Assembly: GCA_001661245.1 (NCBI GenBank)
Contig: KV454016.1
Span: forward strand, 227,868-291,867
Source: Pachysolen tannophilus NRRL Y-2460
Taxonomy: Eukaryota
Length of the DNA: 64,000 bases
Direction of reading: 5' to 3'
In this document: piece by piece, positions 1 to 64,000 of the stretch
Layout of the letters: each line of letters begins with the position of its first letter
How positions within the stretch are numbered: the first letter of the stretch is position 1
The notes under the pieces: generated by a model
What the model saw: the letters and a program-made list of their open reading frames with translations, nothing else
Databases searched by the model: none
What the model was told of the DNA's origin: nothing
Position numbers and translations under genes: made by a program

Positions 1-1
1 A

Positions 2-706
2 CATGGCTTAACACAATTATATAATGCTTTAATGATTAGCGATAAGCACAAGAAGCGCAAGGTTGAAACTCCAATTCCCCCTCAAATACCGCCTGCTGCT
101 GCGACTCCTTCTGCACTCATAGCGGAAGCTCAAGCCCAAAATAAACAACAACAACAACAACAACAACTACAACAACAACAGCAACAGCAGCAGCTGCAAT
201 TACAACAAGCTCATGGCCACCACCATCATCATAAAATGTCCCAATCTGGTTCACAACAACAACAACAACAACAACTATCGCAGCAACTGTCACCGCAACT
301 GTCACAACAACAGCAGAAGAGAAAATTTTCAGTCAGTTCGTTATTGCCTCCTGAAAAGCAACATAAGAAAAATTCAAATTCACAAATTGCAAATTTATTA
401 GCAAAAAAATTGACACCAGAAGAACAAATGTTATATGGCATAAGCTATCACTCAGAAAAATTGACTCCCGGTGTTTCATTAAGGTCAGCAAAGATTACTT
501 CGTTTAGGCCAGCTGTTCAAACAAGAATTAATAGTGTCTTGAATGAATTGGGTATTGCACCAAAACCAACAATACCAACTGCTAAGGTTTGTGAAAAGTT
601 TGAAATTTTATTACACACCATTAATTTATTATTAGATGCAAAGAGGCAAACTGATAAATTGGAAACAGAAATAAAAATAATTGCGTCACAAAGGCAAAAG
701 CAATAA
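2..706 (+). CDS. SWC4: SWR1/NuA4 subunit Swc4 (DMAP1 family), C-terminal part; 5' end lies outside the window
   Basis: The frame is open from base 2. The C-terminus (YGISYHSEKLTPGVSLRS...VLNELG...PTIPT.KVC.KF...DKLETEI) resembles Swc4/Eaf2 and follows polyQ/His tracts. Confidence 0.8.
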   Translation, partial: HGLTQLYNALMISDKHKKRKVETPIPPQIPPAAATPSALIAEAQAQNKQQQQQQQLQQQQQQQQLQLQQAHGHHHHHKMSQSGSQQQQQQQLSQQLSPQLSQQQQKRKFSVSSLLPPEKQHKKNSNSQIANLLAKKLTPEEQMLYGISYHSEKLTPGVSLRSAKITSFRPAVQTRINSVLNELGIAPKPTIPTAKVCEKFEILLHTINLLLDAKRQTDKLETEIKIIASQRQKQ

Positions 707-1009
707 TTTTTTAAAGAAACATATTTATATATGTATAATTGTATAATAATGAAGTTTTAAGTGGATGATTTCTATTGTATTTTCAAGTTTGATTTGTAAA
801 AATAAAATTAATATATGCATTTATATAGACAAAGAAGTAAAGTAAAAACTGGAAATTAAAAACAAAAAGTTACAATGTCAGTTTTAAAGTGTTGAATAAA
901 TAACAAAAGCAGCTGCAACTACAGCTTATGGAAGTAAAGTTTAGTTAAATATAAGGCAACTAAAACCAAAAATTAATAAAAAAAAAAAAAAATGCAAAAA
1001 AAAGTCTGT

Positions 1010-3452
1010 TTAATTAATAATCAAATCAGTATTGTCTTTATTACTTTCAATGCTAAGTCCATTCTCATTTGCTAAATGTAACAAACAAATAAAACAAAAA
1101 CTCGTTGATAAATCTGAGCGTTCTTCTTTTGAATATTTCCCACTTAGTTCGTGAACAACCTCTGTAAATCTCAACGGGCTTTTTGAATCTGGATTAATAT
1201 TCAGCTTCTCAACACCGTATTTCAAATGATCATTTTCATCTCCAGTAACCGAAGTCAGTGAATGGTCAGGAGTTACGAAAGAACTACTGCCACCAAGTTC
1301 ACCATTATCTGTATTTATTTTTAATTTTTTTATTTTGTTAAAAGCATCCCATAAATTTTCTTTCAATAACTTGACGTCAACTCTTTTAGCAATTCTTGCA
1401 AAATTTATCGTATTTGGTCGGAACTTTGTTTGTGAAGTTATCAATTGAGAACCATAACCTAGATTGAGATTTATATTGTTTTCTGCAACGTTAAAATTGT
1501 CATTATCAGGTGCTGCATTGATGTCAAAATCGGGCCCTCCTGAATTTACAAGTCCAATGCTATTACTATAATGATCATCAAATGATTGGTGAATCTCTTG
1601 AATATCTTGTTGAATAATATCGTTTATTCTGCTATGTCTTGATATTGAGTTATTGGGGAGTTGTTTATCTCTTTGTTCATACTTATCAGCATAATAATTT
1701 TTATCTATTGGTTGATTTTCATCATCATCATCATTATCTCCATAGCCGTCATTATTGAAATTTTCTCCGTAACTCCTTTGTTGTAAAACTTTTTTCTTAG
1801 TTTTAAATAGTGATGTGTTTATTAATCGAGAAGGTTTTAAAGAAAGATAGATAAAGTTTTTGGTTGTAAAATTTTGATCATCAGGTAATAAATGGTTAGT
1901 TTCTGATATCCACTGGGTCCTAGGTAATAACGTATTTTCATCCTGTTTAAATAAATTTTTCTCATTAGTGACATTGTTTGACAAGAAGTCGATCTTGAAC
2001 AGTTTCTCTTTAAGTTTTTTCCTTATAACAGGTTTCAAGATATCATTTGCTTTATTGCTTCCATTAATCTCATTATTAGTTCTTTCAGGATCATCTTCAC
2101 TTGTAATTTTATTAGCATTTTGAAATTTTTTTAAATTAGTAACTTTCCAATGTGTAGCTCCAGTCCAATTTTTACCAGCAAGATTATCAAAATAGGCTAA
2201 GACATCAAGGTCATTTTGATTAGGTTCATCTATCTCAACAGTTTTTTCAACAAAATTTTCGTCAAATAATCTAACCAAAGTTAAATTTGATCCTTCATAC
2301 GAGTCTTCTTCATTTTCATCATTGAAAAATAAGGAATAATGTGATTTGTTTTTGAAAGAGTTGGATTTGTTTAATTCATTCTCACTGATATTCCCATTGA
2401 GATTCTCATTGAGATTCTCGTTATCAAAACCATCTTCACCAAAACCATTATCGAATTCAAATGGCAGGGAAAAATCTTGAACAGGTAAATCTTCATCATT
2501 TTTATTTAATTGTTCAAGAATTGTAGCAGGATTTGAACCTTCGAACACAATTGTTCTCAATTCTGACATAACAGAGCAAATTTTAAAATTTTGTGAATCT
2601 GATGTATTAAAATTTGGTAAATATTGTCTCAAATTATTCAAATTAATATATTCGTATTGAAAATTTTTTCCATTATCATTATTACTATCATTATTGTCTT
2701 CATCTGAATTTATAATTGTCGAAGAAGAGGAACTGGAAGTTGATTCAGAGGTATCAAACATGATCCTCCCAGTTTTATCAATATTTAACATATTTAAAAA
2801 AAGACTTTTTGCTCCACCTTCATCAAAATCCGTCAATGCTTTTTTAAATAATGGATCAACAATTAATTCATTTTCTAATTTTTTCAACTTTATTGCTTTA
2901 AATGATTTCACCAAACTTGATTCTTTGCGTTGTTTAATTTTCAGTTTATTACTGACTTGCATCAGTGTTGAGTCCAGATCAATATTATTATTATCTTCTT
3001 GTTCTCCATCAGAATCTAAATTTTCTGTATTCAGATTAATTCTACTTGTTGCCAATCCACTTAATAATTTCCCAGTCTCTGTGGCAGCTGAGTCAATTCT
3101 TGATGTATATATCTTTACACAACCATCTAAGGTGGCAGAAGCTTTTTGAAAATTTATCCCATCACCATCTCTAAGTACTGTTAATTCATGGAAATAGTCT
3201 ATTAATGCAAAATCCCAACTATTTGCTGAATTTATTTTCTTAAAAAAAAAAATGGAAAAAGGAAGAAATTTATGTTAGTAATTGTCAAAAGAAAATAACA
3301 AAAAAAAAACAACAACCACAACAACAACAACAAAGAAATTATCATTTATTGTCTATTAATATCCTTACATTATCAGTTGCCAATCTGATCCAACGATCGA
3401 ATTCACCACGAGAAGCCGTGCTAATAGGAGTGTTGGAAATCTCCAGGATCAT
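1010..3452 (-). CDS. BRN1: Condensin kleisin subunit Brn1; exons 3452-3369 and 3238-1010
   Basis: Splicing joins FDRWIRLATDN|KINSANSWDFALIDYF, followed by NFQKASATLDGCVKIYTSRIDS, DPLFKKALTDFDEGGAKSL and C-terminal STSFCFICLLHLANE. Intron 3368-3239 has a GTAAGG donor, TACTAAC branch (3280-3274) and AAG acceptor. Confidence 0.92.
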
Positions 3453-3649
3453 TTTAACCAACTATAAAGTATAAGCTGCAAGGCTCCGCACACCTCTTCT
3501 TCAGCTTACAACTTTATATATGCAAATATATATATATAAAAAAAAAGAAACACTGCTGAATCTTCAAATTAATAAAAAGATGTTAACTAGATCTGGATCT
3601 AAATAGCATTCAATATATATTAGGCGATTTTTTATTATAGAGATTATAA

Positions 3650-3650
<1 letters not shown>

Positions 3651-3698
<48 letters not shown>
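3651..3698. repeat. Long poly(dA:dT) tract upstream of BRN1
   Basis: An uninterrupted A run of about 48 nt; its true length is uncertain because homopolymers assemble poorly. Confidence 0.8.
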
Positions 3699-3699
<1 letters not shown>

Positions 3700-3986
3700 A
3701 ATTAATCAGTTTTACTTTCTCTTTTGAGACAAGTTTTAAAAAAAATGTAAACAAAAGAGACGATGAGATTTTTTTTCATTTTCATTTTTTTAAAAAAATT
3801 TGAGGTTTGGATAGTTTCGTGATGAATCGGGAAAACATTAAAAAGCAATTTATAATAAAAACAAAAAATATATAACAACAATATAAAACACTACAATTGA
3901 TTTTAATAATCAATCAATAAGGAACAAATAAAAAATGAATTAACTTTTGTAAGAAATGATGAAAAGATTAATTTTTTTATTTTATT

Positions 3987-4574
3987 TTATTGTTTTTTAG
4001 TTCTGAATTCAGAAATTAATTTTACCGATCTTGTGTCCATTTTCCTTTTTAAATCTTTTCTAAATCCTAAAAAAAATACAATCTCAAAACAGACAAAGAA
4101 TGGTGCTAGAACCAAAGCCTGGAGTAAATTATCTAATAATGCTGGTGCTCTATGTTCAAAAAATCCGTGTCCAATAAACTGGGCCAACCATGACATTACA
4201 AAAACCAGTGATGAATATTGAACAACTGTTGATGCAGGATATAATTGATATAATTCTATTATTTTAAAACTTATTGATAAAAATACTGGTAAAAAGATAA
4301 ACCCAATTAATTGATCCAATAAGATATAAAAAATAGAAAATGATGAAATTAATAAAAATCCTAAATTAAAACAATATTGTTTTAAAAATAAAATAGCGCT
4401 TTCATTAATAAAATTAGGAATTATAATAAATTCCCCAAATTGAACAGATGATAAAATCCCAACTGTTGAAAATAAAATTAATGGAATACAAATTAAATGA
4501 ATAGCTAAATTAACCTTATCATAATGATAGGCTCTATAAAAAACTAATTGATCTTCTAAATTCAATACTCCCAT
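3987..4574 (-). CDS. MPO1: Mpo1-like (DUF962) 2-hydroxy fatty acid dioxygenase
   Basis: Motifs LEDQLVFYRAYH..VN..IHLICIP and WLAQFIGHGFFEHRAPALLDNLLQALVLAPFFV. The first ATG is at 4574; the ORF-track start is a TTG. Confidence 0.9.
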   Translation of the reverse strand: MGVLNLEDQLVFYRAYHYDKVNLAIHLICIPLILFSTVGILSSVQFGEFIIIPNFINESAILFLKQYCFNLGFLLISSFSIFYILLDQLIGFIFLPVFLSISFKIIELYQLYPASTVVQYSSLVFVMSWLAQFIGHGFFEHRAPALLDNLLQALVLAPFFVCFEIVFFLGFRKDLKRKMDTRSVKLISEFRTKKQ

Positions 4575-4793
4575 ATTCTTTATTATTGTTTCAAGCCCGG
4601 TAAACTCAATCAAGACAATAATTGCTTTAAATAAGAATAAAAAATAGAGATAAAAGAAAAAAGAAAAAAAAAAAGAAAAAAAAAACTCTATATATACTTA
4701 TTTATTTATTTATTTGTTTGTTTGTTTGTTCTTAATTATTGCTATTAATTACATTAGTTTAATTGAAGTTATTAATGAAAAGGGGGAACAAGA

Positions 4794-4885
4794 CGGAAGG
4801 CAAAAAGCAAAAAGCGGGAAACGGAAAGCGGGAAACGGAAAGCTGGAAGCGGGAAGGCAAAAAGCGGGAAGGCAAAAAGCGGAAA
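4794..4885. repeat. Tandem GCGGGAA/CGGAAA array in the divergent MPO1-IME4 intergenic region
   Basis: GCGGGAA at 4814, 4828, 4849 and 4864, GCGGAAA at 4879, interleaved with CGGAA units. Confidence 0.8.
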
Positions 4886-5502
4886 ATATTAAAGTTTAAA
4901 GGGGGAAATTGACTAAATCCGAACGACTTTAAATTCTTCTCTTTGTTCTTATCTCTTGTGTGTGTTTATAGCTTTTAAATTAAAAAAAAAAAAAGGGATT
5001 AAAAAAGGAGGATTATCTTTTTGATCTACAAGTAATTGGTTATTGATTAAAAGATGTAGTGAATAATATAAGTTTAAATCTCCTTGTAATTCTTTATATT
5101 GTTTAATAATAGTGAATTGGGCTATATTTACAATAAATAATGGAACTAACTAAATTAGATTTTTATAAATTTTAAAAATCTTTGCAGTAGATTAACATAG
5201 TAAAGGATCTTAAATCTTGTTAAATAGCCTTGTTTAATTTTACTTAATTTATACAAGACTAGTGTAGTCTAATTCTTAAAAAGTGAAAATAAAGAAAAAA
5301 GCAAAAAAGCAAAAAAGCAAAAAAAAAAAAGAAAGTAATCCTTTTACTTTAAAAAAAAATAAATAGTTGATTTGATAGATCGATGATATAAATACAGAAA
5401 GAGGGATCGATAAATAAAATAAAAAAAAAAAACTTGTTAAATCAACTTTTTAAATTTTAACAAAAAAAAAAATTGAATTGTAATATAGTCTTTTTATGTT
5501 TA

Positions 5503-7545
5503 ATGATGAAGACTGAAATACCACCAATTTTAAAATTTTTAATCGATTGGTCTTATTTGTTAATTCAACTGCCGATTAATGGTTCATTAATTGATATTTT
5601 TAATATTTTTAAAAAACAAAATTATTATCAACAAACTAATGAAATAGATTTTGATCAATTTGTTTTAAATTTAATTAAAATTAATGATTCATCTGCATCT
5701 TTAGAATTTAATGAAACTATTTGCAAATCAGGAGAAACAATTAAAAATAAATATTTTTTAAAATTAGTTTGGTTAAATAGACTTTCATTAACAATTTTAT
5801 CAAATCAATTGATTTATCCTGATCTGTATTATAATTCATTATTAAAATCGGATAATGATTTTCAACCATTTGAACCAAATTCAACACCTTTGGATATTTT
5901 AAATAATCTTTTAAATAAACCAGTAGAAATTAATCCACAAAACGAATATGATATACATACAATGACAACAAAACAATCACAATTAAGACAATTAAATAAT
6001 TTACTTTCTAAAAAAACTTCAAGATTAATTTTATCAAGAGAAAAAATTAAATTAATAACAGAAATTAAACCTTTTTATGAGACTTGTAATGAATCATCAC
6101 ATATAAATTTGATATCATCTTTTTCAACTCTTAATAATAATGAAGTACAAATTAATGAAATAATGCTCAAAAATTTTATTATTAATAATGAAAAATTAGG
6201 TAATGAATTATTAAATTGTCTTGAAAATAAAATTCATTTTATTCAAATGATTCAATCACAAACTGATCCAAGATTAGGTGATTGTTCATATTTGGATACT
6301 TGTCATAAAATGACAACTTGCAGATATTTGCATTATACTAGATTATTACCAAGAAATTATCTAGCAAATATAACTGATAATAAGATTTTGCAACATAATA
6401 ATCAAATTGAAAAAAATAGAAAAATTAGTGAATATACTTGGGGTGAATCCGTAAGCGGATGTGATAAAGAAGTAAGTAAATATTGGATTTGAAAAAAAAA
6501 AAAAACAATTCTTCTTTCACATTTTTACGGAAAACTAACCTATAAAATTCACTTAAATTATAGTTATTACCTCCTCAATGGATTCAATGTGATGTTAGAA
6601 AATTGAATTTTGAAATTCTTGGTAAATTTGCAGCAGTAATCGCTGATCCAGCTTGGAATATTCATATGAATGTAGGTATGAGTATAAATTTTCAGCAAAG
6701 ATTTTCTTTTTCTTTTTCCTTTTTTTCATCATACTAACATCTTTAGTTACCTTATGGAACATGTAATGATTCTGAATTATTATCATTACCAATTTCTCAA
6801 TTACAAGATGAAGGTATCTTGTTATTATGGGTGACTGGTAGATCAATTGAACTAGGCCGTGAATTTTTCATTAAATGGGGTTATGAAATCCTTGATGAAA
6901 TAGTTTGGATAAAAACAAATCAACTAGTTAGAACAATTTGTACTGGAAGAACTGGACATTGGTTAAACCATTCTAAAGAACATTTATTAGTTGGGTATGT
7001 TAGAAAACACACACAAAAAACAACTTTCTCATTTTTTCATTATTACTAACATTTCAAATAACAGCATCAAGGGAAATCCAAAATGGTTGAACAACGGTTT
7101 AGATGTTGATATCATTGTTTCATCAACAAGAGAAACAAGTAGGAAACCTGATGAAGTGAGTATAATATAATTTATCTGTAACAAAAAAAAAAAAAAATCT
7201 TTTTTGTTAACTCATACTGACTTTAGCTTCAAAAAAAAAAATTAAAAATAAATTTAAAAAATAGGTTTATGGTATGGTTGAAAGATTGGTTGGCCAGAAA
7301 AGTAGGAAGTTGGAAATCTTTGGCAGAGACCATAATACAAGACCCGGATGGTTTAGTAAGTATTAAAATAACAATTTTTTTTCCCTCTTTTTGTGAAAGC
7401 AAAATCAGCTAGCCATCAACTAACATCTTGTATCTATTTATTAGCTATTGGAAATCAATTAAATGGTGATCATATAATAGAAAAAGAAGTTGCTAATAAA
7501 TATAGAGAGTCTAAAAAAAATAATAGCTCAGGCATTGCTCTATAG
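5503..7545 (+). CDS. IME4: mRNA m6A methyltransferase Ime4 (METTL3/MT-A70); exons 5503-6471, 6564-6671, 6747-6994, 7065-7155, 7265-7355, 7445-7545
   Basis: CCCH finger [20 protein letters not shown]. Spliced exons read [13 protein letters not shown]...[15 protein letters not shown]...[23 protein letters not shown]...[12 protein letters not shown]...[21 protein letters not shown]. All five introns are GT-AG with branch-like motifs and preserve frame. Confidence 0.93.
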
Positions 7546-7659
7546 TGTGTTAAAAAATTTAAGGTAATACCAAGCGGCGGTAACTCCTGGCGGCTTGATG
7601 AGTTGGCTAGGCGGGATTTCCCCTTTCCTTAGAGTCTAAAAGACGGTGAAACCAGCCCG

Positions 7660-7700
7660 CACACCACATACACACATACACACACACACACACACACACA
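7660..7700. repeat. Imperfect (CA)n microsatellite
   Basis: CA dinucleotide run between IME4 and COX13. Confidence 0.85.
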
Positions 7701-7946
7701 AAGAGATAAGGCTAGAGCAAAACAGTAGTGTATACAATTGCAAAAACCATTTTCAACCAATTAAAAAGTTGGATTTCTAAATAGAAAAAAAAAAAAACTT
7801 ACCACACCAAAAAAAACGTTAACAAACCTGGTCTTTGAGAGAGTTTTTATATATTGTTATAACATCTTTTTAATTTATAAATATATATATATATATATAT
7901 ATAATATACATATAGATAGAAAACTATATTTATTTAAAGTTTGAAA

Positions 7947-8330
7947 ATGTTTGCTGTTAAGAGACAATTTATGCAAACTGCTGGTCGTCGTTTTGCTTCG
8001 ACAAAATCTCCATTTAAACCTGCTGATCCAAAAGCAGCAGCTGAATTTAAAAAACATATTGATGCTGTTCACAAGCACGCTGGTGAAACTGCTGCTTTAT
8101 GGAAGAAGATTTCTTATTTTGTAGCTATACCAGCAATTGGTCTTGCTACTGTTAATACTTACTTCATCGAAGCTGAACATGCTAAACATAGAGCTCATAA
8201 GGCTAAATTATCCGATGAAGAATGGCCAAAAGATTACGAATATATGAATGTTAGAAAGACAAAATTCTTCTGGGGTGATGGTGATAAGACATTATTCTGG
8301 AATCCTGACTGTAACAGACATGTTAAATAA
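7947..8330 (+). CDS. COX13: Cytochrome c oxidase subunit VIa
   Basis: Motifs LWKKISYFVAIPAI, EAEHAKHRAH and YEYMNVRKTKFFWGDGDKTLFWNP; basic N-terminal presequence; ATG at 7947. Confidence 0.95.
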   Translation: MFAVKRQFMQTAGRRFASTKSPFKPADPKAAAEFKKHIDAVHKHAGETAALWKKISYFVAIPAIGLATVNTYFIEAEHAKHRAHKAKLSDEEWPKDYEYMNVRKTKFFWGDGDKTLFWNPDCNRHVK

Positions 8331-9230
8331 ATGATTTGAAGATTTAATGAATTTAATCATAGAAGCATATATGTTATTTTCATTTTTTTTTTCATTTTAT
8401 TTTATTTTAATATTAATTTTTTTTTTTAACAAGATTGTTTAATTATATAAAAAAACACAGAAAAGGACCATTACTGGGTTGAAATAGGAATTGAAAGATT
8501 GAAATATGTTTTCATTAAAAAATTTTCTTATTTTAATGAGAGTATTTTGAAAATTGATATTTAAAATCAATAAATTATATTATTTATTTTTCATTAATAA
8601 AGAATGAATAAAAATTGGTAAATACCTGTAGACTTTCTTTCTTCAAACTACAATAACTTTCAATACTAGTAGAGTAATAAATGATGATTGATTTACTTGA
8701 AACAAACGCAGAAATAGTAAACAAAATGATAACAATAAAAAAAAAATAAAAAAAGAAAAAACACAGAAAAGATTGCAATTTCAAAAAAGAAGAAAAATAA
8801 AGGGAAAACAAGACAAGCATAATGACAAACAGCTTTGAACAACAGTAAAACCAATCCTCAAAATCAACTTGAATGATTTATAAAAGAAAACAAAGATCAA
8901 AAGAAAAAGGCGAAAAAAAAAGAAGAATATATAAAAAATTCGTTGCACATCAAATGATGAAATAAAGTTGGGCTTGAAGTGAAAAAAAAAGAAAAAAGAA
9001 AAAAAAAAAAAAATTTACAAAAATTTTAAAAATTAAAAATTAATTAAGACAATAATAAAATAATAAAAAAAAAAAAAAAACCCAAACAGAAATGTTATTT
9101 CAGAGAAAGCTGAGTCTTCTCTTAGGCGTTTTGTTTTTGTATTATCATCATCTTTCCATCATTGAACCTATTTTTTTTTTTTATTTTTTTTATAGCTTTT
9201 CTTTATTTCATGGCTGTATTTTGATAATTT

Positions 9231-10703
9231 TCATTTCCACACTGTTGAAAAAATGTAAAGATTATTTGTTGCTGCAATTGCGACACTATTTTCATTTGGA
9301 TGCCAACTGAGATGCAATATACTTTTTTTAAAATCTATGGTTTCAAAATCCATTTCTTTACGCATCATACTTAATCCACCATTTGGATTGACAGTCAAAT
9401 TATTATTTCTATTTTTCTTACTAGAACCGCTGTTACTATTACTTTGTTGTTTATTTTTATTTGATTTAAAAGCACTTTTATCTGCTTGTAATATAATTTC
9501 ATTATTCATCGAATCAATATTTGGATCAATAGCATTTGGATAAATCATAAAATTGTTATTATAAGAACCTGTCATTATTGATTTACTATCTCCAGAAAAT
9601 TGTACTTCAAATTTATCAAATATTGCATCATTTTCATAAGTATCACATAACCTATCTCTTAAATTTTCATGAATATTTATAGTTTTAATTGGTTCTCTTT
9701 CCATTGCAACATCCCAAATTTTCACTGTCATATAATCTCTAGAAACAATATATTTACCATTTGATGAAAATTCAACATCACTTATTGAAGAAGTAATTTC
9801 AGTGAAAAAATTATGATTTGAAGGATCCATATATTCTTCAAAAACTTTTGCATGTTGATCACATAAAGAATTTTCTCTCATATCTGATAATTTAATTGTT
9901 CCTTTTGAAGAAGAATACATAAATAAATTACAATCAATTGGATGAAATTCTGCACTTGTAATAACTTCTGTTAATTCTTCCATATTTGCAGGTTTTATAT
10001 CCACAATATTAAAAGATTGATCTGCAATACCTAAATTCCATAAATTTATTCTTAAATCATCAGATGAAATAAATGTTTCATCATCTGAATTAACACTTAT
10101 TGAATTGATATGATAAGCATGTGCATTGGCAAATATTCTTTTTGGTTGCAGAGCTATAATGGTATCATGTAATGTTAATCGTGGTAAATGTAAATTATTA
10201 ATTGAAAGTAAAGATTTTGCTGCATTTGCTGATGAAGAAGATGAAGAATTATTATTTCCAAATCCAAAATTACTATTAAATGTATTATTTGCAGCAGATG
10301 TTATATTTGAATCAGTTAAATTCAATTCACTAACCATCTTAATTTGTTTTTCAAAAACTTTCCATAACTTAATTGTCTTATCATTGGTAGATAATAAATA
10401 ATTTGAATAATTTGATCTTTTTAACCATTTAATTTTATTTATTTTTTCTTCAATTTCTAAAGATTTTAAATAATCAAATTCAGCATCATGACTTTGAAAT
10501 TCAGTATAAAATCTATATTCACAATTTTTTTTATTTTCATTTCTTTCAAATAATACTACTCTTCCACCTCTATCACCCGTTGCTAAAAAATCTCCTGTAT
10601 GATCAAATCCAACAGTTGAAATTATATCTGCTTCAGTTATATTCTCAATATCACCTTTGTCCCCAAAGCATTGGGAAAATTTCCAATTTTCAACATCTAC
10701 CAT
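9231..10703 (-). CDS. CDC55: PP2A B55 regulatory subunit
   Basis: Motifs [44 protein letters not shown] and [11 protein letters not shown]. Confidence 0.97.
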
Positions 10704-11283
10704 TATATATAAACCAACAATATACCAATACTATTTTAAAACCTCCTAATATATATATACATATACATATATATATATATATATTTTTTTTTCAAAAAAT
10801 CAATCTGTATAAATTATGCTTTCTCTTTCTAATCTAGTAATCTAATTAATATTAGAAAATAAAAAAAGTCTAAAATATAATATAATATATATATAATATA
10901 TATATATCATATATATATATATATTTTCTTTTTTCAATAAATTGATCTAAAATAATCAAACTTAATGATCGAATTTATCCTTATTATTGATTAATTGATT
11001 TAATTGATTAAAATAATAATTAAATAATGTAAATATTTAATTAAGATTATATCTAAGTTGTTTAGTTGTTTAGTTGTAAATCTCTGCTGGTTAATACTTT
11101 TCTCTCTCTTTTTTTTTTTTTTTTTTTCTTCTTCTTTCTTTCTTTTTTTGGTTTAATTCTCATCGCTCGCTCGCTCGTTCTCTCGCTCGTTGGGGGAAGC
11201 AAAGAAAAAAAAAGCAAAAAAAGTAAAAAAAGTAAAAAAAAATTGTGCAGGGTTCTTTGGGGTAAAAGAAAAATTAAAAAAAT

Positions 11284-11362
11284 GGCGGTAAATTGGCGGT
11301 AAATTGGCGGTAAAATTGCGGTAAAAAGGCAGTAAAGTTAGGGGGTAAAGTTAGGTGGTGAA
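11284..11362. repeat. GGCGGTAAA tandem array (about 11-bp period) upstream of CDC55
   Basis: Exact units at 11284, 11295 and 11306; degenerate units at 11318, 11328, 11341 and 11354. Confidence 0.85.
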
Positions 11363-11605
11363 CCTTGCCTTAGCAGGGTGGACAAAAACTATTGAAATTT
11401 ATTTATTTTATAACTACAGTTATAGTTAGTGGACTTGTGAGTATATTATATGATATATATATATATATATATATATATTATTTTATTTTGAAAAAGACAT
11501 TTTAAATAGAGATTTATCCAAATATATAAATTTAATCAATTTTTGCTTTTTATTGAAACAAAAAAAAAAAAAGAAAATAAAAGAAATAGATAAAATTCCA
11601 TTTAA

Positions 11606-11962
11606 TTAAGCCTTGGCAGCAGCAGCACCTGGAGTGATTCTTTTTTCCTTGTTGAATCTTTGTCTTTGTGGTGGAGCTCTAACTCTTCTGTCACCTCTTG
11701 ATCTAACTCTAACAATTCTTGAATGAACAGCACAAGAAACACAGTAGTGTAATTTGTTGTATAATTTTGGTAAAGCATATTCTTCATAAACTGAAGCTTC
11801 AGATAAATCTCTTACTGCAGCTGCTTCAACCATGTTTCTGATGGTGACACGCTTGATGGCCTTATCTTTTGGAACACAAGCAGCACAGTTGATACATCTA
11901 ACTGGCTTGACGTGACCTCTACCTTTCTTGTTTCTACCGTTGGAAGCTCTCTTTTTTGGCAT
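11606..11962 (-). CDS. RPS26: 40S ribosomal protein eS26
   Basis: [18 protein letters not shown]...[27 protein letters not shown]. Confidence 0.98.
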
Positions 11963-11967
11963 ATTGA

Positions 11968-12236
11968 CTAAAAAAAAATATATATATATATATAGTTGTT
12001 AGTAATTCAAACTCCATCAATCATTAAAATAAAAAATTTCTATTTATTCAAATCAATCTTGGTCAACCTATACTGAGTAATAATATTTTTTTTTCCATAA
12101 TACTGAATAAAAATAAAATAAAAATTCATCACTTTTGATTCTTTTCTATCCAGTACAGAAATCACATGAAACACAAAGGCTAAACCACTAGATCTTCAAT
12201 TTTGAATCTTTAATATCTGATTATATCTCAACATAC
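11968..12236 (-). other. 5'-UTR intron of RPS26
   Basis: GTATGT donor (12236-12231), TACTAAC (12004-11998) and TAG acceptor 5 nt before the ATG. S. cerevisiae RPS26A/B also have 5'-UTR introns. Confidence 0.85.
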
Positions 12237-12782
12237 CTATTACTGGTTATACAGATTTTATATATAACTTATAATAAAAATATAATAAAATATAATAATA
12301 ATAATAATTAATATTGTATATAAATTTTTAGTGAAAAACTTTGAAAACTTTTGACATGGCAAAAGAAAGAGAAAAAAATTTTAAGTGAAAATTGATTGTG
12401 TGTAAAAATGGCAGATTTTTACCTAATAAAAAAAAGCCTATAAATTTTTTTGGAAAACATAGTGGTAGTGTACCGAACACACACAAAAAAAGAACGTGTA
12501 TAAAACGGATTAACTGCAGTATAATGGGTTAGGCAAAAAAATATATAAAGAAAAAATTAAAAAACTCCAGGGCCTCGATTTACACATGAAACCAAGTACT
12601 TATGCGTATTTAAAAGAACGCCAGTCACACATTTCTTTTTTCCTTCCTTCCAAAAAAGGAAACATGCCCCGAATCATTACAAATTGAGATTCAAGTCCAC
12701 GACTAGAGGAATAATGAAAAAACAACCCCAATTCTAATTAAAATTAATTTTTTTATCACTTCAGCCCTAGTACTGTTTTCTG

Positions 12783-12789
12783 CCAATCA
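12783..12789 (+). promoter_or_regulatory. CCAATCA, candidate Hap2/3/4/5 site upstream of COX4
   Basis: Consensus CCAAT box ahead of a respiratory gene; the motif is short, so support is weak. Confidence 0.4.
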
Positions 12790-13084
12790 CATTTAGTAAA
12801 AATGTTTTTGGTTAATCACAGCGAAAAAAATAAAAAAAAAGAAACCAGAAAACAAAAGTAAAGAAAGAAATAAAGAAAGAAACGAGAAGAAATCTGCGTG
12901 AGAGAGACTTTTTTGGGTGGTAATTTTAATTATATGGTGAGATTTTTTTTTTAATTTTTTATTATTATTAAAAATATAATATATATATATATATATTTAT
13001 AATTAGTTTTTTGATATTTTATCTTGGATAAGTCAATAGATTGATTGAGATTATTGATATATATAGAATTTAAATAAAGAAAAA

Positions 13085-13129
13085 GTATGTGTGGATAAAT
13101 AGATGGGAATAATTTTATAACCTCTTTAC

Positions 13130-13169
<40 letters not shown>

Positions 13170-13284
13170 GTGATTTTTGTTTGAGGTACTATTGTTATAA
13201 ACAATATGTAGTTTAAGTGTATTATAAGATTTTACTAACAATTGAAAATGGGTTTTCTTTTCTTTTTCTCTTTTTTTTATTTAG
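13085..13284 (+). other. 5'-UTR intron of COX4
   Basis: GTATGT at 13085, TACTAAC at 13233 and TAG at 13282-13284, two nt before the ATG. S. cerevisiae COX4 also has a 5'-UTR intron. Confidence 0.85.
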
Positions 13285-13286
13285 AA

Positions 13287-13751
13287 ATGTTCAGATCATC
13301 ATTAAGATTAGTTCGTCCAACACAGAGATTATTCTCTACTTCGATTTTGCTCAGACATGAATCTAAACCTGTTTTCAAAACTGCACAAGATTTATCACAA
13401 GTTGTTGACAAGTCCAATTTGATTGGTCCTGGTGCTAAAGAAGGAGCAGTTCCAACTGATTTGGAACAAGCAACAGGGTTGGAAAGATTTGAATTATTAG
13501 GTAAATTAGAAGGTATTGAAGTTTTCGATAATACCCCATTGGATGCTTCAAGAACAGGTACTATGGCCGATCCAATTGTTGTTGATTCTTATGATGATTA
13601 TAGATATGTTGGTTGTACCGGTTCACCAGCTGATTCTCATATCATGCAATGGTTAAAACCAACAAAGACAAAAGTTGCTAGATGTTGGGAATGTGGTTCC
13701 GTCTACAAATTAAACTACATTGGTAACCCGGATTTAGAACACCATCATTAA
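13287..13751 (+). CDS. COX4: Cytochrome c oxidase subunit IV (mammalian Vb), zinc-binding
   Basis: Motifs LIGPGAKEGAVPTDLEQATGLERFELLGKLEG, RYVGCTGSPADSH and RCWECGSVYKL; ATG at 13287. Confidence 0.96.
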   Translation: MFRSSLRLVRPTQRLFSTSILLRHESKPVFKTAQDLSQVVDKSNLIGPGAKEGAVPTDLEQATGLERFELLGKLEGIEVFDNTPLDASRTGTMADPIVVDSYDDYRYVGCTGSPADSHIMQWLKPTKTKVARCWECGSVYKLNYIGNPDLEHHH

Positions 13752-14110
13752 ACTAATTTTTTTGCCTTTTCTTTCCTTTCCTTTCAAATATACATCATAA
13801 ACTAATAACTTGTTATTCCATCCAACCCCCAAAAACCCCTTAATTTATTATTATTTTTCTTTTTTTTTTTTTTTTTTTTTAAAAATCATATTTCTTTCCT
13901 TTTCCCCTTTTTTTTTCTCTTTTTTTTTATCCAATTATTATTATTATTATCATTAGTATTATTATTATTATTGGACTTGTCCCTTATTTGATGTCACAAC
14001 CAAAAACAATATATATTTAAAATGTATATAAAAAAATTTCCTTTGTTATATATGTAGAATTAAAAAAAAACAAAACAAAACAAAACAAAACACAATTTTT
14101 TTTAAAAAAA

Positions 14111-15247
14111 ATGTCAATAACAAAGCCAAAAGTTTTATTTCTTGGTGATTTAAATGAAGATTTGATTGAGTATAAAGAATTTAAACAAAAATTTGATTGT
14201 ATTGTAAGTAATAATAATTAATTTTTAGTTAAGTTATTATATTAATTAAATAAACTAACTTTTCATTAGTTCACAACTTTGACTACTCGTGAACAACTTG
14301 TTAAAGATTTTCAAACAAAATATTCAAATATTCAAGCAATTTATGGTTCTTGGTTAGGTTTCCATTTAATTGGTGGGTTTAATAAAGAATTAATTGAAAA
14401 TGCTCCATTAAATTTAAAAATAATTACTGTTTGTTCTGTTGGTTATGATGGTTATGATATTGAATCAATGACAAATAAAGGTATTATCTTAACAAATACT
14501 CCTTCAATTGGTGCTGATCATGTAGCTGATACTGTATTATATTTTACATTATCAAGTTTTAGATTTTTCCAAAATTTTCAAAATGAATTAAAATTTACTA
14601 AAAATACAATTAAATCAAGAATTAAATTACAACAAAATAATCATTTAAATGAAAATAATTATGCTTTTGGTCATATTATTAATAAAAATTTTAAAATAAA
14701 TTCACCAAAAGATAAAAATGTTATAATTGTTGGTTTTGGTAATATTGGAATTAAAATTGCTAAAAGATTATTTAGTATTGGAATGAAAATTAATTATGTG
14801 AAAAGAAATAAACTTTCAAAATTACAAGAATTAAATTTAGGATTCCCAGTTAATTTTTTCCCTAATTTAAAAGAAGCAGCTCCAATTGCAGATTTAATAA
14901 TTTTAGCATTACCTGGTTCACCAGAAACAAGACATATGCTTAATAAAAATATAATAGATTTATTACCAACTAATAGTAGAATAATTAATGTTGGAAGAGG
15001 ATCAATTATTAATGAAAAAGATCTTATAGAAGCTTTAGAAAATGGGAAAATTTCATTTGCAGGATTAGACGTTTTCGAAAATGAACCACAAGTTCCTCAA
15101 CTGTTATTAAATAAAGAAAATGTAATATGTACTCCACATATTGCAGGTTCAACTGTAGAAAATTTTGATGAATCCGCTATTTATTGTTTAAAAAATATTG
15201 AAAATGTATTATTACAAGGTAAAAATCCTTCTTCTAAAGTTAATTAA
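14111..15247 (+). CDS. D-isomer 2-hydroxyacid dehydrogenase (glyoxylate reductase/YGL185C-like), paralogue 1; exons 14111-14203 and 14270-15247
   Basis: Motifs SVGYDGYD, GFGNIG, NVGRG, GLDVFENEP and TPHIAGST. The 66-nt intron (GTAAGT, AACTAAC, TAG) keeps frame and adds the N-terminal MSITKPKVLFLG. Confidence 0.9.
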
Positions 15248-15644
15248 TTAATTGAATATATTTTTTTATACTATATTATATATAATTAGTTAGTTAGTTT
15301 AATAATTGATTTATCAATTACTTTTATCATCATGTTATTTTTTAATTTGGTGATGATAATAAACTGGTTTAAACCAAGAAACCAATTCAAGAAGAAATCA
15401 TAAATGGATCTCTCAATTTCTCAAGCTTTTCAAGATTTGATAAATTTGATAAATTTGATAAATTTTTCAACTCAGCTTCTATAGATGAACTTGATCAATA
15501 TGTATTAAACCTCAAGTGGTGTAAATAATGTGAAAAGGATATAAAACGTTTTTTTTTATTTTTATTTTTTAATTTTTTTATTTATTTATTATATAAGTTA
15601 TAAAACCTTTTTTTTTTTCCCTTTTAAATGAGAAGAATGTTTGA

Positions 15645-17183
15645 ATGCTTCTCCAAGCAAAGATAATGCTGAGATTAAAAGTAAGAGGAACTAAGAAACC
15701 AATTAAATTTTTCAATTCATTTTTTGTGTTATCATGGAAAAAATTAAGACAAATTATTCTTGCTATTTGTTTATTATTAATGATAAGGTATCTTTATTCA
15801 TCAAGAGATGATAGTTTAAAACCTTTAACATTACCTAATTTTGAATCAAAGACATCAGTCATATATGATAAGAGTTCAATAAAATATATACCGCAAGAAG
15901 TTATTGAACATCTTTATAATGAAGTAATTGAGAATTCACTGGGTTTGAATTGGTCAAAGTATGCATATGTTCAATATGCTACATCAATAGATTACATGTG
16001 CAGTGCTTTAATAAATTTTGCTAAATTAAGAAGATTTAATACAAGAGCACAATTAGTATTATTATACAATGAATATTATAAATATGATAAAAAATTAGAA
16101 ACTCAAAAATCAAGAGAAGCTCAATTATTAGATAAATTTGCTAAAATATATAATGTTATACTTCGGCCTATAAGATTATTAAAATTTAAAAGTGAATCAA
16201 GTACTTGGGATACAAGTTTTACAAAATTTCAAATTTTTAAATTATTAGAATTTGATCGTATAATTTATTTTGATAGTGATTCTAAAATTGTTAATGGAAA
16301 TATGGATGAATTATTTTTTTTACCAGATGTTAAAGTTGCAATGCCAATATCTTATCATTTGGCTAGTCATTTTTATAATGAAAAAAATTTAGATGTACCT
16401 CAAAATTTTAAAGTCTTATCAAGAGAAGCAAAGGAAAATTTTAATAGAGACATTTATACTTCATTGAATGATAAAAAAAACAGTGGTCAATTTTCTATTT
16501 ATGATTATTCGCTGTTAATATATAATAATTTACCAAATATTTCAGAACATCAAGGTTTTATATGGTCAGATCATATAATGGTAATAAAACCTTCTGTGGA
16601 AATTTATAAAAGATTAATGAGATTAACAAAGGCAAAATCTAAAGATGAATATGATATGGATATTATTAATAAACTTTTCCAAATTGATAACATATTATCT
16701 AGGGATCATAATAAAGACTATATTCCTGATGCATTAGTGATTCCACACTTAAATTATGGTGTGTTAACAGGAGATTTAAGATCTGAAAATCATGATGTAC
16801 TTCTTGCAGAACCACAAGATTTACCCTATGTATCATCCTCAATTTTTCAAAAACGTATTTATGAAGACCCAGATTCGACTCCATATTTTGCTACAGATTT
16901 AAATTGGTCAGCATATGATTTTATGCTGAAAGTAAGATATATTCATTTTTCAGATCATCCAGTTCCAAAACCATGGAGAAAACAGTATTTAGAAGATAAA
17001 GTATATATAAAAGAAAAAATTTTATGTGCAGATGATACAAAGAGACTTAGCATCTATGAACATCTTCCAGATGATGCAAAACCTAGAATTGTTACAGATT
17101 GTGATAGCGCTGAAATTTGGAATAGTCTATATGAAGAATATGAAGAAGATAGATATGATATATGTGGATTGGAACTAAGATAA
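15645..17183 (+). CDS. GNT1: Glycosyltransferase family 8, Gnt1-like N-acetylglucosaminyltransferase (type II membrane protein)
   Basis: N-terminal transmembrane anchor; motifs YAYVQYAT...C.A.INF, SFTKFQIF...FDRIIYFDSDS (DxD), EYDMDIIN and YIHFSDHPVPKPW. Confidence 0.8.
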   Translation: MLLQAKIMLRLKVRGTKKPIKFFNSFFVLSWKKLRQIILAICLLLMIRYLYSSRDDSLKPLTLPNFESKTSVIYDKSSIKYIPQEVIEHLYNEVIENSLGLNWSKYAYVQYATSIDYMCSALINFAKLRRFNTRAQLVLLYNEYYKYDKKLETQKSREAQLLDKFAKIYNVILRPIRLLKFKSESSTWDTSFTKFQIFKLLEFDRIIYFDSDSKIVNGNMDELFFLPDVKVAMPISYHLASHFYNEKNLDVPQNFKVLSREAKENFNRDIYTSLNDKKNSGQFSIYDYSLLIYNNLPNISEHQGFIWSDHIMVIKPSVEIYKRLMRLTKAKSKDEYDMDIINKLFQIDNILSRDHNKDYIPDALVIPHLNYGVLTGDLRSENHDVLLAEPQDLPYVSSSIFQKRIYEDPDSTPYFATDLNWSAYDFMLKVRYIHFSDHPVPKPWRKQYLEDKVYIKEKILCADDTKRLSIYEHLPDDAKPRIVTDCDSAEIWNSLYEEYEEDRYDICGLELR

Positions 17184-17337
17184 ATAAAAAAATTTATTAA
17201 TAAAAAAATTATTGTCTTTCATCCATACATCCACCCACACACACACACATACATACATATATATATAAATAAATAAACAAACAAACAAACAAACATAAAA
17301 TCAGATAGAATCAATTTACTAAACTTAGATTATTTGG

Positions 17338-18444
17338 TTAGTTAACGGCTGTTAATCCATTACCACCTTCGAGTAAGACGTTGATAATGTTATCCTGACA
17401 GTTTTTGGCACTAAGCATTTCATTATCAATGGTTGAAGAACCACTATGTGGAGTAACACTAACGTCCAACCTTTTCAATAAGTTTTCACTAACTCTTGGT
17501 TCATCTTCAAAGACATCCAAACCTGCGAATGAAACCTGACCACTTTTCAATGCTTCTATTAAGTCATTTTCATTTATACATTTACCTCTTCCAACATTAA
17601 CAATTTTAATTCCTTTTTTGCATTTATAAATTGTTTCTTTATTCAAAAGATAATGAGTATCTGGGGCCAAGGGAACACAAAAGATTAAAATGTCAACAAT
17701 TGGTAGTAACTCTTCAAAAGTTGCATGATATACTAAAGATGTAACTCCTATGGAGTTAAACTCTTCATCTGTTAATTTATTTCTCTTGCAATAATGTACT
17801 TGCATTCCAATAACATTCAATCTCTTGGCCAATTCTTGACCAATTCCTCCCAATCCCACAATACCAGCAATTCTTCCTTTAGGTGATCTTACATCTCTAC
17901 CACCAATTCTTGAACCTAAACTGAAAGGAATATTAAAATCTTGTTCTATTGGGCACCCAGTCTCAGGATCAAAAATTTCAGATGTCAAATTAATCTTTGT
18001 TTCAAGTGTATTTTTAAATTTTCTAAGTGAACTATCTAATGCACTGTAGAACCTAAAAGCATTCAAAACATGATATAATGCTGTATCTGCTACTTGGCCA
18101 GAAGCTAAAGCAGGAGTATTTGTAAGTATTATAGATCTTTTCTTTAACTCGGATAAATCATGTCTATCCACACCAATTGAAGGTAAAGCAATAATTTTTA
18201 AAGATTTCGGAAAATAATCCAAAGTATCTGAGTTTAAAGGAAACGAACCATCATATCTAGACATCAATCCACCATGACCAACCCAAATAGCACTAATATC
18301 ATGAAATTCTTTTTGCAAAGCATCAATAAAAGACTCTTTCTTCAAATACAAATAAGTCACAACTTCAAACTTTTCACAAAATTCTTTAAAATTATCCGAT
18401 TCACTAAAGACTTTACCTATAATCAAAACTTTTGGTTTAGACAT
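17338..18444 (-). CDS. D-isomer 2-hydroxyacid dehydrogenase, paralogue 2
   Basis: Motifs SPKGRIAGIVGLGGIG, NVGRG, GLDVFEDEP and TPHSGSST. Confidence 0.92.
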   Translation of the reverse strand: MSKPKVLIIGKVFSESDNFKEFCEKFEVVTYLYLKKESFIDALQKEFHDISAIWVGHGGLMSRYDGSFPLNSDTLDYFPKSLKIIALPSIGVDRHDLSELKKRSIILTNTPALASGQVADTALYHVLNAFRFYSALDSSLRKFKNTLETKINLTSEIFDPETGCPIEQDFNIPFSLGSRIGGRDVRSPKGRIAGIVGLGGIGQELAKRLNVIGMQVHYCKRNKLTDEEFNSIGVTSLVYHATFEELLPIVDILIFCVPLAPDTHYLLNKETIYKCKKGIKIVNVGRGKCINENDLIEALKSGQVSFAGLDVFEDEPRVSENLLKRLDVSVTPHSGSSTIDNEMLSAKNCQDNIINVLLEGGNGLTAVN

Positions 18445-19222
18445 TCTTCCGCTATAAACCTTTTTTTTATTTTTATTTTTTTTTTAACCAAAAACCAGTT
18501 AATTCTTATCATTTAGCTGAACAACAAATAAATATATCATTTCGTATCGCTATCGGTCTCTGTTACTCTCTCTTTCACCTGTCTACTTTTCGGAATAGAG
18601 TTCTGCACTTTTCCATCAGCAATTTTCCTTCAATAACCGGGCGGCAATTTCCAGTTCTCAGCCCCTCCAGGAGAACGGATTACCTGGGCGGCTACCTGAA
18701 CGGCTCTCCTGGGCTTCCCGGGCTGGCTTCTTTCCTGCCCTGCTCCATACCTGCCTGCTTGGCAAGGATGTCTGCCTGGAAGATATGGCCGCGGAGCGGC
18801 CGCAACACAGCTGCTTCGGGTGAGTCTCTATTTGGGGGAACAGTTTTATGGGGGAAAGCTTTATGGGGAGCAGCGTTACGAGACGGCATGGAGCGGCAGA
18901 TTCACGTTCAGTTTTCAACAGGTTCAACAGGTTCAACAGATTCAGGCTCAGGCTAAACGGGGCAAAAATGTCTGCAAAACGTTTAGCTACTGCCGAAAAA
19001 GAGATCGTCTTCCCAACGTGTATGTATGTACGGCAAATGGAGGAAATTGCGTTTTTAGCCGTTCGGAAATTGTTGATTCACATAGCGATAACGAAGAAAA
19101 GTAGTAGTAGCAGCAGCAGCAGCATAATTGAATATATATATATATATATATGGGTCCATGGTACCATCATTTATTTTGATTTAGTTGAAATTTGCAAATT
19201 TTTCATTATAGTAAGAAAGAAG

Positions 19223-20323
19223 ATGACAAAATTTAAAGTATTAATTACTGGTGATAACGCTGAAGTTGCAGAACATACTGAAAAATTCAAAAAATTTGAA
19301 GAATCTTTTGAAGTTGTTAGAGATCATGTTGAATCGAAGGAAGAATTTATTGAAAACTTGCAAACGTTACATTCTGATGTAGCTGCTATTTGGATGGCGG
19401 ATTCAAAGTTGTATCAATATGGTGGACCAAATGCTTTTATTGATTATTTCCCACCTTCGGTAAAATTGTTTTGTTTCCCATGGGTTGGTTATGATTCAAT
19501 AGATGGTCCAAAATTAAGATCAAAAGGTATTTCTTTATGTAATGTTGGTTCTGCCTCTGCTTCTCATGTTGCTGATATTGCATTATATTTAACCTTGTCG
19601 GCTTTTAGATTCACATCTTTTTTTGAACATTCTTTAAGAACTCATGGTGAATTTGGACCTTCTCGTGTTGTATTAGGAAGTGAAGAATTTCACCCAGAAA
19701 CTGGGTTACCAGTTATTCCAAAGAAAAAAGTTAATTTAACTCGTGGTGTTAGATTAGGTGGTAAAGTTATAGAATCTCCTGGAGGGAAAACTGCTGGAAT
19801 TGTGGGCTTAGGGTCCATAGGTAAAGAAATAGCTAAAAGATTACAAGCTTTAGGTATGAATGTATTGTATAATAAGAGAACTCCTTTAATTTTAAAAGAA
19901 AAAGAAGAAGAATTTTATCGTCCATTAAAATATTATCAAAAATTTGATGAAATGATTCCAAATTGTGATTTAATTGTCTTTGCAGTTCCTGGTTCCCCAG
20001 AAACTAAACATTTAATTAATAAAGATTCGATTTTAAAAGTTAAAAAAGGTGTGAGAATAGTGAATATTGGTAGAGGTTCTGCAATTGATGAAGAAGTATT
20101 ATTCAAAGCTTTGGATGATGGAACTATTACTAGTGTAGGACTAGATGTTTTCCAAAATGAACCAAAAATTGATAAAAGATTTTTAAACCGTTGGGATGTT
20201 ACCATAACACCTCATATGGGATCCACAACTACTGATAATTTAATCGATGCTAATAATGCATGCATTGATAATATCAACGATGTCTTACTAAATAATGGAC
20301 CAGGCATCAGCTTGGTTAATTAG
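19223..20323 (+). CDS. D-isomer 2-hydroxyacid dehydrogenase, paralogue 3
   Basis: The start MTKFKVLITG aligns with the paralogue N-termini; motifs GLGSIG, NIGRG, GLDVFQNEP and TPHMGST. Confidence 0.92.
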   Translation: MTKFKVLITGDNAEVAEHTEKFKKFEESFEVVRDHVESKEEFIENLQTLHSDVAAIWMADSKLYQYGGPNAFIDYFPPSVKLFCFPWVGYDSIDGPKLRSKGISLCNVGSASASHVADIALYLTLSAFRFTSFFEHSLRTHGEFGPSRVVLGSEEFHPETGLPVIPKKKVNLTRGVRLGGKVIESPGGKTAGIVGLGSIGKEIAKRLQALGMNVLYNKRTPLILKEKEEEFYRPLKYYQKFDEMIPNCDLIVFAVPGSPETKHLINKDSILKVKKGVRIVNIGRGSAIDEEVLFKALDDGTITSVGLDVFQNEPKIDKRFLNRWDVTITPHMGSTTTDNLIDANNACIDNINDVLLNNGPGISLVN

Positions 20324-20412
20324 GAAAATTGTAAATCAGCTTTATGCTATTCAATTCATAATGTGCTACTCAATAAAATATTCGGTAATAAATAAATAAA
20401 TAAAATAAATAA

Positions 20413-20447
<35 letters not shown>

Positions 20448-20468
20448 ATAGACTTTTCTTTTCAAAGC

Positions 20469-21194
20469 CTATAAATCTTCTCTAGTGAATTTTCTAACAT
20501 CAAAAGGTTCTTTAGATATTAATACTTTTTGACCAGAAATAGGTTCACAACTTTTTCTTCCACTTACTGGACCTTTTTCAGTTTGTTTACCACTTTTAAG
20601 ATCATTTAATAACTTAACAACTTTCTCAGAATCCAAATCCTCATAATAATCATCATTAACACTCATCATTGGTCCATTGACACAGGCACCAAGACATTCA
20701 ACCTCTTGTAAAGTAAAGATCCCATCTTTAGTAGTTTCACCAGATTTAATTTCCAAGTGATCCGAGATGGATTTCATAACACTATTAGAACCACATAGTT
20801 GACAAGGTGTTGTAGTACAAACTTGTAAATGATATTTTCCAACTGGTTTCCTATTATACATGGTATAAAAAGTAGCAACCTCATAAACTCTCATTGGAGG
20901 CATATCTAAATATTTAGCAACATAGTTCATAACACTTATAGAAGTAAAACCCAGCTGTCTTTGACCTAAATCTAATAATGGCATAACCGCTGCTTTCTTA
21001 TATTGAGGTGGATAACGTCCTAAAATCTCTTTAGCCTTTACCAAATTTTGTTCATTGAATTCAAATGAAACATTTGGATTATTGACTTTAGTATCCCTAT
21101 GAACCGCAATAATATGACTGAAACGTTTATTAATAAAATTACCAAACAAGACAAAAGGCGTTTTGTTGGAAATTGATTTACAAGAAAACACCAT
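20469..21194 (-). CDS. Respiratory complex I 24-kDa subunit (NDUFV2/NUHM)
   Basis: Motifs [20 protein letters not shown] and [13 protein letters not shown], with 2Fe-2S cysteines in CTTTPC and ECLGACVN; first ATG at 21194. Confidence 0.95.
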
Positions 21195-21455
21195 TGCACC
21201 ACTTCTTGACTCAAAACAATCAAAATAATTAATAACTCTCAATTTATTTCAAGAAATAAATTAAACATTATCATAAGTTATTTTGGTGGGGGTTTTTTTT
21301 TAATAAAAAAATCCTCACCTAAAACAGATTTTTGGTTACTGTTTACTGGCACTACAACAACACCTTTACTATTAAAATATATATTATATTATATTATATT
21401 ATATAGCGCTATATTTGAATTAGTCAAGAGAGTCTTAAGAGTCAATCATCAATCA

Positions 21456-22055
21456 TCAATTATCAAACTTGGTAATGGCCCAAATAGCACCATTTCTAGC
21501 CAAAGTATTTGATTTGTTACTAGCAAAATTTCTAGACTCTATTGAAATTTTGTTAAAATATAATTTACGCCAACCTCTTTTTTCATAAACAGCATTTATT
21601 ACATTTAATTTTGTCAAGATGGATCTAATTAATCTTTGATTAAGAACTGGATTACCTTTGGCATTGATGTAACCATTAATTTCCCATTGTTTATACCATC
21701 TTGTTAAACAACCTATAACATAAGATGATTCTGTATTTATTGCATATTTTTTATTAGAACTATATTTCCCGTATAGATCATCAATTATATTTTCTAAAGC
21801 TTTTGAAACTGCTAACAACTCTGCTCGTTGAATAGTAATACGTTGATGATATGGATTCATAAAATAATATCTTGATCTAGGATCTAAATTTCTTTCTGCA
21901 TATAATATAGAATAACCACCAAATACCTTTAAGTCTTGGTTCATATTAGCATGAGCCATTTTCTCCAAAGTGGCTCCATTTACGTAAATGTTGATTTTTT
22001 GATATGAAAATTTTTTGTTGTTGGTACCATCATTAATAGAGTCAATGACTAGCAT
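21456..22055 (-). CDS. RNase H1-like domain protein with a degenerate active site
   Basis: RNase H1-type motifs IYVNG, TIQRAELLAV..AL, INTESSYVI..LTRWY.QW..NGY..AKG.PV.N..LI and NTLARNGA. Confidence 0.8.
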   Translation of the reverse strand: MLVIDSINDGTNNKKFSYQKINIYVNGATLEKMAHANMNQDLKVFGGYSILYAERNLDPRSRYYFMNPYHQRITIQRAELLAVSKALENIIDDLYGKYSSNKKYAINTESSYVIGCLTRWYKQWEINGYINAKGNPVLNQRLIRSILTKLNVINAVYEKRGWRKLYFNKISIESRNFASNKSNTLARNGAIWAITKFDN

Positions 22056-22788
22056 TTTACCCTTTCAAAATTATAGATAAGATAGATAATTATCAAACTT
22101 ATCTTAGATAACTTAACAACTTTTTTTCAAATCAACCCAACAATTAAAAGTTTCCAATTGACAATTATACACATCAATTAATTCACATAAAATCACAATT
22201 TTTATGACTATAACTAAAAAACTCTACAATTTTGATAATATTTGATTATAATAAATCATCTTTGTCTACTAAAGAGATGGTAATCCGTTATCATATTCTT
22301 TTCTTCCCTTCCCTTGTCTTGCCTTTACCTGATTAGGTGTTTTTAGAGCAATTATACACTATGGCTAGATAAGAAGTTGATTTATAAATCAATCAACTAA
22401 CTAACTAACTAACTAATTGTCTTGATATTTCAAACTTGATGGGGTTTTTTCCATCAATTTAATTGAATTAATAGGATATCATCAACTAGTGATAACTACA
22501 AAGTTGATTATACTTGATCTTTTTTGGCTACCGCTCCGCTCAGCTACCCGTTCAGCTACCCGCCTGATTGCACCGCCGGAATTGCACCGCGTTCACCGCT
22601 TGCACTGTTGCTAGCTCCGACTTTTTCAATTTTTTTTTTTTTTTCATTTTTTTGGCGGCGGCCAGATAAAAAAACATATTTTTCGGCGGTGATTTTAAAA
22701 ATGACTCTTATTTTATCTTTCTTTTAATATTAATTCCATCAAGGTATAGATAGGTAGAATTGGAATCATATTATAGAATTTATTGAGA

Positions 22789-23990
22789 ATGTCAGGTGGT
22801 AATGGAAAGAGTTATGCTATGGAGACTGAATTAGTTTTGGCTAATCATAAGGATTCATTTAATTCATCAATTGTACCGCTTTACCAATCTGCTACTTTTA
22901 AGCAACCTTCATTAGATGATATGGGAGAATATGATTATACAAGATCAGGGAATCCTACTAGAACTGTATTACAGACTCATTTGAGTAAAATCATGAAGGC
23001 AGAATATTCATTTGTTGTTACTTCTGGTATGACTGCATTAGATGTTATTTGTAAATTATTAGATGCAGGTGATGAAGTTATTGCAGGTGATGATTTATAT
23101 GGTGGTACTGATAGATTATTAACAAGTTTAAATAAAAAAAAATTTTAAAAGTATCACAATATGATACTACAAATACAAAATTAATTAAATCAAAAATTAC
23201 TAAAGAAACAAAAATGATTTTTTTAGAAAGTCCAACAAATCCTTTAATAAAAGTTGTTGATTTACAAAAAATTACAGATTATGCTCATGAAATTAATCCC
23301 GATTGTTTAGTTGTATTTGATAATACAATGATGTCACCAGTATTGTTGACACCTTTGGATTTAGGTGTTGATATTCATTATGAATCTGCTACAAAATATC
23401 TTAATGGACATCATGATTTAATGGCTGGTGTTATTGCAACAAATTCTAAAAAAATTGCAGATGATATTTATTTTGCCATCAATGCAACTGGTTCCGGATT
23501 ACTGCCATTTGATTCATGGTTATTATCTAGAGGTTTGAAAACTTTATCAATTAGAATATTACAACAACAACAAAATGCAATTAAAATAGCTGAATTTTTA
23601 TCAAAATTAGGTTTAAAAGTTAGGTACCCTGGATTAAAAGAACATCCACAATATGAATTACATAAATCTTATACAAAAGGTCCAGGTGCTGTATTATCTT
23701 TTGAAACAGGATCAATTGAAATTAGTGAAAAAATCGTTAGTAATTGTGATTTATTTGGAATCACCGTTTCATTTGGATGTATCAATTCTTTAATATCAAT
23801 GCCTTGTAGAATGTCTCATGCATCAATTGACCCACTGAAAAGATTAGAAAGAGGTTTCCCAGAAGATTTAATAAGATTATCTATTGGTATTGAAAACCTG
23901 GATGATCTAATCAGTGATTTAACTGATGCTTTGAAAATTGCTGGTGCCATCAAAGAAGTTGACGGTAACTTGATAAACCTTTTAAAATAA
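22789..23990 (+). CDS. STR3: Cystathionine beta-lyase, split by a frameshift at the A9 run 23134-23142
   Basis: The 5' part has PLYQSATFKQ, YDYTRSGNPTR and GDDLYGGT. The 3' part has LESPTNP, DNTMMSP, ESATKYLNGHHD (PLP lysine) and MSHASI. One extra nucleotide would join the frames. Confidence 0.88.
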
Positions 23991-24359
23991 CTACATATAT
24001 ACTATATAAATATACAACTCGTTTATTACAATCTTCTTTCATTTAGTCGTTGTCGTCGTTGTCGTCATTGTCGTCATTCGTAATCTTTAATACCGATTCA
24101 TTAATACCCATTTTTAAAAGAGTGAAAATTGAAGAGAAAAACATGGTAGTGCACCGCAACACCAAAAAAGTAGTTTTGCCTTTTTCGACTTTGTAAAACT
24201 TCAGTTATCAGTCAATAAAATAAAATAAAATAAAATAAATAAATAAATAATCATTTATTAATTTAATTCAATTCAATCTCTCAATTCCAAAGTATACAAT
24301 TAGAAATTAGTTTCTGAAGTTATTTGAATCAATCATAACATAATTGTCTCAATCAATTC

Positions 24360-24390
<31 letters not shown>

Positions 24391-24690
24391 AGAATTCATT
24401 CATTTTATTAAAAGAAATAGTATAATCAGTTTTTCTTTTTTTATATATATATATTAATATAACAAAGAAAAATAATTGTTTGAGAAATTTATACACCAAG
24501 TTTTAATTTTTAATAAGAGTTTTCTTTTATTTTTTTTTTTTATATTTTTTTTTTTCTCTTTTGCATGCCATTATAGTAATAGCTCTTGCCTTTCAAAAAA
24601 AAAAAGAAAAAGAAGAGAGAGAGAGAGAGAGAGATTGTGTGAGTAAGAAAGGCACAAAGGGTGAGACTTTACTATTATTAAAAAAAATTT

Positions 24691-24724
<34 letters not shown>

Positions 24725-24748
24725 TGTTTTTTTTGTTTTTATTAAAAT

Positions 24749-26227
24749 ATGTCACAGACAAATAGTTCGCATAGTCATAACAGTAATATAATAGCAGGTC
24801 ATTTTAAGATAGATAAGAAGATTGGTGAAGGATCATTTGGGATTATATTTCAAGGGTATGATTTATCAAGAAATAATCAACCAGTTGCTATAAAATTTGA
24901 ATCTAGAAAATCTGAAGCTCCACAATTAAAAGATGAATTTAAAGCATATAAAATATTAAATTCAAGTATTAATAATATTTTAAGAAATAAAAATTCTTCT
25001 CAAATAGATCCTCATTTATCCATAGATGGAATTCCAAAAGTTTATTATTTTGGTCAAGAAGGTTATTATAATATTTTAATAATACAATTATTAGGACCTT
25101 CATTAGAAGATTTATTTGATTGGTGTAATAGAAAATTTTCTATAAAGACAGTAGCTCAAATTTCAAAACAAATGATTAGAAGAATTCAATTTGTTCATGA
25201 AAATGATTTAATTTACAGAGATATAAAACCTGATAATTTTCTTATTGGTATTGATTCAAATATAATTTATTTAGTTGATTTTGGAATGATAAAACAATAT
25301 AGAAATCCAGTAACAAAACAACATATTCCATATAGAGAAAGAAAATCATTAAGTGGTACTGCTCGTTATATGTCAATAAATACACATTTAGGTAGAGAAC
25401 AATCAAGAAGAGATGATTTAGAAAGTTTAGGTCATGTTTTTTTATATTTTTTAAAAGGTGAATTACCTTGGCAAGGTTTAAAACTGCCAACAAATAAACT
25501 TAAATATGAAAAAATTGGTGAAAAAAAACAATCAACACCAATTGAAGAATTATGTTATGGATTACCAACTCAATATCAAGATTATATGAAATATGTTAGA
25601 AATTTGAAATTTGAAGAAAAACCAGACTATGATCATTTATGTAATCTAATGGATGATGTATTAACTGATTCAGGTACTACTGATGATGGGTATTACGATT
25701 GGATGGATTTAAACGATGGTAAAGGATGGGACTGGAGTAAAAATAAGAAAATCAACTTGAATGGATATGGAAGTAATAATAATAATAATAATAATAATAA
25801 TGCAAATAATAACAATGCAAATAATAATAATAATAACAACAACAACAACAACAATAATAATAGTAATAAGCTGAATCAACGCCAGCAGACTAATGCCAAT
25901 ACAAATCAAACAACTAATACAATAAATCATTTAAGAAGAGCTTCTTCAAATGCTCAACAGAATAAGTATTATCTAAATTCCGGATTTTACCAAAATACTC
26001 CTAGAAATGGTAATAATAGCAATAATAATAATAATAATAATTCAAGAACTATTGGAGGAGCAGCACCTGGAGTAGGAGGACAACAGAGTGGAAATGATAC
26101 AAGACAGCAACAGTTACAGAGACTAGGATTGAGACCTGTAAATGATCACGGTGAAATATACGTTATTAATGATGATGAGGATAATAGCAAGAGTTGGTGG
26201 AAAAAGATTTTTTGTCTGTGTTGTTAA
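24749..26227 (+). CDS. YCK3: Casein kinase I, Yck3-like, with C-terminal palmitoylation cysteines
   Basis: Motifs KIGEGSFG, LLGPSLEDLF, YRDIKPDNF, SLSGTARYMS and NKLKYEKIG; ends CLCC; lies near DSE1-RSP5 as in S. cerevisiae. Confidence 0.85.
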   Translation: MSQTNSSHSHNSNIIAGHFKIDKKIGEGSFGIIFQGYDLSRNNQPVAIKFESRKSEAPQLKDEFKAYKILNSSINNILRNKNSSQIDPHLSIDGIPKVYYFGQEGYYNILIIQLLGPSLEDLFDWCNRKFSIKTVAQISKQMIRRIQFVHENDLIYRDIKPDNFLIGIDSNIIYLVDFGMIKQYRNPVTKQHIPYRERKSLSGTARYMSINTHLGREQSRRDDLESLGHVFLYFLKGELPWQGLKLPTNKLKYEKIGEKKQSTPIEELCYGLPTQYQDYMKYVRNLKFEEKPDYDHLCNLMDDVLTDSGTTDDGYYDWMDLNDGKGWDWSKNKKINLNGYGSNNNNNNNNNANNNNANNNNNNNNNNNNNNSNKLNQRQQTNANTNQTTNTINHLRRASSNAQQNKYYLNSGFYQNTPRNGNNSNNNNNNNSRTIGGAAPGVGGQQSGNDTRQQQLQRLGLRPVNDHGEIYVINDDEDNSKSWWKKIFCLCC

Positions 26228-26818
26228 TTAAATTTTGTGTTTTTATTTCATGATTGTTGTGCATTTTCTTGGTTTTTTTTTTTCTTTACAAATAATAGAT
26301 TTTTTGCAGAAGGGTATTTTATTCAAAATTTCATCTTATTGAAGTTGTTAGCACTAGGACATTGAATTTAAAAAAAAAAAAAATTCATTCTTGATCAATA
26401 ATGATTTTGTTAGAAGTTTTATGAGCGTTTTTTCTTTTTTTTGTTATCTTTTTTTCTTTTTTTTTTCTTCTTCTCTTTTTCTTATATTATTACTATTATT
26501 ATTAATTTGTCGGGGTTAATATTTTCTACAATCTCTTATTCTATATTTTATCATATAATAGTTAATTTTTATTATCTTTTAAAAAATATTTGCTCTTTTT
26601 GTATTCATCAATTTGATAATTCTTAGTCTCTTTGTTGGTGAAAAGTTGGTAGAATTGAGCGCGTTTTTTATACAATTTTTATTTTAATTTTTAATTTTTT
26701 TTTTAAACTTGGTTATATATATTGATTGATTGATATAAAGAAAAATCCAATTTATTTTTCTTTTCACTGTTAGTTTTGTTTCTTCAATAACAAGAGGTTA
26801 AAGGAAGTTTAATTTCAG

Positions 26819-27799
26819 ATGAGTAACGATAAACTTCAGCTAAATTCAAGATGTCTTGCTTATCATGGTCCATTATTATATGAAGCTAGAATTTTAAAAA
26901 TTCATGAACCGAATAAATCATTTGTTAATGTTTATAAGAACGATAGTCCTCAAACTTTGGAAGAAGCTCAGTTACCTAAGATAATGCATGATAGATATGG
27001 TTATTTTATTCATTATAAAGGTTGGAAGGCCACATGGGATGAATGGGTTGACCATTCAAGAATATTAACATATTCTTTTGAAAATATAAAATTACAAAAA
27101 GAATTAAAAGCTGCTGCTTTGCTGGCTTCAACTAATCAAGGACTGCTGATTTCTTCTTCTACATCATCAAAAAGATCTTTAGAAGAAGATTCTTCTTCTA
27201 ATGTACCTTCTACAAATAATAAGAAAAGTAAAAAAAATCAGGATACTACATTGGAAAGAGAAGATGAATTTATGAAAAGGCCAGAAATTTCAATAGTGAT
27301 CCCAGATAATTTGAAGTCTTCATTGGTAGATGATTGGGAGTTTATCACTAAAGAAAATCAGTTGGTCTCTTTACCACTGAAAGTAACCGTGAATGATATA
27401 CTAGTAAAATATCAACTGTTTAAAATAGGGAATAAGAAATCTATTCCTAATTCAGGTGTAATAAAGGAAATTATAGATGGACTAAAGCTTTATTTCAATA
27501 AATCTTTAGGTTCAATCTTATTATATAGATTTGAAAGACAACAATACTTGGATATACTTTCTTTAGAAGAAAATAAAGATAAAGAATTAGTGGATATATA
27601 CGGGGTTGAGCATTTATTAAGATTATTTGTTTCCTTACCGGGATTGATTGCACAGACTTCAATGGATCAACAGTCTATTGGAATATTAAAAGATTTTTTG
27701 GAAGATGTATTAAAATTTTTAGATAAGCATTACGATGAATTCTTCCAAAGACAATATGAAAATGTTACACCTGCTTATGATTCCTTGGTGAAGAATTAA
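26819..27799 (+). CDS. EAF3: Chromodomain/MRG protein Eaf3
   Basis: Motifs AYHGPLLYEARI, YFIHYKGWKATWDEWV, LVDDWEFITK, LLYRFERQQY and YGVEHLLRL. Confidence 0.96.
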   Translation: MSNDKLQLNSRCLAYHGPLLYEARILKIHEPNKSFVNVYKNDSPQTLEEAQLPKIMHDRYGYFIHYKGWKATWDEWVDHSRILTYSFENIKLQKELKAAALLASTNQGLLISSSTSSKRSLEEDSSSNVPSTNNKKSKKNQDTTLEREDEFMKRPEISIVIPDNLKSSLVDDWEFITKENQLVSLPLKVTVNDILVKYQLFKIGNKKSIPNSGVIKEIIDGLKLYFNKSLGSILLYRFERQQYLDILSLEENKDKELVDIYGVEHLLRLFVSLPGLIAQTSMDQQSIGILKDFLEDVLKFLDKHYDEFFQRQYENVTPAYDSLVKN

Positions 27800-28103
27800 A
27801 AAAAGAAAAATAGTTATTATGAGTTTTATTTTAGAGTCCATTATTAAGGGATGCCCTTATATATTTCTTTTTCATTTTATTGTTTTGAAATAAAAGTTTT
27901 CATTTTTATTATGTTGGAAGGAAAAAGAACACCATTAAAAGTATTTTAAATATATATTTATGTATATATGTATATATAAAGAACATTATTAAGATTAATG
28001 AATAAGAAAGTAAATTAGAAACAAATTGTAAAGTAAAACAGAAAAACGAACCAAAAGAAAATAAGACAAACCCAAACAAAACATTTCAACAATAAAATCA
28101 TAA

Positions 28104-30122
28104 TTAATACAAGGATTGTCTTTCCCTCTTATTAATCAATAACGGCAGTACAGGTCTGAATTGAGAATCATCTTCAATACTTAAGTCTGTTAATAAATCT
28201 TCATTACCACCTTCGGCTAACGTGGTTCCAGAAATATCTCTTAGTTTCTCTAAGAACTTACCCTTTTCTAAATTCAGCAAGCCTTCTTTAAACCAATTTT
28301 TCTTGGACATGATTAGTACTTTATCATCATTTGGTGATACGAGTGTCTTTGAATGATCTTCCTCGTAGAAAGGATGTGTGAAAAATTGGCTATTGGTTTC
28401 TTTCGAATTTGAAAATGGGGAATTATGAACATCAAACAATGTTTCTCCCGATGAAGAGATTGCTCTTTCTTGATAGTTAGTAGAGACAACAGATGACATC
28501 TTTGGTAGTAATAATATGTGATCAGTTAAAGTTTCGTTAGATATATTATGAAGATTTTTAAAATATTTGTGTGGAATCGACTGTGGTGTTCTTGGGCTTG
28601 ATGATGGGGAATTGTAAGAACTATTATCCTCAGTTAATGAGCTTTGTTCCAATTCTTCATGAATTGATTCAGGTATCGAATTCAATATCATTTTGTTATC
28701 AACATTGTTGTTTTCCTTTGTATGAATACCTAAAAATGATGAGCCGTCGATGCTTAAAATCTTGTCATTGACATTAACCATATCAACAATACAAGTATTT
28801 GAAGCGGGTATAATGGTTCCACACTGTCTTGTATTTAAAATATCTTCAACCAATTCAATTTGATCTCTTTTGTTTTTAACTAATTTAATAGAATTGAAAC
28901 CAGATTTCAAAGTACATTTTAAATTATTCTCACAACTTTCATTGTAAGTAACGTCCGCTAGATTCCAATGAATAATCTTACCATCTTTTGAACCAGTATA
29001 TAACTCGTTTGATTTTAGATTTGACCATTCAATGGATGTTGTTGAATCTTCATGACCTTCTAATACGGCAAAAGAATCATTTGTCTTTCTTACATCCCAT
29101 AATCTTACTATTCCATTTGCGTAAGAAGATGCCAAAATATTTGGATCAAATAAAGACCATTTAACCTTATTTGCAACGCTTTTATTATAACGCAGATTTT
29201 GTTGAGATTTCCCTTGGATAGTACATGAATTTGTAGAAGGAACGAAAAAACTTGGAGCTCCATCTGGTGCTCTTAAATCATGTAAAGCTATACCAAATTC
29301 TCCACATACTCCCAAGATTCCATCTCTATAAGGCGAAGAATCAAAACTTTTAATACCTTTTGATTTATTTTTCAAAATTGGGAATTTTGATCTTGAACTA
29401 TCCCACATAAAGAAATTTTCTTTATAGATAGTTAACAAAGAATTTATATTACAAGATCTCCAACTCTTTGGAGACAATTCCAATTCCGTTATTGCCTGTC
29501 TATTGATATCAAGTTTGTAATCGTTATTATCATCAACTAATTGCTTTTCATGATTAAATCTCTTGATGATCTCAGCGGATTGGAAATCCTGATTATCCAA
29601 TTCTGGGATTAAAGTCAAATTTACATAACCTTTTGTATGACCAGAAATTAAAAAATTTATATCATCTGAACGATCAACACAATTCAACCATTTCATTGAC
29701 CAAATATTTGGCAAAGTAATAGTTTGATTATGTGCTAATAACATTTTATCGACGTTTAAATCATAAATTAACAAATTTGATGACTTTGAAGAATGAGAAA
29801 TAGCCAATAAATCTTTGTCATTATGAGAAGATACTGAAGTTAAAAAAGCATTAGCAGCTTCACCATCTTTTTCAGTAGAATTAATTTTCCAATAGTGAGA
29901 AGTAATTTGACCAAAATTTTGTAAAGATGAATTTGTCTTATTCAAGACTTTTGTTTCATTTTCAGGAGTTGATGGCATCCACTGATCATTTTGTGATAAA
30001 ATTTTTGACCTTAATTTTTCCAATTCATCTTCTTCCCTAGCTAAAAATTCACTTTCTTCTTTTGTTAAATAAGAGTTTTTTAAATTAGAACGAGTATTAG
30101 AAGTAGCTGATAATGTTGACAT
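28104..30122 (-). CDS. DSE1: WD40 protein Dse1-like
   Basis: WD repeats (VRLWDVRK, GSKDGKIIHWNL), HNQTITLPNI and QCGTIIPASN; divergent from RSP5 as in S. cerevisiae. Confidence 0.8.
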   Translation of the reverse strand: MSTLSATSNTRSNLKNSYLTKEESEFLAREEDELEKLRSKILSQNDQWMPSTPENETKVLNKTNSSLQNFGQITSHYWKINSTEKDGEAANAFLTSVSSHNDKDLLAISHSSKSSNLLIYDLNVDKMLLAHNQTITLPNIWSMKWLNCVDRSDDINFLISGHTKGYVNLTLIPELDNQDFQSAEIIKRFNHEKQLVDDNNDYKLDINRQAITELELSPKSWRSCNINSLLTIYKENFFMWDSSRSKFPILKNKSKGIKSFDSSPYRDGILGVCGEFGIALHDLRAPDGAPSFFVPSTNSCTIQGKSQQNLRYNKSVANKVKWSLFDPNILASSYANGIVRLWDVRKTNDSFAVLEGHEDSTTSIEWSNLKSNELYTGSKDGKIIHWNLADVTYNESCENNLKCTLKSGFNSIKLVKNKRDQIELVEDILNTRQCGTIIPASNTCIVDMVNVNDKILSIDGSSFLGIHTKENNNVDNKMILNSIPESIHEELEQSSLTEDNSSYNSPSSSPRTPQSIPHKYFKNLHNISNETLTDHILLLPKMSSVVSTNYQERAISSSGETLFDVHNSPFSNSKETNSQFFTHPFYEEDHSKTLVSPNDDKVLIMSKKNWFKEGLLNLEKGKFLEKLRDISGTTLAEGGNEDLLTDLSIEDDSQFRPVLPLLINKRERQSLY

Positions 30123-30341
30123 TAGTGATAATCAACCAATTTGAAAATAAAGAAAAAGTCAAAAATGAAAAAAAAAAAATGAATGAATGAATGAACTAGT
30201 ACACCTCTTGAGTTTTAAACGAATGATACACCAATAGAGGGGTCTAAAGATATTGAAAATAACAAACTTCAAAAAAACATATCTCTAATAAGTACCTGAA
30301 AATATATTATCTTTATATTCAAGGTCTTCTAGCTACCACGG

Positions 30342-30651
30342 GCTGGTCTTGAAACTTTTTTTAGGTAATAGTAGCATATCGATACAGAAACAGAAATACC
30401 ATAATAAACAAAACCCAAAACAATAACAAAAAAGCAAAAAAAAAAAAAAAAAAAAATAAAAGAAGAGCTGGCCTTAAACCATTACTCCTTTCTGAAGTAT
30501 TGAAGAATCCACCTAATCACCCTAGTGAACAAACTAAATTTATTTTGAATCAATTTAATAGAATACTTTTAAAAAATATAAAAGTACATCTCATACACAT
30601 ACCGGCATGAGCCGCACGATTTACTTTTTAGGAAATAAGACATTCTCCAGC
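30342..30651. promoter_or_regulatory. Three candidate Ace2 sites (CCAGC/GCTGG) upstream of DSE1
   Basis: GCTGGT at 30342, GCTGG at 30467 and CCAGC at 30647. DSE1 is an Ace2 target in other yeasts. Confidence 0.5.
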
Positions 30652-31862
30652 CATTTCTTACTTCAACTTTAACAACAAAATATGATTGAGCTATAATGGA
30701 AAATATCAATAACGTGGGTACCAACCGTTACATACTGATCAACCAAAGGTTTGTTTCAATCAAAAGGAGAAAAAAAAATAAGAAAGAAAAAAAAAATACA
30801 GCAAGCAAGATAACAAATGCCTAACTAATCAAATAATTTTTCATGCATTAACATTATCATCGCTGTAAAATTTCACCACCATAGTAATAAAGTAACGAAC
30901 TAAAGAAAAAAAAAGAAGCAGCAGAACCAGATAGAGTAGAGTAGAGTATAGACTTGATCAGAAACAGGGGACCTGATATATGAAACATAGAGTTAGTATT
31001 ATTCCCAGTACCCAAATCGCTGTGCCTCATCATACATATATATATTTGGTTACCTTTAGGTACCGCGGGCGGAACCTAAAGGTGGCCTCATTTTACTAGC
31101 CCAATTTACTAGGAACAATCCGGCGTCCCGGCCCGCTAACACTATCTCTTCTCCAAGCAGAGCTACTTCTCTTTTTCCGGCCTGAAATTTCCGGCCTTTG
31201 CCCAAAAAGGAATATTGACACGCCAATAAGAGAGATGACAAATTTGGCAGATCCCGAACAAGAAGCAGAAGAAATTTTGATCAAAATAAGTTAGTAATAT
31301 ATGGTAATATCATTAATTAATATATATATATGTATATTCAACTAATAGGTATTATCATAGTTATTTGGTTCATTGAACTGAAGATAGTAATAGACTAAGC
31401 TTAAAACTTTTATTTTATTTTATTTTATTTTATTTTATTTTTTTTTTTTTATTTTTTTGTTTTTATTTTTTTCTTGTTTTTGTTATTATTATTTATATCT
31501 TTGCTGTGTCATCAACGCCGTAAATACACATTAAGTATATGATTTTGAAATTCTTCAATTTTCTTTTGGGTTCAATTTGATAAAAAAAAAGGCAAAGACA
31601 ACATATAATAATAAAAGAGATTGATTATATATTGTATTGGTGTGCTTTGTATCATTTGAGTTCAATATTGATAGATTGATAAATTTATTTTCAAGAAATT
31701 TTTCTTTTTTTTTTTCAATACAAAAGGCGATTTATTATCGGCTTATAATTTTTTTCTTTAAACAAAGATCAAAACAAGACAAACTTTTCTGTATATTAAG
31801 TTGCTATTTAAATTTCATTATACCGTTTTTTTTATCCACATAGATTAATTAATTAATTTATC

Positions 31863-34368
31863 ATGCCAAAGTAAGTTAGATTTTATATATTAGTTTGTTA
31901 TTACTTGAGTTTTTCAGAAGAAGGTTTAAATTTGCTAACAATTGTTTTTTTTTTAATAAAAAAAAAAAAATTTTTATTTATTTATTTTTTTATTATTTAT
32001 TATTATTAAAATTAATAGCCAGCAGCAGCAGCAGCATAAGATTATTGTTAAAGTGATTGGCGCTGAGTCTCTATATAAGAGAGATGTGTTTAGATCACCA
32101 GATCCATTTGCTGTATTGACTATAGATGGAATGCAGACGAAATCAACTACATCTGCGAAAAGAACATTGAATCCTTTTTGGAATGAATCATTTGAATTTA
32201 CTGCTACTGAAAATTCGATATTAGTCATACAAATTTTTGATCAAAAGAAATTTAAAAAGAAAGATCAAGGGTTTTTAGGTGTTATAAATTTAAGAATAGG
32301 TGATAGTATTGATTTGAATTTACCAGGAAATTCTGAAGAAACAATAACAAGAGATTTGAAAAAATCAAACGACAATTTAGTAGTTAGTGGTAAGATAATT
32401 ATAAGTATTGCTAATGCAGATAATCGATCATCAAACTCTAGAGCCCAAGATTCAAACACTTCTAATCACAGAACGGCATCTGCTTCTGCCAATGCTGCAT
32501 CATCATCATCACCAAATAACAATAACAACTCCGTAACCAATAATAACAATAATAATAATACTAGTGGATCAAATAGACTGTATTCATCATTTGAAGATCA
32601 ATTTGGTAGATTGCCTCCAGGATGGGAACGTAGAACAGATAATTTTGGAAGAACATATTATGTAGATCATAATTCAAGAACAACAACTTGGAAAAGACCA
32701 GCATTGAATCAAACAGAAGCAGAAAGAGGTCAACAAAGAACAAATGTCACAGAGGCAGAAAGAAGACAACATAGAGGAAGAACTTTACCCGGTGAAGGCC
32801 CATTATCTCCATCACTTGGTTCGTCTTCAAATTCTGTCACAGTACAAACAGCGTCAAACTCTGCCACTCCGGCTTCAAATCCAGGTGTTGCATTATCAAT
32901 GGCAGCTACTGGTGCTACAACAGCAGGATTGGGAGAATTACCATCGGGATGGGAACAAAGGTTAACACCTGAAGGTAGACCATATTTTGTAGATCACAAC
33001 ACAAGAACTACAACATGGGTTGATCCAAGAAGACAACAATATATTAGAACTGTTGGACCAAATACAACAATTCAACAACAACCTGTTTCACAATTAGGAC
33101 CATTGCCATCAGGTTGGGAAATGAGATTAACAAATACGGCTCGAGTTTATTTTGTCGATCATAATACAAAAACAACTACATGGGATGATCCTAGATTACC
33201 GTCTTCATTGGATCAAAATGTTCCTCAATATAAACGTGATTTTAGAAGAAAAGTTATTTATTTTAGATCACAACCTGCTTTAAGAATATTACCAGGTCAA
33301 TGTCATATTAAAGTAAGAAGAACTCATATATTTGAAGATTCATATCAAGAAATTATGAGACAAACTCCAGAAGATTTGAAGAAAAGATTAATGATTAAAT
33401 TTGATGGTGAAGAAGGGTTAGATTATGGAGGAGTTTCAAGAGAATTTTTCTTTTTGTTGTCGCATGATATGTTTAATCCATTTTACTGTTTATTTGAATA
33501 TTCTTCCCATGATAATTATACATTACAAATTAATCCAAATTCAGGTATAAACCCAGAACATTTGAATTATTTCAAATTTATTGGAAGAGTTGTTGGTTTG
33601 GGTGTTTTCCATAGAAGATTTTTGGATGCATTCTTTGTTGGAGCATTATATAAGATGATGTTACGTAAGAAAGTTGTTTTACAAGATATGGAAGGTGTTG
33701 ATGCAGAATTTTATAGATCTTTGAAGTGGATTATAGAAAATGATATCACTGATGTTTTGGATTTGACCTTTAGTGCAGAAGATGAGAGATTTGGTGAAAT
33801 TGTTACTGTTGATTTGAAAGAAAATGGTAGAAATATTGAAGTTACAGAAGAAAATAAACGTGCATATGTTGAACTTATCACAGAATGGAAGATATTCAAG
33901 AGAGTTGAGCAACAATTCAAAGCATTCATTGATGGATTCAATGAATTAATTCCTCAAGATTTAGTTAATGTTTTTGATGAGAGGGAATTAGAATTGTTGA
34001 TTGGTGGATTAGCAGAAATAGATGTTGAGGATTGGAAAAAACATACAGATTATAGAGGATATCAAGAAAGTGATGAAGTTATCCAATGGTTCTGGAGATG
34101 TATCAAAGAATGGGACAGCGAACAAAAGGCAAGATTGTTACAATTTACTACGGGAACTTCAAGAATCCCAGTTAATGGGTTTAAAGATTTACAAGGTTCA
34201 GATGGACCTAGAAGATTTACCATTGAAAAAGCAGGAGAACCTAATCAATTACCTAAATCTCATACATGTTTCAATAGGGTTGATTTACCTCCTTATAAAG
34301 ACTATGAAAGTTTGAAACAAAAATTAACATTGGCTGTCGAAGAAACTGTTGGGTTCGGACAAGAATAG
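31863..34368 (+). CDS. RSP5: NEDD4-family HECT E3 ligase; exons 31863-31870 and 32019-34368
   Basis: C2 domain, three WW domains and a HECT domain with LPKSHTCFN. The 8-nt first exon ATGCCAAA is followed by GTAAGT, TGCTAAC (31933) and TAG (32016-32018), giving [15 protein letters not shown]. Confidence 0.96.
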
Positions 34369-34639
34369 AGAATGTGTTAAATGGGGGTTTTTTTTTTTAC
34401 TTTTCTGAAAAAAATTTTGTTTTTTTTTTTTTGAATTTTATTTTTGTTTTTATTTGTTAATCTGTCTTTTTGTTTGTTTGTTTCTGTTACGGAGGTTCAT
34501 TCATATACTTACTGTTTTTTAAGAAAAAAATCAGAAATTTTTCTAATCTCTCTATGTGGGAAGAACTAGAACTAGAACTAGAATTAAAAATCTAAATCTA
34601 GAGCTGGAAGAACATTACTGAAATTTGATGAAGAAGAAC

Positions 34640-34673
<34 letters not shown>

Positions 34674-35011
34674 NNNNNNNNNNNNNNNNNNNNNNNNNNN
34701 NNNNNNNNNNNNNNNNNNNNNNNNNNNNNNNNNNNNNNNNNNNNNNNNNNNNNNNNNNNNNNNNNNNNNNNNNNNNNNNNNNNNNNNNNNNNNNNNNNNN
34801 NNNNNNNNNNNNNNNNNNNNNNNNNNNNNNNNNNNNNNNNNNNNNNNNNNNNNNNNNNNNNNNNNNNNNNNNNNNNNNNNNNNNNNNNNNNNNNNNNNNN
34901 NNNNNNNNNNNNNNNNNNNNNNNNNNNNNNNNNNNNNNNNNNNNNNNNNNNNNNNNNNNNNNNNNNNNNNNNNNNNNNNNNNNNNNNNNNNNNNNNNNNN
35001 NNNNNNNNNNN
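34674..35011. other. Assembly gap (N run) flanked by poly-A
   Basis: N characters. Confidence 1.
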
Positions 35012-35054
<43 letters not shown>

Positions 35055-35629
35055 AAAAAAAAAAAAAAGAAAAGAAAACAAAGCTCTTCATGGAAAAGAT
35101 CTGTTTTATTTTGGCGATTCATGTGAACCATATATATATATCATTCAATTATCCTTTTTTTTTTATATATTATTTTCTTTTGTTTTTTTTTTTTTGTTCT
35201 TGTCTGTGAATAATTTTTTATACCATGATTTATTTTAATTGAAAACTCTTGTGGGTTTTTTAAAGTTTTATTATTCTTTGACTCTTTTATTTAAAGAAAT
35301 ATCAGGATATCAATCATTTTGCTTTTTTTAAAAACACAATCACACATATATATATCTATATATATATATATAGTTGATAATGATCATCTTCTGATAATAG
35401 TAGCTGTTCTTCTCTTCTTGTCTGCTTGCACTCGGTTGGAATTGCAGTAGTTTGCGTTTGATCAAAAATGGCTATTTTTTAAAACTCGCAAAAAAAAAAA
35501 AAATGTAAACAGACATATGATGCGTAACATAAATAATTTTAAATTCTTCTTAAACATAAAAGAATTGTTAATTGAACTCATTTGTAATTCAATTGATTGT
35601 TATTGGATTCGATTAATTTCAAATAGAAG

Positions 35630-36148
35630 ATGACAATGCTTTTACCGATTTTAAAAAAAGAAGTTTTCAATGTTAGGTTTATAGCTCAGACCAGGGCTTT
35701 TGCCACTACGCAAGTAGTTACAAAGAAGGCAAAAAAACAACCTGAAGGTCCAAAGAGACCTCCAGCTGCTTATGCTTTATTTATTAAGGAAAATTTCAGT
35801 CATGAGAAAGCAGAAAATCCTAATTTGAAAAGTACAGAGATTTTATCACAGCTTGGTTCTGCTTGGAAATCCTTGGGAAATGGTGAAAAGAGTAAATATG
35901 AAGAAGAAGCCAAGAACCAACTTGCTGCTTATAAGAAGAAAAAAGAAGATTATTTAGCTTCATTACCAGAAAAAGAAGTTTATGGGTATGCTAAATTTAT
36001 GAAAGAAAAATTTGCAACTTATTTTGTCAAGAGTAGTGATCCAAATGATCGTAATAAAAATTTTGGAGAAGTTTCTAAAAAAGTTGCCGCTGAATGGAAA
36101 TCATTACCTGAATCAGAGAAAAAATTATACAAGAAACCAGAAAATTAA
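35630..36148 (+). CDS. ABF2: Mitochondrial HMG-box protein with two HMG boxes (Abf2/TFAM-like)
   Basis: Presequence-like N-terminus; box 1 PKRPPAAYALF...LGSAWKSL...EKSKYEEEA; box 2 YAKFMKE...KVAAEWKSLPESEKKLY. Confidence 0.75.
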   Translation: MTMLLPILKKEVFNVRFIAQTRAFATTQVVTKKAKKQPEGPKRPPAAYALFIKENFSHEKAENPNLKSTEILSQLGSAWKSLGNGEKSKYEEEAKNQLAAYKKKKEDYLASLPEKEVYGYAKFMKEKFATYFVKSSDPNDRNKNFGEVSKKVAAEWKSLPESEKKLYKKPEN

Positions 36149-36654
36149 TTTATATTATAAAAAGCGGCCTGTACGATTACTATTTTCAGTAAGGTAAAAA
36201 CTAGATGTGGATGGTGTATTGTAAATAAACAAAAAGTATACATGATTTTGTTGAAAATAAAAAATGGGAAAAAAAAATAATATATATATATATACTCTTT
36301 TTTTTCCCTCTCCCCCCTTTTTCCTTCTTATTGTTTATTCTTATCGTGATTAGAATGAATATGTTATTCATTAGAGAAATGGATAACTTTTTTTTTTTTT
36401 TTTTGTTATTATTTAATTCCAGTTTTTAGCTATGAGAAATTTAACTAATTCGATTTCCTTTTCCCTTTTTTCTTTTTTTTATTATTATTTTTTTTTTGTT
36501 CTGTCTGGTTATTCTAATTGTGATTATTACTTTTTTTTATGTCTTTTACTCTATTTTTGAAAAGTTACTTTACCATTAAAATGTTTCTAAAGACAGTATA
36601 AACTAATCATCATCGTACCTTTTGAAACTAAGTATATTTATCATACTTTTTTAG

Positions 36655-36780
36655 TGACATCTTTCCTGACACCTTTTCCTGACATCTTTTCCTGACATCT
36701 TTTATGACACCTTTTTCTGTCACTGGGTCTGACACCGGGTCTGACACGAGACCCAAAACTAGTGGCACTAGTGCCACTAG
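36655..36780. repeat. TGACA tandem array plus a 22-bp perfect palindrome upstream of the AIM2-like gene
   Basis: TGACA at 36655, 36667, 36680, 36693, 36705, 36730 and 36742; TGTCA at 36718; palindrome CTAGTGGCACTAGTGCCACTAG at 36759-36780. Confidence 0.9.
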
Positions 36781-37163
36781 CAACACTAGCGACATAAGAA
36801 ATACAAGCAATACATTTTGCATAGAAACCAAAAAGCAACATAGGCGACACAGGCGACACGGATCTTTCCTAAGGATTTTGTTCCGAAAAGACATTTATTT
36901 CCGAAAATTGTTCCGTTTTTGGATGAGATCTGGTGGATTAACCGCAGGAGTGTCTTTTTCATTTCATTTTTTTACTTTTCAATTCGTCAATTTGTTTCGA
37001 TTTTGTTAACTTCGTTAATTCCATAATCATATAAAAGTATTGAACTGTTTGTTGTAGCTGGTTTCAACTCTTTTTTCATTTTATTTTGATTTGATCAAGT
37101 TTTTCAAAGAAAAAAAAATACAAAAAATTGATATTATTTAATTAGAAAGAAAAAAAAAAATAG

Positions 37164-38136
37164 GTTGGTACTTGTTGTCTTAAATATAGCTTTCATGGTA
37201 CGTTGGAAAGAGGATCTCAGTTTTTCTCGATCTCAATTTATTTTTCCAATTGCTATTGCTTTTTGCATTGGCGTTGGCAATAGTATTGAGATTGACATTA
37301 TGGAATTGAAATTGGAATTACTAACTAAAAGTTCTTGACCATTTTGTGTGTGTTCTTTTTTTTTTTATTTTAAATAGAAGGTACTCCAGCTGGTTCTCAT
37401 CAATTAATCCATGGCGGTAAGTAATCTATCAGCTTATAATAGTTTTAATTTTCACTCAATTTCAAGACTAATGAATTTTTTTTTTATTGCAGTTGATACA
37501 TACGTCTCCGGTACTAAATCTGATAAAGTTATTGTCATTTATACCGATATTTATGGTAATAAGTTCCAAAACACTTTATTGCTTGCAGATAAATTTGCTG
37601 CTGCAGGATTTTATGTTTTAGTTCCTGATATCTTAAATGGTGAAGTTGGTAATCCAAATTGGACTAAAGAAGAATTATATGCTTGGTTACCGGTTCTTTT
37701 CCAAAAAATTGCTAGTACTCCACAACTTCTTAAAAAATTTTTAACCCTGATTAAAGAAGAAGATAAGGCCAAATTTATTGGAGGTGTTGGTTACTGTCTT
37801 GGTGCTACTTACCTTGTTTCTGAACTCGCTGAAAATGGTCTTTTGGATGCTGGTTGTGTTGCTCATCCATCAAAAGTGGACCAAGAATCTTTTAAGCCAA
37901 TTAGAAAACCTATTCTTATATCAGCTGCTGAAACTGATCCAAGTTTCCAACCAGAGCTTAGACATTTTGCAGAACAAATTTTGGCTGAAAATAAAGTTAC
38001 CTATCAAAGTACAGTTTTTAGTGGTGTTTATCACGGTTTTGCTGTCAAAGGTGATTACAGTGTTGAAAATATTAGATATGCTGCTAACAAGGCTTTGAAA
38101 GATCACATTGAGTGGTTTGAAAGATTTTCATCTTAA
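37164..38136 (+). CDS. AIM2: Dienelactone hydrolase family protein (Aim2-like); exons 37164-37197, 37378-37416 and 37493-38136; start codon unresolved
   Basis: Splicing gives VGTCCLKYSFHE|GTPAGSHQLIHG|VDTY, matching the Aim2-type CC....HEGTP.G start. Catalytic motifs are GYCLGA, AETD and VYHGFAV. Introns are GTACGT..TACTAAC..TAG and GTAAGT..GACTAAT..CAG. Confidence 0.8.
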
Positions 38137-38465
38137 ACAGTGAAAAAACTTGATCCAATTCCTTGGATAATTTTCAGTTATTTTAAGTAATATATATTTA
38201 TATACATTTCTTTACTAACTTTTTTTTTTGATACAATCTATCAATGGATAATATATTACGTATGATTGAAATTTCTTTTAATAGTGAAAATTACAAAAAT
38301 TTTTTATATTATTTGTACTTATTTTTTTTTTTTTATTTTTATTTTTTATTTTTTTATTTCGGTTTAAATTCATTTAACTCTTTTTATTTTCTCTCTTTTT
38401 CCTAATATTCTTTTATCTTAAACGAATTTGTCTATTTTCGTTTCTTAATGGTATTTTATTCCTTT

Positions 38466-40853
38466 TCAATTCCATCTTATGCCCCTACTATAATTGTCCT
38501 TATAATTGTTTTCTCCTTGATAACCATGATACTCTGTACCACTGAGATTAAGAGCACTTCCGCTATTATTATAATTTTGATAACTATTTCCTGGTCTAGT
38601 TATTGGTATTCCATTGTTTCCGACAACACTTACAGGAACAACACCGCTGTTATTACTTGTAAAAGAATCATCTCTTGTCCTTCCAACGTCTGTACTACTA
38701 CTAAAGCTACCTCCATTGTTTAAGGTTTTATAAGAACCTGAAGTTCCTTCTCCACTACCGTTTTTATTCAGGGCAGCAGCTGTACCATCAGATGAGGTAT
38801 CAACATCTTCAAAATCATCATTTAATAAACCTCTTTGATTTTCAACCAACATTGAATTTCTATCATGACCTCTCATTGCTGTGGCTCCAAGAGCAGAAAG
38901 TTCCATATCTGTCTTTTCTGATTCATGCAGTTTTGGTATAAATGAAACTCTATCATCTTTCATTGGTTGATATCTTGTATCTGGGTTTTTATAAACAACT
39001 GCCAATACACATGTAACAATTGTGAAAATCAATAATACACATGAAAATACAGCATTTAAAACAAATAATATGACTGCCATAATGGATGAAACAACCATTG
39101 GTTGTCCAAAAATTTCAGAGAAAAAAACATAAAAAATTGCATTTAAAACATTTACCGTTGCAATGAAAATATTATAAATATTTGTTCTCTTATCCATATA
39201 AGGTTTTTGCCAACATAAACCTGCAAAATACAGGATTTCTAATACACAAACTAACATTGCTTGTACTTTACCATTTGATTGAATAACAGCAACAAAGAGT
39301 GATTTCAAAAAAGTATGTACAAGAACAACAATAATCCAAAAATATTTATCAGCTCTAAATTGAACGTATAAGAATCCAAATCTATTTAAAATTCTTGGTT
39401 CACCAAATAATAAATAAGCTGGATTTTTATATAAATTAACTGAATTTCTTGCAATTATAATCAATCTAACAGCAGCTTGTACTAATAAGACAATAACTAT
39501 AATCAACATACAAACTGCAATTACTAAAGTACCTGCAGAATCTCTTTCTGTAAATTCCCATAAACACAAGACACTTAATTGAGGTAATGCTAATAAAGCA
39601 AGTCTATAAAGACAACCTTTTGTTACTGCACCCCAATGTTGTCTATATTCACTATATCTACCTTCTTTCATTGCACCAGTTCTAATTAAAATTTCAATAA
39701 TTGCTTTAAACAGGAAAAGTGCCACTAATACAATGAAACCGAAAAATAAGAAAAAGATAAAACCTGTCAAGAAAAAACTTGTAATTTCAATACCTGCAAG
39801 GTAAGCAACTCTTTGTATTCCTCTTAAAACCAAAATTTTTGAAGTAATATCTGAACTTTTTTCATCAGTTGTATATAAATCTGAATCATCTAAATCTAAA
39901 TCATCAGAAAATCCTAAATCACTTGAAGTACTTCTTTTAGAAAAAGTAGTTAAAAATCTATTTTTTGCCATATTATTTACAGCTTTAATAGTATTTAATA
40001 TAGCATTATCACTTCTTTTTTGAACTGAAATAGATAATATATCTTCACTTGATAAAATTGAAGTAACAGTACCTCCAGTTGATTGAACATACCAATTTGC
40101 AATATTTTGTATAACACCTACTCTAATAATACCCATTGACCAAACGAAATTTTGAGCCCATGCAGCAGCAATTGGTGGAACTCTAGATACTGCCATCATT
40201 GAAGTAATTGCTAAACTTTGGAAATAGATGAAAAGGGATAATGAATTTGAAGCGATATGAGCAGCAGTATTTGAATGTCCTGCAATCGAAATAACCCCTG
40301 AAGTTAATAACCCTAAACCAGAAACAGCAGCAATAGGCCAAGCAGCATATTTAGTTTGAACAGATTTCCCATTAGATAAAATGGCTTCAACACAAGCTAA
40401 AGGAGCACTTTCATTTGAAGTTGAATAAACAATAATTCTTATAGCAGCATCCAAATCAGGAACTGTATAAGCAACAGAAGGAATATCATCTGTTACTGAA
40501 CTTGAAACAGCATAATTTGAACTAATTTCTATATGACCTGAAGTTATTGGACATAAAGTAGAATAATCCAATGTACAAAGTGTAATATTTTTAGTAAGAA
40601 TTGTAATTCCATAAACTATTAATTCTACTTGAGCACCAACATAATCACTTATTGTAGAAATCGCTGTAATGTCAAAGGTAATTTCATTATTAGAAGGAGT
40701 GAATTTCACATCAAAATAAGAAGCAGTTAATTGTGAATCTTCCATACATGTTAATAATGATGAAGATTCAATATACCTTTCAGCACTAGAAATTCCAAAG
40801 AATCCTACCAAAAGCCAAAGAAACAAAAATAATCTTTTAATTATAAGAACCAT
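38466..40853 (-). CDS. FLC2: FLC/TRP-like ER membrane protein (flavin carrier family)
   Basis: Signal peptide; motifs SSSLLTCM, AYTVPDLDA, SNGKSVQTKYAAWP, VPPIAAAWAQNF and RYQPMKDDRVSFI. The paralogue name rests on its divergent position next to ACS1. Confidence 0.85.
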   Translation of the reverse strand: MVLIIKRLFLFLWLLVGFFGISSAERYIESSSLLTCMEDSQLTASYFDVKFTPSNNEITFDITAISTISDYVGAQVELIVYGITILTKNITLCTLDYSTLCPITSGHIEISSNYAVSSSVTDDIPSVAYTVPDLDAAIRIIVYSTSNESAPLACVEAILSNGKSVQTKYAAWPIAAVSGLGLLTSGVISIAGHSNTAAHIASNSLSLFIYFQSLAITSMMAVSRVPPIAAAWAQNFVWSMGIIRVGVIQNIANWYVQSTGGTVTSILSSEDILSISVQKRSDNAILNTIKAVNNMAKNRFLTTFSKRSTSSDLGFSDDLDLDDSDLYTTDEKSSDITSKILVLRGIQRVAYLAGIEITSFFLTGFIFFLFFGFIVLVALFLFKAIIEILIRTGAMKEGRYSEYRQHWGAVTKGCLYRLALLALPQLSVLCLWEFTERDSAGTLVIAVCMLIIVIVLLVQAAVRLIIIARNSVNLYKNPAYLLFGEPRILNRFGFLYVQFRADKYFWIIVVLVHTFLKSLFVAVIQSNGKVQAMLVCVLEILYFAGLCWQKPYMDKRTNIYNIFIATVNVLNAIFYVFFSEIFGQPMVVSSIMAVILFVLNAVFSCVLLIFTIVTCVLAVVYKNPDTRYQPMKDDRVSFIPKLHESEKTDMELSALGATAMRGHDRNSMLVENQRGLLNDDFEDVDTSSDGTAAALNKNGSGEGTSGSYKTLNNGGSFSSSTDVGRTRDDSFTSNNSGVVPVSVVGNNGIPITRPGNSYQNYNNSGSALNLSGTEYHGYQGENNYKDNYSRGIRWN

Positions 40854-41134
40854 TTTTTATCTTTTTTTCACCTCCCCCCAAACAAACTTAAATGAAAATT
40901 TAATACTTTTTTTTCTTTAATCTCTCTTAAATATCGAACAACAACTTTATTATTATATTGTTTGTTATATTGTATAGCGATAACTTAACTAATTTTCTTT
41001 GTAACAAAGCGAAAGTATGTGAAAAAAGAAAAAGAAAAAAATTAAAAAAAAAGAGCAAAAGAAAAAAAAAACACCACCCACTACTATAATCTATAATCTA
41101 TGATCTATGATCTATTTGATCTCTAATAACAATA

Positions 41135-41167
<33 letters not shown>

Positions 41168-41836
41168 CTTAAAATTTGTTTATCAATAATATTATATATA
41201 TATATAAAAAATATATATTAATGATTATAATATTATACAAAATTACTTGTTTGTTTGTTTGTTTGTTTGTTTGTTTGTTATACTTTGCTGATGCTTATAA
41301 TGATGGCAGTGTATTTTTGCTAAAAAAAAAAAAAGAAAAAGAAAAAATTTAAAAAAAAAATGTTTAAATTTAGAAGGAACCGAAAAGGGAAAGTGAAAAA
41401 AAAATTCAAAAGTCGTGCGTTAGTAGATAAACAGCCCCTAAACAAAAAAAATAAACAAAAGGTAGTTTAAACTTGATCAATAAAGAAGAAAACCACGGAA
41501 GTGTAATTATTACTAAAAGTTTCCAAAAAGGAAATAAGGGTTTTTTTTTCTCTTCTTTTCTTTTCTTTTTTTTTTTTTTGATTATCTCCCCATTAGTGCG
41601 GCTTCTTTTAAACTGATTACCTCTTTTTCCCCTCATTTGTCTTTTAAAATACTGATATAGTTGATGATTTAAGATATATGTTAATGCGAATACAATTTTA
41701 TAATATGGATAAATAAAATAAATGGATGATGATGTGGAGGAAGAGGAGGAATAAGTATAGAAACTCTTAAAAATAAAAAAAATAAAATAAAATAAAAAGA
41801 AAAATAAAAAGAGGAGGTATTGAATTAAGTCTACTA

Positions 41837-41871
<35 letters not shown>

Positions 41872-41959
41872 CCATTTATTTTTTATTTTTTATAAAAGTT
41901 GTTAATAAAATTATTATTATTAATATTTTTTTTTCTTAACTTATTAATTGTTATTTATT

Positions 41960-43987
41960 ATGCCAACAAAAGATTTAGATTTATTACTACGTGAAGGCGC
42001 TCTTCAACCTCCAAAAGGTTTTTTTGAAAGGCGTCCTCCAAATTCAAAACCTTTTTTAAAAAATTTTGATGAATATTTAAAGCTTTATAAACAAAGTATA
42101 GATGATCCAGAAAAATTTTTTTCACAAATGGCAATTGAAAATTTATCATGGTCAAAAAAATTTGATTATGGACGTTTACCAACAAATGAAAAAATTTTTA
42201 ATAAAGAAACTTGTGATGCTGCTGCATGGTTTGTTGGTGGTGAATTAAATGCTTGTTATAATTGTGTTGATCGTCATGCATTATTAAATCCAAATAAACC
42301 TGCTATAATTTATGAAGCTGATGAACCTAATGAAGGTTATATTTTAACTTTTGGTGAATTATTGAAAAAAATTTGTCAAGTTTCACAAATTTTAAAACAA
42401 TTGGGTGTTAAAAAAGGTGATACTGTTGCTGTTTATTTACCAATGATTCCAGAAGCAATCATTACTTTAATGGCAATTGTAAGAATTGGTGCAATTCATT
42501 CTGTAATTTTTGCTGGTTTTTCTTCAGCTTCATTAAGAGATCGAATTATTGATGCAAATTCAAAAATAGTTATAACTTCTGATGAAAGTAAAAGAGGTGG
42601 TAAAATTATTGAAACTAAAAAAATTGTTGATGAAGCTTTAAAACAATGTCCACTGGTTACAAATGTTTTAGTTTTTAAAAGAACAGGTAATTCACATATT
42701 CCATGGACTAAAGGTAGAGATTTATGGTGGCATGAAGAAATTAATAAATATATTCCTTATATTCCTCCAACTCTGGTTTCTTCAGAAGATCCTTTATTTT
42801 TATTATATACTTCAGGTTCAACAGGTAAACCAAAAGGTGTTCAACATAATACTGCTGGTTATTTATTAGGTGCACTATTAACTACAAAATATGTTTTTGA
42901 TGTTCATCCAGATGATATTCTTTTCACCGCTGGTGATGTTGGTTGGATTACTGGTCATTCATACGTTGTTTATGGCCCATTATTAAATGGTGCAACAACA
43001 GTGGTTTTTGAAGGTACCCCTGCATATCCAAATTATTCAAGATATTGGGAAATTGTTGATAAATATAAAGTTACACAATTTTATGTAGCACCAACTGCAT
43101 TACGTTTATTAAAAAGAGCAGGTTCAAAATATGTTGAAAATTATGATTTATCATCTTTAAGAACTTTAGGATCTGTTGGTGAACCAATTGCTCCAGAAGT
43201 TTGGGAATGGTATAATGAATTTGTTGGAAGAAATAATGCTCATATTTGTGATACTTATTGGCAAACTGAAACTGGTTCTCATATAATTGCACCTTTAGCA
43301 GGTATTACACCAACAAAAGCTGGTTCTGCTTCTTTCCCATTTTTCGGAATTGATCCAGTTATTGTTGATCCAGTTTCTGGTGAAGAATTAATAGGTAATG
43401 ATGTAGAAGGTGTATTATGTGTTAGAAATCCATGGCCTTCAATGGCAAGATCTATTTGGAATGATTATAATAGATTTTTGGATACTTATTTAAAACCTTT
43501 TAGAGGTTATTATTTTACAGGTGATGGTGCAGCTAGAGATAAAGATGGATTTTATTGGATCTTGGGTAGAGTTGATGATGTTGTTAACGTTAGTGGTCAT
43601 AGATTATCAACTGCAGAAATTGAAAGTGCCCTTATCGAACATCATTTAGTTGCTGAAAGTGCCGTTGTTGGTTTCCCAGATGAATTGACTGGTAGTGCAG
43701 TTGCTGCATTTGTAGCTTTGAAAGATAAATCTTTATACTCGGATGATGATAACGCTAATGATATTAAAAAACAATTAATCGTAACTGTTAGAAAAGAAAT
43801 TGGTCCATTTGCTGCACCAAAAATGATTTTATTGGTCAATGATTTACCAAAGACAAGATCAGGTAAAATCATGAGAAGAATCATGAGAAAAATATTGGCA
43901 GGAGAAGAAGATCAATTAGGAGACGTTTCAACATTATCTAATCCAGATGTCGTTCAACACTTGATTGATGTTGTTAAATCCAATTAA
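41960..43987 (+). CDS. ACS1: Acetyl-CoA synthetase
   Basis: Motifs [38 protein letters not shown] and [11 protein letters not shown]. The C-terminal [10 protein letters not shown] and the FLC2 neighbour favour ACS1. ATG at 41960. Confidence 0.93.
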
Positions 43988-44416
43988 AGAAAAATAATAA
44001 AACAAAAAAAAATATAAAAAAAAAAAAAGGAACCAAAAAGAAAATATACTAATATTTCTTGATAATGAGAATTAGAACTAATATTTATTTATTTATTTAT
44101 TTATTCATTTATTTATATATTTATATATATCATTTGTAACGAATTTTTTCATTGATATTTTGTTTAAATTTATTTAATTTTTTATTTATTTTTTTTATTT
44201 AGTTTTATTTTATTTTATCACAATTTTTATAACTTCTTTTTTAACGTATATATGATTTGATTTAGATACCAGTAACAGTTTTTGAAGAAGCAGTTATATA
44301 TTTTTATAAATATATATATATTTACATATGAGTAATTACTTTTAAGCTATCATTGCTATTGTTATTACTTATCCATCATGGTTTCATGATTTCATAATTT
44401 TGAGCTAGAAGCAAAA

Positions 44417-47400
44417 ATGAATTTTGATAATAATAGTAGTTCTTTTATAACATCATTAGGCGATGATGAGTTAATAGAATTTATCAATAAGTTAAGTCAA
44501 GAAAAAAAATCCAAGCGTGGATTTAAATCACAAGACGATAATTTACAAGAAAGAGATCATGATCACTTGGAAGTCGAGACAGATGTTGATACAGAACTCG
44601 ATGATCATGAAGAGCTTGATGTTAACAAGATCTTCCCACCTTCAAGTCCATTAAAGCTGCCCTCTTCAGTTCCAATTCATCAAGATAAGAACAATAATAT
44701 TTCTGTTGTTGGAGAAAAAGAAGAAGAAGAAGAAGAAGAAGCTGGTTTAAAACCTCAAGATGGAATAGAATTAGAATTTGGTGATTATGCAACTTATTTT
44801 AAAGAGAAACAAAAGAAACAGCAAGAAGCTGATTATAATTATAAAGAATGGGATGCCAATAGAAGAAGAAAGCAATATAAGGAACAAATTGATTATCCTC
44901 AAATTTTTGTTAATTGTATTATACATGTAACTGGTAGAACTGAACCAGATATTACACAATTACATAAATTAATTGTATTACATGGTGGGAAATTCTTACA
45001 TTATTTGGGAGCAAAGGGAAATGCAACACATATAATTGCCGGTAAATTGACACCAAGAAAGAAATTGGAATTTGCAAAATATAAAGTTTTAAAACCTGAA
45101 TGGATTACTGAAAGTGTATCTTGTGGGAAATTATTACCCTGGATGGATTATACTTTAATTGATAATGATTATGGTCAAACAAAATTGAATTTCAATAGGA
45201 AAGCTCAAACTTTAGAGAAGAGTGATAATGCTGGGGAAAAAACAAGTAACGATGATGATGATGACGATGATGAATTTGGATTGGCTGCACTGTCACCAGA
45301 AGAAACTGACTTAACTCAAGACCCTATGGTAATTGAAAATAACGATAATCAACAGCAAATAGATGCTAAAAATCCAGATTTTTTGCAGATTTTTTTTGCT
45401 AAATCGAGATTACACCATTTGAGTACTTGGAAATCTGATTTAAGAGAAGAATTTTTCCAAAAAGCTTTAGCTAAACTTCGAGAAAGGAAATCAAATATTG
45501 TATCTTCTGCTTTTAAAAAATCTTCTTCTTCTAAAATTATTTTTCACATTGATTTTGATTGTTTTTTCGCAACTGTTTCGGCACTAAATCAACCTAATAT
45601 TGATCCAAGTAAACAGCCAATTTGTGTTACACATGGTGGTGGGAACGCAGATATTGCTAGCTGTAACTATGTCGCACGGAAATCTGGTGTTAAAAATGGA
45701 ATGTGGTTTAATTCTGCTAAAAAATTATGTCCAAATTTAATTCCTCTTGGTTATAAATTTGATGAGTATGATAGAATTTCTAAAATTTTTTATAAAAATT
45801 TATTGGATTTGGAACTTGATTCTGTCCTTCCTGTTTCTGTGGATGAAGCATTATTGGATGTTACCTCTTTATGTACTGGTGGTGATGATGATGATGAAAC
45901 TATAATTGAACAATCAGAGCGAGCAATGCAATTGGCAAAAAAAATTAAGAAAACTATATTTGAAGAAACTGATTGTTCTGTGAGTATAGGAATTGGTAGA
46001 AACGTCTTATTAGCAAAATTAGCCTTAAGAAGAGCAAAACCAGATGGTATTTTCCAAGTTTCAGATCCAATTCATGATTTTTTAGAAAATATTCCAGTAA
46101 AAGATTTACCAGGAGTTGGTTATAATATTGCTCAAAAATTACTGAAAGAATTTGGTGAAAATTCAGATTTTTCTATCGGTTCATTGAAGCAAATTGAAAA
46201 GCAAAAATTAATTAATATGTTTGGTATTAAAACAGGTACCCGATTATATGATTATGCAAGAGGAATCGATAAGACAAATATCGATATTTCATCAAACCCT
46301 CAGGATTTCCAAAGAAAGTCTGTATCTATCGATATAAATTGGGGGATAAGATTTGATAATATACAACAGGTTGATATGTTCTTGGTGAGCTGTGCAAAAG
46401 AGATGAACACTAGGTTAGCTAAGATTAACAAAAGTGGTTCTCAAATAATGTTGAAATTAGCAAGGAGGGCTCCAAATGCACCCATTGAACCTACAAAATA
46501 TCTTGGTATGGGTGATTGTGTTTTTTGTTCTAAGAGTGCAAGGTTTGGAATTGCTACAAGGGAAATTGGATTAATTTCTACGGAAAGTAAATCATTGTTT
46601 AGAATTTTAAATGTTCCTCCAACTGAATTGAGAGGGGTTTCAATTCAGATTACCAACTTAGTAGACGATAGTCTGACTTCAAGTCAAATGAAATTGCAGT
46701 TTAAAAAACTGGAAAAAACTCCATTTACTACAACGCGGAAGGAAAAAGACCAGGTTACAGATAATGTATCATCACCAGAAATCCAAAAAATTTCATCTAC
46801 ATCTTCTCAATATGATGTTCCAAATGATGTCCATAGTAGTCTTTTGAAAGAATTACCTGCTGATATCAGACAGAAAGTGGAAAATCAAAGGCAAAAGACC
46901 AAGCCAAAAATTTCCAACAATAACAGCAGTCTCAATTTCAATAATAATAATAATCATATCAATAGTCACGAAATAGACTGGGAAGTATTCAAAGAGTTGC
47001 CATTAGATATTCAAAATGAATTAAAGATAGAATTGAAAAGACGTGAAATACCGATTTTAGGAAAACCTGACACTCCTACTAAAAGAGACTATAGAACTTC
47101 TCCTTCAAAATTTCATCTTCAGCAAATTTTTCCTGAGAGTCCTGGTGAAAAAGCCAAGGTTGTTAGAGTTTTATCTCCTTCTCCAAGGAAAAAAAGGAAA
47201 ATTATAGCAGCAGACTCTGCTGCGTCTGGATCTATTGGAAACAATACTACGAAAATTAAACCTCCTCCACTTAATTTTGAGGAATTAAACGTTGATAAGG
47301 GATTTCTTGATGAATTGCCGCTGTCAGTAAGAAATGAAATTATAGCAGATTTTCAATATCAACAAGAGTTGAAATTTAAAAGACAAAAATTTCAAGAGAC

Positions 47401-47818
47401 AGAAGAAGAATTTCGAAAAATTCAAAAAAAATTGCAACAACCAAGATCTATTAGAATAACATCAGAATTATATACACAGTTACTAGGTACAAGAACAAAA
47501 CCACCACCTCGATTTCAATTTACATCATCGTTCACTAAAATTAAAGAATTAATCATCACCTGGATCAGGTCAACAATAAATGTTGGTCCACATGAGGATG
47601 ATTTTAACAAATTGATGGAATTTATCGTAGAATTGATCTCGACCAAGAATTTTACAAAAAGCATCAACATTTTAAAAATCATATTGGTCAATGTTCAAAT
47701 TGAAAAGAAAAATTGTGACAATTATAAAGGTTTTCAAGAATGGGAAAGCCGACTGCAAATGTTAAAAGAATTCATTACTACTGAATTTGAGAAACATAAT
47801 ATTATTTATGAGTTGTAA
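44417..47818 (+). CDS. REV1: Y-family translesion deoxycytidyl transferase
   Basis: Motifs FGDY..YF..K, a BRCT domain, N-digit SRLHHLSTWK, HIDFDCFF, SCNYVAR and SVDEA. Confidence 0.96.
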   Translation: MNFDNNSSSFITSLGDDELIEFINKLSQEKKSKRGFKSQDDNLQERDHDHLEVETDVDTELDDHEELDVNKIFPPSSPLKLPSSVPIHQDKNNNISVVGEKEEEEEEEAGLKPQDGIELEFGDYATYFKEKQKKQQEADYNYKEWDANRRRKQYKEQIDYPQIFVNCIIHVTGRTEPDITQLHKLIVLHGGKFLHYLGAKGNATHIIAGKLTPRKKLEFAKYKVLKPEWITESVSCGKLLPWMDYTLIDNDYGQTKLNFNRKAQTLEKSDNAGEKTSNDDDDDDDEFGLAALSPEETDLTQDPMVIENNDNQQQIDAKNPDFLQIFFAKSRLHHLSTWKSDLREEFFQKALAKLRERKSNIVSSAFKKSSSSKIIFHIDFDCFFATVSALNQPNIDPSKQPICVTHGGGNADIASCNYVARKSGVKNGMWFNSAKKLCPNLIPLGYKFDEYDRISKIFYKNLLDLELDSVLPVSVDEALLDVTSLCTGGDDDDETIIEQSERAMQLAKKIKKTIFEETDCSVSIGIGRNVLLAKLALRRAKPDGIFQVSDPIHDFLENIPVKDLPGVGYNIAQKLLKEFGENSDFSIGSLKQIEKQKLINMFGIKTGTRLYDYARGIDKTNIDISSNPQDFQRKSVSIDINWGIRFDNIQQVDMFLVSCAKEMNTRLAKINKSGSQIMLKLARRAPNAPIEPTKYLGMGDCVFCSKSARFGIATREIGLISTESKSLFRILNVPPTELRGVSIQITNLVDDSLTSSQMKLQFKKLEKTPFTTTRKEKDQVTDNVSSPEIQKISSTSSQYDVPNDVHSSLLKELPADIRQKVENQRQKTKPKISNNNSSLNFNNNNNHINSHEIDWEVFKELPLDIQNELKIELKRREIPILGKPDTPTKRDYRTSPSKFHLQQIFPESPGEKAKVVRVLSPSPRKKRKIIAADSAASGSIGNNTTKIKPPPLNFEELNVDKGFLDELPLSVRNEIIADFQYQQELKFKRQKFQETEEEFRKIQKKLQQPRSIRITSELYTQLLGTRTKPPPRFQFTSSFTKIKELIITWIRSTINVGPHEDDFNKLMEFIVELISTKNFTKSINILKIILVNVQIEKKNCDNYKGFQEWESRLQMLKEFITTEFEKHNIIYEL

Positions 47819-47885
47819 TGAAACTCAAAACTGCAATTGTATTATATAAAATTATAATATAATTTTTTTTTTTTTTATAAAGAAA

Positions 47886-47922
<37 letters not shown>

Positions 47923-47990
47923 GAGTCTTACTTGATTAATTAATCCGAATCACAATGAATCATGTATTGTATATATATTACTTAGTTAAT

Positions 47991-49499
47991 TTAAGCAACG
48001 ATAACACGTAAAGTATTGGTATGACCAAGACCTCTGGTCCAACCTTGAACAGTAACAATGACATCACCTTTACTCAAGATACCTAATTTGATTGCTTCAT
48101 TGACACCATACTTCAATCTATTTTCAACATCTTCTTGCCAGTTTTCCAGACGTTCTTGGTCATAGATAAATGGATATACACCACGGTACAAATGAGAATA
48201 ACATGCGGCAGTGTGAGATCTTGTAACCATTAAAATTGGACAATTTGGTCTGTATTTTGAGACAAATCTAGCTGTAGTACCAGAAGTTGATAAGACGACA
48301 ATAGCTTTAGCATCTTGATCGACTTGGGCGGAAACTGCAGCAACAGCAACGGTTTCAGTAGTTTCTGTTGGACGTGGAGTTAAATCCCTAATTTCATTAA
48401 AAGTTGAAGTATTTGGGAAAGCTTTTTCAGCTAATAAAGCAGTATGATGCATCATACTAACTGCTTCAATTGGGTAGTTACCCTTTGCAGTTTCACCTGA
48501 TAACATGACACAGTCAGCACCATCCAAGATAGCATTACCTACATCTGAAACTTCAGCTCTTGTTGGTCTTGGGTTATATGTCATAGATTCTAACATTTGA
48601 GTAGCACAAATAACTGGTTTACCTACCAAGTTACATTTTGCAATCAATTGTTTTTGAACAACGAAAACTTCTGGAGCTGGAATTTCAATACCTAAATCAC
48701 CTCTAGCAACCATAACACCATCAGTTTCTTTTAAAATTTCATCAAAATTGTTAACACCTTGTCTATTTTCAATTTTACAAATGATTTGAATATCTTTACC
48801 ATCTTCACCCAAGACTCTTCTTATATGTCTAACATCATCAGCAGTTCTAATGAATGATGCAAAGACCATATGAACACCATTCTTAACACCAAATCTTAAA
48901 TCAGCTTGATCTTTTTCAGATAAAGCTGGTAAATCAACATCAGTATTTGGTAAATTAACACCTTTATGAGAACAAATTTTACCAGCATTAATTGAAACAA
49001 CTTTTAAAGTTTTTGAATCAACAATTTCCAAAACTTCAAATGATAAAACACCATCATCAACATAAATAATCTTACCCTTTTCAATGACTTTAGTAATATT
49101 TTTATAATCAATATACATGATTCTATCATCAGATAATAAAGAATATTTGTCATCAGTGGTAAAAATCATTTCATGATTTGGAGGAATTGGATATTCCGCT
49201 TCATTTCTAGTAGTACCAGTTCTAATTTCTGGACCTTTTGTATCCAAAGCAATACCTAATGGACGACCTGAATATAATTCTTCGGATTTTCTTGCATTAT
49301 CAATAACAGATTGATGATATTCATATGAACCATGAGAAAAATTCATACGAACAATATTTAAACCAGCTTTTCTTAATTTTACCAACATCTCTGGTGAATT
49401 GGTTTTTGGACCAATAGTACCGATAATTGATGAACGACGATAATTTTTATCTGGAGTAGATGTAGCATCTAATGAAGTCAACCAAGCTAATTTAGACAT
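47991..49499 (-). CDS. CDC19: Pyruvate kinase
   Basis: Motifs [43 protein letters not shown] and MLSGETAKG. Confidence 0.98.
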
Positions 49500-50263
49500 T
49501 TTTTATTATTATTATTATTATTATTAAACCTTACTCTTTAAAAATTATATATTATTTATATATTATATAAAATTAAATCAATTAAACAATAATACCACAA
49601 CTTATTAAAGATATATAAAACTTTAATAATAATATACGCAATTTTTCAATTAATATAATTTAAAAGAGATGAAGCGATATAGTTACTTATATAAATAATA
49701 ACGGTATAGACAAATCCGGGAAAACTCTTGACTTAAAAAATGAAAAAAATTTAAAAATTTTTTCCGTTTCGGTGATGCTTCTGATGATGCAGCTGCTGAT
49801 GACACCGTTCCTTTTTAAATTTCCAACCACACACTTACACACACACATATATACACATACGCTCATACACTCATTCAATCACTCACTCACCACCTGCTTA
49901 GGTATTTCGGAATCTAATAGGCCCATAAAATTTGTCCTTGTCCCGATGAAATAAGATGAAATAAAGTGAAATAAAATGAAATGATGCACATGTGTTTTAA
50001 TTATTATGGTCTTAGAAATGATGGTCTTAAACTGACAAGTATAGCTAGTAGTTTCTCATGGACCAATCTAATCTTGATTAGATGAGAATAGTTTGATTAT
50101 CTAGTTAAGATGTTTAACCAAAGAGAATATGTAGTACCGTCGGTGTACACTACGGACTCTTACTACTTACTACTTACTATTTACCTTTACTTCACTAGGT
50201 GAGATTAACGGAAAAAAAAAAGAAACACACAGGAAAGAGAAGAGACAGGACAAGGGCGGGAGA

Positions 50264-50293
50264 GAAGGGCGGTGAAGGGCGGTGAAGGGCGGT
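50264..50293. repeat. (GAAGGGCGGT)3 array upstream of pyruvate kinase
   Basis: Exact 10-bp units at 50264, 50274 and 50284, with related units on both sides. Confidence 0.85.
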
Positions 50294-51469
50294 AAAGACC
50301 CAAGAGGCGGTGGAGACTGTAAAAAAATACTGGTGAAAGAAGATGATAAAACTGTCTTAAAATTTAGAATATATAACCGTTGAACATCCACTAATTACTT
50401 ACTAGCTAGAACTTACCACTGACACTAACTAAGTAAGTAAAGTTCTTTACCCTCTACTGATTATGATCTTTTTCTTTTTTTCAGTTTATTTGCTTTGCTT
50501 TTTCATTCTTGATAATTACGTGAATTCTGCCTTTAATTTTTTTTATTTTATTTTTTTTTGCCTTTCTTTTTATGCAGACATCAGTTGCTGCCAATTGCTA
50601 TCAGGAAACAATAATTTTTTTTATTTTTTTTGGTGGAGTGAAGTGGAGTGCAATGAACTGTAGTGGACTGGTGTCCCTTTTACAAGATTTTTTTTGTTTT
50701 CGTTATTTTTCGGCTGATATAGTGGATTAAAAAATGGGCTTAAGTGGGTTTAAGCACATTAGGGTTTAGTGTATAGTAAAAAAAAAAAGGATATGTTGAT
50801 AGATAGATAAATAAATAAAGAATCTCGAACTTTTGCTAAATCGATAAGATAGGTTTGATTTGCTGATACGATCGAGATGAAAAAAAGTTTCCGAGGTTAA
50901 GTTTAATAAACTAGATAAAAATTTTTAACCATAGCATTCCCTTTTTTTTTTTTTTTTTTTTTGTTTATGTTATAAAGGAAAATGCACAAGACTCCCTTCT
51001 GTAGCCTCTTAAGAGTGAATGGCCCCAAATCAATCAATTAAACAATCAATCAATCTGGTTCTCAGATTCATAGATTGAAAGTTTAGGTGTTTTTTTTTTT
51101 TTCTTTTGTTTTCATCTATCGAAATGCAATCAGAGCTAATATATGCTGATGTAGTTTGAATGCGAGGCTAGCTAGTTGTCTATCTATCTATCTATCTATT
51201 TATCGGTCTCCAGGAGAGGTTGTTTTTTTTTTTTTAAAAAAAAAAAATTTTTGACGCTGTAGATCTTTCTTCCCATCTTGACGAATTTTTATCTTCTTTT
51301 TCCTCAATTTTAACAGTTATTAAAAAGGTTGCTATGGTTTATCCAATGCAACTTTCAATATTATAATTTTTTTTGCAACCAAAGCAGTGATGAAGTTATT
51401 ATAATGAGGCAATATCCGTGTGGATCAATTTCAATTTCAATTTCAATTTTTCTTTTTTTTTTTTTTTTT

Positions 51470-52328
51470 NNNNNNNNNNNNNNNNNNNNNNNNNNNNNNN
51501 NNNNNNNNNNNNNNNNNNNNNNNNNNNNNNNNNNNNNNNNNNNNNNNNNNNNNNNNNNNNNNNNNNNNNNNNNNNNNNNNNNNNNNNNNNNNNNNNNNNN
51601 NNNNNNNNNNNNNNNNNNNNNNNNNNNNNNNNNNNNNNNNNNNNNNNNNNNNNNNNNNNNNNNNNNNNNNNNNNNNNNNNNNNNNNNNNNNNNNNNNNNN
51701 NNNNNNNNNNNNNNNNNNNNNNNNNNNNNNNNNNNNNNNNNNNNNNNNNNNNNNNNNNNNNNNNNNNNNNNNNNNNNNNNNNNNNNNNNNNNNNNNNNNN
51801 NNNNNNNNNNNNNNNNNNNNNNNNNNNNNNNNNNNNNNNNNNNNNNNNNNNNNNNNNNNNNNNNNNNNNNNNNNNNNNNNNNNNNNNNNNNNNNNNNNNN
51901 NNNNNNNNNNNNNNNNNNNNNNNNNNNNNNNNNNNNNNNNNNNNNNNNNNNNNNNNNNNNNNNNNNNNNNNNNNNNNNNNNNNNNNNNNNNNNNNNNNNN
52001 NNNNNNNNNNNNNNNNNNNNNNNNNNNNNNNNNNNNNNNNNNNNNNNNNNNNNNNNNNNNNNNNNNNNNNNNNNNNNNNNNNNNNNNNNNNNNNNNNNNN
52101 NNNNNNNNNNNNNNNNNNNNNNNNNNNNNNNNNNNNNNNNNNNNNNNNNNNNNNNNNNNNNNNNNNNNNNNNNNNNNNNNNNNNNNNNNNNNNNNNNNNN
52201 NNNNNNNNNNNNNNNNNNNNNNNNNNNNNNNNNNNNNNNNNNNNNNNNNNNNNNNNNNNNNNNNNNNNNNNNNNNNNNNNNNNNNNNNNNNNNNNNNNNN
52301 NNNNNNNNNNNNNNNNNNNNNNNNNNNN
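51470..52328. other. Assembly gap (N run) flanked by poly-T
   Basis: N characters. Confidence 1.
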
Positions 52329-52600
52329 TGTTTTTTTTTTTTTTTGTTAAACTTGTAGTGTGTTTCTATGTATGTATTTAAAGTTCTCTAAAGTTAACCA
52401 TATCTTGTAAGAGTCAAAAAAAAAAAACCAAATTAAAAAAAAAAACGAGTGACAATTATTTAGCAAATTTAAAAAAAACAACGAACGAACGAATGATGAC
52501 TGAATGGATTTTTGCGGCAGTGCAGATTGAATTAAGTTCTTACTACTGTCCTGTCTACGATGCCACTTTGTTTAAAAAGATTAGACGGGACAAAGTCTTG

Positions 52601-52635
<35 letters not shown>

Positions 52636-54990
52636 AAAAAAAACATATCAATAGCGCTTTCCTTTTCTTTTACTTCTTTTATTACCGAGACCAGCAATTT
52701 AAACTGAGAAATATGTACAATTATTGTAGTGACAGATCTTATCTACAAATAATATGCACTTTAGAAAAGTGCAAATCGAGGTTTTGAACGTATGACCAAT
52801 GCCATCGCAATAATAAAAAAATAAAAAAAATAAAAAAATTTTTGGTTATGAGAAGAAAAGCAAACGAAAACAATACGAAAACATACGACAAATAACACAA
52901 TGGCATCACATAATGCAGCAATGATCAGATCACTCAATCATAGTTCAATTAAAACAATTGAACAATGGAAACAATCAATCATGAAATCACATGAATCTTA
53001 TCACACGTTGATTTATCGCATAATTTTTTTTTCATGTTTTTTCGTATTTTTTGTTTTTTTTTGCAAAAAAAAAAAAAAAAACTTCCCTCTTTACTTAATT
53101 ATACTAAGTAGCCAGAGTAACGGTCAAGTCCACACCCCAAAATCCAGAAACTTTGAAAACTCACCTACTTTATATATTGAGAAACTTCTTACAGAAATTA
53201 TATGTCACCAGTTTGAACGTGAAACAAAATAAAATAAAATAAAACTTTTTTTTTTTTTTTTTTTTTCATGCTAGTAGACGCATACTCTTACTTCGGGAAT
53301 AATAGCCGCATATATCGTAAGCTTCTGCATCTTTGTGCATATATCTGTCTACACAAATTTATAAAATTGCGTTTTATTTGCCTATGCTTAATCTTAACTT
53401 TATTTTGTCTTGAAAAAATTAAAAAAAATTAAAAAAAAAAAAAAAGTTTTATGCATGTCTGTATGTATTAAACGTGTGTGCTTTGTAAACTTGTTATAAA
53501 CTGTAAGCTGATGTACGTATATATGTACATGTATGTATAAATCTGTACGTGTGTATATATATATGTGCAATCAATCAATCAATCAAAAAACAAAAAAAAA
53601 AAAAAAAAAACGAACAAGACAATACAATACAATACGATGGGGGGGAGGGGCGTGATAAACAACTTTGAATTAAATTAACAGCATTAGACCTTGGCTTCTG
53701 ATAGGTTGGATCCGATTTTCCCTCAATTTTTGAACCTTTCTTCTACGCTTGCATCAAAAAATTAGTCTTCATAAAGAGAAAGAAAAAAAAAAAAGCAAAA
53801 AAAAGAAACGATTCTTCTTATCAAGAGTATTTGTTTGATTAGCTTTAACCAACTATTAACTACTTATTCTCTAAACAATAATAAAACAAAAATCAAAATT
53901 TCTCTTTAAAGTTTCAAAGTTGCTTTAATAAATTGATGCTTACGCAATATTACAGCAGATTTTAAGATCAAGTTTGATCTTAAAAATAAAATTAAAATTA
54001 AAACAAAAAATAATACTCAATCACTTGCTAAATTGATATACACCAACATCAACATACTATCAATTCTTTTTTTTTTTAAAAAAAATTTTTTTTCTTCTTC
54101 TTCTTCTTCCAATTCTTTATGATTTTTTAGTGAAAACGAAACGCCTAGATTAGCAAACATGGGGTCTGCCTACTAGTTGCATCATTTTCATGCAAAGATA
54201 TTATTTACAAAAGCACCGTAAAAGTAGATACGTAGATAGGTGATTTACGAATTTTCTCTCTCTCTCTTTTTTTTTTTGTTTTTTCGCTTTTTGCTTTTTT
54301 TCCCTTTTCCTGTTTTTTTTGTGAAATTTAGAGTTTTAACTATTTTATACTAATATTCGGATGTTATTCGTATTAAAATTGTGTATTATTTATATACTAC
54401 TATGGTTTTCACAACGGACTTGTAACTTTTTTTTTTTATTTTTTTTTCTTTCTTTTTCTTCTTCTTCTTCTTTTCTTTTCTTTTCTTTCCTGTATGTTCA
54501 TCCAATTCATTGAGTTATAAATACGATTGATTATCCAGCTTTTAGAATATAAAGTACCAAGAATTGTCAAGTTGTTTTTTTTTAAAAAAAATAAAAGATT
54601 TGTTTTTTTGTTCTTTGTATTTTTCTTTCTTTCTTGTTTTCGCTTTTGATTTTGCTTTTGAAAAAAAAAAACAAAAATTAACTCCTTTATCGCTCTTTAG
54701 GATAGCATTACAAGTTTAATTAGTTTTTTTAGCTTAAGATCTTTTTTTTTTTTTTTTTAATTTTTTGGTTAGGTTTTGATCGATATCTATCTTCCTGTCT
54801 AGAGTTTTGGGTCAAAAATAAAAGCAAAAAAAAAAAAAAAGAATTAATATTATTATTTAATTATTATTTTATTTTATTTTATTTTTATTTTTAGTGCTTT
54901 GGTTTTCCCTTTCTTTTCTATTTCTAGTAAAGCTAATAATTGCATTTTTTTTTTTTTCTTTTTCTTTTTCTTTTTTTTCTTGAAGATAAG

Positions 54991-56361
54991 ATGAACAATA
55001 TTAGTAAAAACAGCACAAGTTCACATCAGGACAATAATTTGTCATATCCAAATAGTCTTTCAAACCGACTACCAACTATAAGCCCAAGTGTGAATCAGAT
55101 CAATGGTTATTCATACCCAACGTATTCTCAACCAAGGACAAATGATTTGGGCAGTGCGGCTGCCCTTTCACAACAAGATCAACATCAACATCAGCACCAA
55201 CAACAACAACACCACTCAATGGATAGCTTGACACCTTCGATTTCGGTTTTACAGCCCTTAGGGTTGGCTTATCCTTCTCAGAAATTACAAGAACAACAAC
55301 ATCAACATCAGCAACAACAACAACAACAACAGATAGTACAGACACAACAAAGTGGGGAAATTCCTCAGATGAAGAAAAAACGTCCAAGAAGAAAATATAA
55401 TGAAATTGAAAGATTATATGCTTGTAAAGATTGTAAGAAGCTGTATGGTACTTTAAATCATTTAAATGCTCATATTTTAACTCAAAATCATGGTCCAAAG
55501 AGAAAATCTGAAGAATTTAGGGAATTAAGAGCAAAATGGAGAGAAGAAAGAAAACAAAGACAATATTTAATGAAAAAGCAAAAATTAGAAGAAAGTTTTA
55601 AAGAAGGGGTTAGTGATCATAGACAATTTGCAGATTTTAATTTAAAGGCTAAATCCCTCAGCACTTCAGAAATCCCACAACTGCAACTGCAACAACATCA
55701 ACAATTCAATTTCTCTCATGGCTCTGGAAATGGAATCTTACCAGGTGGAAGACAAACTCTTACAAGTAATTTGTATGACCCTTACTACCAATCCCACATG
55801 GACAATCAACAACCTTATCAAGATTATAGTGTTTCTCATCCTTATGGAAATAATTTTGCACTTGCACCACATCAGCAACAACCTCAACAGCAACAGCAGC
55901 AGCAACAACCTCAACAACAACTGCAACAACAACCACTGTCACAACTGCTGCTGCACCTGACACCACCACAACAACCACAACTGCTGCTGCTGCTGCTGCC
56001 GCAACAGCCACAACAACAACAGCAGCAGCAGCAGCAGCAACAACAACAACAACCGTATTATAATGATTCCTATAATTTGGTCTATCCTTATAATGTCCAG
56101 CCGCAAATGTACGCTCAACAAACTCGTAGCATTTTTGATAATGGTCAATTGGGGGCAAATGATAATGATAGTAATAAACAAGGTACAGGAGTCTCGAATT
56201 CAGTTCAAAATGGTGGTGGTTCTGCTGCTGGTAACAGTGCTACTTTCCTATATCCTGTTTATCCACAGGTTTCTTCTTCAAGCTATGCAAGTACAACACC
56301 TCAGCAGCAGCTGCAGGCATCACATACTCAATTACCTTATTATGGCTATCCAAATCAATAA
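54991..56361 (+). CDS. Single C2H2 zinc-finger transcription factor, Con7-like, with Q-rich regions
   Basis: KRPRRKYNEIERLY.C..C.K[CTG]YGTLNHLNAH...HG.KR..EEF.E.R..W matches the fungal Con7 domain; first ATG at 54991. Confidence 0.85.
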   Translation: MNNISKNSTSSHQDNNLSYPNSLSNRLPTISPSVNQINGYSYPTYSQPRTNDLGSAAALSQQDQHQHQHQQQQHHSMDSLTPSISVLQPLGLAYPSQKLQEQQHQHQQQQQQQQIVQTQQSGEIPQMKKKRPRRKYNEIERLYACKDCKKLYGTLNHLNAHILTQNHGPKRKSEEFRELRAKWREERKQRQYLMKKQKLEESFKEGVSDHRQFADFNLKAKSLSTSEIPQLQLQQHQQFNFSHGSGNGILPGGRQTLTSNLYDPYYQSHMDNQQPYQDYSVSHPYGNNFALAPHQQQPQQQQQQQQPQQQLQQQPLSQLLLHLTPPQQPQLLLLLLPQQPQQQQQQQQQQQQQQPYYNDSYNLVYPYNVQPQMYAQQTRSIFDNGQLGANDNDSNKQGTGVSNSVQNGGGSAAGNSATFLYPVYPQVSSSSYASTTPQQQLQASHTQLPYYGYPNQ

Positions 56362-59300
56362 AAAGAATTATAACGAGATTCCTTCCATCATTCACGTATT
56401 TTTAGAAGAAGATTTATTTATTTTCCGGTGTTTAATGTTTTTTTTTCTTTTTTTTTTTTACATTTTTTCTTCAAGGAGGAGCTTTTATTCCATTAAAAAC
56501 AGGGTTAAAATATAAAAGAGTTCATGTTGATCCTACTAATATTGCTATGAACATTTTCAAAATTGAGAAATTATATTAAAAGTGAAGTTGCTATTTTTTA
56601 TTTTATTTTATTTTATTTTTATTTTTATATTATTTTTATTTTTATCTTATTCTATTTACATTATTTACAATTTTTTTTTTGAATTTACTAGTTGTTATTG
56701 GTTGTATTGTTTGATTTTTTTTTGGACACTCATTTTATACAACTTGCAAAGTAAGACATTCGTTTGCTCCTTTTCTTATAGATATATAATTTTATTTTTA
56801 CTTGAAACTTTCTATTATAATTGTGTATTTGGTTTGTATATTTATGCTTATTATAAAAAAAAACAAAAAAACTGAATTACATACATTACATACATACAAA
56901 ATTAATTTTAAACCCTGTATTGTAGGGTATTTTTGCAAACTGGGTCAGATTGGTCCATCTCTATCTTTGGCACTTTCAGTTCAAATTTTTTTTTTTTTTT
57001 GAAAATTTAAAAGTACTTATCTTTAAAGTTTTTTTAATGCCATTTGGAGCAGTTGAAACAGTTGGAACCGCTGGCACCGCTGGCACCGCTGGGGTCAAAT
57101 GCAACCAACCACTCACTGCACTGCATCCCCAGAGAAATCTTGATCCCATACATAGAAAAGCAACAACAAAATTTTTCAAATTGGGGTTTTTTATTTTTTT
57201 TTTTTTTTGCTCTCTCCTTTAAATTCATCTCTTGCCCTCTTGAATAGAGATCGAGACCATTTCCAATTTTGTAAATTTTTCATTTAATTAATTTTTGGAA
57301 AAATTGTGAACAAAAAAGAAATATATACAGACAGACGCACGTCACAAACCTTATTAATAAAAACGCAAAAATTAATTGCATATAGATACGTTTAATTTCG
57401 AAATTATATATATACGTTTTAAAGGCGTCTTTATAAAGTAGTAATAATAATGCAGGTGTAAAGGAGTAAAAAGAAAAAAAAGTCAAGACGCAAGCAACAT
57501 TACTCAAATAATAGGTTTCTAAAAGTGACTAAAGTCCGAATTGGAATGTTTAAATTGAAAATACCAAACTGAAATGAAACACAAGAAAAAATTTTTTTTT
57601 TTTTTTTTGAATTAATGAATGGATTCATTGATCTGATTCATTTGTCTCAAGTTTAATTTTCTTTTTTTTTTTGGTTTCTAATAACGTTTCAGTCTAATAA
57701 TCTATTGTTTGATAATCATCAGTAGAGAACTGGTTTTCAAACAAACAAACAAAAAAAAAAACAGAAAAATGAAAAAAAGTATAATTTTAGATCGGGTCTA
57801 GTACTGAGAAAATAGTCAAAATGATGATCCATGTCTTGATGAAAAAGAAAGAAAAAATAAAAAAAATAAAATAAATTAGGCTCATTAACGATGAGCAAAT
57901 TGACTGCATTCTAATTTAAAGTAAATAATAAATAAAAAATAAAAAATAAAAAGGAAAAATCTCCGAGTATATACGTACGCACCTTGAAACATGATACGGT
58001 CCATTGAGATTTGCGATAATTTTATTTCAATTATACTTCATTTTCTTTTCTTTTTCTTTTCTTTTTATTTTGTTTGTTTTTTGTTTGTTGCTTTGTAAAA
58101 AAAAAAAAAAAAACCGCCCAGTTTCGCTTATTGAAAGAAACGAGTTTTTCAAAGTCAGCTTAATTCAATTATTACTTTTACTACTGCTATCTTTTTAAAT
58201 CTAAGGTTTTCCTAACAACTCATTAGTAAAAATTCCATTCACTTTCTCCAATATTCTTTTTTACCTTTAAATTACTTTATTACATTTCAACCTCGAGGCT
58301 GAAGCAGCATATCAAACTTAAGGTAAACAATAGAGTTAAATTATAATGTGGTGTACCTGAAATTTCGTATTAAATAACAGAAACAGAAACAACAGAAACA
58401 ACAGCAAGAAAAAAAAAAAAAAAAAGTAGCAAAAGTAGTAAAACTTTGCTGCAGTAGTTCAAGCGTTTAGTTATATCATCTTATTACAAGCCAAAACTAG
58501 GCGTATGGCTTAAGCATCAATAATTTCAAATAATAAATATATATATCTATTTATCTATCTATATATTGAAGGAAATGTATATATATATATTTATGGGCAG
58601 CTCCAATCCAACAAGGGCAGCAATGACACTGCTGCAAACGGAAGGAAAAAAGAAATTTTCTTTAGTTTTTTTTTTCTAGTTTTTCCTCCCTTTGTCAATA
58701 GGGCTTCCCCCGCCCATCCAAACTTTTAAAAAATTCCTAACCAACCTCCTTTTTTCCCCGTTTTCTGGAATCAAGCCAAACCAACGTTGTGTAGTCTGTA
58801 TAATCTGCATGTATGTAAATGCAGAAATACAAGACAGATATTATAATGTTTTAACAATAAAGATGAAACGCACAATTGCTTAAAAAATTCATTCTACAGG
58901 TTGGATAAATGGTATAGTCAAGAATAAGAAAAAGAAGAATGTTAACATGGATGAACAAATACAGAATTAACAGTAGTGATTTTTCTTTTTTTTTTTGATT
59001 TTTTGATTTTTCCGAATACAAGGAATATAGTAGTATTGCATATTACGAGATCTTACTTGGTTTTTTTCTGCTTAATTTAATTTCAACTACTTGAATTTGG
59101 GGATATCTTGTAATTTTTCAACAGATTGCATATAATAATAATAATAATAATTATTATTATTATTTTTTTACTAACTAAAATAAGCTAAACTAGTTGAATT
59201 CAATTATTTCGCTTGTAACTTTTCTTTTTCTTTTAATTAAATATTTATTTTTGAATAATAAATATGCAAAGATCAAAGATTTTCATTTACTATAGCAAAA

Positions 59301-59447
59301 AGAAAAATACATAGAATTTTATTCAATAAAAAATATTTTATTTCTCTATTCTTTTCCAGAATATTAGTAATTAAAAATAAATATGTAAATATGTATGTAA
59401 TGTATGTATGTATGTTATCGTTAAATCATTAATATAAAAAAAATATA

Positions 59448-59479
<32 letters not shown>

Positions 59480-59531
59480 TATATTTTCTAGAAAAAGGCC
59501 TTCTTCATAAAACCACTTTTTTTTTTTCTAT

Positions 59532-59735
59532 TTAGTAAACGTGATTTAATTTATTCACAGAGTACTTGTAAACGAAAGGATAACCAAAAAATACAGTTAA
59601 TCCAGTGGCCCAACCAATGATATTTGGAACAACCCTCTTAGCATGCATAAAGAATGGATTTGGACCAAGACGACGAACAGCAACTTTTGGAGCTGAATGA
59701 ACAGCGACTCTAGCTAATGGAATGGCAATTGACAT
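59532..59735 (-). CDS. COX26: Small single-transmembrane mitochondrial protein, Cox26-like (67 aa)
   Basis: Basic N-terminus with no acidic residues. RLG......KRVVPNIIGW...L.V..GYP resembles the recalled S. cerevisiae Cox26 pattern RIG......RRLIPEIFQW...L.V..GWP. Confidence 0.6.
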   Translation of the reverse strand: MSIAIPLARVAVHSAPKVAVRRLGPNPFFMHAKRVVPNIIGWATGLTVFFGYPFVYKYSVNKLNHVY

Positions 59736-60969
59736 TGTAAAATATTATATAGAAAGTTTTTCTTAATTTAAAATTTTTTTTTTTTGTTTTCTGAAATTAG
59801 AATAGAATATTTGAGTTTATAGAATTATGATGATGAGATGAAAAGAAGAAATTAAATTTTACAATACTTCAAGAGGAATTATCATAGCCTTAAATATGTT
59901 TTTTTTAATAATAATAAATAAAAATTATTAGCTGTTCCTATGTTAGCATCCATTTAGACATACATCCTAGATGAATGAAAATATTAAAGAAAATCATGAG
60001 ATATCATCAATAAAAACAACTTTTACACTATATTATTATTATATTTCTTTTAAAAAATACTATATATTTTATGGTCTTACTTGATATCTACTAATAAATA
60101 AGGTCACTCTATTACTAGCCTTACCTGCTAACATACAAACAGAGATAACATGATTTTTCATGCAGTAACAATTTTTTATTTTAATTTTCTTGTAATGGTG
60201 TGATTTTCTGCGAAGAGAAAAAAAATTAAAAAAAATACTTTTTTTAGGAGGGAAGAGTGCGGTACACTACCGGCTTCCCCGCCTTACTTGCGGCGGGAAG
60301 TTATAGGGAAGCCTTAGGGAAACCTCTAGCTAGGTAAAATGAAAAGCAAAGGCTAATCTCTGTTTTAAAGATTAAACGTTCGTTATTCACAACGTTTTAG
60401 AAACAGTTTTAATATAGATTTAGTTTAATAAGTGATCAGTTTATAGTCTCAGAAAAAAATAAAAAAAAACCTTTTATGCTTATAATTCTTAATTAGTTAA
60501 ATTAACTGACCGGCAACCAAAATGAACTTACCTGTAACCCAACACATCTCATCTCATCTCTAAAAGTTTAAGATCACTTTACTAAAAATAATAATTTTTT
60601 AATGTTTTTTATAGTTTTGGTAAATCGTCACTTGTGGGAAGTTTTTTTTTTATTTATTTTTATTTTTATTTTTATTTTTTATTTTCCACCTTGCCTATTG
60701 CTGTTGGTTTCTGTTTCTTGTGCTTTTAGTTTAGTTCAGCACCGTTAAGAGTGTTCTAACGTTGATCAGTAGGCGTGATGTGCGGCGGCTGCTCATGCCG
60801 CTTTTCTTCAATTATTTTTTTTTTTTTTTTAGTGGGAAGCTATATTCTTACCTATACCTACTTGTGCATTCATTCTAAACGGTTTAGACTATTTTCTATT
60901 AAAGTAGTGAAATATACATAGAGATGAAATATTTTTGAAAATTTAATAAAGAAAAAAAAAAATTGTTTT

Positions 60970-63900
60970 TCACCATTTTGGACGTTGAAACCCTGGACGT
61001 TGAAATCCAGGTCTTTGTAAAGGTTTCTTAATAGGACCAGGACTTGCGCTAGCCTGTAAGGATTTTTCGCTATTAACGTTCTTTGCGTTATTGATATTTG
61101 AATGGGATTCCGTTAAAATTGGAGGAGAACCCGATGAGGTCTTTTTATATTGTGGAAGACGAATAGACCATGAATTATTTGAAGACGAAGAAATTGGTAC
61201 TTTTGGAAATGCAGAAATACTAGTAGATACTGGAGTAGAAACATTCTCATTAATATCAGGGTGTTTTATTTCATCACTGCTTAATGTTGGATTTCCTAAA
61301 ATTTTTGAATTTCCCTCATCTATGATTTCTAATTTTTTAAGTTTCTTTTTCCCATTTTCATCATCATAATGATCAATACCTTTCCTCTTTTGAGAAGTTT
61401 GTGCTTGGTTATTGGATTCTGTAGACGTAGATAGAGAACGTGCAATACTTTTCATAATTTCTTTGGTGGAATGGATCGCCCCCGATAAAGGACCTGATAC
61501 AATATCACCAGTATTATTAGCATTAAACAGAGAAAATGAATTTTTAGATGAAGGCCTGCCATCTCGTAATAATTTTGTAAGTTCTGAATCAGGTAGTTTC
61601 GAAGGTGGTGCAATAACAATTGAATTCTCACCACTACTTGTTTTCCCTTTCCCAGTCAAATTTGAAAATTTTTTCTTATTAGAATCAATTTTAAAAGATG
61701 AAACAACTCCACCTCCTGAAATTTTCTCTACCCCAGAATTTGAAGTCAGACCAACAACTGGAGACAAAGAAGAAGAAGCAGCAGCAGACTCAAAAATCGA
61801 AGTAACTATTTTCGTAATGAAATCAGTCGTAATAGGAAAATGTGAAGAGTTAACACCATCATTATTTGCTGCAGATAGTGCTGCCGCAATAGCAGCACTT
61901 GTCGCTGTTGTAACACTTTCACCGGAAATTTCCTTTTCTTTGTTGCCTGTAGTATTATCATCATTACTTATGGTAGACTGAATCGAATCTTGATTGTTCT
62001 CAATATTTTTCACAGGAATATTTTCATTTTCCAAAAGTGAACTATTTTCATCCTCTTCTTTAATATCAATTGTAGGAGATTTCTCTGTTGATTTTTCAGA
62101 AAGTTCTAATTCTCTTAAAATTCTCTTGTTTTTCCTTTTCTCAAATTGAACTTCAATCCATTTTCTTTTTTCTTCTGAATCTTCCCCACCAAATAAATGA
62201 GATGCTCTTTTCTGAACTCTAAATCTTAAATCATTATCTTTATTCCTCTCACTATTAGAAATTCTCCATTTTTTCTTGCGTTCTCTATTTTCCAGTTTAA
62301 TCTTTTCTTTCAATGTCTTTTCATCATAAAAATTTTTCCTGTTTACATCATATTTTTTCGCAGTAAACACTTGGTACTTGTTATTATTAAGATTATTATT
62401 CTTAGTAATACTAATATTATTATTGTTACCCACACTAACATTAAAATTTTTAATGGCTTCAGTGATAGCATGAGTTATTATTGAAATTGTGTTTTCCGGT
62501 AACTCTTTTTGTGTTCCCGAAGTAATCTTTTTAATAGCTGTTTGAATAGAATCATTCAGCAGTCCCTTATCAAAAGTCGATAACGGCTGCACTTTTTGCG
62601 TCTGTTGCTGCAGATGCGGTTGGAGAGGTTGCGGTTGCAGTTGTTGCAGTTGTTGCAGTTGTTGTTGATGATGATGATGATGTGGTTGATGTTGATGTTG
62701 ATGTTGTTGATTTAACAATTTTTCTTGTTCTGATATTTCCTTTAACGAAGAGATAGAAGAATAATCCCTCATAGGTTTCATACTTGACCTTTTCAATGCT
62801 AAAGTTTCCTTAATCGATAAAGGCTTCAATTGTGATTGTGCTGTAGTAGAAGTTAACGAGGCAAATTGTTTTTGTGGTCCCTGTACTTCACTAACATTGT
62901 TCTTCTTCAGTTGAACATTCAGATTCGAATTATCAATGATTGAGGAACCAGGAGGAGACTTCGGTTTCCTAGTATATGCTCTCTTCTGTTTAACTTCATT
63001 TGGAGGTTTAACCGATTTAACTTGAGTTGGAGCTTTATTTTTCTTTTGTTCCAGTTGCTTTGTGGTAGTATTGCTAGTGCTAGCACTAGCGCCAGTGCCA
63101 GTGCCAGTGGTAGCAGTTGTAGTTGTAGTGGTAGTTGTAGCTATTGGTATAGTTTTTGGTGTAATTGTTTGTTGCGGTGATTTTTTTGTAACTACTGAAT
63201 TTTTCAAGATATCTGAAATTTCCTCAATTGTTCGACTTTCATGGTTACCAAATTCAATTGAAGTGGCCATTTGTATGGCGTTGTTTAAAATCTCATTGAT
63301 ATTAATCTCATCTTCATCTGTTGCAGCATTATTATTATTATTATTATTATTTTTATTTTCATTGTCATTATCATTATTATTATTATTACTTGAATCCTTT
63401 AATTTGTTCAACTGTTTTAGAACTTTCTGTTGCTGGGATTCATCCTTATCTTTTTCTTTTCCTCCAGTCTCCAACTGTTCTTCTTCTCCATGAGTCTTAT
63501 TCACTGTATGTTCTATAATCTTGGACAATTCTTCTTGAAGATCTTCACCAACAATGTCCTTAAATTTTTCCTTAGGAGTTTCTTTAGAATGAGTCTCAAG
63601 AATAGCATCTGTAATCAAATTTTTCAAATGTAAAAGGTGCATATCGCCACTATCCTTACCACTATGGTTATTGTTATCCACTTCTTCTTCTTCTTCTTTT
63701 TCTTCTTGCTCTTGCTCAACATGATCATCATCTCCTTTCTTTATGTGAGTTTCGCCAAGTTGAAAATCGTGATTATGTTCATGCGCATGATCGTGATCTT
63801 TTATGAATTGACCAACATTCTGTAATATACTTTCAAGGTCAAAATTATCATCATCAGCACCAGCACCAGCATCAGCATCAGCATCAGCATCACTACTCCT

Positions 63901-63999
63901 AGCATTATTCAGTGAATGCTCCTCACCATGACCATGTTCAGAACCAACATTAGTACCGCTACTATCATTATCATGATTATCATTGCGAAACAATTGCTG
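60970..63999 (-). CDS. SPP41: DUF3020-domain protein, Spp41-like; 5' end lies outside the window
   Basis: ENRERKKKWR..N.ERNKDNDLR.RV.KRA..LFG......K.KWI...F.KR..KR is the DUF3020 signature; the frame is open to the window edge. Confidence 0.7.
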   Translation of the reverse strand, partial: QQLFRNDNHDNDSSGTNVGSEHGHGEEHSLNNARSSDADADADAGAGADDDNFDLESILQNVGQFIKDHDHAHEHNHDFQLGETHIKKGDDDHVEQEQEEKEEEEEVDNNNHSGKDSGDMHLLHLKNLITDAILETHSKETPKEKFKDIVGEDLQEELSKIIEHTVNKTHGEEEQLETGGKEKDKDESQQQKVLKQLNKLKDSSNNNNNDNDNENKNNNNNNNNAATDEDEININEILNNAIQMATSIEFGNHESRTIEEISDILKNSVVTKKSPQQTITPKTIPIATTTTTTTTATTGTGTGASASTSNTTTKQLEQKKNKAPTQVKSVKPPNEVKQKRAYTRKPKSPPGSSIIDNSNLNVQLKKNNVSEVQGPQKQFASLTSTTAQSQLKPLSIKETLALKRSSMKPMRDYSSISSLKEISEQEKLLNQQHQHQHQPHHHHHQQQLQQLQQLQPQPLQPHLQQQTQKVQPLSTFDKGLLNDSIQTAIKKITSGTQKELPENTISIITHAITEAIKNFNVSVGNNNNISITKNNNLNNNKYQVFTAKKYDVNRKNFYDEKTLKEKIKLENRERKKKWRISNSERNKDNDLRFRVQKRASHLFGGEDSEEKRKWIEVQFEKRKNKRILRELELSEKSTEKSPTIDIKEEDENSSLLENENIPVKNIENNQDSIQSTISNDDNTTGNKEKEISGESVTTATSAAIAAALSAANNDGVNSSHFPITTDFITKIVTSIFESAAASSSLSPVVGLTSNSGVEKISGGGVVSSFKIDSNKKKFSNLTGKGKTSSGENSIVIAPPSKLPDSELTKLLRDGRPSSKNSFSLFNANNTGDIVSGPLSGAIHSTKEIMKSIARSLSTSTESNNQAQTSQKRKGIDHYDDENGKKKLKKLEIIDEGNSKILGNPTLSSDEIKHPDINENVSTPVSTSISAFPKVPISSSSNNSWSIRLPQYKKTSSGSPPILTESHSNINNAKNVNSEKSLQASASPGPIKKPLQRPGFQRPGFQRPKW

Positions 64000-64000
64000 T

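Follow-up and report, generated by a model that had tools for sequence, protein, structure and literature searches.

The window, by which we mean the whole 64,000-nucleotide stretch of DNA analysed here, has a GC content of 24–33% and contains 76 in-frame CTG codons in 20 ORFs, about 3–4 per ORF, many of them within poly-Gln tracts. The published genome count stands at 16,824 CUG codons in 5,288 genes; both the GC content and the number of CTG codons per ORF agree with it, and this agreement was counted in favour of an alanine reading of CUG. The tRNA scan found no tRNA gene in the window, and the Rfam scan returned no Rfam match. The genes and CTG codons on which the analysis draws are as follows.

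1010..3238, minus strand: main exon of BRN1 (condensin subunit 2), with five CTG codons in ORF 1010-2962, all Ala in public model P0361.
10149..10151, minus strand: CTG codon 185 of the CDC55 (PP2A B55) ORF 9231-10703, context tiia[CTG]qpkr; the one distinct protein listed, human B55-alpha, has Ala.
20952..20954, minus strand: CTG codon 81 of the complex I 24-kDa subunit (NDUFV2/NUHM) ORF 20469-21194; residues L, L, H, N, N, the two Leu being those of two yeast orthologues.
22789..23987, plus strand: STR3 gene, public model P0121, covering 22789-23124 and 23154-23987, residue 113 being encoded by a split codon; an A9 run lies at 23134-23142.
23502..23504, plus strand: CTG of STR3 (cystathionine beta-lyase), context gl[CTG]pfdsw, residue 97 of ORF 23214-23990; S 77, A 38, T 3, N 1 of 119 orthologues.
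23835..23837, plus strand: CTG of STR3, residue 208; K 97, E 14, A 2 and others of 119; Ala in P0121.
23898..23900, plus strand: CTG of STR3, context ien[CTG]ddl, residue 229; V 34, I 30, C 22, A 17, P 8, S 5 and others of 119; Ala in P0121.
25484..25486, plus strand: CTG codon 246 of the casein kinase I ORF 24749-26227, context wqglk[CTG]p; Ala in the two best chains listed.
27377..27379, plus strand: CTG codon 187 of the EAF3 ORF 26819-27799, context lp[CTG]kvtv; Ala in two and Arg in one of three solved homologues listed.
38466..40853, minus strand: ORF of an FLC/TRP-like membrane protein with four CTG codons, three in hydrophobic columns and Ala in public model P0241.
42653..42775, plus strand: two CTG codons of the acetyl-CoA synthetase (ACS) ORF 41960-43987, at residues 232 and 272; solved homologues D/D/G and S/S/P.
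44417..47818, plus strand: REV1 ORF with seven CTG codons, all Ala in public protein P0001.
48147..48149, minus strand: CTG codon 451 of the pyruvate kinase ORF 47991-49499; residues V, L, Q, Q, Q; Ala under table 26.
55441..55443, plus strand: CTG codon 151, in the C2H2 finger of ORF 54991-56361, context ckk[CTG]ygtlnhlnah; unrelated C2H2 fingers only, with S, I, G.
55981..55998, plus strand: a row of six CTG codons (residues 331-336) within the Gln/Pro-rich region of ORF 54991-56361; hexa-alanine under table 26.

A homology search identified the origin of the DNA through one named hit. The STR3 exons match PACTADRAFT_51029 of Pachysolen tannophilus NRRL Y-2460 letter for letter, except for Ala at the three CTG codons. 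The first-pass annotation had proposed a CUG-Ala clade yeast resembling this species, with table 26; the organism is P. tannophilus itself, which is the type organism of that NCBI table. The public models of REV1, STR3, FLC and BRN1 carry Ala at all 18 CTG codons compared (7/7 in P0001, 3/3 in P0121, 3/3 in P0241 and 5/5 in P0361), a figure that reflects annotation and not independent biology. The public REV1, FLC and BRN1 proteins differ from the standard-code translation at CTG codons only. The window is thus almost certainly nuclear DNA of P. tannophilus (NRRL Y-2460 or a strain that cannot be told apart from it), order Alaninales, in which CUG is read as alanine under NCBI genetic code 26.

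The alanine reading had been proposed from six CTG codons: one each in CDC55, casein kinase I, EAF3 and the zinc finger, and two in STR3. All six lie in frame, with the positions and contexts given at the time. They form a favourable subset, not representative of the CTG codons of the window, and the observation drawn from them is confirmed in part. Among the matches listed, the alanine expected at the CDC55, casein kinase I and EAF3 columns is present in human B55-alpha, in the two best kinase chains and in two of the three EAF3 proteins, but the third EAF3 protein has Arg. The kinase, labelled YCK3, is indeed a casein kinase I, although its best solved relatives are of the Yck2 type. At the two cited STR3 sites the residue was said to be small or Ala and never Leu. 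Leu is indeed absent there, as it is from the uncited residue 208, in all 119 orthologues. Residue 97, where the Arabidopsis enzyme and the public protein P0121 both have Ala, is mostly Ser or Ala as claimed, but the column of residue 229 is mostly V, I or C.

In total, 23 CTG codons were compared with homologues, 15 in alignments and eight via solved structures. Ala was the commonest or majority residue at four of them (REV1-765, CDC55, casein kinase and EAF3-187) and Ser the commonest at five (REV1-753, REV1-969, STR3-97, BRN1-7 and ACS-272). Leu was commonest at REV1-1113, and both yeast orthologues have it at NDUFV2-81; the remaining sites fall in mixed, charged or hydrophobic columns. Considered separately, the 15 aligned sites had Ala as the commonest residue once, Ser four times and Leu once, and the sites seen via solved structures alone had Ala commonest at three of eight. 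Certain CTG codons that fall within linkers or low-complexity sequence stand outside the comparison, namely residues 102, 109 and 110 of EAF3, 375 and 490 of the casein kinase and 150 of RSP5, together with every CTG in ORF 32-706, in the SPP41-like ORF and in the Gln-rich part of the zinc-finger ORF. With the strict cut-offs chosen, neither the 2-hydroxyacid dehydrogenase nor the dienelactone hydrolase had a match among solved structures.

A column test was then applied to the 15 CTG sites of REV1, STR3, FLC and BRN1, with CTG masked as X; sites REV1-81, FLC-695, BRN1-166 and BRN1-569 were dropped, a residue being present there in fewer than half of the homologues. An initial run with CTG entered as Leu had placed Ile first (+2.9) because the aligner drew BRN1 residue 7 to a column where 125 of 149 sequences have Ile, and it was replaced by the masked test, in which that residue falls in a column of S 38, T 26, Q 17. 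CTG codons translated as Leu before alignment are thus drawn onto hydrophobic columns. The masked test recovered the standard meaning for 47 of the 48 control codons with at least five sites.

Over the 15 sites, CTG scored −12.7 for Leu, −2.2 for Ala and +0.6 for Ser, the highest value. The mean score of true Leu codons is +21.7, or +12.0 where the columns are variable, and none of 10,000 resamples of 15 true Leu codons fell as low as −12.7, also when drawn from variable columns only. The CTG columns depart from those of a normal leucine codon far beyond chance, and leucine is firmly rejected. CTG might still be an ordinary leucine codon that looks odd merely because it is rare in an AT-rich genome, and REV1-1113 (L 50, I 22, V 19), FLC-381 (F 47, L 44) and NDUFV2-81, in Leu or hydrophobic columns, would suit such an account, as would the 87.3 of 554 conserved-column CTG sites that stand opposite Leu in the published genome-wide matrix. 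However, the rare leucine codons CTA and CTC, with 3–4 sites in the same genes, are still inferred as Leu, no STR3 orthologue has Leu at any of the sites, and Leu accounts for none of the 160 CTG readings in a published de novo peptide matrix (PMC5951914, supplementary file 5). We regard an ordinary leucine reading as vanishingly improbable.

The same test does not distinguish alanine from serine, and the claim that the columns favour Ala over Ser proved weaker than stated. Most CTG codons occupy columns that are hydrophobic or poorly conserved (FLC-541, with I 60, is a further example), and for this reason the few columns available reject Leu without deciding between Ala and Ser. Of the 70 columns in the four alignments that are conserved for Ala (at least 70% Ala), none has a CTG codon in the window. 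The alignment of CTG columns to orthologues that the first-pass annotation had suggested as a check therefore succeeds against leucine (15 sites, four genes) but not in separating the other two residues.

Serine, as decoded in the Candida (Ser1) or Ascoidea/Saccharomycopsis (Ser2) clades, is the reading to which the window columns alone give the top score, and Ser prevails at individual sites such as STR3-97 (77 of 119) and REV1-969 (48). A column-based study of 2014 likewise placed Pachysolen in the Ser code (PMC4986446). That mis-assignment arose from the same weakness of column-based evidence. Its authors reportedly corrected the Pachysolen assignment themselves in 2016. The invariant-looking Ala columns of CDC55 and casein kinase I fit alanine, and P. 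tannophilus lies outside both Serinales and the Ascoidea/Saccharomycopsis clade. In the published matrix of 554 CTG sites at conserved columns, Ala accounts for 167.5 (30%), Leu for the above-mentioned 87.3 (16%) and Ser for 23.8 (4%). Two mass-spectrometry studies also report alanine: LC-MS/MS of strain NRRL Y-2460 gave 97.2% Ala over 907 fully supported CUG positions (PMC4937558), and the ctg row of the de novo peptide matrix holds Ala 158, Val 1 and Trp 1 of 160, with Ser at zero (PMC5951914). Taken together, these data make a serine reading extremely unlikely.

The non-Ala remainder of the conserved-column matrix is led by Leu, followed by Pro (53.1) and Gln (40.1 of 554). The codons of these three residues are one-base neighbours of CTG. 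An origin of CTG from one-base neighbour codons found no support in the window: by hand count, five of the 15 sites have L, V, M, P, Q or R as their most frequent residue, close to the 32% that the background predicts.

A further alternative is dual decoding, in which most CUG readings would be Ala and, at some of the codons, a biologically meaningful minority would be Leu or some other residue, as in Ascoidea asiatica. A considerable fraction of CTG codons falls in columns that are hydrophobic or Leu, which speaks for such decoding. Against it, non-Ala readings at CUG are reported to be about as frequent as at the AUG control codon, CUG being called unambiguous, and the tRNA is described as having no long variable arm, a feature required by leucyl-tRNA synthetase (PMC4937558); in the de novo matrix, Leu at CTG is again zero of 160 (PMC5951914). 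We consider dual decoding very unlikely. The more specific version, in which near-cognate tRNA-Leu would read a small fraction of CUG as leucine, so that decoding would be slightly dual and site-dependent, has a similarly slim chance of being correct. The codons that would then be candidates for a leucine reading are NDUFV2 residue 81, REV1 residue 1113 and FLC residue 381. A milder reading, that the CUG-Ala codons are young, is better supported than residual leucine decoding.

The favoured reading, alanine at CUG, comes with a published mechanism. In it, CUG is decoded by an alanine tRNA that acquired a CAG anticodon by mutation, and the ancestral tRNA-Leu(CAG) has been lost. The mutated tRNA retains the alanine identity marks, namely the G3:U70 pair, A73 and the lack of a long variable arm; alanyl-tRNA synthetase charges it, since these marks are kept and the enzyme ignores the anticodon. 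The P. tannophilus tRNA(CAG) reported in PMC4937558 has A73, G3:U70 and G1GGC4 and groups with alanine tRNAs. We infer that this published mechanism is valid for each CTG codon of the window.

The assignment of CUG to alanine in P. tannophilus is already known, and the window contains nothing new in this respect: since the species is known to decode CUG as alanine rather than leucine, an established code has been rediscovered. The code had been said to be new only if the organism lay outside the CUG-Ala clade; it lies inside, and tRNA and mass-spectrometry data in support of the code are in print (PMC4937558; PMC5951914). The practical consequence is that translation of the window needs table 26, as otherwise Leu replaces Ala at every CTG codon counted in the ORFs examined. 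The value of the result is that of a check: a rare nuclear sense-codon reassignment was correctly recognised from raw sequence.

Compared with known code systems, the window shows no difference from that of the table 26 clade (Alaninales: Pachysolen, Nakazawaea, Peterozyma). It comes from the same organism by STR3 protein identity, CTG equals Ala also in the public records of four of its genes, and the published P. tannophilus matrix displays the same depletion of CTG at conserved columns and the same mixed column profile; support for Ala from the window alone is weaker than genome-wide. The CUG-Ser1 system (table 12, Candida albicans and relatives) resembles it in that the same codon was reassigned via an anticodon-mutated tRNA of another family and in that CTG is absent from Leu-conserved columns. 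It differs in the amino acid, in employing a tRNA-Ser(CAG) with partial Leu mischarging, and in belonging to another clade, whereas Pachysolen peptides show Ala. The CUG-Ser2 system and the stochastic Ser/Leu decoding of Ascoidea asiatica (PMC6041473; PMC5951914) share with the window few CTG codons in conserved genes and conflicting column signals. They differ in that tRNA-Leu(CAG) can coexist there with tRNA-Ser(CAG), whereas Pachysolen is reported to have a single tRNA-Ala(CAG) and unambiguous decoding.

With a GC content of 0.24-0.33 per 4 kb the window is AT-rich, and a Pfam scan returned ordinary nuclear genes of budding-yeast type, as follows:

BRN1 (condensin), an Mpo1-like gene, CDC55 and a COX5B-type cytochrome oxidase subunit
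Three 2-hydroxyacid dehydrogenases
Complex I 24-kDa subunit, RNase H, STR3 (cystathionine beta-lyase), casein kinase I and EAF3
RSP5, an HMG-box protein, a dienelactone hydrolase and an FLC/TRP-like membrane protein
Acetyl-CoA synthetase, REV1, pyruvate kinase and an SPP41-like protein

The 2-hydroxyacid dehydrogenase paralogues are clustered (14468-15247, plus; 17338-18444, minus; 18848-20323, plus), and an ORF without a Pfam match (15645-17183) sits among them (14468-20323). Across the window, a tRNA scan found no tRNA genes and an Rfam scan gave no matches. Two N runs are present, at 34674-35011 (338 bases) and 51470-52328 (859 bases); the ORFs 34598-35209 and 51404-52381 span them and were rejected as artefacts.

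The 20 ORFs examined contain 76 in-frame CTG codons, many of them in Gln-rich low-complexity tracts, where they interrupt poly-Gln. An ORF check confirmed the frame and position of all six codons on which the first-pass annotation had based its proposal that CUG encodes alanine. A patch of 12 CTG codons in 78 bases (55921-55998, plus strand), with six consecutive ones at 55981-55998, lies in a Gln/Pro-rich tract of the zinc-finger ORF; table 26 turns it into an Ala-rich patch with a hexa-alanine, and the standard code into a Leu-rich one. The kinase ORF at 24749-26227 (plus strand), previously called YCK3, has Yck2-type casein kinase I as its nearest solved structures. Its C-terminus reads Cys-[CTG]-Cys-Cys, with the CTG codon inside what is likely a palmitoylation tail.

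We compared the window with the public protein models of four of its genes. The STR3 model (P0121) is recorded as 'PACTADRAFT_51029 [Pachysolen tannophilus NRRL Y-2460]' and matches window positions 22789-23124 and 23154-23987 with zero differences when CTG is read as Ala. The REV1 protein differs from the standard translation only at seven CTG codons, all seven Ala, and the next relatives in the REV1 search are 42-44% identical. The FLC and BRN1 models likewise differ at CTG only, with Ala at 3/3 and 5/5 codons, bringing the public records to Ala at 18 of the 18 CTG codons compared. NCBI taxonomy places P. tannophilus in Pichiomycetes, Alaninales, Pachysolenaceae. The assignment to a CUG-Ala clade yeast using table 26 is thereby upheld. 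The code was to be considered new only if the organism lay outside that clade; the organism is P. tannophilus, the type organism of this code, for which CTG = Ala is already known.

Three of these models depart from the window's ORFs in structure. The 956-aa BRN1 model (P0361) joins residues 1-183 of the Mpo1-like ORF (4574-4026), a piece at 3461-3369 and BRN1 at 3238-1013, all on the minus strand. Because the Mpo1-like ORF ends in a separate stop at 3987, P0361 looks like a chimera of two adjacent genes; the start of BRN1 probably lies within the 3461-3369 piece. The STR3 model omits about 26 bases (GT...AG; 23125-23153, plus strand) across a nine-A run at 23134-23142. Homologues such as P0122 have ten extra residues at this exact place, and reading through with one added A would give a stretch of the same length that closes with the 'LKVSQYDTT' they share. 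Rather than a real intron, this is more likely a single-base homopolymer error or a frameshift over which the gene modeller built a bridge. The 655-aa FLC model (40826-38862, minus strand) ends before its ORF does; the frame continues for about 130 further codons, as far as 38466, and includes a fourth CTG.

For the column test, REV1, STR3 and FLC were each aligned with 119 homologues and BRN1 with 149, and every query codon was scored against the residue profile of its own column in a Codetta-like manner. CTG was masked as X before alignment, and the 15 CTG sites at which at least half of the homologues have a residue were scored. An earlier pass, with CTG translated as Leu, gave Ile the top score, an artefact of BRN1 residue 7 being drawn onto an Ile column. 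As a control, 47 of the 48 codons with at least five sites were inferred as standard, the exception being CGA (7 sites).

No residue scored well at CTG: Ser +0.6, Ala -2.2, Ile -3.5, Val -5.9 and Leu -12.7. When sets of 15 true Leu codons were sampled, the mean score was +21.7, or +12.0 for variable columns only, and in neither case were any of 10000 sets as low as -12.7. Against variable-column controls, the Ala score stood at 365/10000 and the Ser score at 112/10000. Mean column entropy was 2.62 bits for CTG versus 1.34, 1.37 and 1.99 for Leu, Ala and Ser codons, and in the four alignments CTG occupied 0 of 70 Ala-conserved and 0 of 65 Ser-conserved columns. The comparison of CTG columns with orthologues, suggested in the first-pass annotation, rejects Leu and does not separate Ala from Ser.

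Five homologues (P0194, P0207, P0208, P0231 and P0332) carry 6-9 Leu each at columns at least 70% Ser among homologues, including nine in P0194 and eight in P0332. These are probably proteins of CUG-Ser yeasts to which the standard code was applied; this raises the number of Leu in Ser columns and contaminates column counts in CTG studies. In the closest relatives, P0122 (STR3) and P0242 (FLC), Leu occurs once per protein at an Ala-conserved column and never at a Ser column, which fits CUG-Ala relatives whose CTG was not recoded.

Single sites in CDC55, casein kinase I, EAF3, STR3 (residue 97) and the zinc finger were compared through alignments to solved structures. Ala is found in human B55-alpha at the CDC55 site, in the best two chains among the matches listed for casein kinase I, in two of three proteins at EAF3-187 (Arg in the remaining one), and in Arabidopsis beta-lyase at STR3-97, where paralogous enzymes have Gly or Ser; for the zinc finger, all matches were to unrelated C2H2 fingers. 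Contrary to a simple Ala pattern, the columns are L/I/V at REV1-1113, F/L at FLC-381, I/V at FLC-541 and F/T/I at FLC-642. The same holds for NDUFV2-81 (Leu in both of two yeast orthologues), pyruvate kinase 451 (V, L and Q), STR3-208 (Lys in 97 of 119 homologues) and the acetyl-CoA synthetase sites (D/D/G and S/S/P).

The analysis itself shows which organism this is, how its genes are annotated and that CTG columns do not behave as Leu columns. Published work on P. tannophilus describes a tRNA(CAG) with A73, a G3:U70 pair and a G1GGC4 motif, without a long variable arm and clustering with alanine tRNAs (PMC4937558). The same source reports 5,288 predicted proteins with 16,824 CUG codons, and LC-MS/MS of NRRL Y-2460 in which 907 CUG positions were fully supported by fragments and 97.2% of them read Ala, non-Ala readings being as frequent as exceptions at AUG. 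A de novo peptide matrix for the species gives Ala 158, Val 1 and Trp 1 for CTG (n=160; PMC5951914). In the mechanism described in these papers, a tRNA-Ala with its anticodon mutated to CAG reads CUG as Ala, alanyl-tRNA synthetase, ignoring the anticodon, charges it, and this reading followed loss of tRNA-Leu(CAG). We infer that each CTG in the window is read in this way.

The BLAST matrix of PMC5951914, which gives Pachysolen, Nakazawaea and Peterozyma as the Ala clade, has a mixed CTG row. Only 554 of 20,511 CTG codons qualify at columns more than 80% conserved, with Ala 167.5 (30%), Leu 87.3, Pro 53.1, Gln 40.1, Lys 30.6 and Ser 23.8; other codons, among the rows listed, match their own amino acid at 75-94%. 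Many CTG codons of the window may be young and at tolerant sites: the runners-up Leu, Pro and Gln are one-base neighbours of CTG, and in the window poly-Gln tracts are broken by many a CTG codon. One-base-neighbour enrichment was absent at the 15 aligned sites (5/15 versus about 32% expected). Window and genome-wide data are alike in the depletion of CTG at conserved columns and in a mixed column profile. A 2014 column-based analysis, as described in PMC4986446, saw none of the Pachysolen CUG codons fall on conserved Leu positions and put the species in the Ser code; our column test reproduces its Ala/Ser ambiguity.

What the first reader, a model, noticed from the sequence alone, without database searches (positions are those of the whole stretch)
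21456..22055. Intact but apparently catalytically dead RNase H1 paralogue
The 199-aa ORF keeps RNase H1 structural motifs, including the W..NG...G.PV.N basic protrusion. Three of four DEDD carboxylates are changed: YTDG to YVNG (AAT, 21980-21978), TDS to TES (GAA, 21731-21729) and ADxLA to SNTLA (AAT, 21509-21507). The VKGH histidine is lost and only the RAEL glutamate remains. There is no N-terminal hybrid-binding domain. Conservative D>N and D>E swaps in an unbroken frame suggest selection to keep the fold without cleavage, for example an RNA:DNA hybrid binder or regulator. No reverse transcriptase, integrase or LTR is nearby.
Basis: partly seen in the sequence, partly recalled or inferred. 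Interest (0 to 1): 0.7.

Follow-up and report, generated by a model that had tools for sequence, protein, structure and literature searches.

The report
Catalytically dead RNase H1 duplicate, yeast
This yeast carries, besides its normal RNA-DNA-hybrid-cutting enzyme RNase H1, a second intact copy that has lost the residues needed to cut but kept its shape, so it may bind such hybrids instead of destroying them, though neither expression nor binding has been shown.

Summary
A 199-aa ORF (22055-21456, minus strand) folds as RNase H1 (pLDDT 91.6; Z 19.3 to human RNase H1). Its active-site positions read N26/E79/E109/E173/N183 instead of D/E/D/H/D, and it has no hybrid-binding domain. A canonical RNH1 lies on another contig; its NCBI record is named Pachysolen tannophilus.

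Neutral decay fits badly (simulated joint probability at most 4e-4): the frame is open, 27 of 40 conserved non-catalytic positions are kept, and losses cluster in the active-site loop. Hybrid binding is plausible (DNA-side residues kept, net charge +15) but unshown, and the N151 and N182 equivalents are altered. No orthologue was found, so dN/dS could not be run; no RNA run was listed.

Five other degenerate RNase H1 domains turned up in three yeasts, probably independent; this scan noted a similar case in another fungus. Verdict: a real RNase H1 pseudonuclease, probably kept by selection, with an inferred role. My searches found no description in print. Interest moderate.

The parts
21456..22055 (-). 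199-aa ORF, stand-alone RNase H1 catalytic-domain paralogue (P0001), no hybrid-binding domain
   Evidence: (PF00075 44.2 bits, cut-off 25.8)
21978..21980 (-). N26 in place of the first catalytic Asp (E. coli D10, human D145)
21921..21974 (-). Lengthened loop after strand 1 (residues 28-45); the conserved Asn at Asp+6 (human N151) is K32 by count, or N37 if the insertion shifts it
21819..21842 (-). R72-I-T74-I-Q-R-A-E79: human R179, T181, Q183 and E186 equivalents kept; N182 equivalent changed to Ile
21729..21731 (-). E109 in place of the third catalytic carboxylate (E. coli D70, human D210)
21639..21704 (-). Basic protrusion (residues 118-139) with W120, W124 and N139 (human W221, W225, N240)
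21507..21548 (-). Eroded His loop and start of the last helix (residues 170-183): E173 at the His column, N183 at the last Asp, six further conserved positions changed
21957..21959 (-). Second ATG (M33), where the 167-aa database protein P0002 starts; that start omits strand 1, so the 199-aa reading fits the fold better

Best explanation
It is an old duplicate of the host RNH1 catalytic domain that lost the hybrid-binding domain and the two-metal active site and was kept as a folded, strongly basic protein. Shown: fold, state of the site, a canonical RNH1 elsewhere, an intact frame. Inferred from statistics: purifying selection on frame and fold continued during or after loss of catalysis. Inferred from homology only: it grips RNA:DNA hybrids through the DNA-strand side (phosphate pocket R72/T74/N139, Trp channel W120/W124) without cutting, as engineered first-Asp-to-Asn mutants do, and so shields some hybrids or competes with RNH1 and RNase H2 for them. 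Without the hybrid-binding domain it probably binds weakly or needs a partner.
For: Model pLDDT 91.6, pTM 0.88; best structural matches are human RNase H1-hybrid complexes, Z 19.3, rmsd 2.5 A over 152 residues. Catalytic positions kept 1 of 5, other conserved positions 27 of 40 (Fisher p 0.047-0.074 over three thresholds). At less conserved columns it is within the range of active enzymes. Neutral simulation, 21 settings x 20,000 runs: joint probability of no stop, at most 1 catalytic residue kept and at least 27 others kept never exceeds 4e-4, with indels ignored. GC3 0.196 is like the window's genes (0.172 +/- 0.053) and below intergenic DNA, about 0.255. Net charge +15, reached by 0 of 62 reference domains (mean +1, max +12). 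The R/K-T-N triad is complete here and in 22 of 57 references. E. coli D10N and D70N bind hybrids without cleaving (PMC12203952, passages); human D145N and fission-yeast D129N are used as binders (PMC6027298, passages).
Against: No expression data and no orthologue, so no dN/dS. The residue whose loss most reduced catalytic-domain binding in human RNase H1 (N151A, over 7-fold) is not in register here, while W221A/W225A, which are kept, had little effect in that assay (PMC6846478, passages). The hybrid-binding domain, the stronger binder in that study (measured with modified oligonucleotides), is absent. The Fisher test is borderline. The reference set was picked by similarity to this protein and cleared of degenerate rows, which favours the comparisons. 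The positive charge may partly reflect AT-rich drift (FYMINK 43%, highest of 28 genes compared). The own RNH1 has F-T-H at the triad, so the triad is not needed for this family. End branch 3.9 against 1.05 for RNH1 shows strongly relaxed constraint. The finding was selected for being intact out of many windows, which weakens the simulation's small probability. Tight dead binders are toxic in E. coli.
Confidence: 0.4

Rival explanations
1. Pseudonuclease kept for a role other than hybrid binding: a protein-interaction scaffold, or a binder of another nucleic acid through its basic surface and lengthened loop.
For: The same selection evidence. RNA-side residues (N151, N182 equivalents, His loop) are eroded; there is a new 6-7 residue loop and 15 extra N-terminal residues with a short predicted strand. 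In fungal Ssd1 pseudonucleases the conserved function maps away from the old active site (PMC8097288, abstract and section 15).
Against: Helix A and the basic protrusion (residues 72-143) keep 17 of 20 conserved non-catalytic positions (counted), many on the substrate face. No partner is suggested by neighbouring genes.
Confidence: 0.22
2. A duplicate on its way out: long an active enzyme, then released from selection; the open frame is luck plus ascertainment.
For: Branch about four times longer than RNH1; no orthologue; N and E are common neutral outcomes from Asp; GC1 0.32 against 0.41 +/- 0.055. Extra and degenerate RNase H1 copies in other yeasts look short-lived and lineage-specific.
Against: At the neutral distance that would erode conserved sites to 27 of 40 (about 0.1 changes per base), an open frame has P 0.02-0.05, loss of four catalytic residues P 0.01-0.02, and both together at most 4e-4. 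Length changes against the references are all in frame.
Confidence: 0.21
3. A weak or altered nuclease: E79, E109 and E173 (perhaps E31) form a rearranged metal site with low activity or a different metal or substrate preference.
For: Three glutamates remain at site columns. In B. halodurans RNase H a Glu (E188) takes the place of the His and coordinates metal (PMC8900815, passages). That E. coli D134N keeps activity is recalled, not from a call.
Against: The first Asp coordinates both metals (PMC8900815) and its change to Asn alone abolishes cleavage in E. coli, human and fission-yeast enzymes. Here it comes with three more changes and loss of the surrounding loop motif.
Confidence: 0.12
4. 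A domesticated retroelement or viral RNase H domain.
For: Stand-alone RNase H domain; one HIV/E. coli chimera heads the PDB sequence hits.
Against: The best hits among 1.84 billion representatives are yeast RNH1-type proteins wherever named, and it shares their C-terminal 'IN..Y..RGW' segment. The only RVT_1 match in the genome lies in the telomerase frame; no integrase match; no LTR-like repeat nearby; the locus is single-copy.
Confidence: 0.03

Closest known systems
Eukaryotic RNase H1 (yeast RNH1; human RNase H1, PDB 2qkk/2qk9/8swc; own-genome RNH1 P0004)
   Same: Fold with basic protrusion, RAEL helix, Trp pair, yeast-type C-terminal segment; 31% identity to the own RNH1 and up to 37% to other yeast RNH1 domains.
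   Different: No hybrid-binding domain; D-E-D-H-D is N-E-E-E-N; longer first loop; far more basic; evolves about four times faster.
Engineered dead RNase H1 probes (E. coli D10N/D70N, human D145N/D210N, S. pombe D129N)
   Same: The first catalytic Asp is Asn; these bind hybrids without cutting.
   Different: The probes are single mutants with all binding residues intact, the eukaryotic ones normally with their hybrid-binding domain (recalled); this protein is natural, has several changes and lacks that domain.
Fungal pseudonucleases of the Dis3L2/Ssd1 family (PMC8097288)
   Same: Repeated loss of catalytic Asp residues in fungi, sometimes after duplication, with the fold kept.
   Different: Another fold; Ssd1 is widely conserved with a demonstrated RNA-binding role, whereas this gene has no known orthologue or function.
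RNase H1 paralogues without the hybrid-binding domain (three in C. elegans, PMC1950709; Ogataea P0014, Ambrosiozyma P0018, Diutina P0013)
   Same: Extra copies beside a canonical RNH1, catalytic domain only.
   Different: The three yeast examples keep D-E-D-H-D; the site state of the C. elegans copies was not checked.
Degenerate yeast RNase H1 domains found here (Diutina catenulata P0086 and P0006 N-domain, Candida subhashii P0098, Ambrosiozyma monospora P0119 and P0090)
   Same: Catalytic residues lost with the fold motifs kept; P0086 has the same YVNG change; P0090 is 41% identical over 80 aa.
   Different: Unannotated and uncharacterised; one clade of the five tested (this protein and four others, P0090 left out) is weakly rejected (p-AU 0.047); P0119 is sister to an active copy with the adjacent accession.

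Membership tests
RNase H1 family (fold) | PF00075 above cut-off | tested here: met
   44.2 bits against 25.8
RNase H1 family (fold) | RNase H fold with basic protrusion | tested here: met
   Model pLDDT 91.6; Z 19.3, rmsd 2.5, 152 aligned to 2qkk_F. The model was built from an RNase H1 alignment, so it leans to that fold.
Active eukaryotic RNase H1 | DEDD carboxylates | tested here: not met
   N26, E79, E109, N183
Active eukaryotic RNase H1 | Conserved His in the loop before the last helix | tested here: not met
   E173 at that column; H in 62 of 62 chosen references
Active eukaryotic RNase H1 | N-terminal hybrid-binding domain (PF01693) | tested here: not met
   Over cut-off only at the canonical RNH1 on C2; an in-frame stop lies three codons before the ATG
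Active eukaryotic RNase H1 | Metal-dependent cleavage of hybrid RNA | not testable with these tools
   Needs an assay
Pseudonuclease (dead paralogue with a retained role) | Catalytic motif lost while an active paralogue exists | tested here: met
Pseudonuclease (dead paralogue with a retained role) | Purifying selection after loss of catalysis | tested here: inconclusive
   Simulation favours it; Fisher p 0.047-0.074; no orthologue for dN/dS
Pseudonuclease (dead paralogue with a retained role) | Expressed, with a non-catalytic function | not testable with these tools
   No RNA run was available to lay (see Tried and rejected)
Hybrid-binding RNase H1 surface | Substrate-contact residues (human N151, R179, N182/Q183, F213, W221/W225, T232/S233) | tested here: inconclusive
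   Kept R72, Q76, W120, W124; similar Y112; changed I75, N131/A132; N151 equivalent out of register
Retroelement RNase H | Linked RT, integrase or LTR | tested here: not met
   the RVT_2 search had no positive control

The most novel reading that the evidence does not exclude
Budding yeasts repeatedly turn spare RNase H1 catalytic domains into non-cleaving hybrid-binding proteins that protect chosen RNA:DNA hybrids (R-loops, primers, telomeric or mitochondrial hybrids) from RNH1 and RNase H2: a natural, convergently evolved counterpart of the laboratory dead-RNase H1 probe, acting as an endogenous R-loop stabiliser.
Probability: 0.15. Interest if true: 0.8.

Novelty: new variant of a known kind. 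Interest (0 to 1): 0.45.

Why it matters
RNase H1 is treated as a remover of RNA:DNA hybrids, and dead versions are known mainly as laboratory tools. A natural dead paralogue kept by selection would point to cells that protect hybrids with the same fold, and would be a small ready-made binder to test. The recurrence of such copies in four yeasts makes the question testable by comparison. If it is only a decaying duplicate, it is an ordinary case of gene birth and death.

Tried and rejected
Orthologue search: word-index search gave only the protein's own 167-aa record and one 175-aa canonical RNase H, 2 of 52 candidates. The exhaustive search gave 1132 hits, of which the best 150 were listed and none stood out as an orthologue. 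Metagenome contigs: 123 pattern matches, 0 confirmed. P0090 found only itself among 149 candidates. Expression: no RNA holder listed, which is no evidence either way.

Meiosis-specific promoter: GGCGGC motifs at 22652-22691 lie about 100-135 bp before the divergent Cys/Met enzyme gene and about 600 bp from this ORF, and occur at four other places in the window; no GNCRCAAAW site is near (motifs recalled). Rejected as unsupported. An intron-linked upstream exon: no TACTAAC between 13239 and 23736 and no PF01693 match here. The sigma-70 scan is irrelevant to a yeast.

Synonymous codon score was uninformative (0.055; 6 of 26 window genes lower; RNH1 itself -0.032). Trees do not place the gene: sisterhood with the own RNH1 is weakly rejected (p-AU 0.036), a clade with RNH1 plus its nearest unnamed relative is not rejected (0.065); the branch is long. 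The first tree (67 rows) was only a quick search; the second used 32 of those rows plus P0198. No complex was predicted, as no partner is indicated. Literature searches for a description of this gene or of natural dead yeast RNase H1 paralogues listed none by title or abstract; the library lacks most subscription papers and no supplements were read.

Full report
Setting. The window is AT-rich yeast DNA. CTG reads as Ala in conserved motifs of the canonical RNH1 (GAKPG, VKAH), and the NCBI record matching that gene is named Pachysolen tannophilus PACTADRAFT_21332. The ORF sits between a PF01257 gene downstream (complex I 24-kDa subunit; name recalled) and a divergent PF01053 gene upstream. The locus is single-copy at DNA level.

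Observation. The ORF, its three named codons and the surviving RAEL glutamate are as described. It passes the Pfam RNase_H cut-off. A model from an 82-sequence alignment has pLDDT 91.6 and matches human RNase H1 best (Z 19.3; Foldseek E 3e-11). Counting from D210 in the PDB alignment gives R72=R179, T74=T181, I75=N182, E79=E186, E109=D210, W120=W221, W124=W225, N139=N240. The range 19..195 = 138..286 gives N26=D145 and N183=D274 if the ends are ungapped; D274 as the fourth carboxylate, and T181/N240 as pocket residues, are recalled. The His column holds E173. Four contig sets of one sample show no other letters.

Paralogy. The genome has two PF00075 loci: this one and a 330-aa RNH1 with hybrid-binding domain and D-E-D-H-D. 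RNase H2 is present. The only RVT_1 match shares an 867-aa frame with Telomerase_RBD, and no integrase was found, so a retroelement origin is unlikely. The protein is 31% identical to the own RNH1 and up to 37% to other yeast domains. In a 33-row tree its end branch is 3.88 against 1.05, inside a 22-row group (98/99) that holds all named non-Serinales sequences and outside the pair RNH1+P0198 (97/92). AU tests are borderline (0.036 and 0.065). The duplication looks old, but the long branch leaves this open.

Is it dead? Probably. Among 167 RNase H domains in 152 proteins, 125 had all five site columns filled and 104 read D-E-D-H-D. Asp10 coordinates both metals in E. coli RNase HI and H124A loses much activity (PMC8900815, passages). 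First-Asp-to-Asn mutants bind but do not cut (PMC12203952, PMC6027298, passages). Against this, three glutamates remain, and a Glu replaces the His in B. halodurans, so weak activity is not excluded.

Is it under selection? Against 62 reference domains (top hits with intact sites, so a favourable set), it keeps 1 of 5 catalytic and 27 of 40 other conserved positions (p 0.047-0.074). Six of the 13 losses fall in residues 170-182 next to the site. At columns under 80% conservation it lies within the range of active enzymes. Neutral simulation from the RNH1 codons under three mutation settings and seven distances never gave the observed combination more often than 4 in 10,000, without counting frameshifts. 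That favours selection, tempered by the fact that intact cases are the ones that get noticed. The same simulation shows that N or E is the outcome of 42-57% of Asp changes at short distances, so the 'conservative swap' argument carries little weight. dN/dS could not be computed, since no orthologue was found.

What might it do? RNase H1 reads the DNA strand with a phosphate pocket and a channel beside the basic protrusion (PMC8387031, PMC8960830, PMC13310575, passages). That side is well kept, and the domain is more basic than all 62 references. The RNA-side and metal-side residues are eroded. In a binding assay on the human catalytic domain, N151A cost over 7-fold and R179A 2-fold, while the Trp pair mattered little (PMC6846478, passages); here R is kept and N151 is displaced by a loop insertion. 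A weak, non-cleaving hybrid binder is therefore the best single guess (0.40), ahead of another non-catalytic role (0.22), decay (0.21) and residual activity (0.12).

Recurrence. Among the 150 listed hits are other degenerate yeast-type domains: Diutina catenulata P0086 (N-E-D-H-E; an intact 233-aa frame in all 8 cluster members) and the N-terminal domain of P0006, Candida subhashii P0098, and Ambrosiozyma monospora P0119 and P0090. Holding five together is weakly rejected (p-AU 0.047), and P0119 groups with an active copy of adjacent accession (98/94). Dead copies thus seem to arise repeatedly. This fits convergent re-use, but equally routine birth and death of duplicates.

Literature. Arabidopsis has several RNase H1 proteins, two shown active (10.1101/662080, passages). 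C. elegans has three copies without the hybrid-binding domain, and B. subtilis RNase HI was reported inactive (PMC1950709, passages). Repeated pseudonuclease evolution in fungi is established for Dis3L2/Ssd1 (PMC8097288, abstract and section 15). Searches (listings only) showed no account of this gene or of natural dead RNase H1 paralogues in yeasts. No supplements were read; gene-family tables there could list it.

Verdict. The feature is real, probably non-catalytic and probably selected; its role is inferred, not shown. It is a new variant of a known kind (a pseudonuclease of the RNase H1 family), not a member of active RNase H1. Interest 0.45.

Noticed in passing
window 22789-23990 (+): The divergent Cys/Met PLP enzyme gene is split into two frames (PF01053 positions 2-114 and 140-381) at an A-run near 23130-23140; probably a homopolymer assembly error, not checked against reads.
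   Followed up: partly
window 14468-20323: Three 2-hydroxyacid dehydrogenase-like ORFs lie close together (14468-15247 +, 17338-18444 -, 18848-20323 +); only the last was scanned (PF02826), and the first looks N-terminally short.
   Followed up: no
window 22540-22691: GC-rich island in the intergenic region with GGCGGC and CGG-rich motifs, likely regulatory sites of the divergent gene; GGCGGC occurs 6 times in the window against 1.1 expected.
   Followed up: partly
L002:1108-2100 (canonical RNH1): Carries an insertion of about 35 residues, rich in His, Asn and Ser, in the basic protrusion; the NCBI model (P0197, 214 aa, partial) omits parts of this single open frame.
   Followed up: partly
proteins P0006, P0023, P0031, P0065, P0074: Tandem RNase H proteins that pair an intact domain with one or more degenerate ones.
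   Followed up: partly
protein P0090 (Ambrosiozyma monospora): Partial degenerate RNase H1 domain followed by a basic stretch and a C-terminal hydrophobic segment that could be a membrane anchor.
   Followed up: partly
whole genome G000: No retrotransposon RT or integrase was found; the only RVT_1 match is telomerase. The RVT_2 search had no positive control, so absence is not shown.
   Followed up: partly
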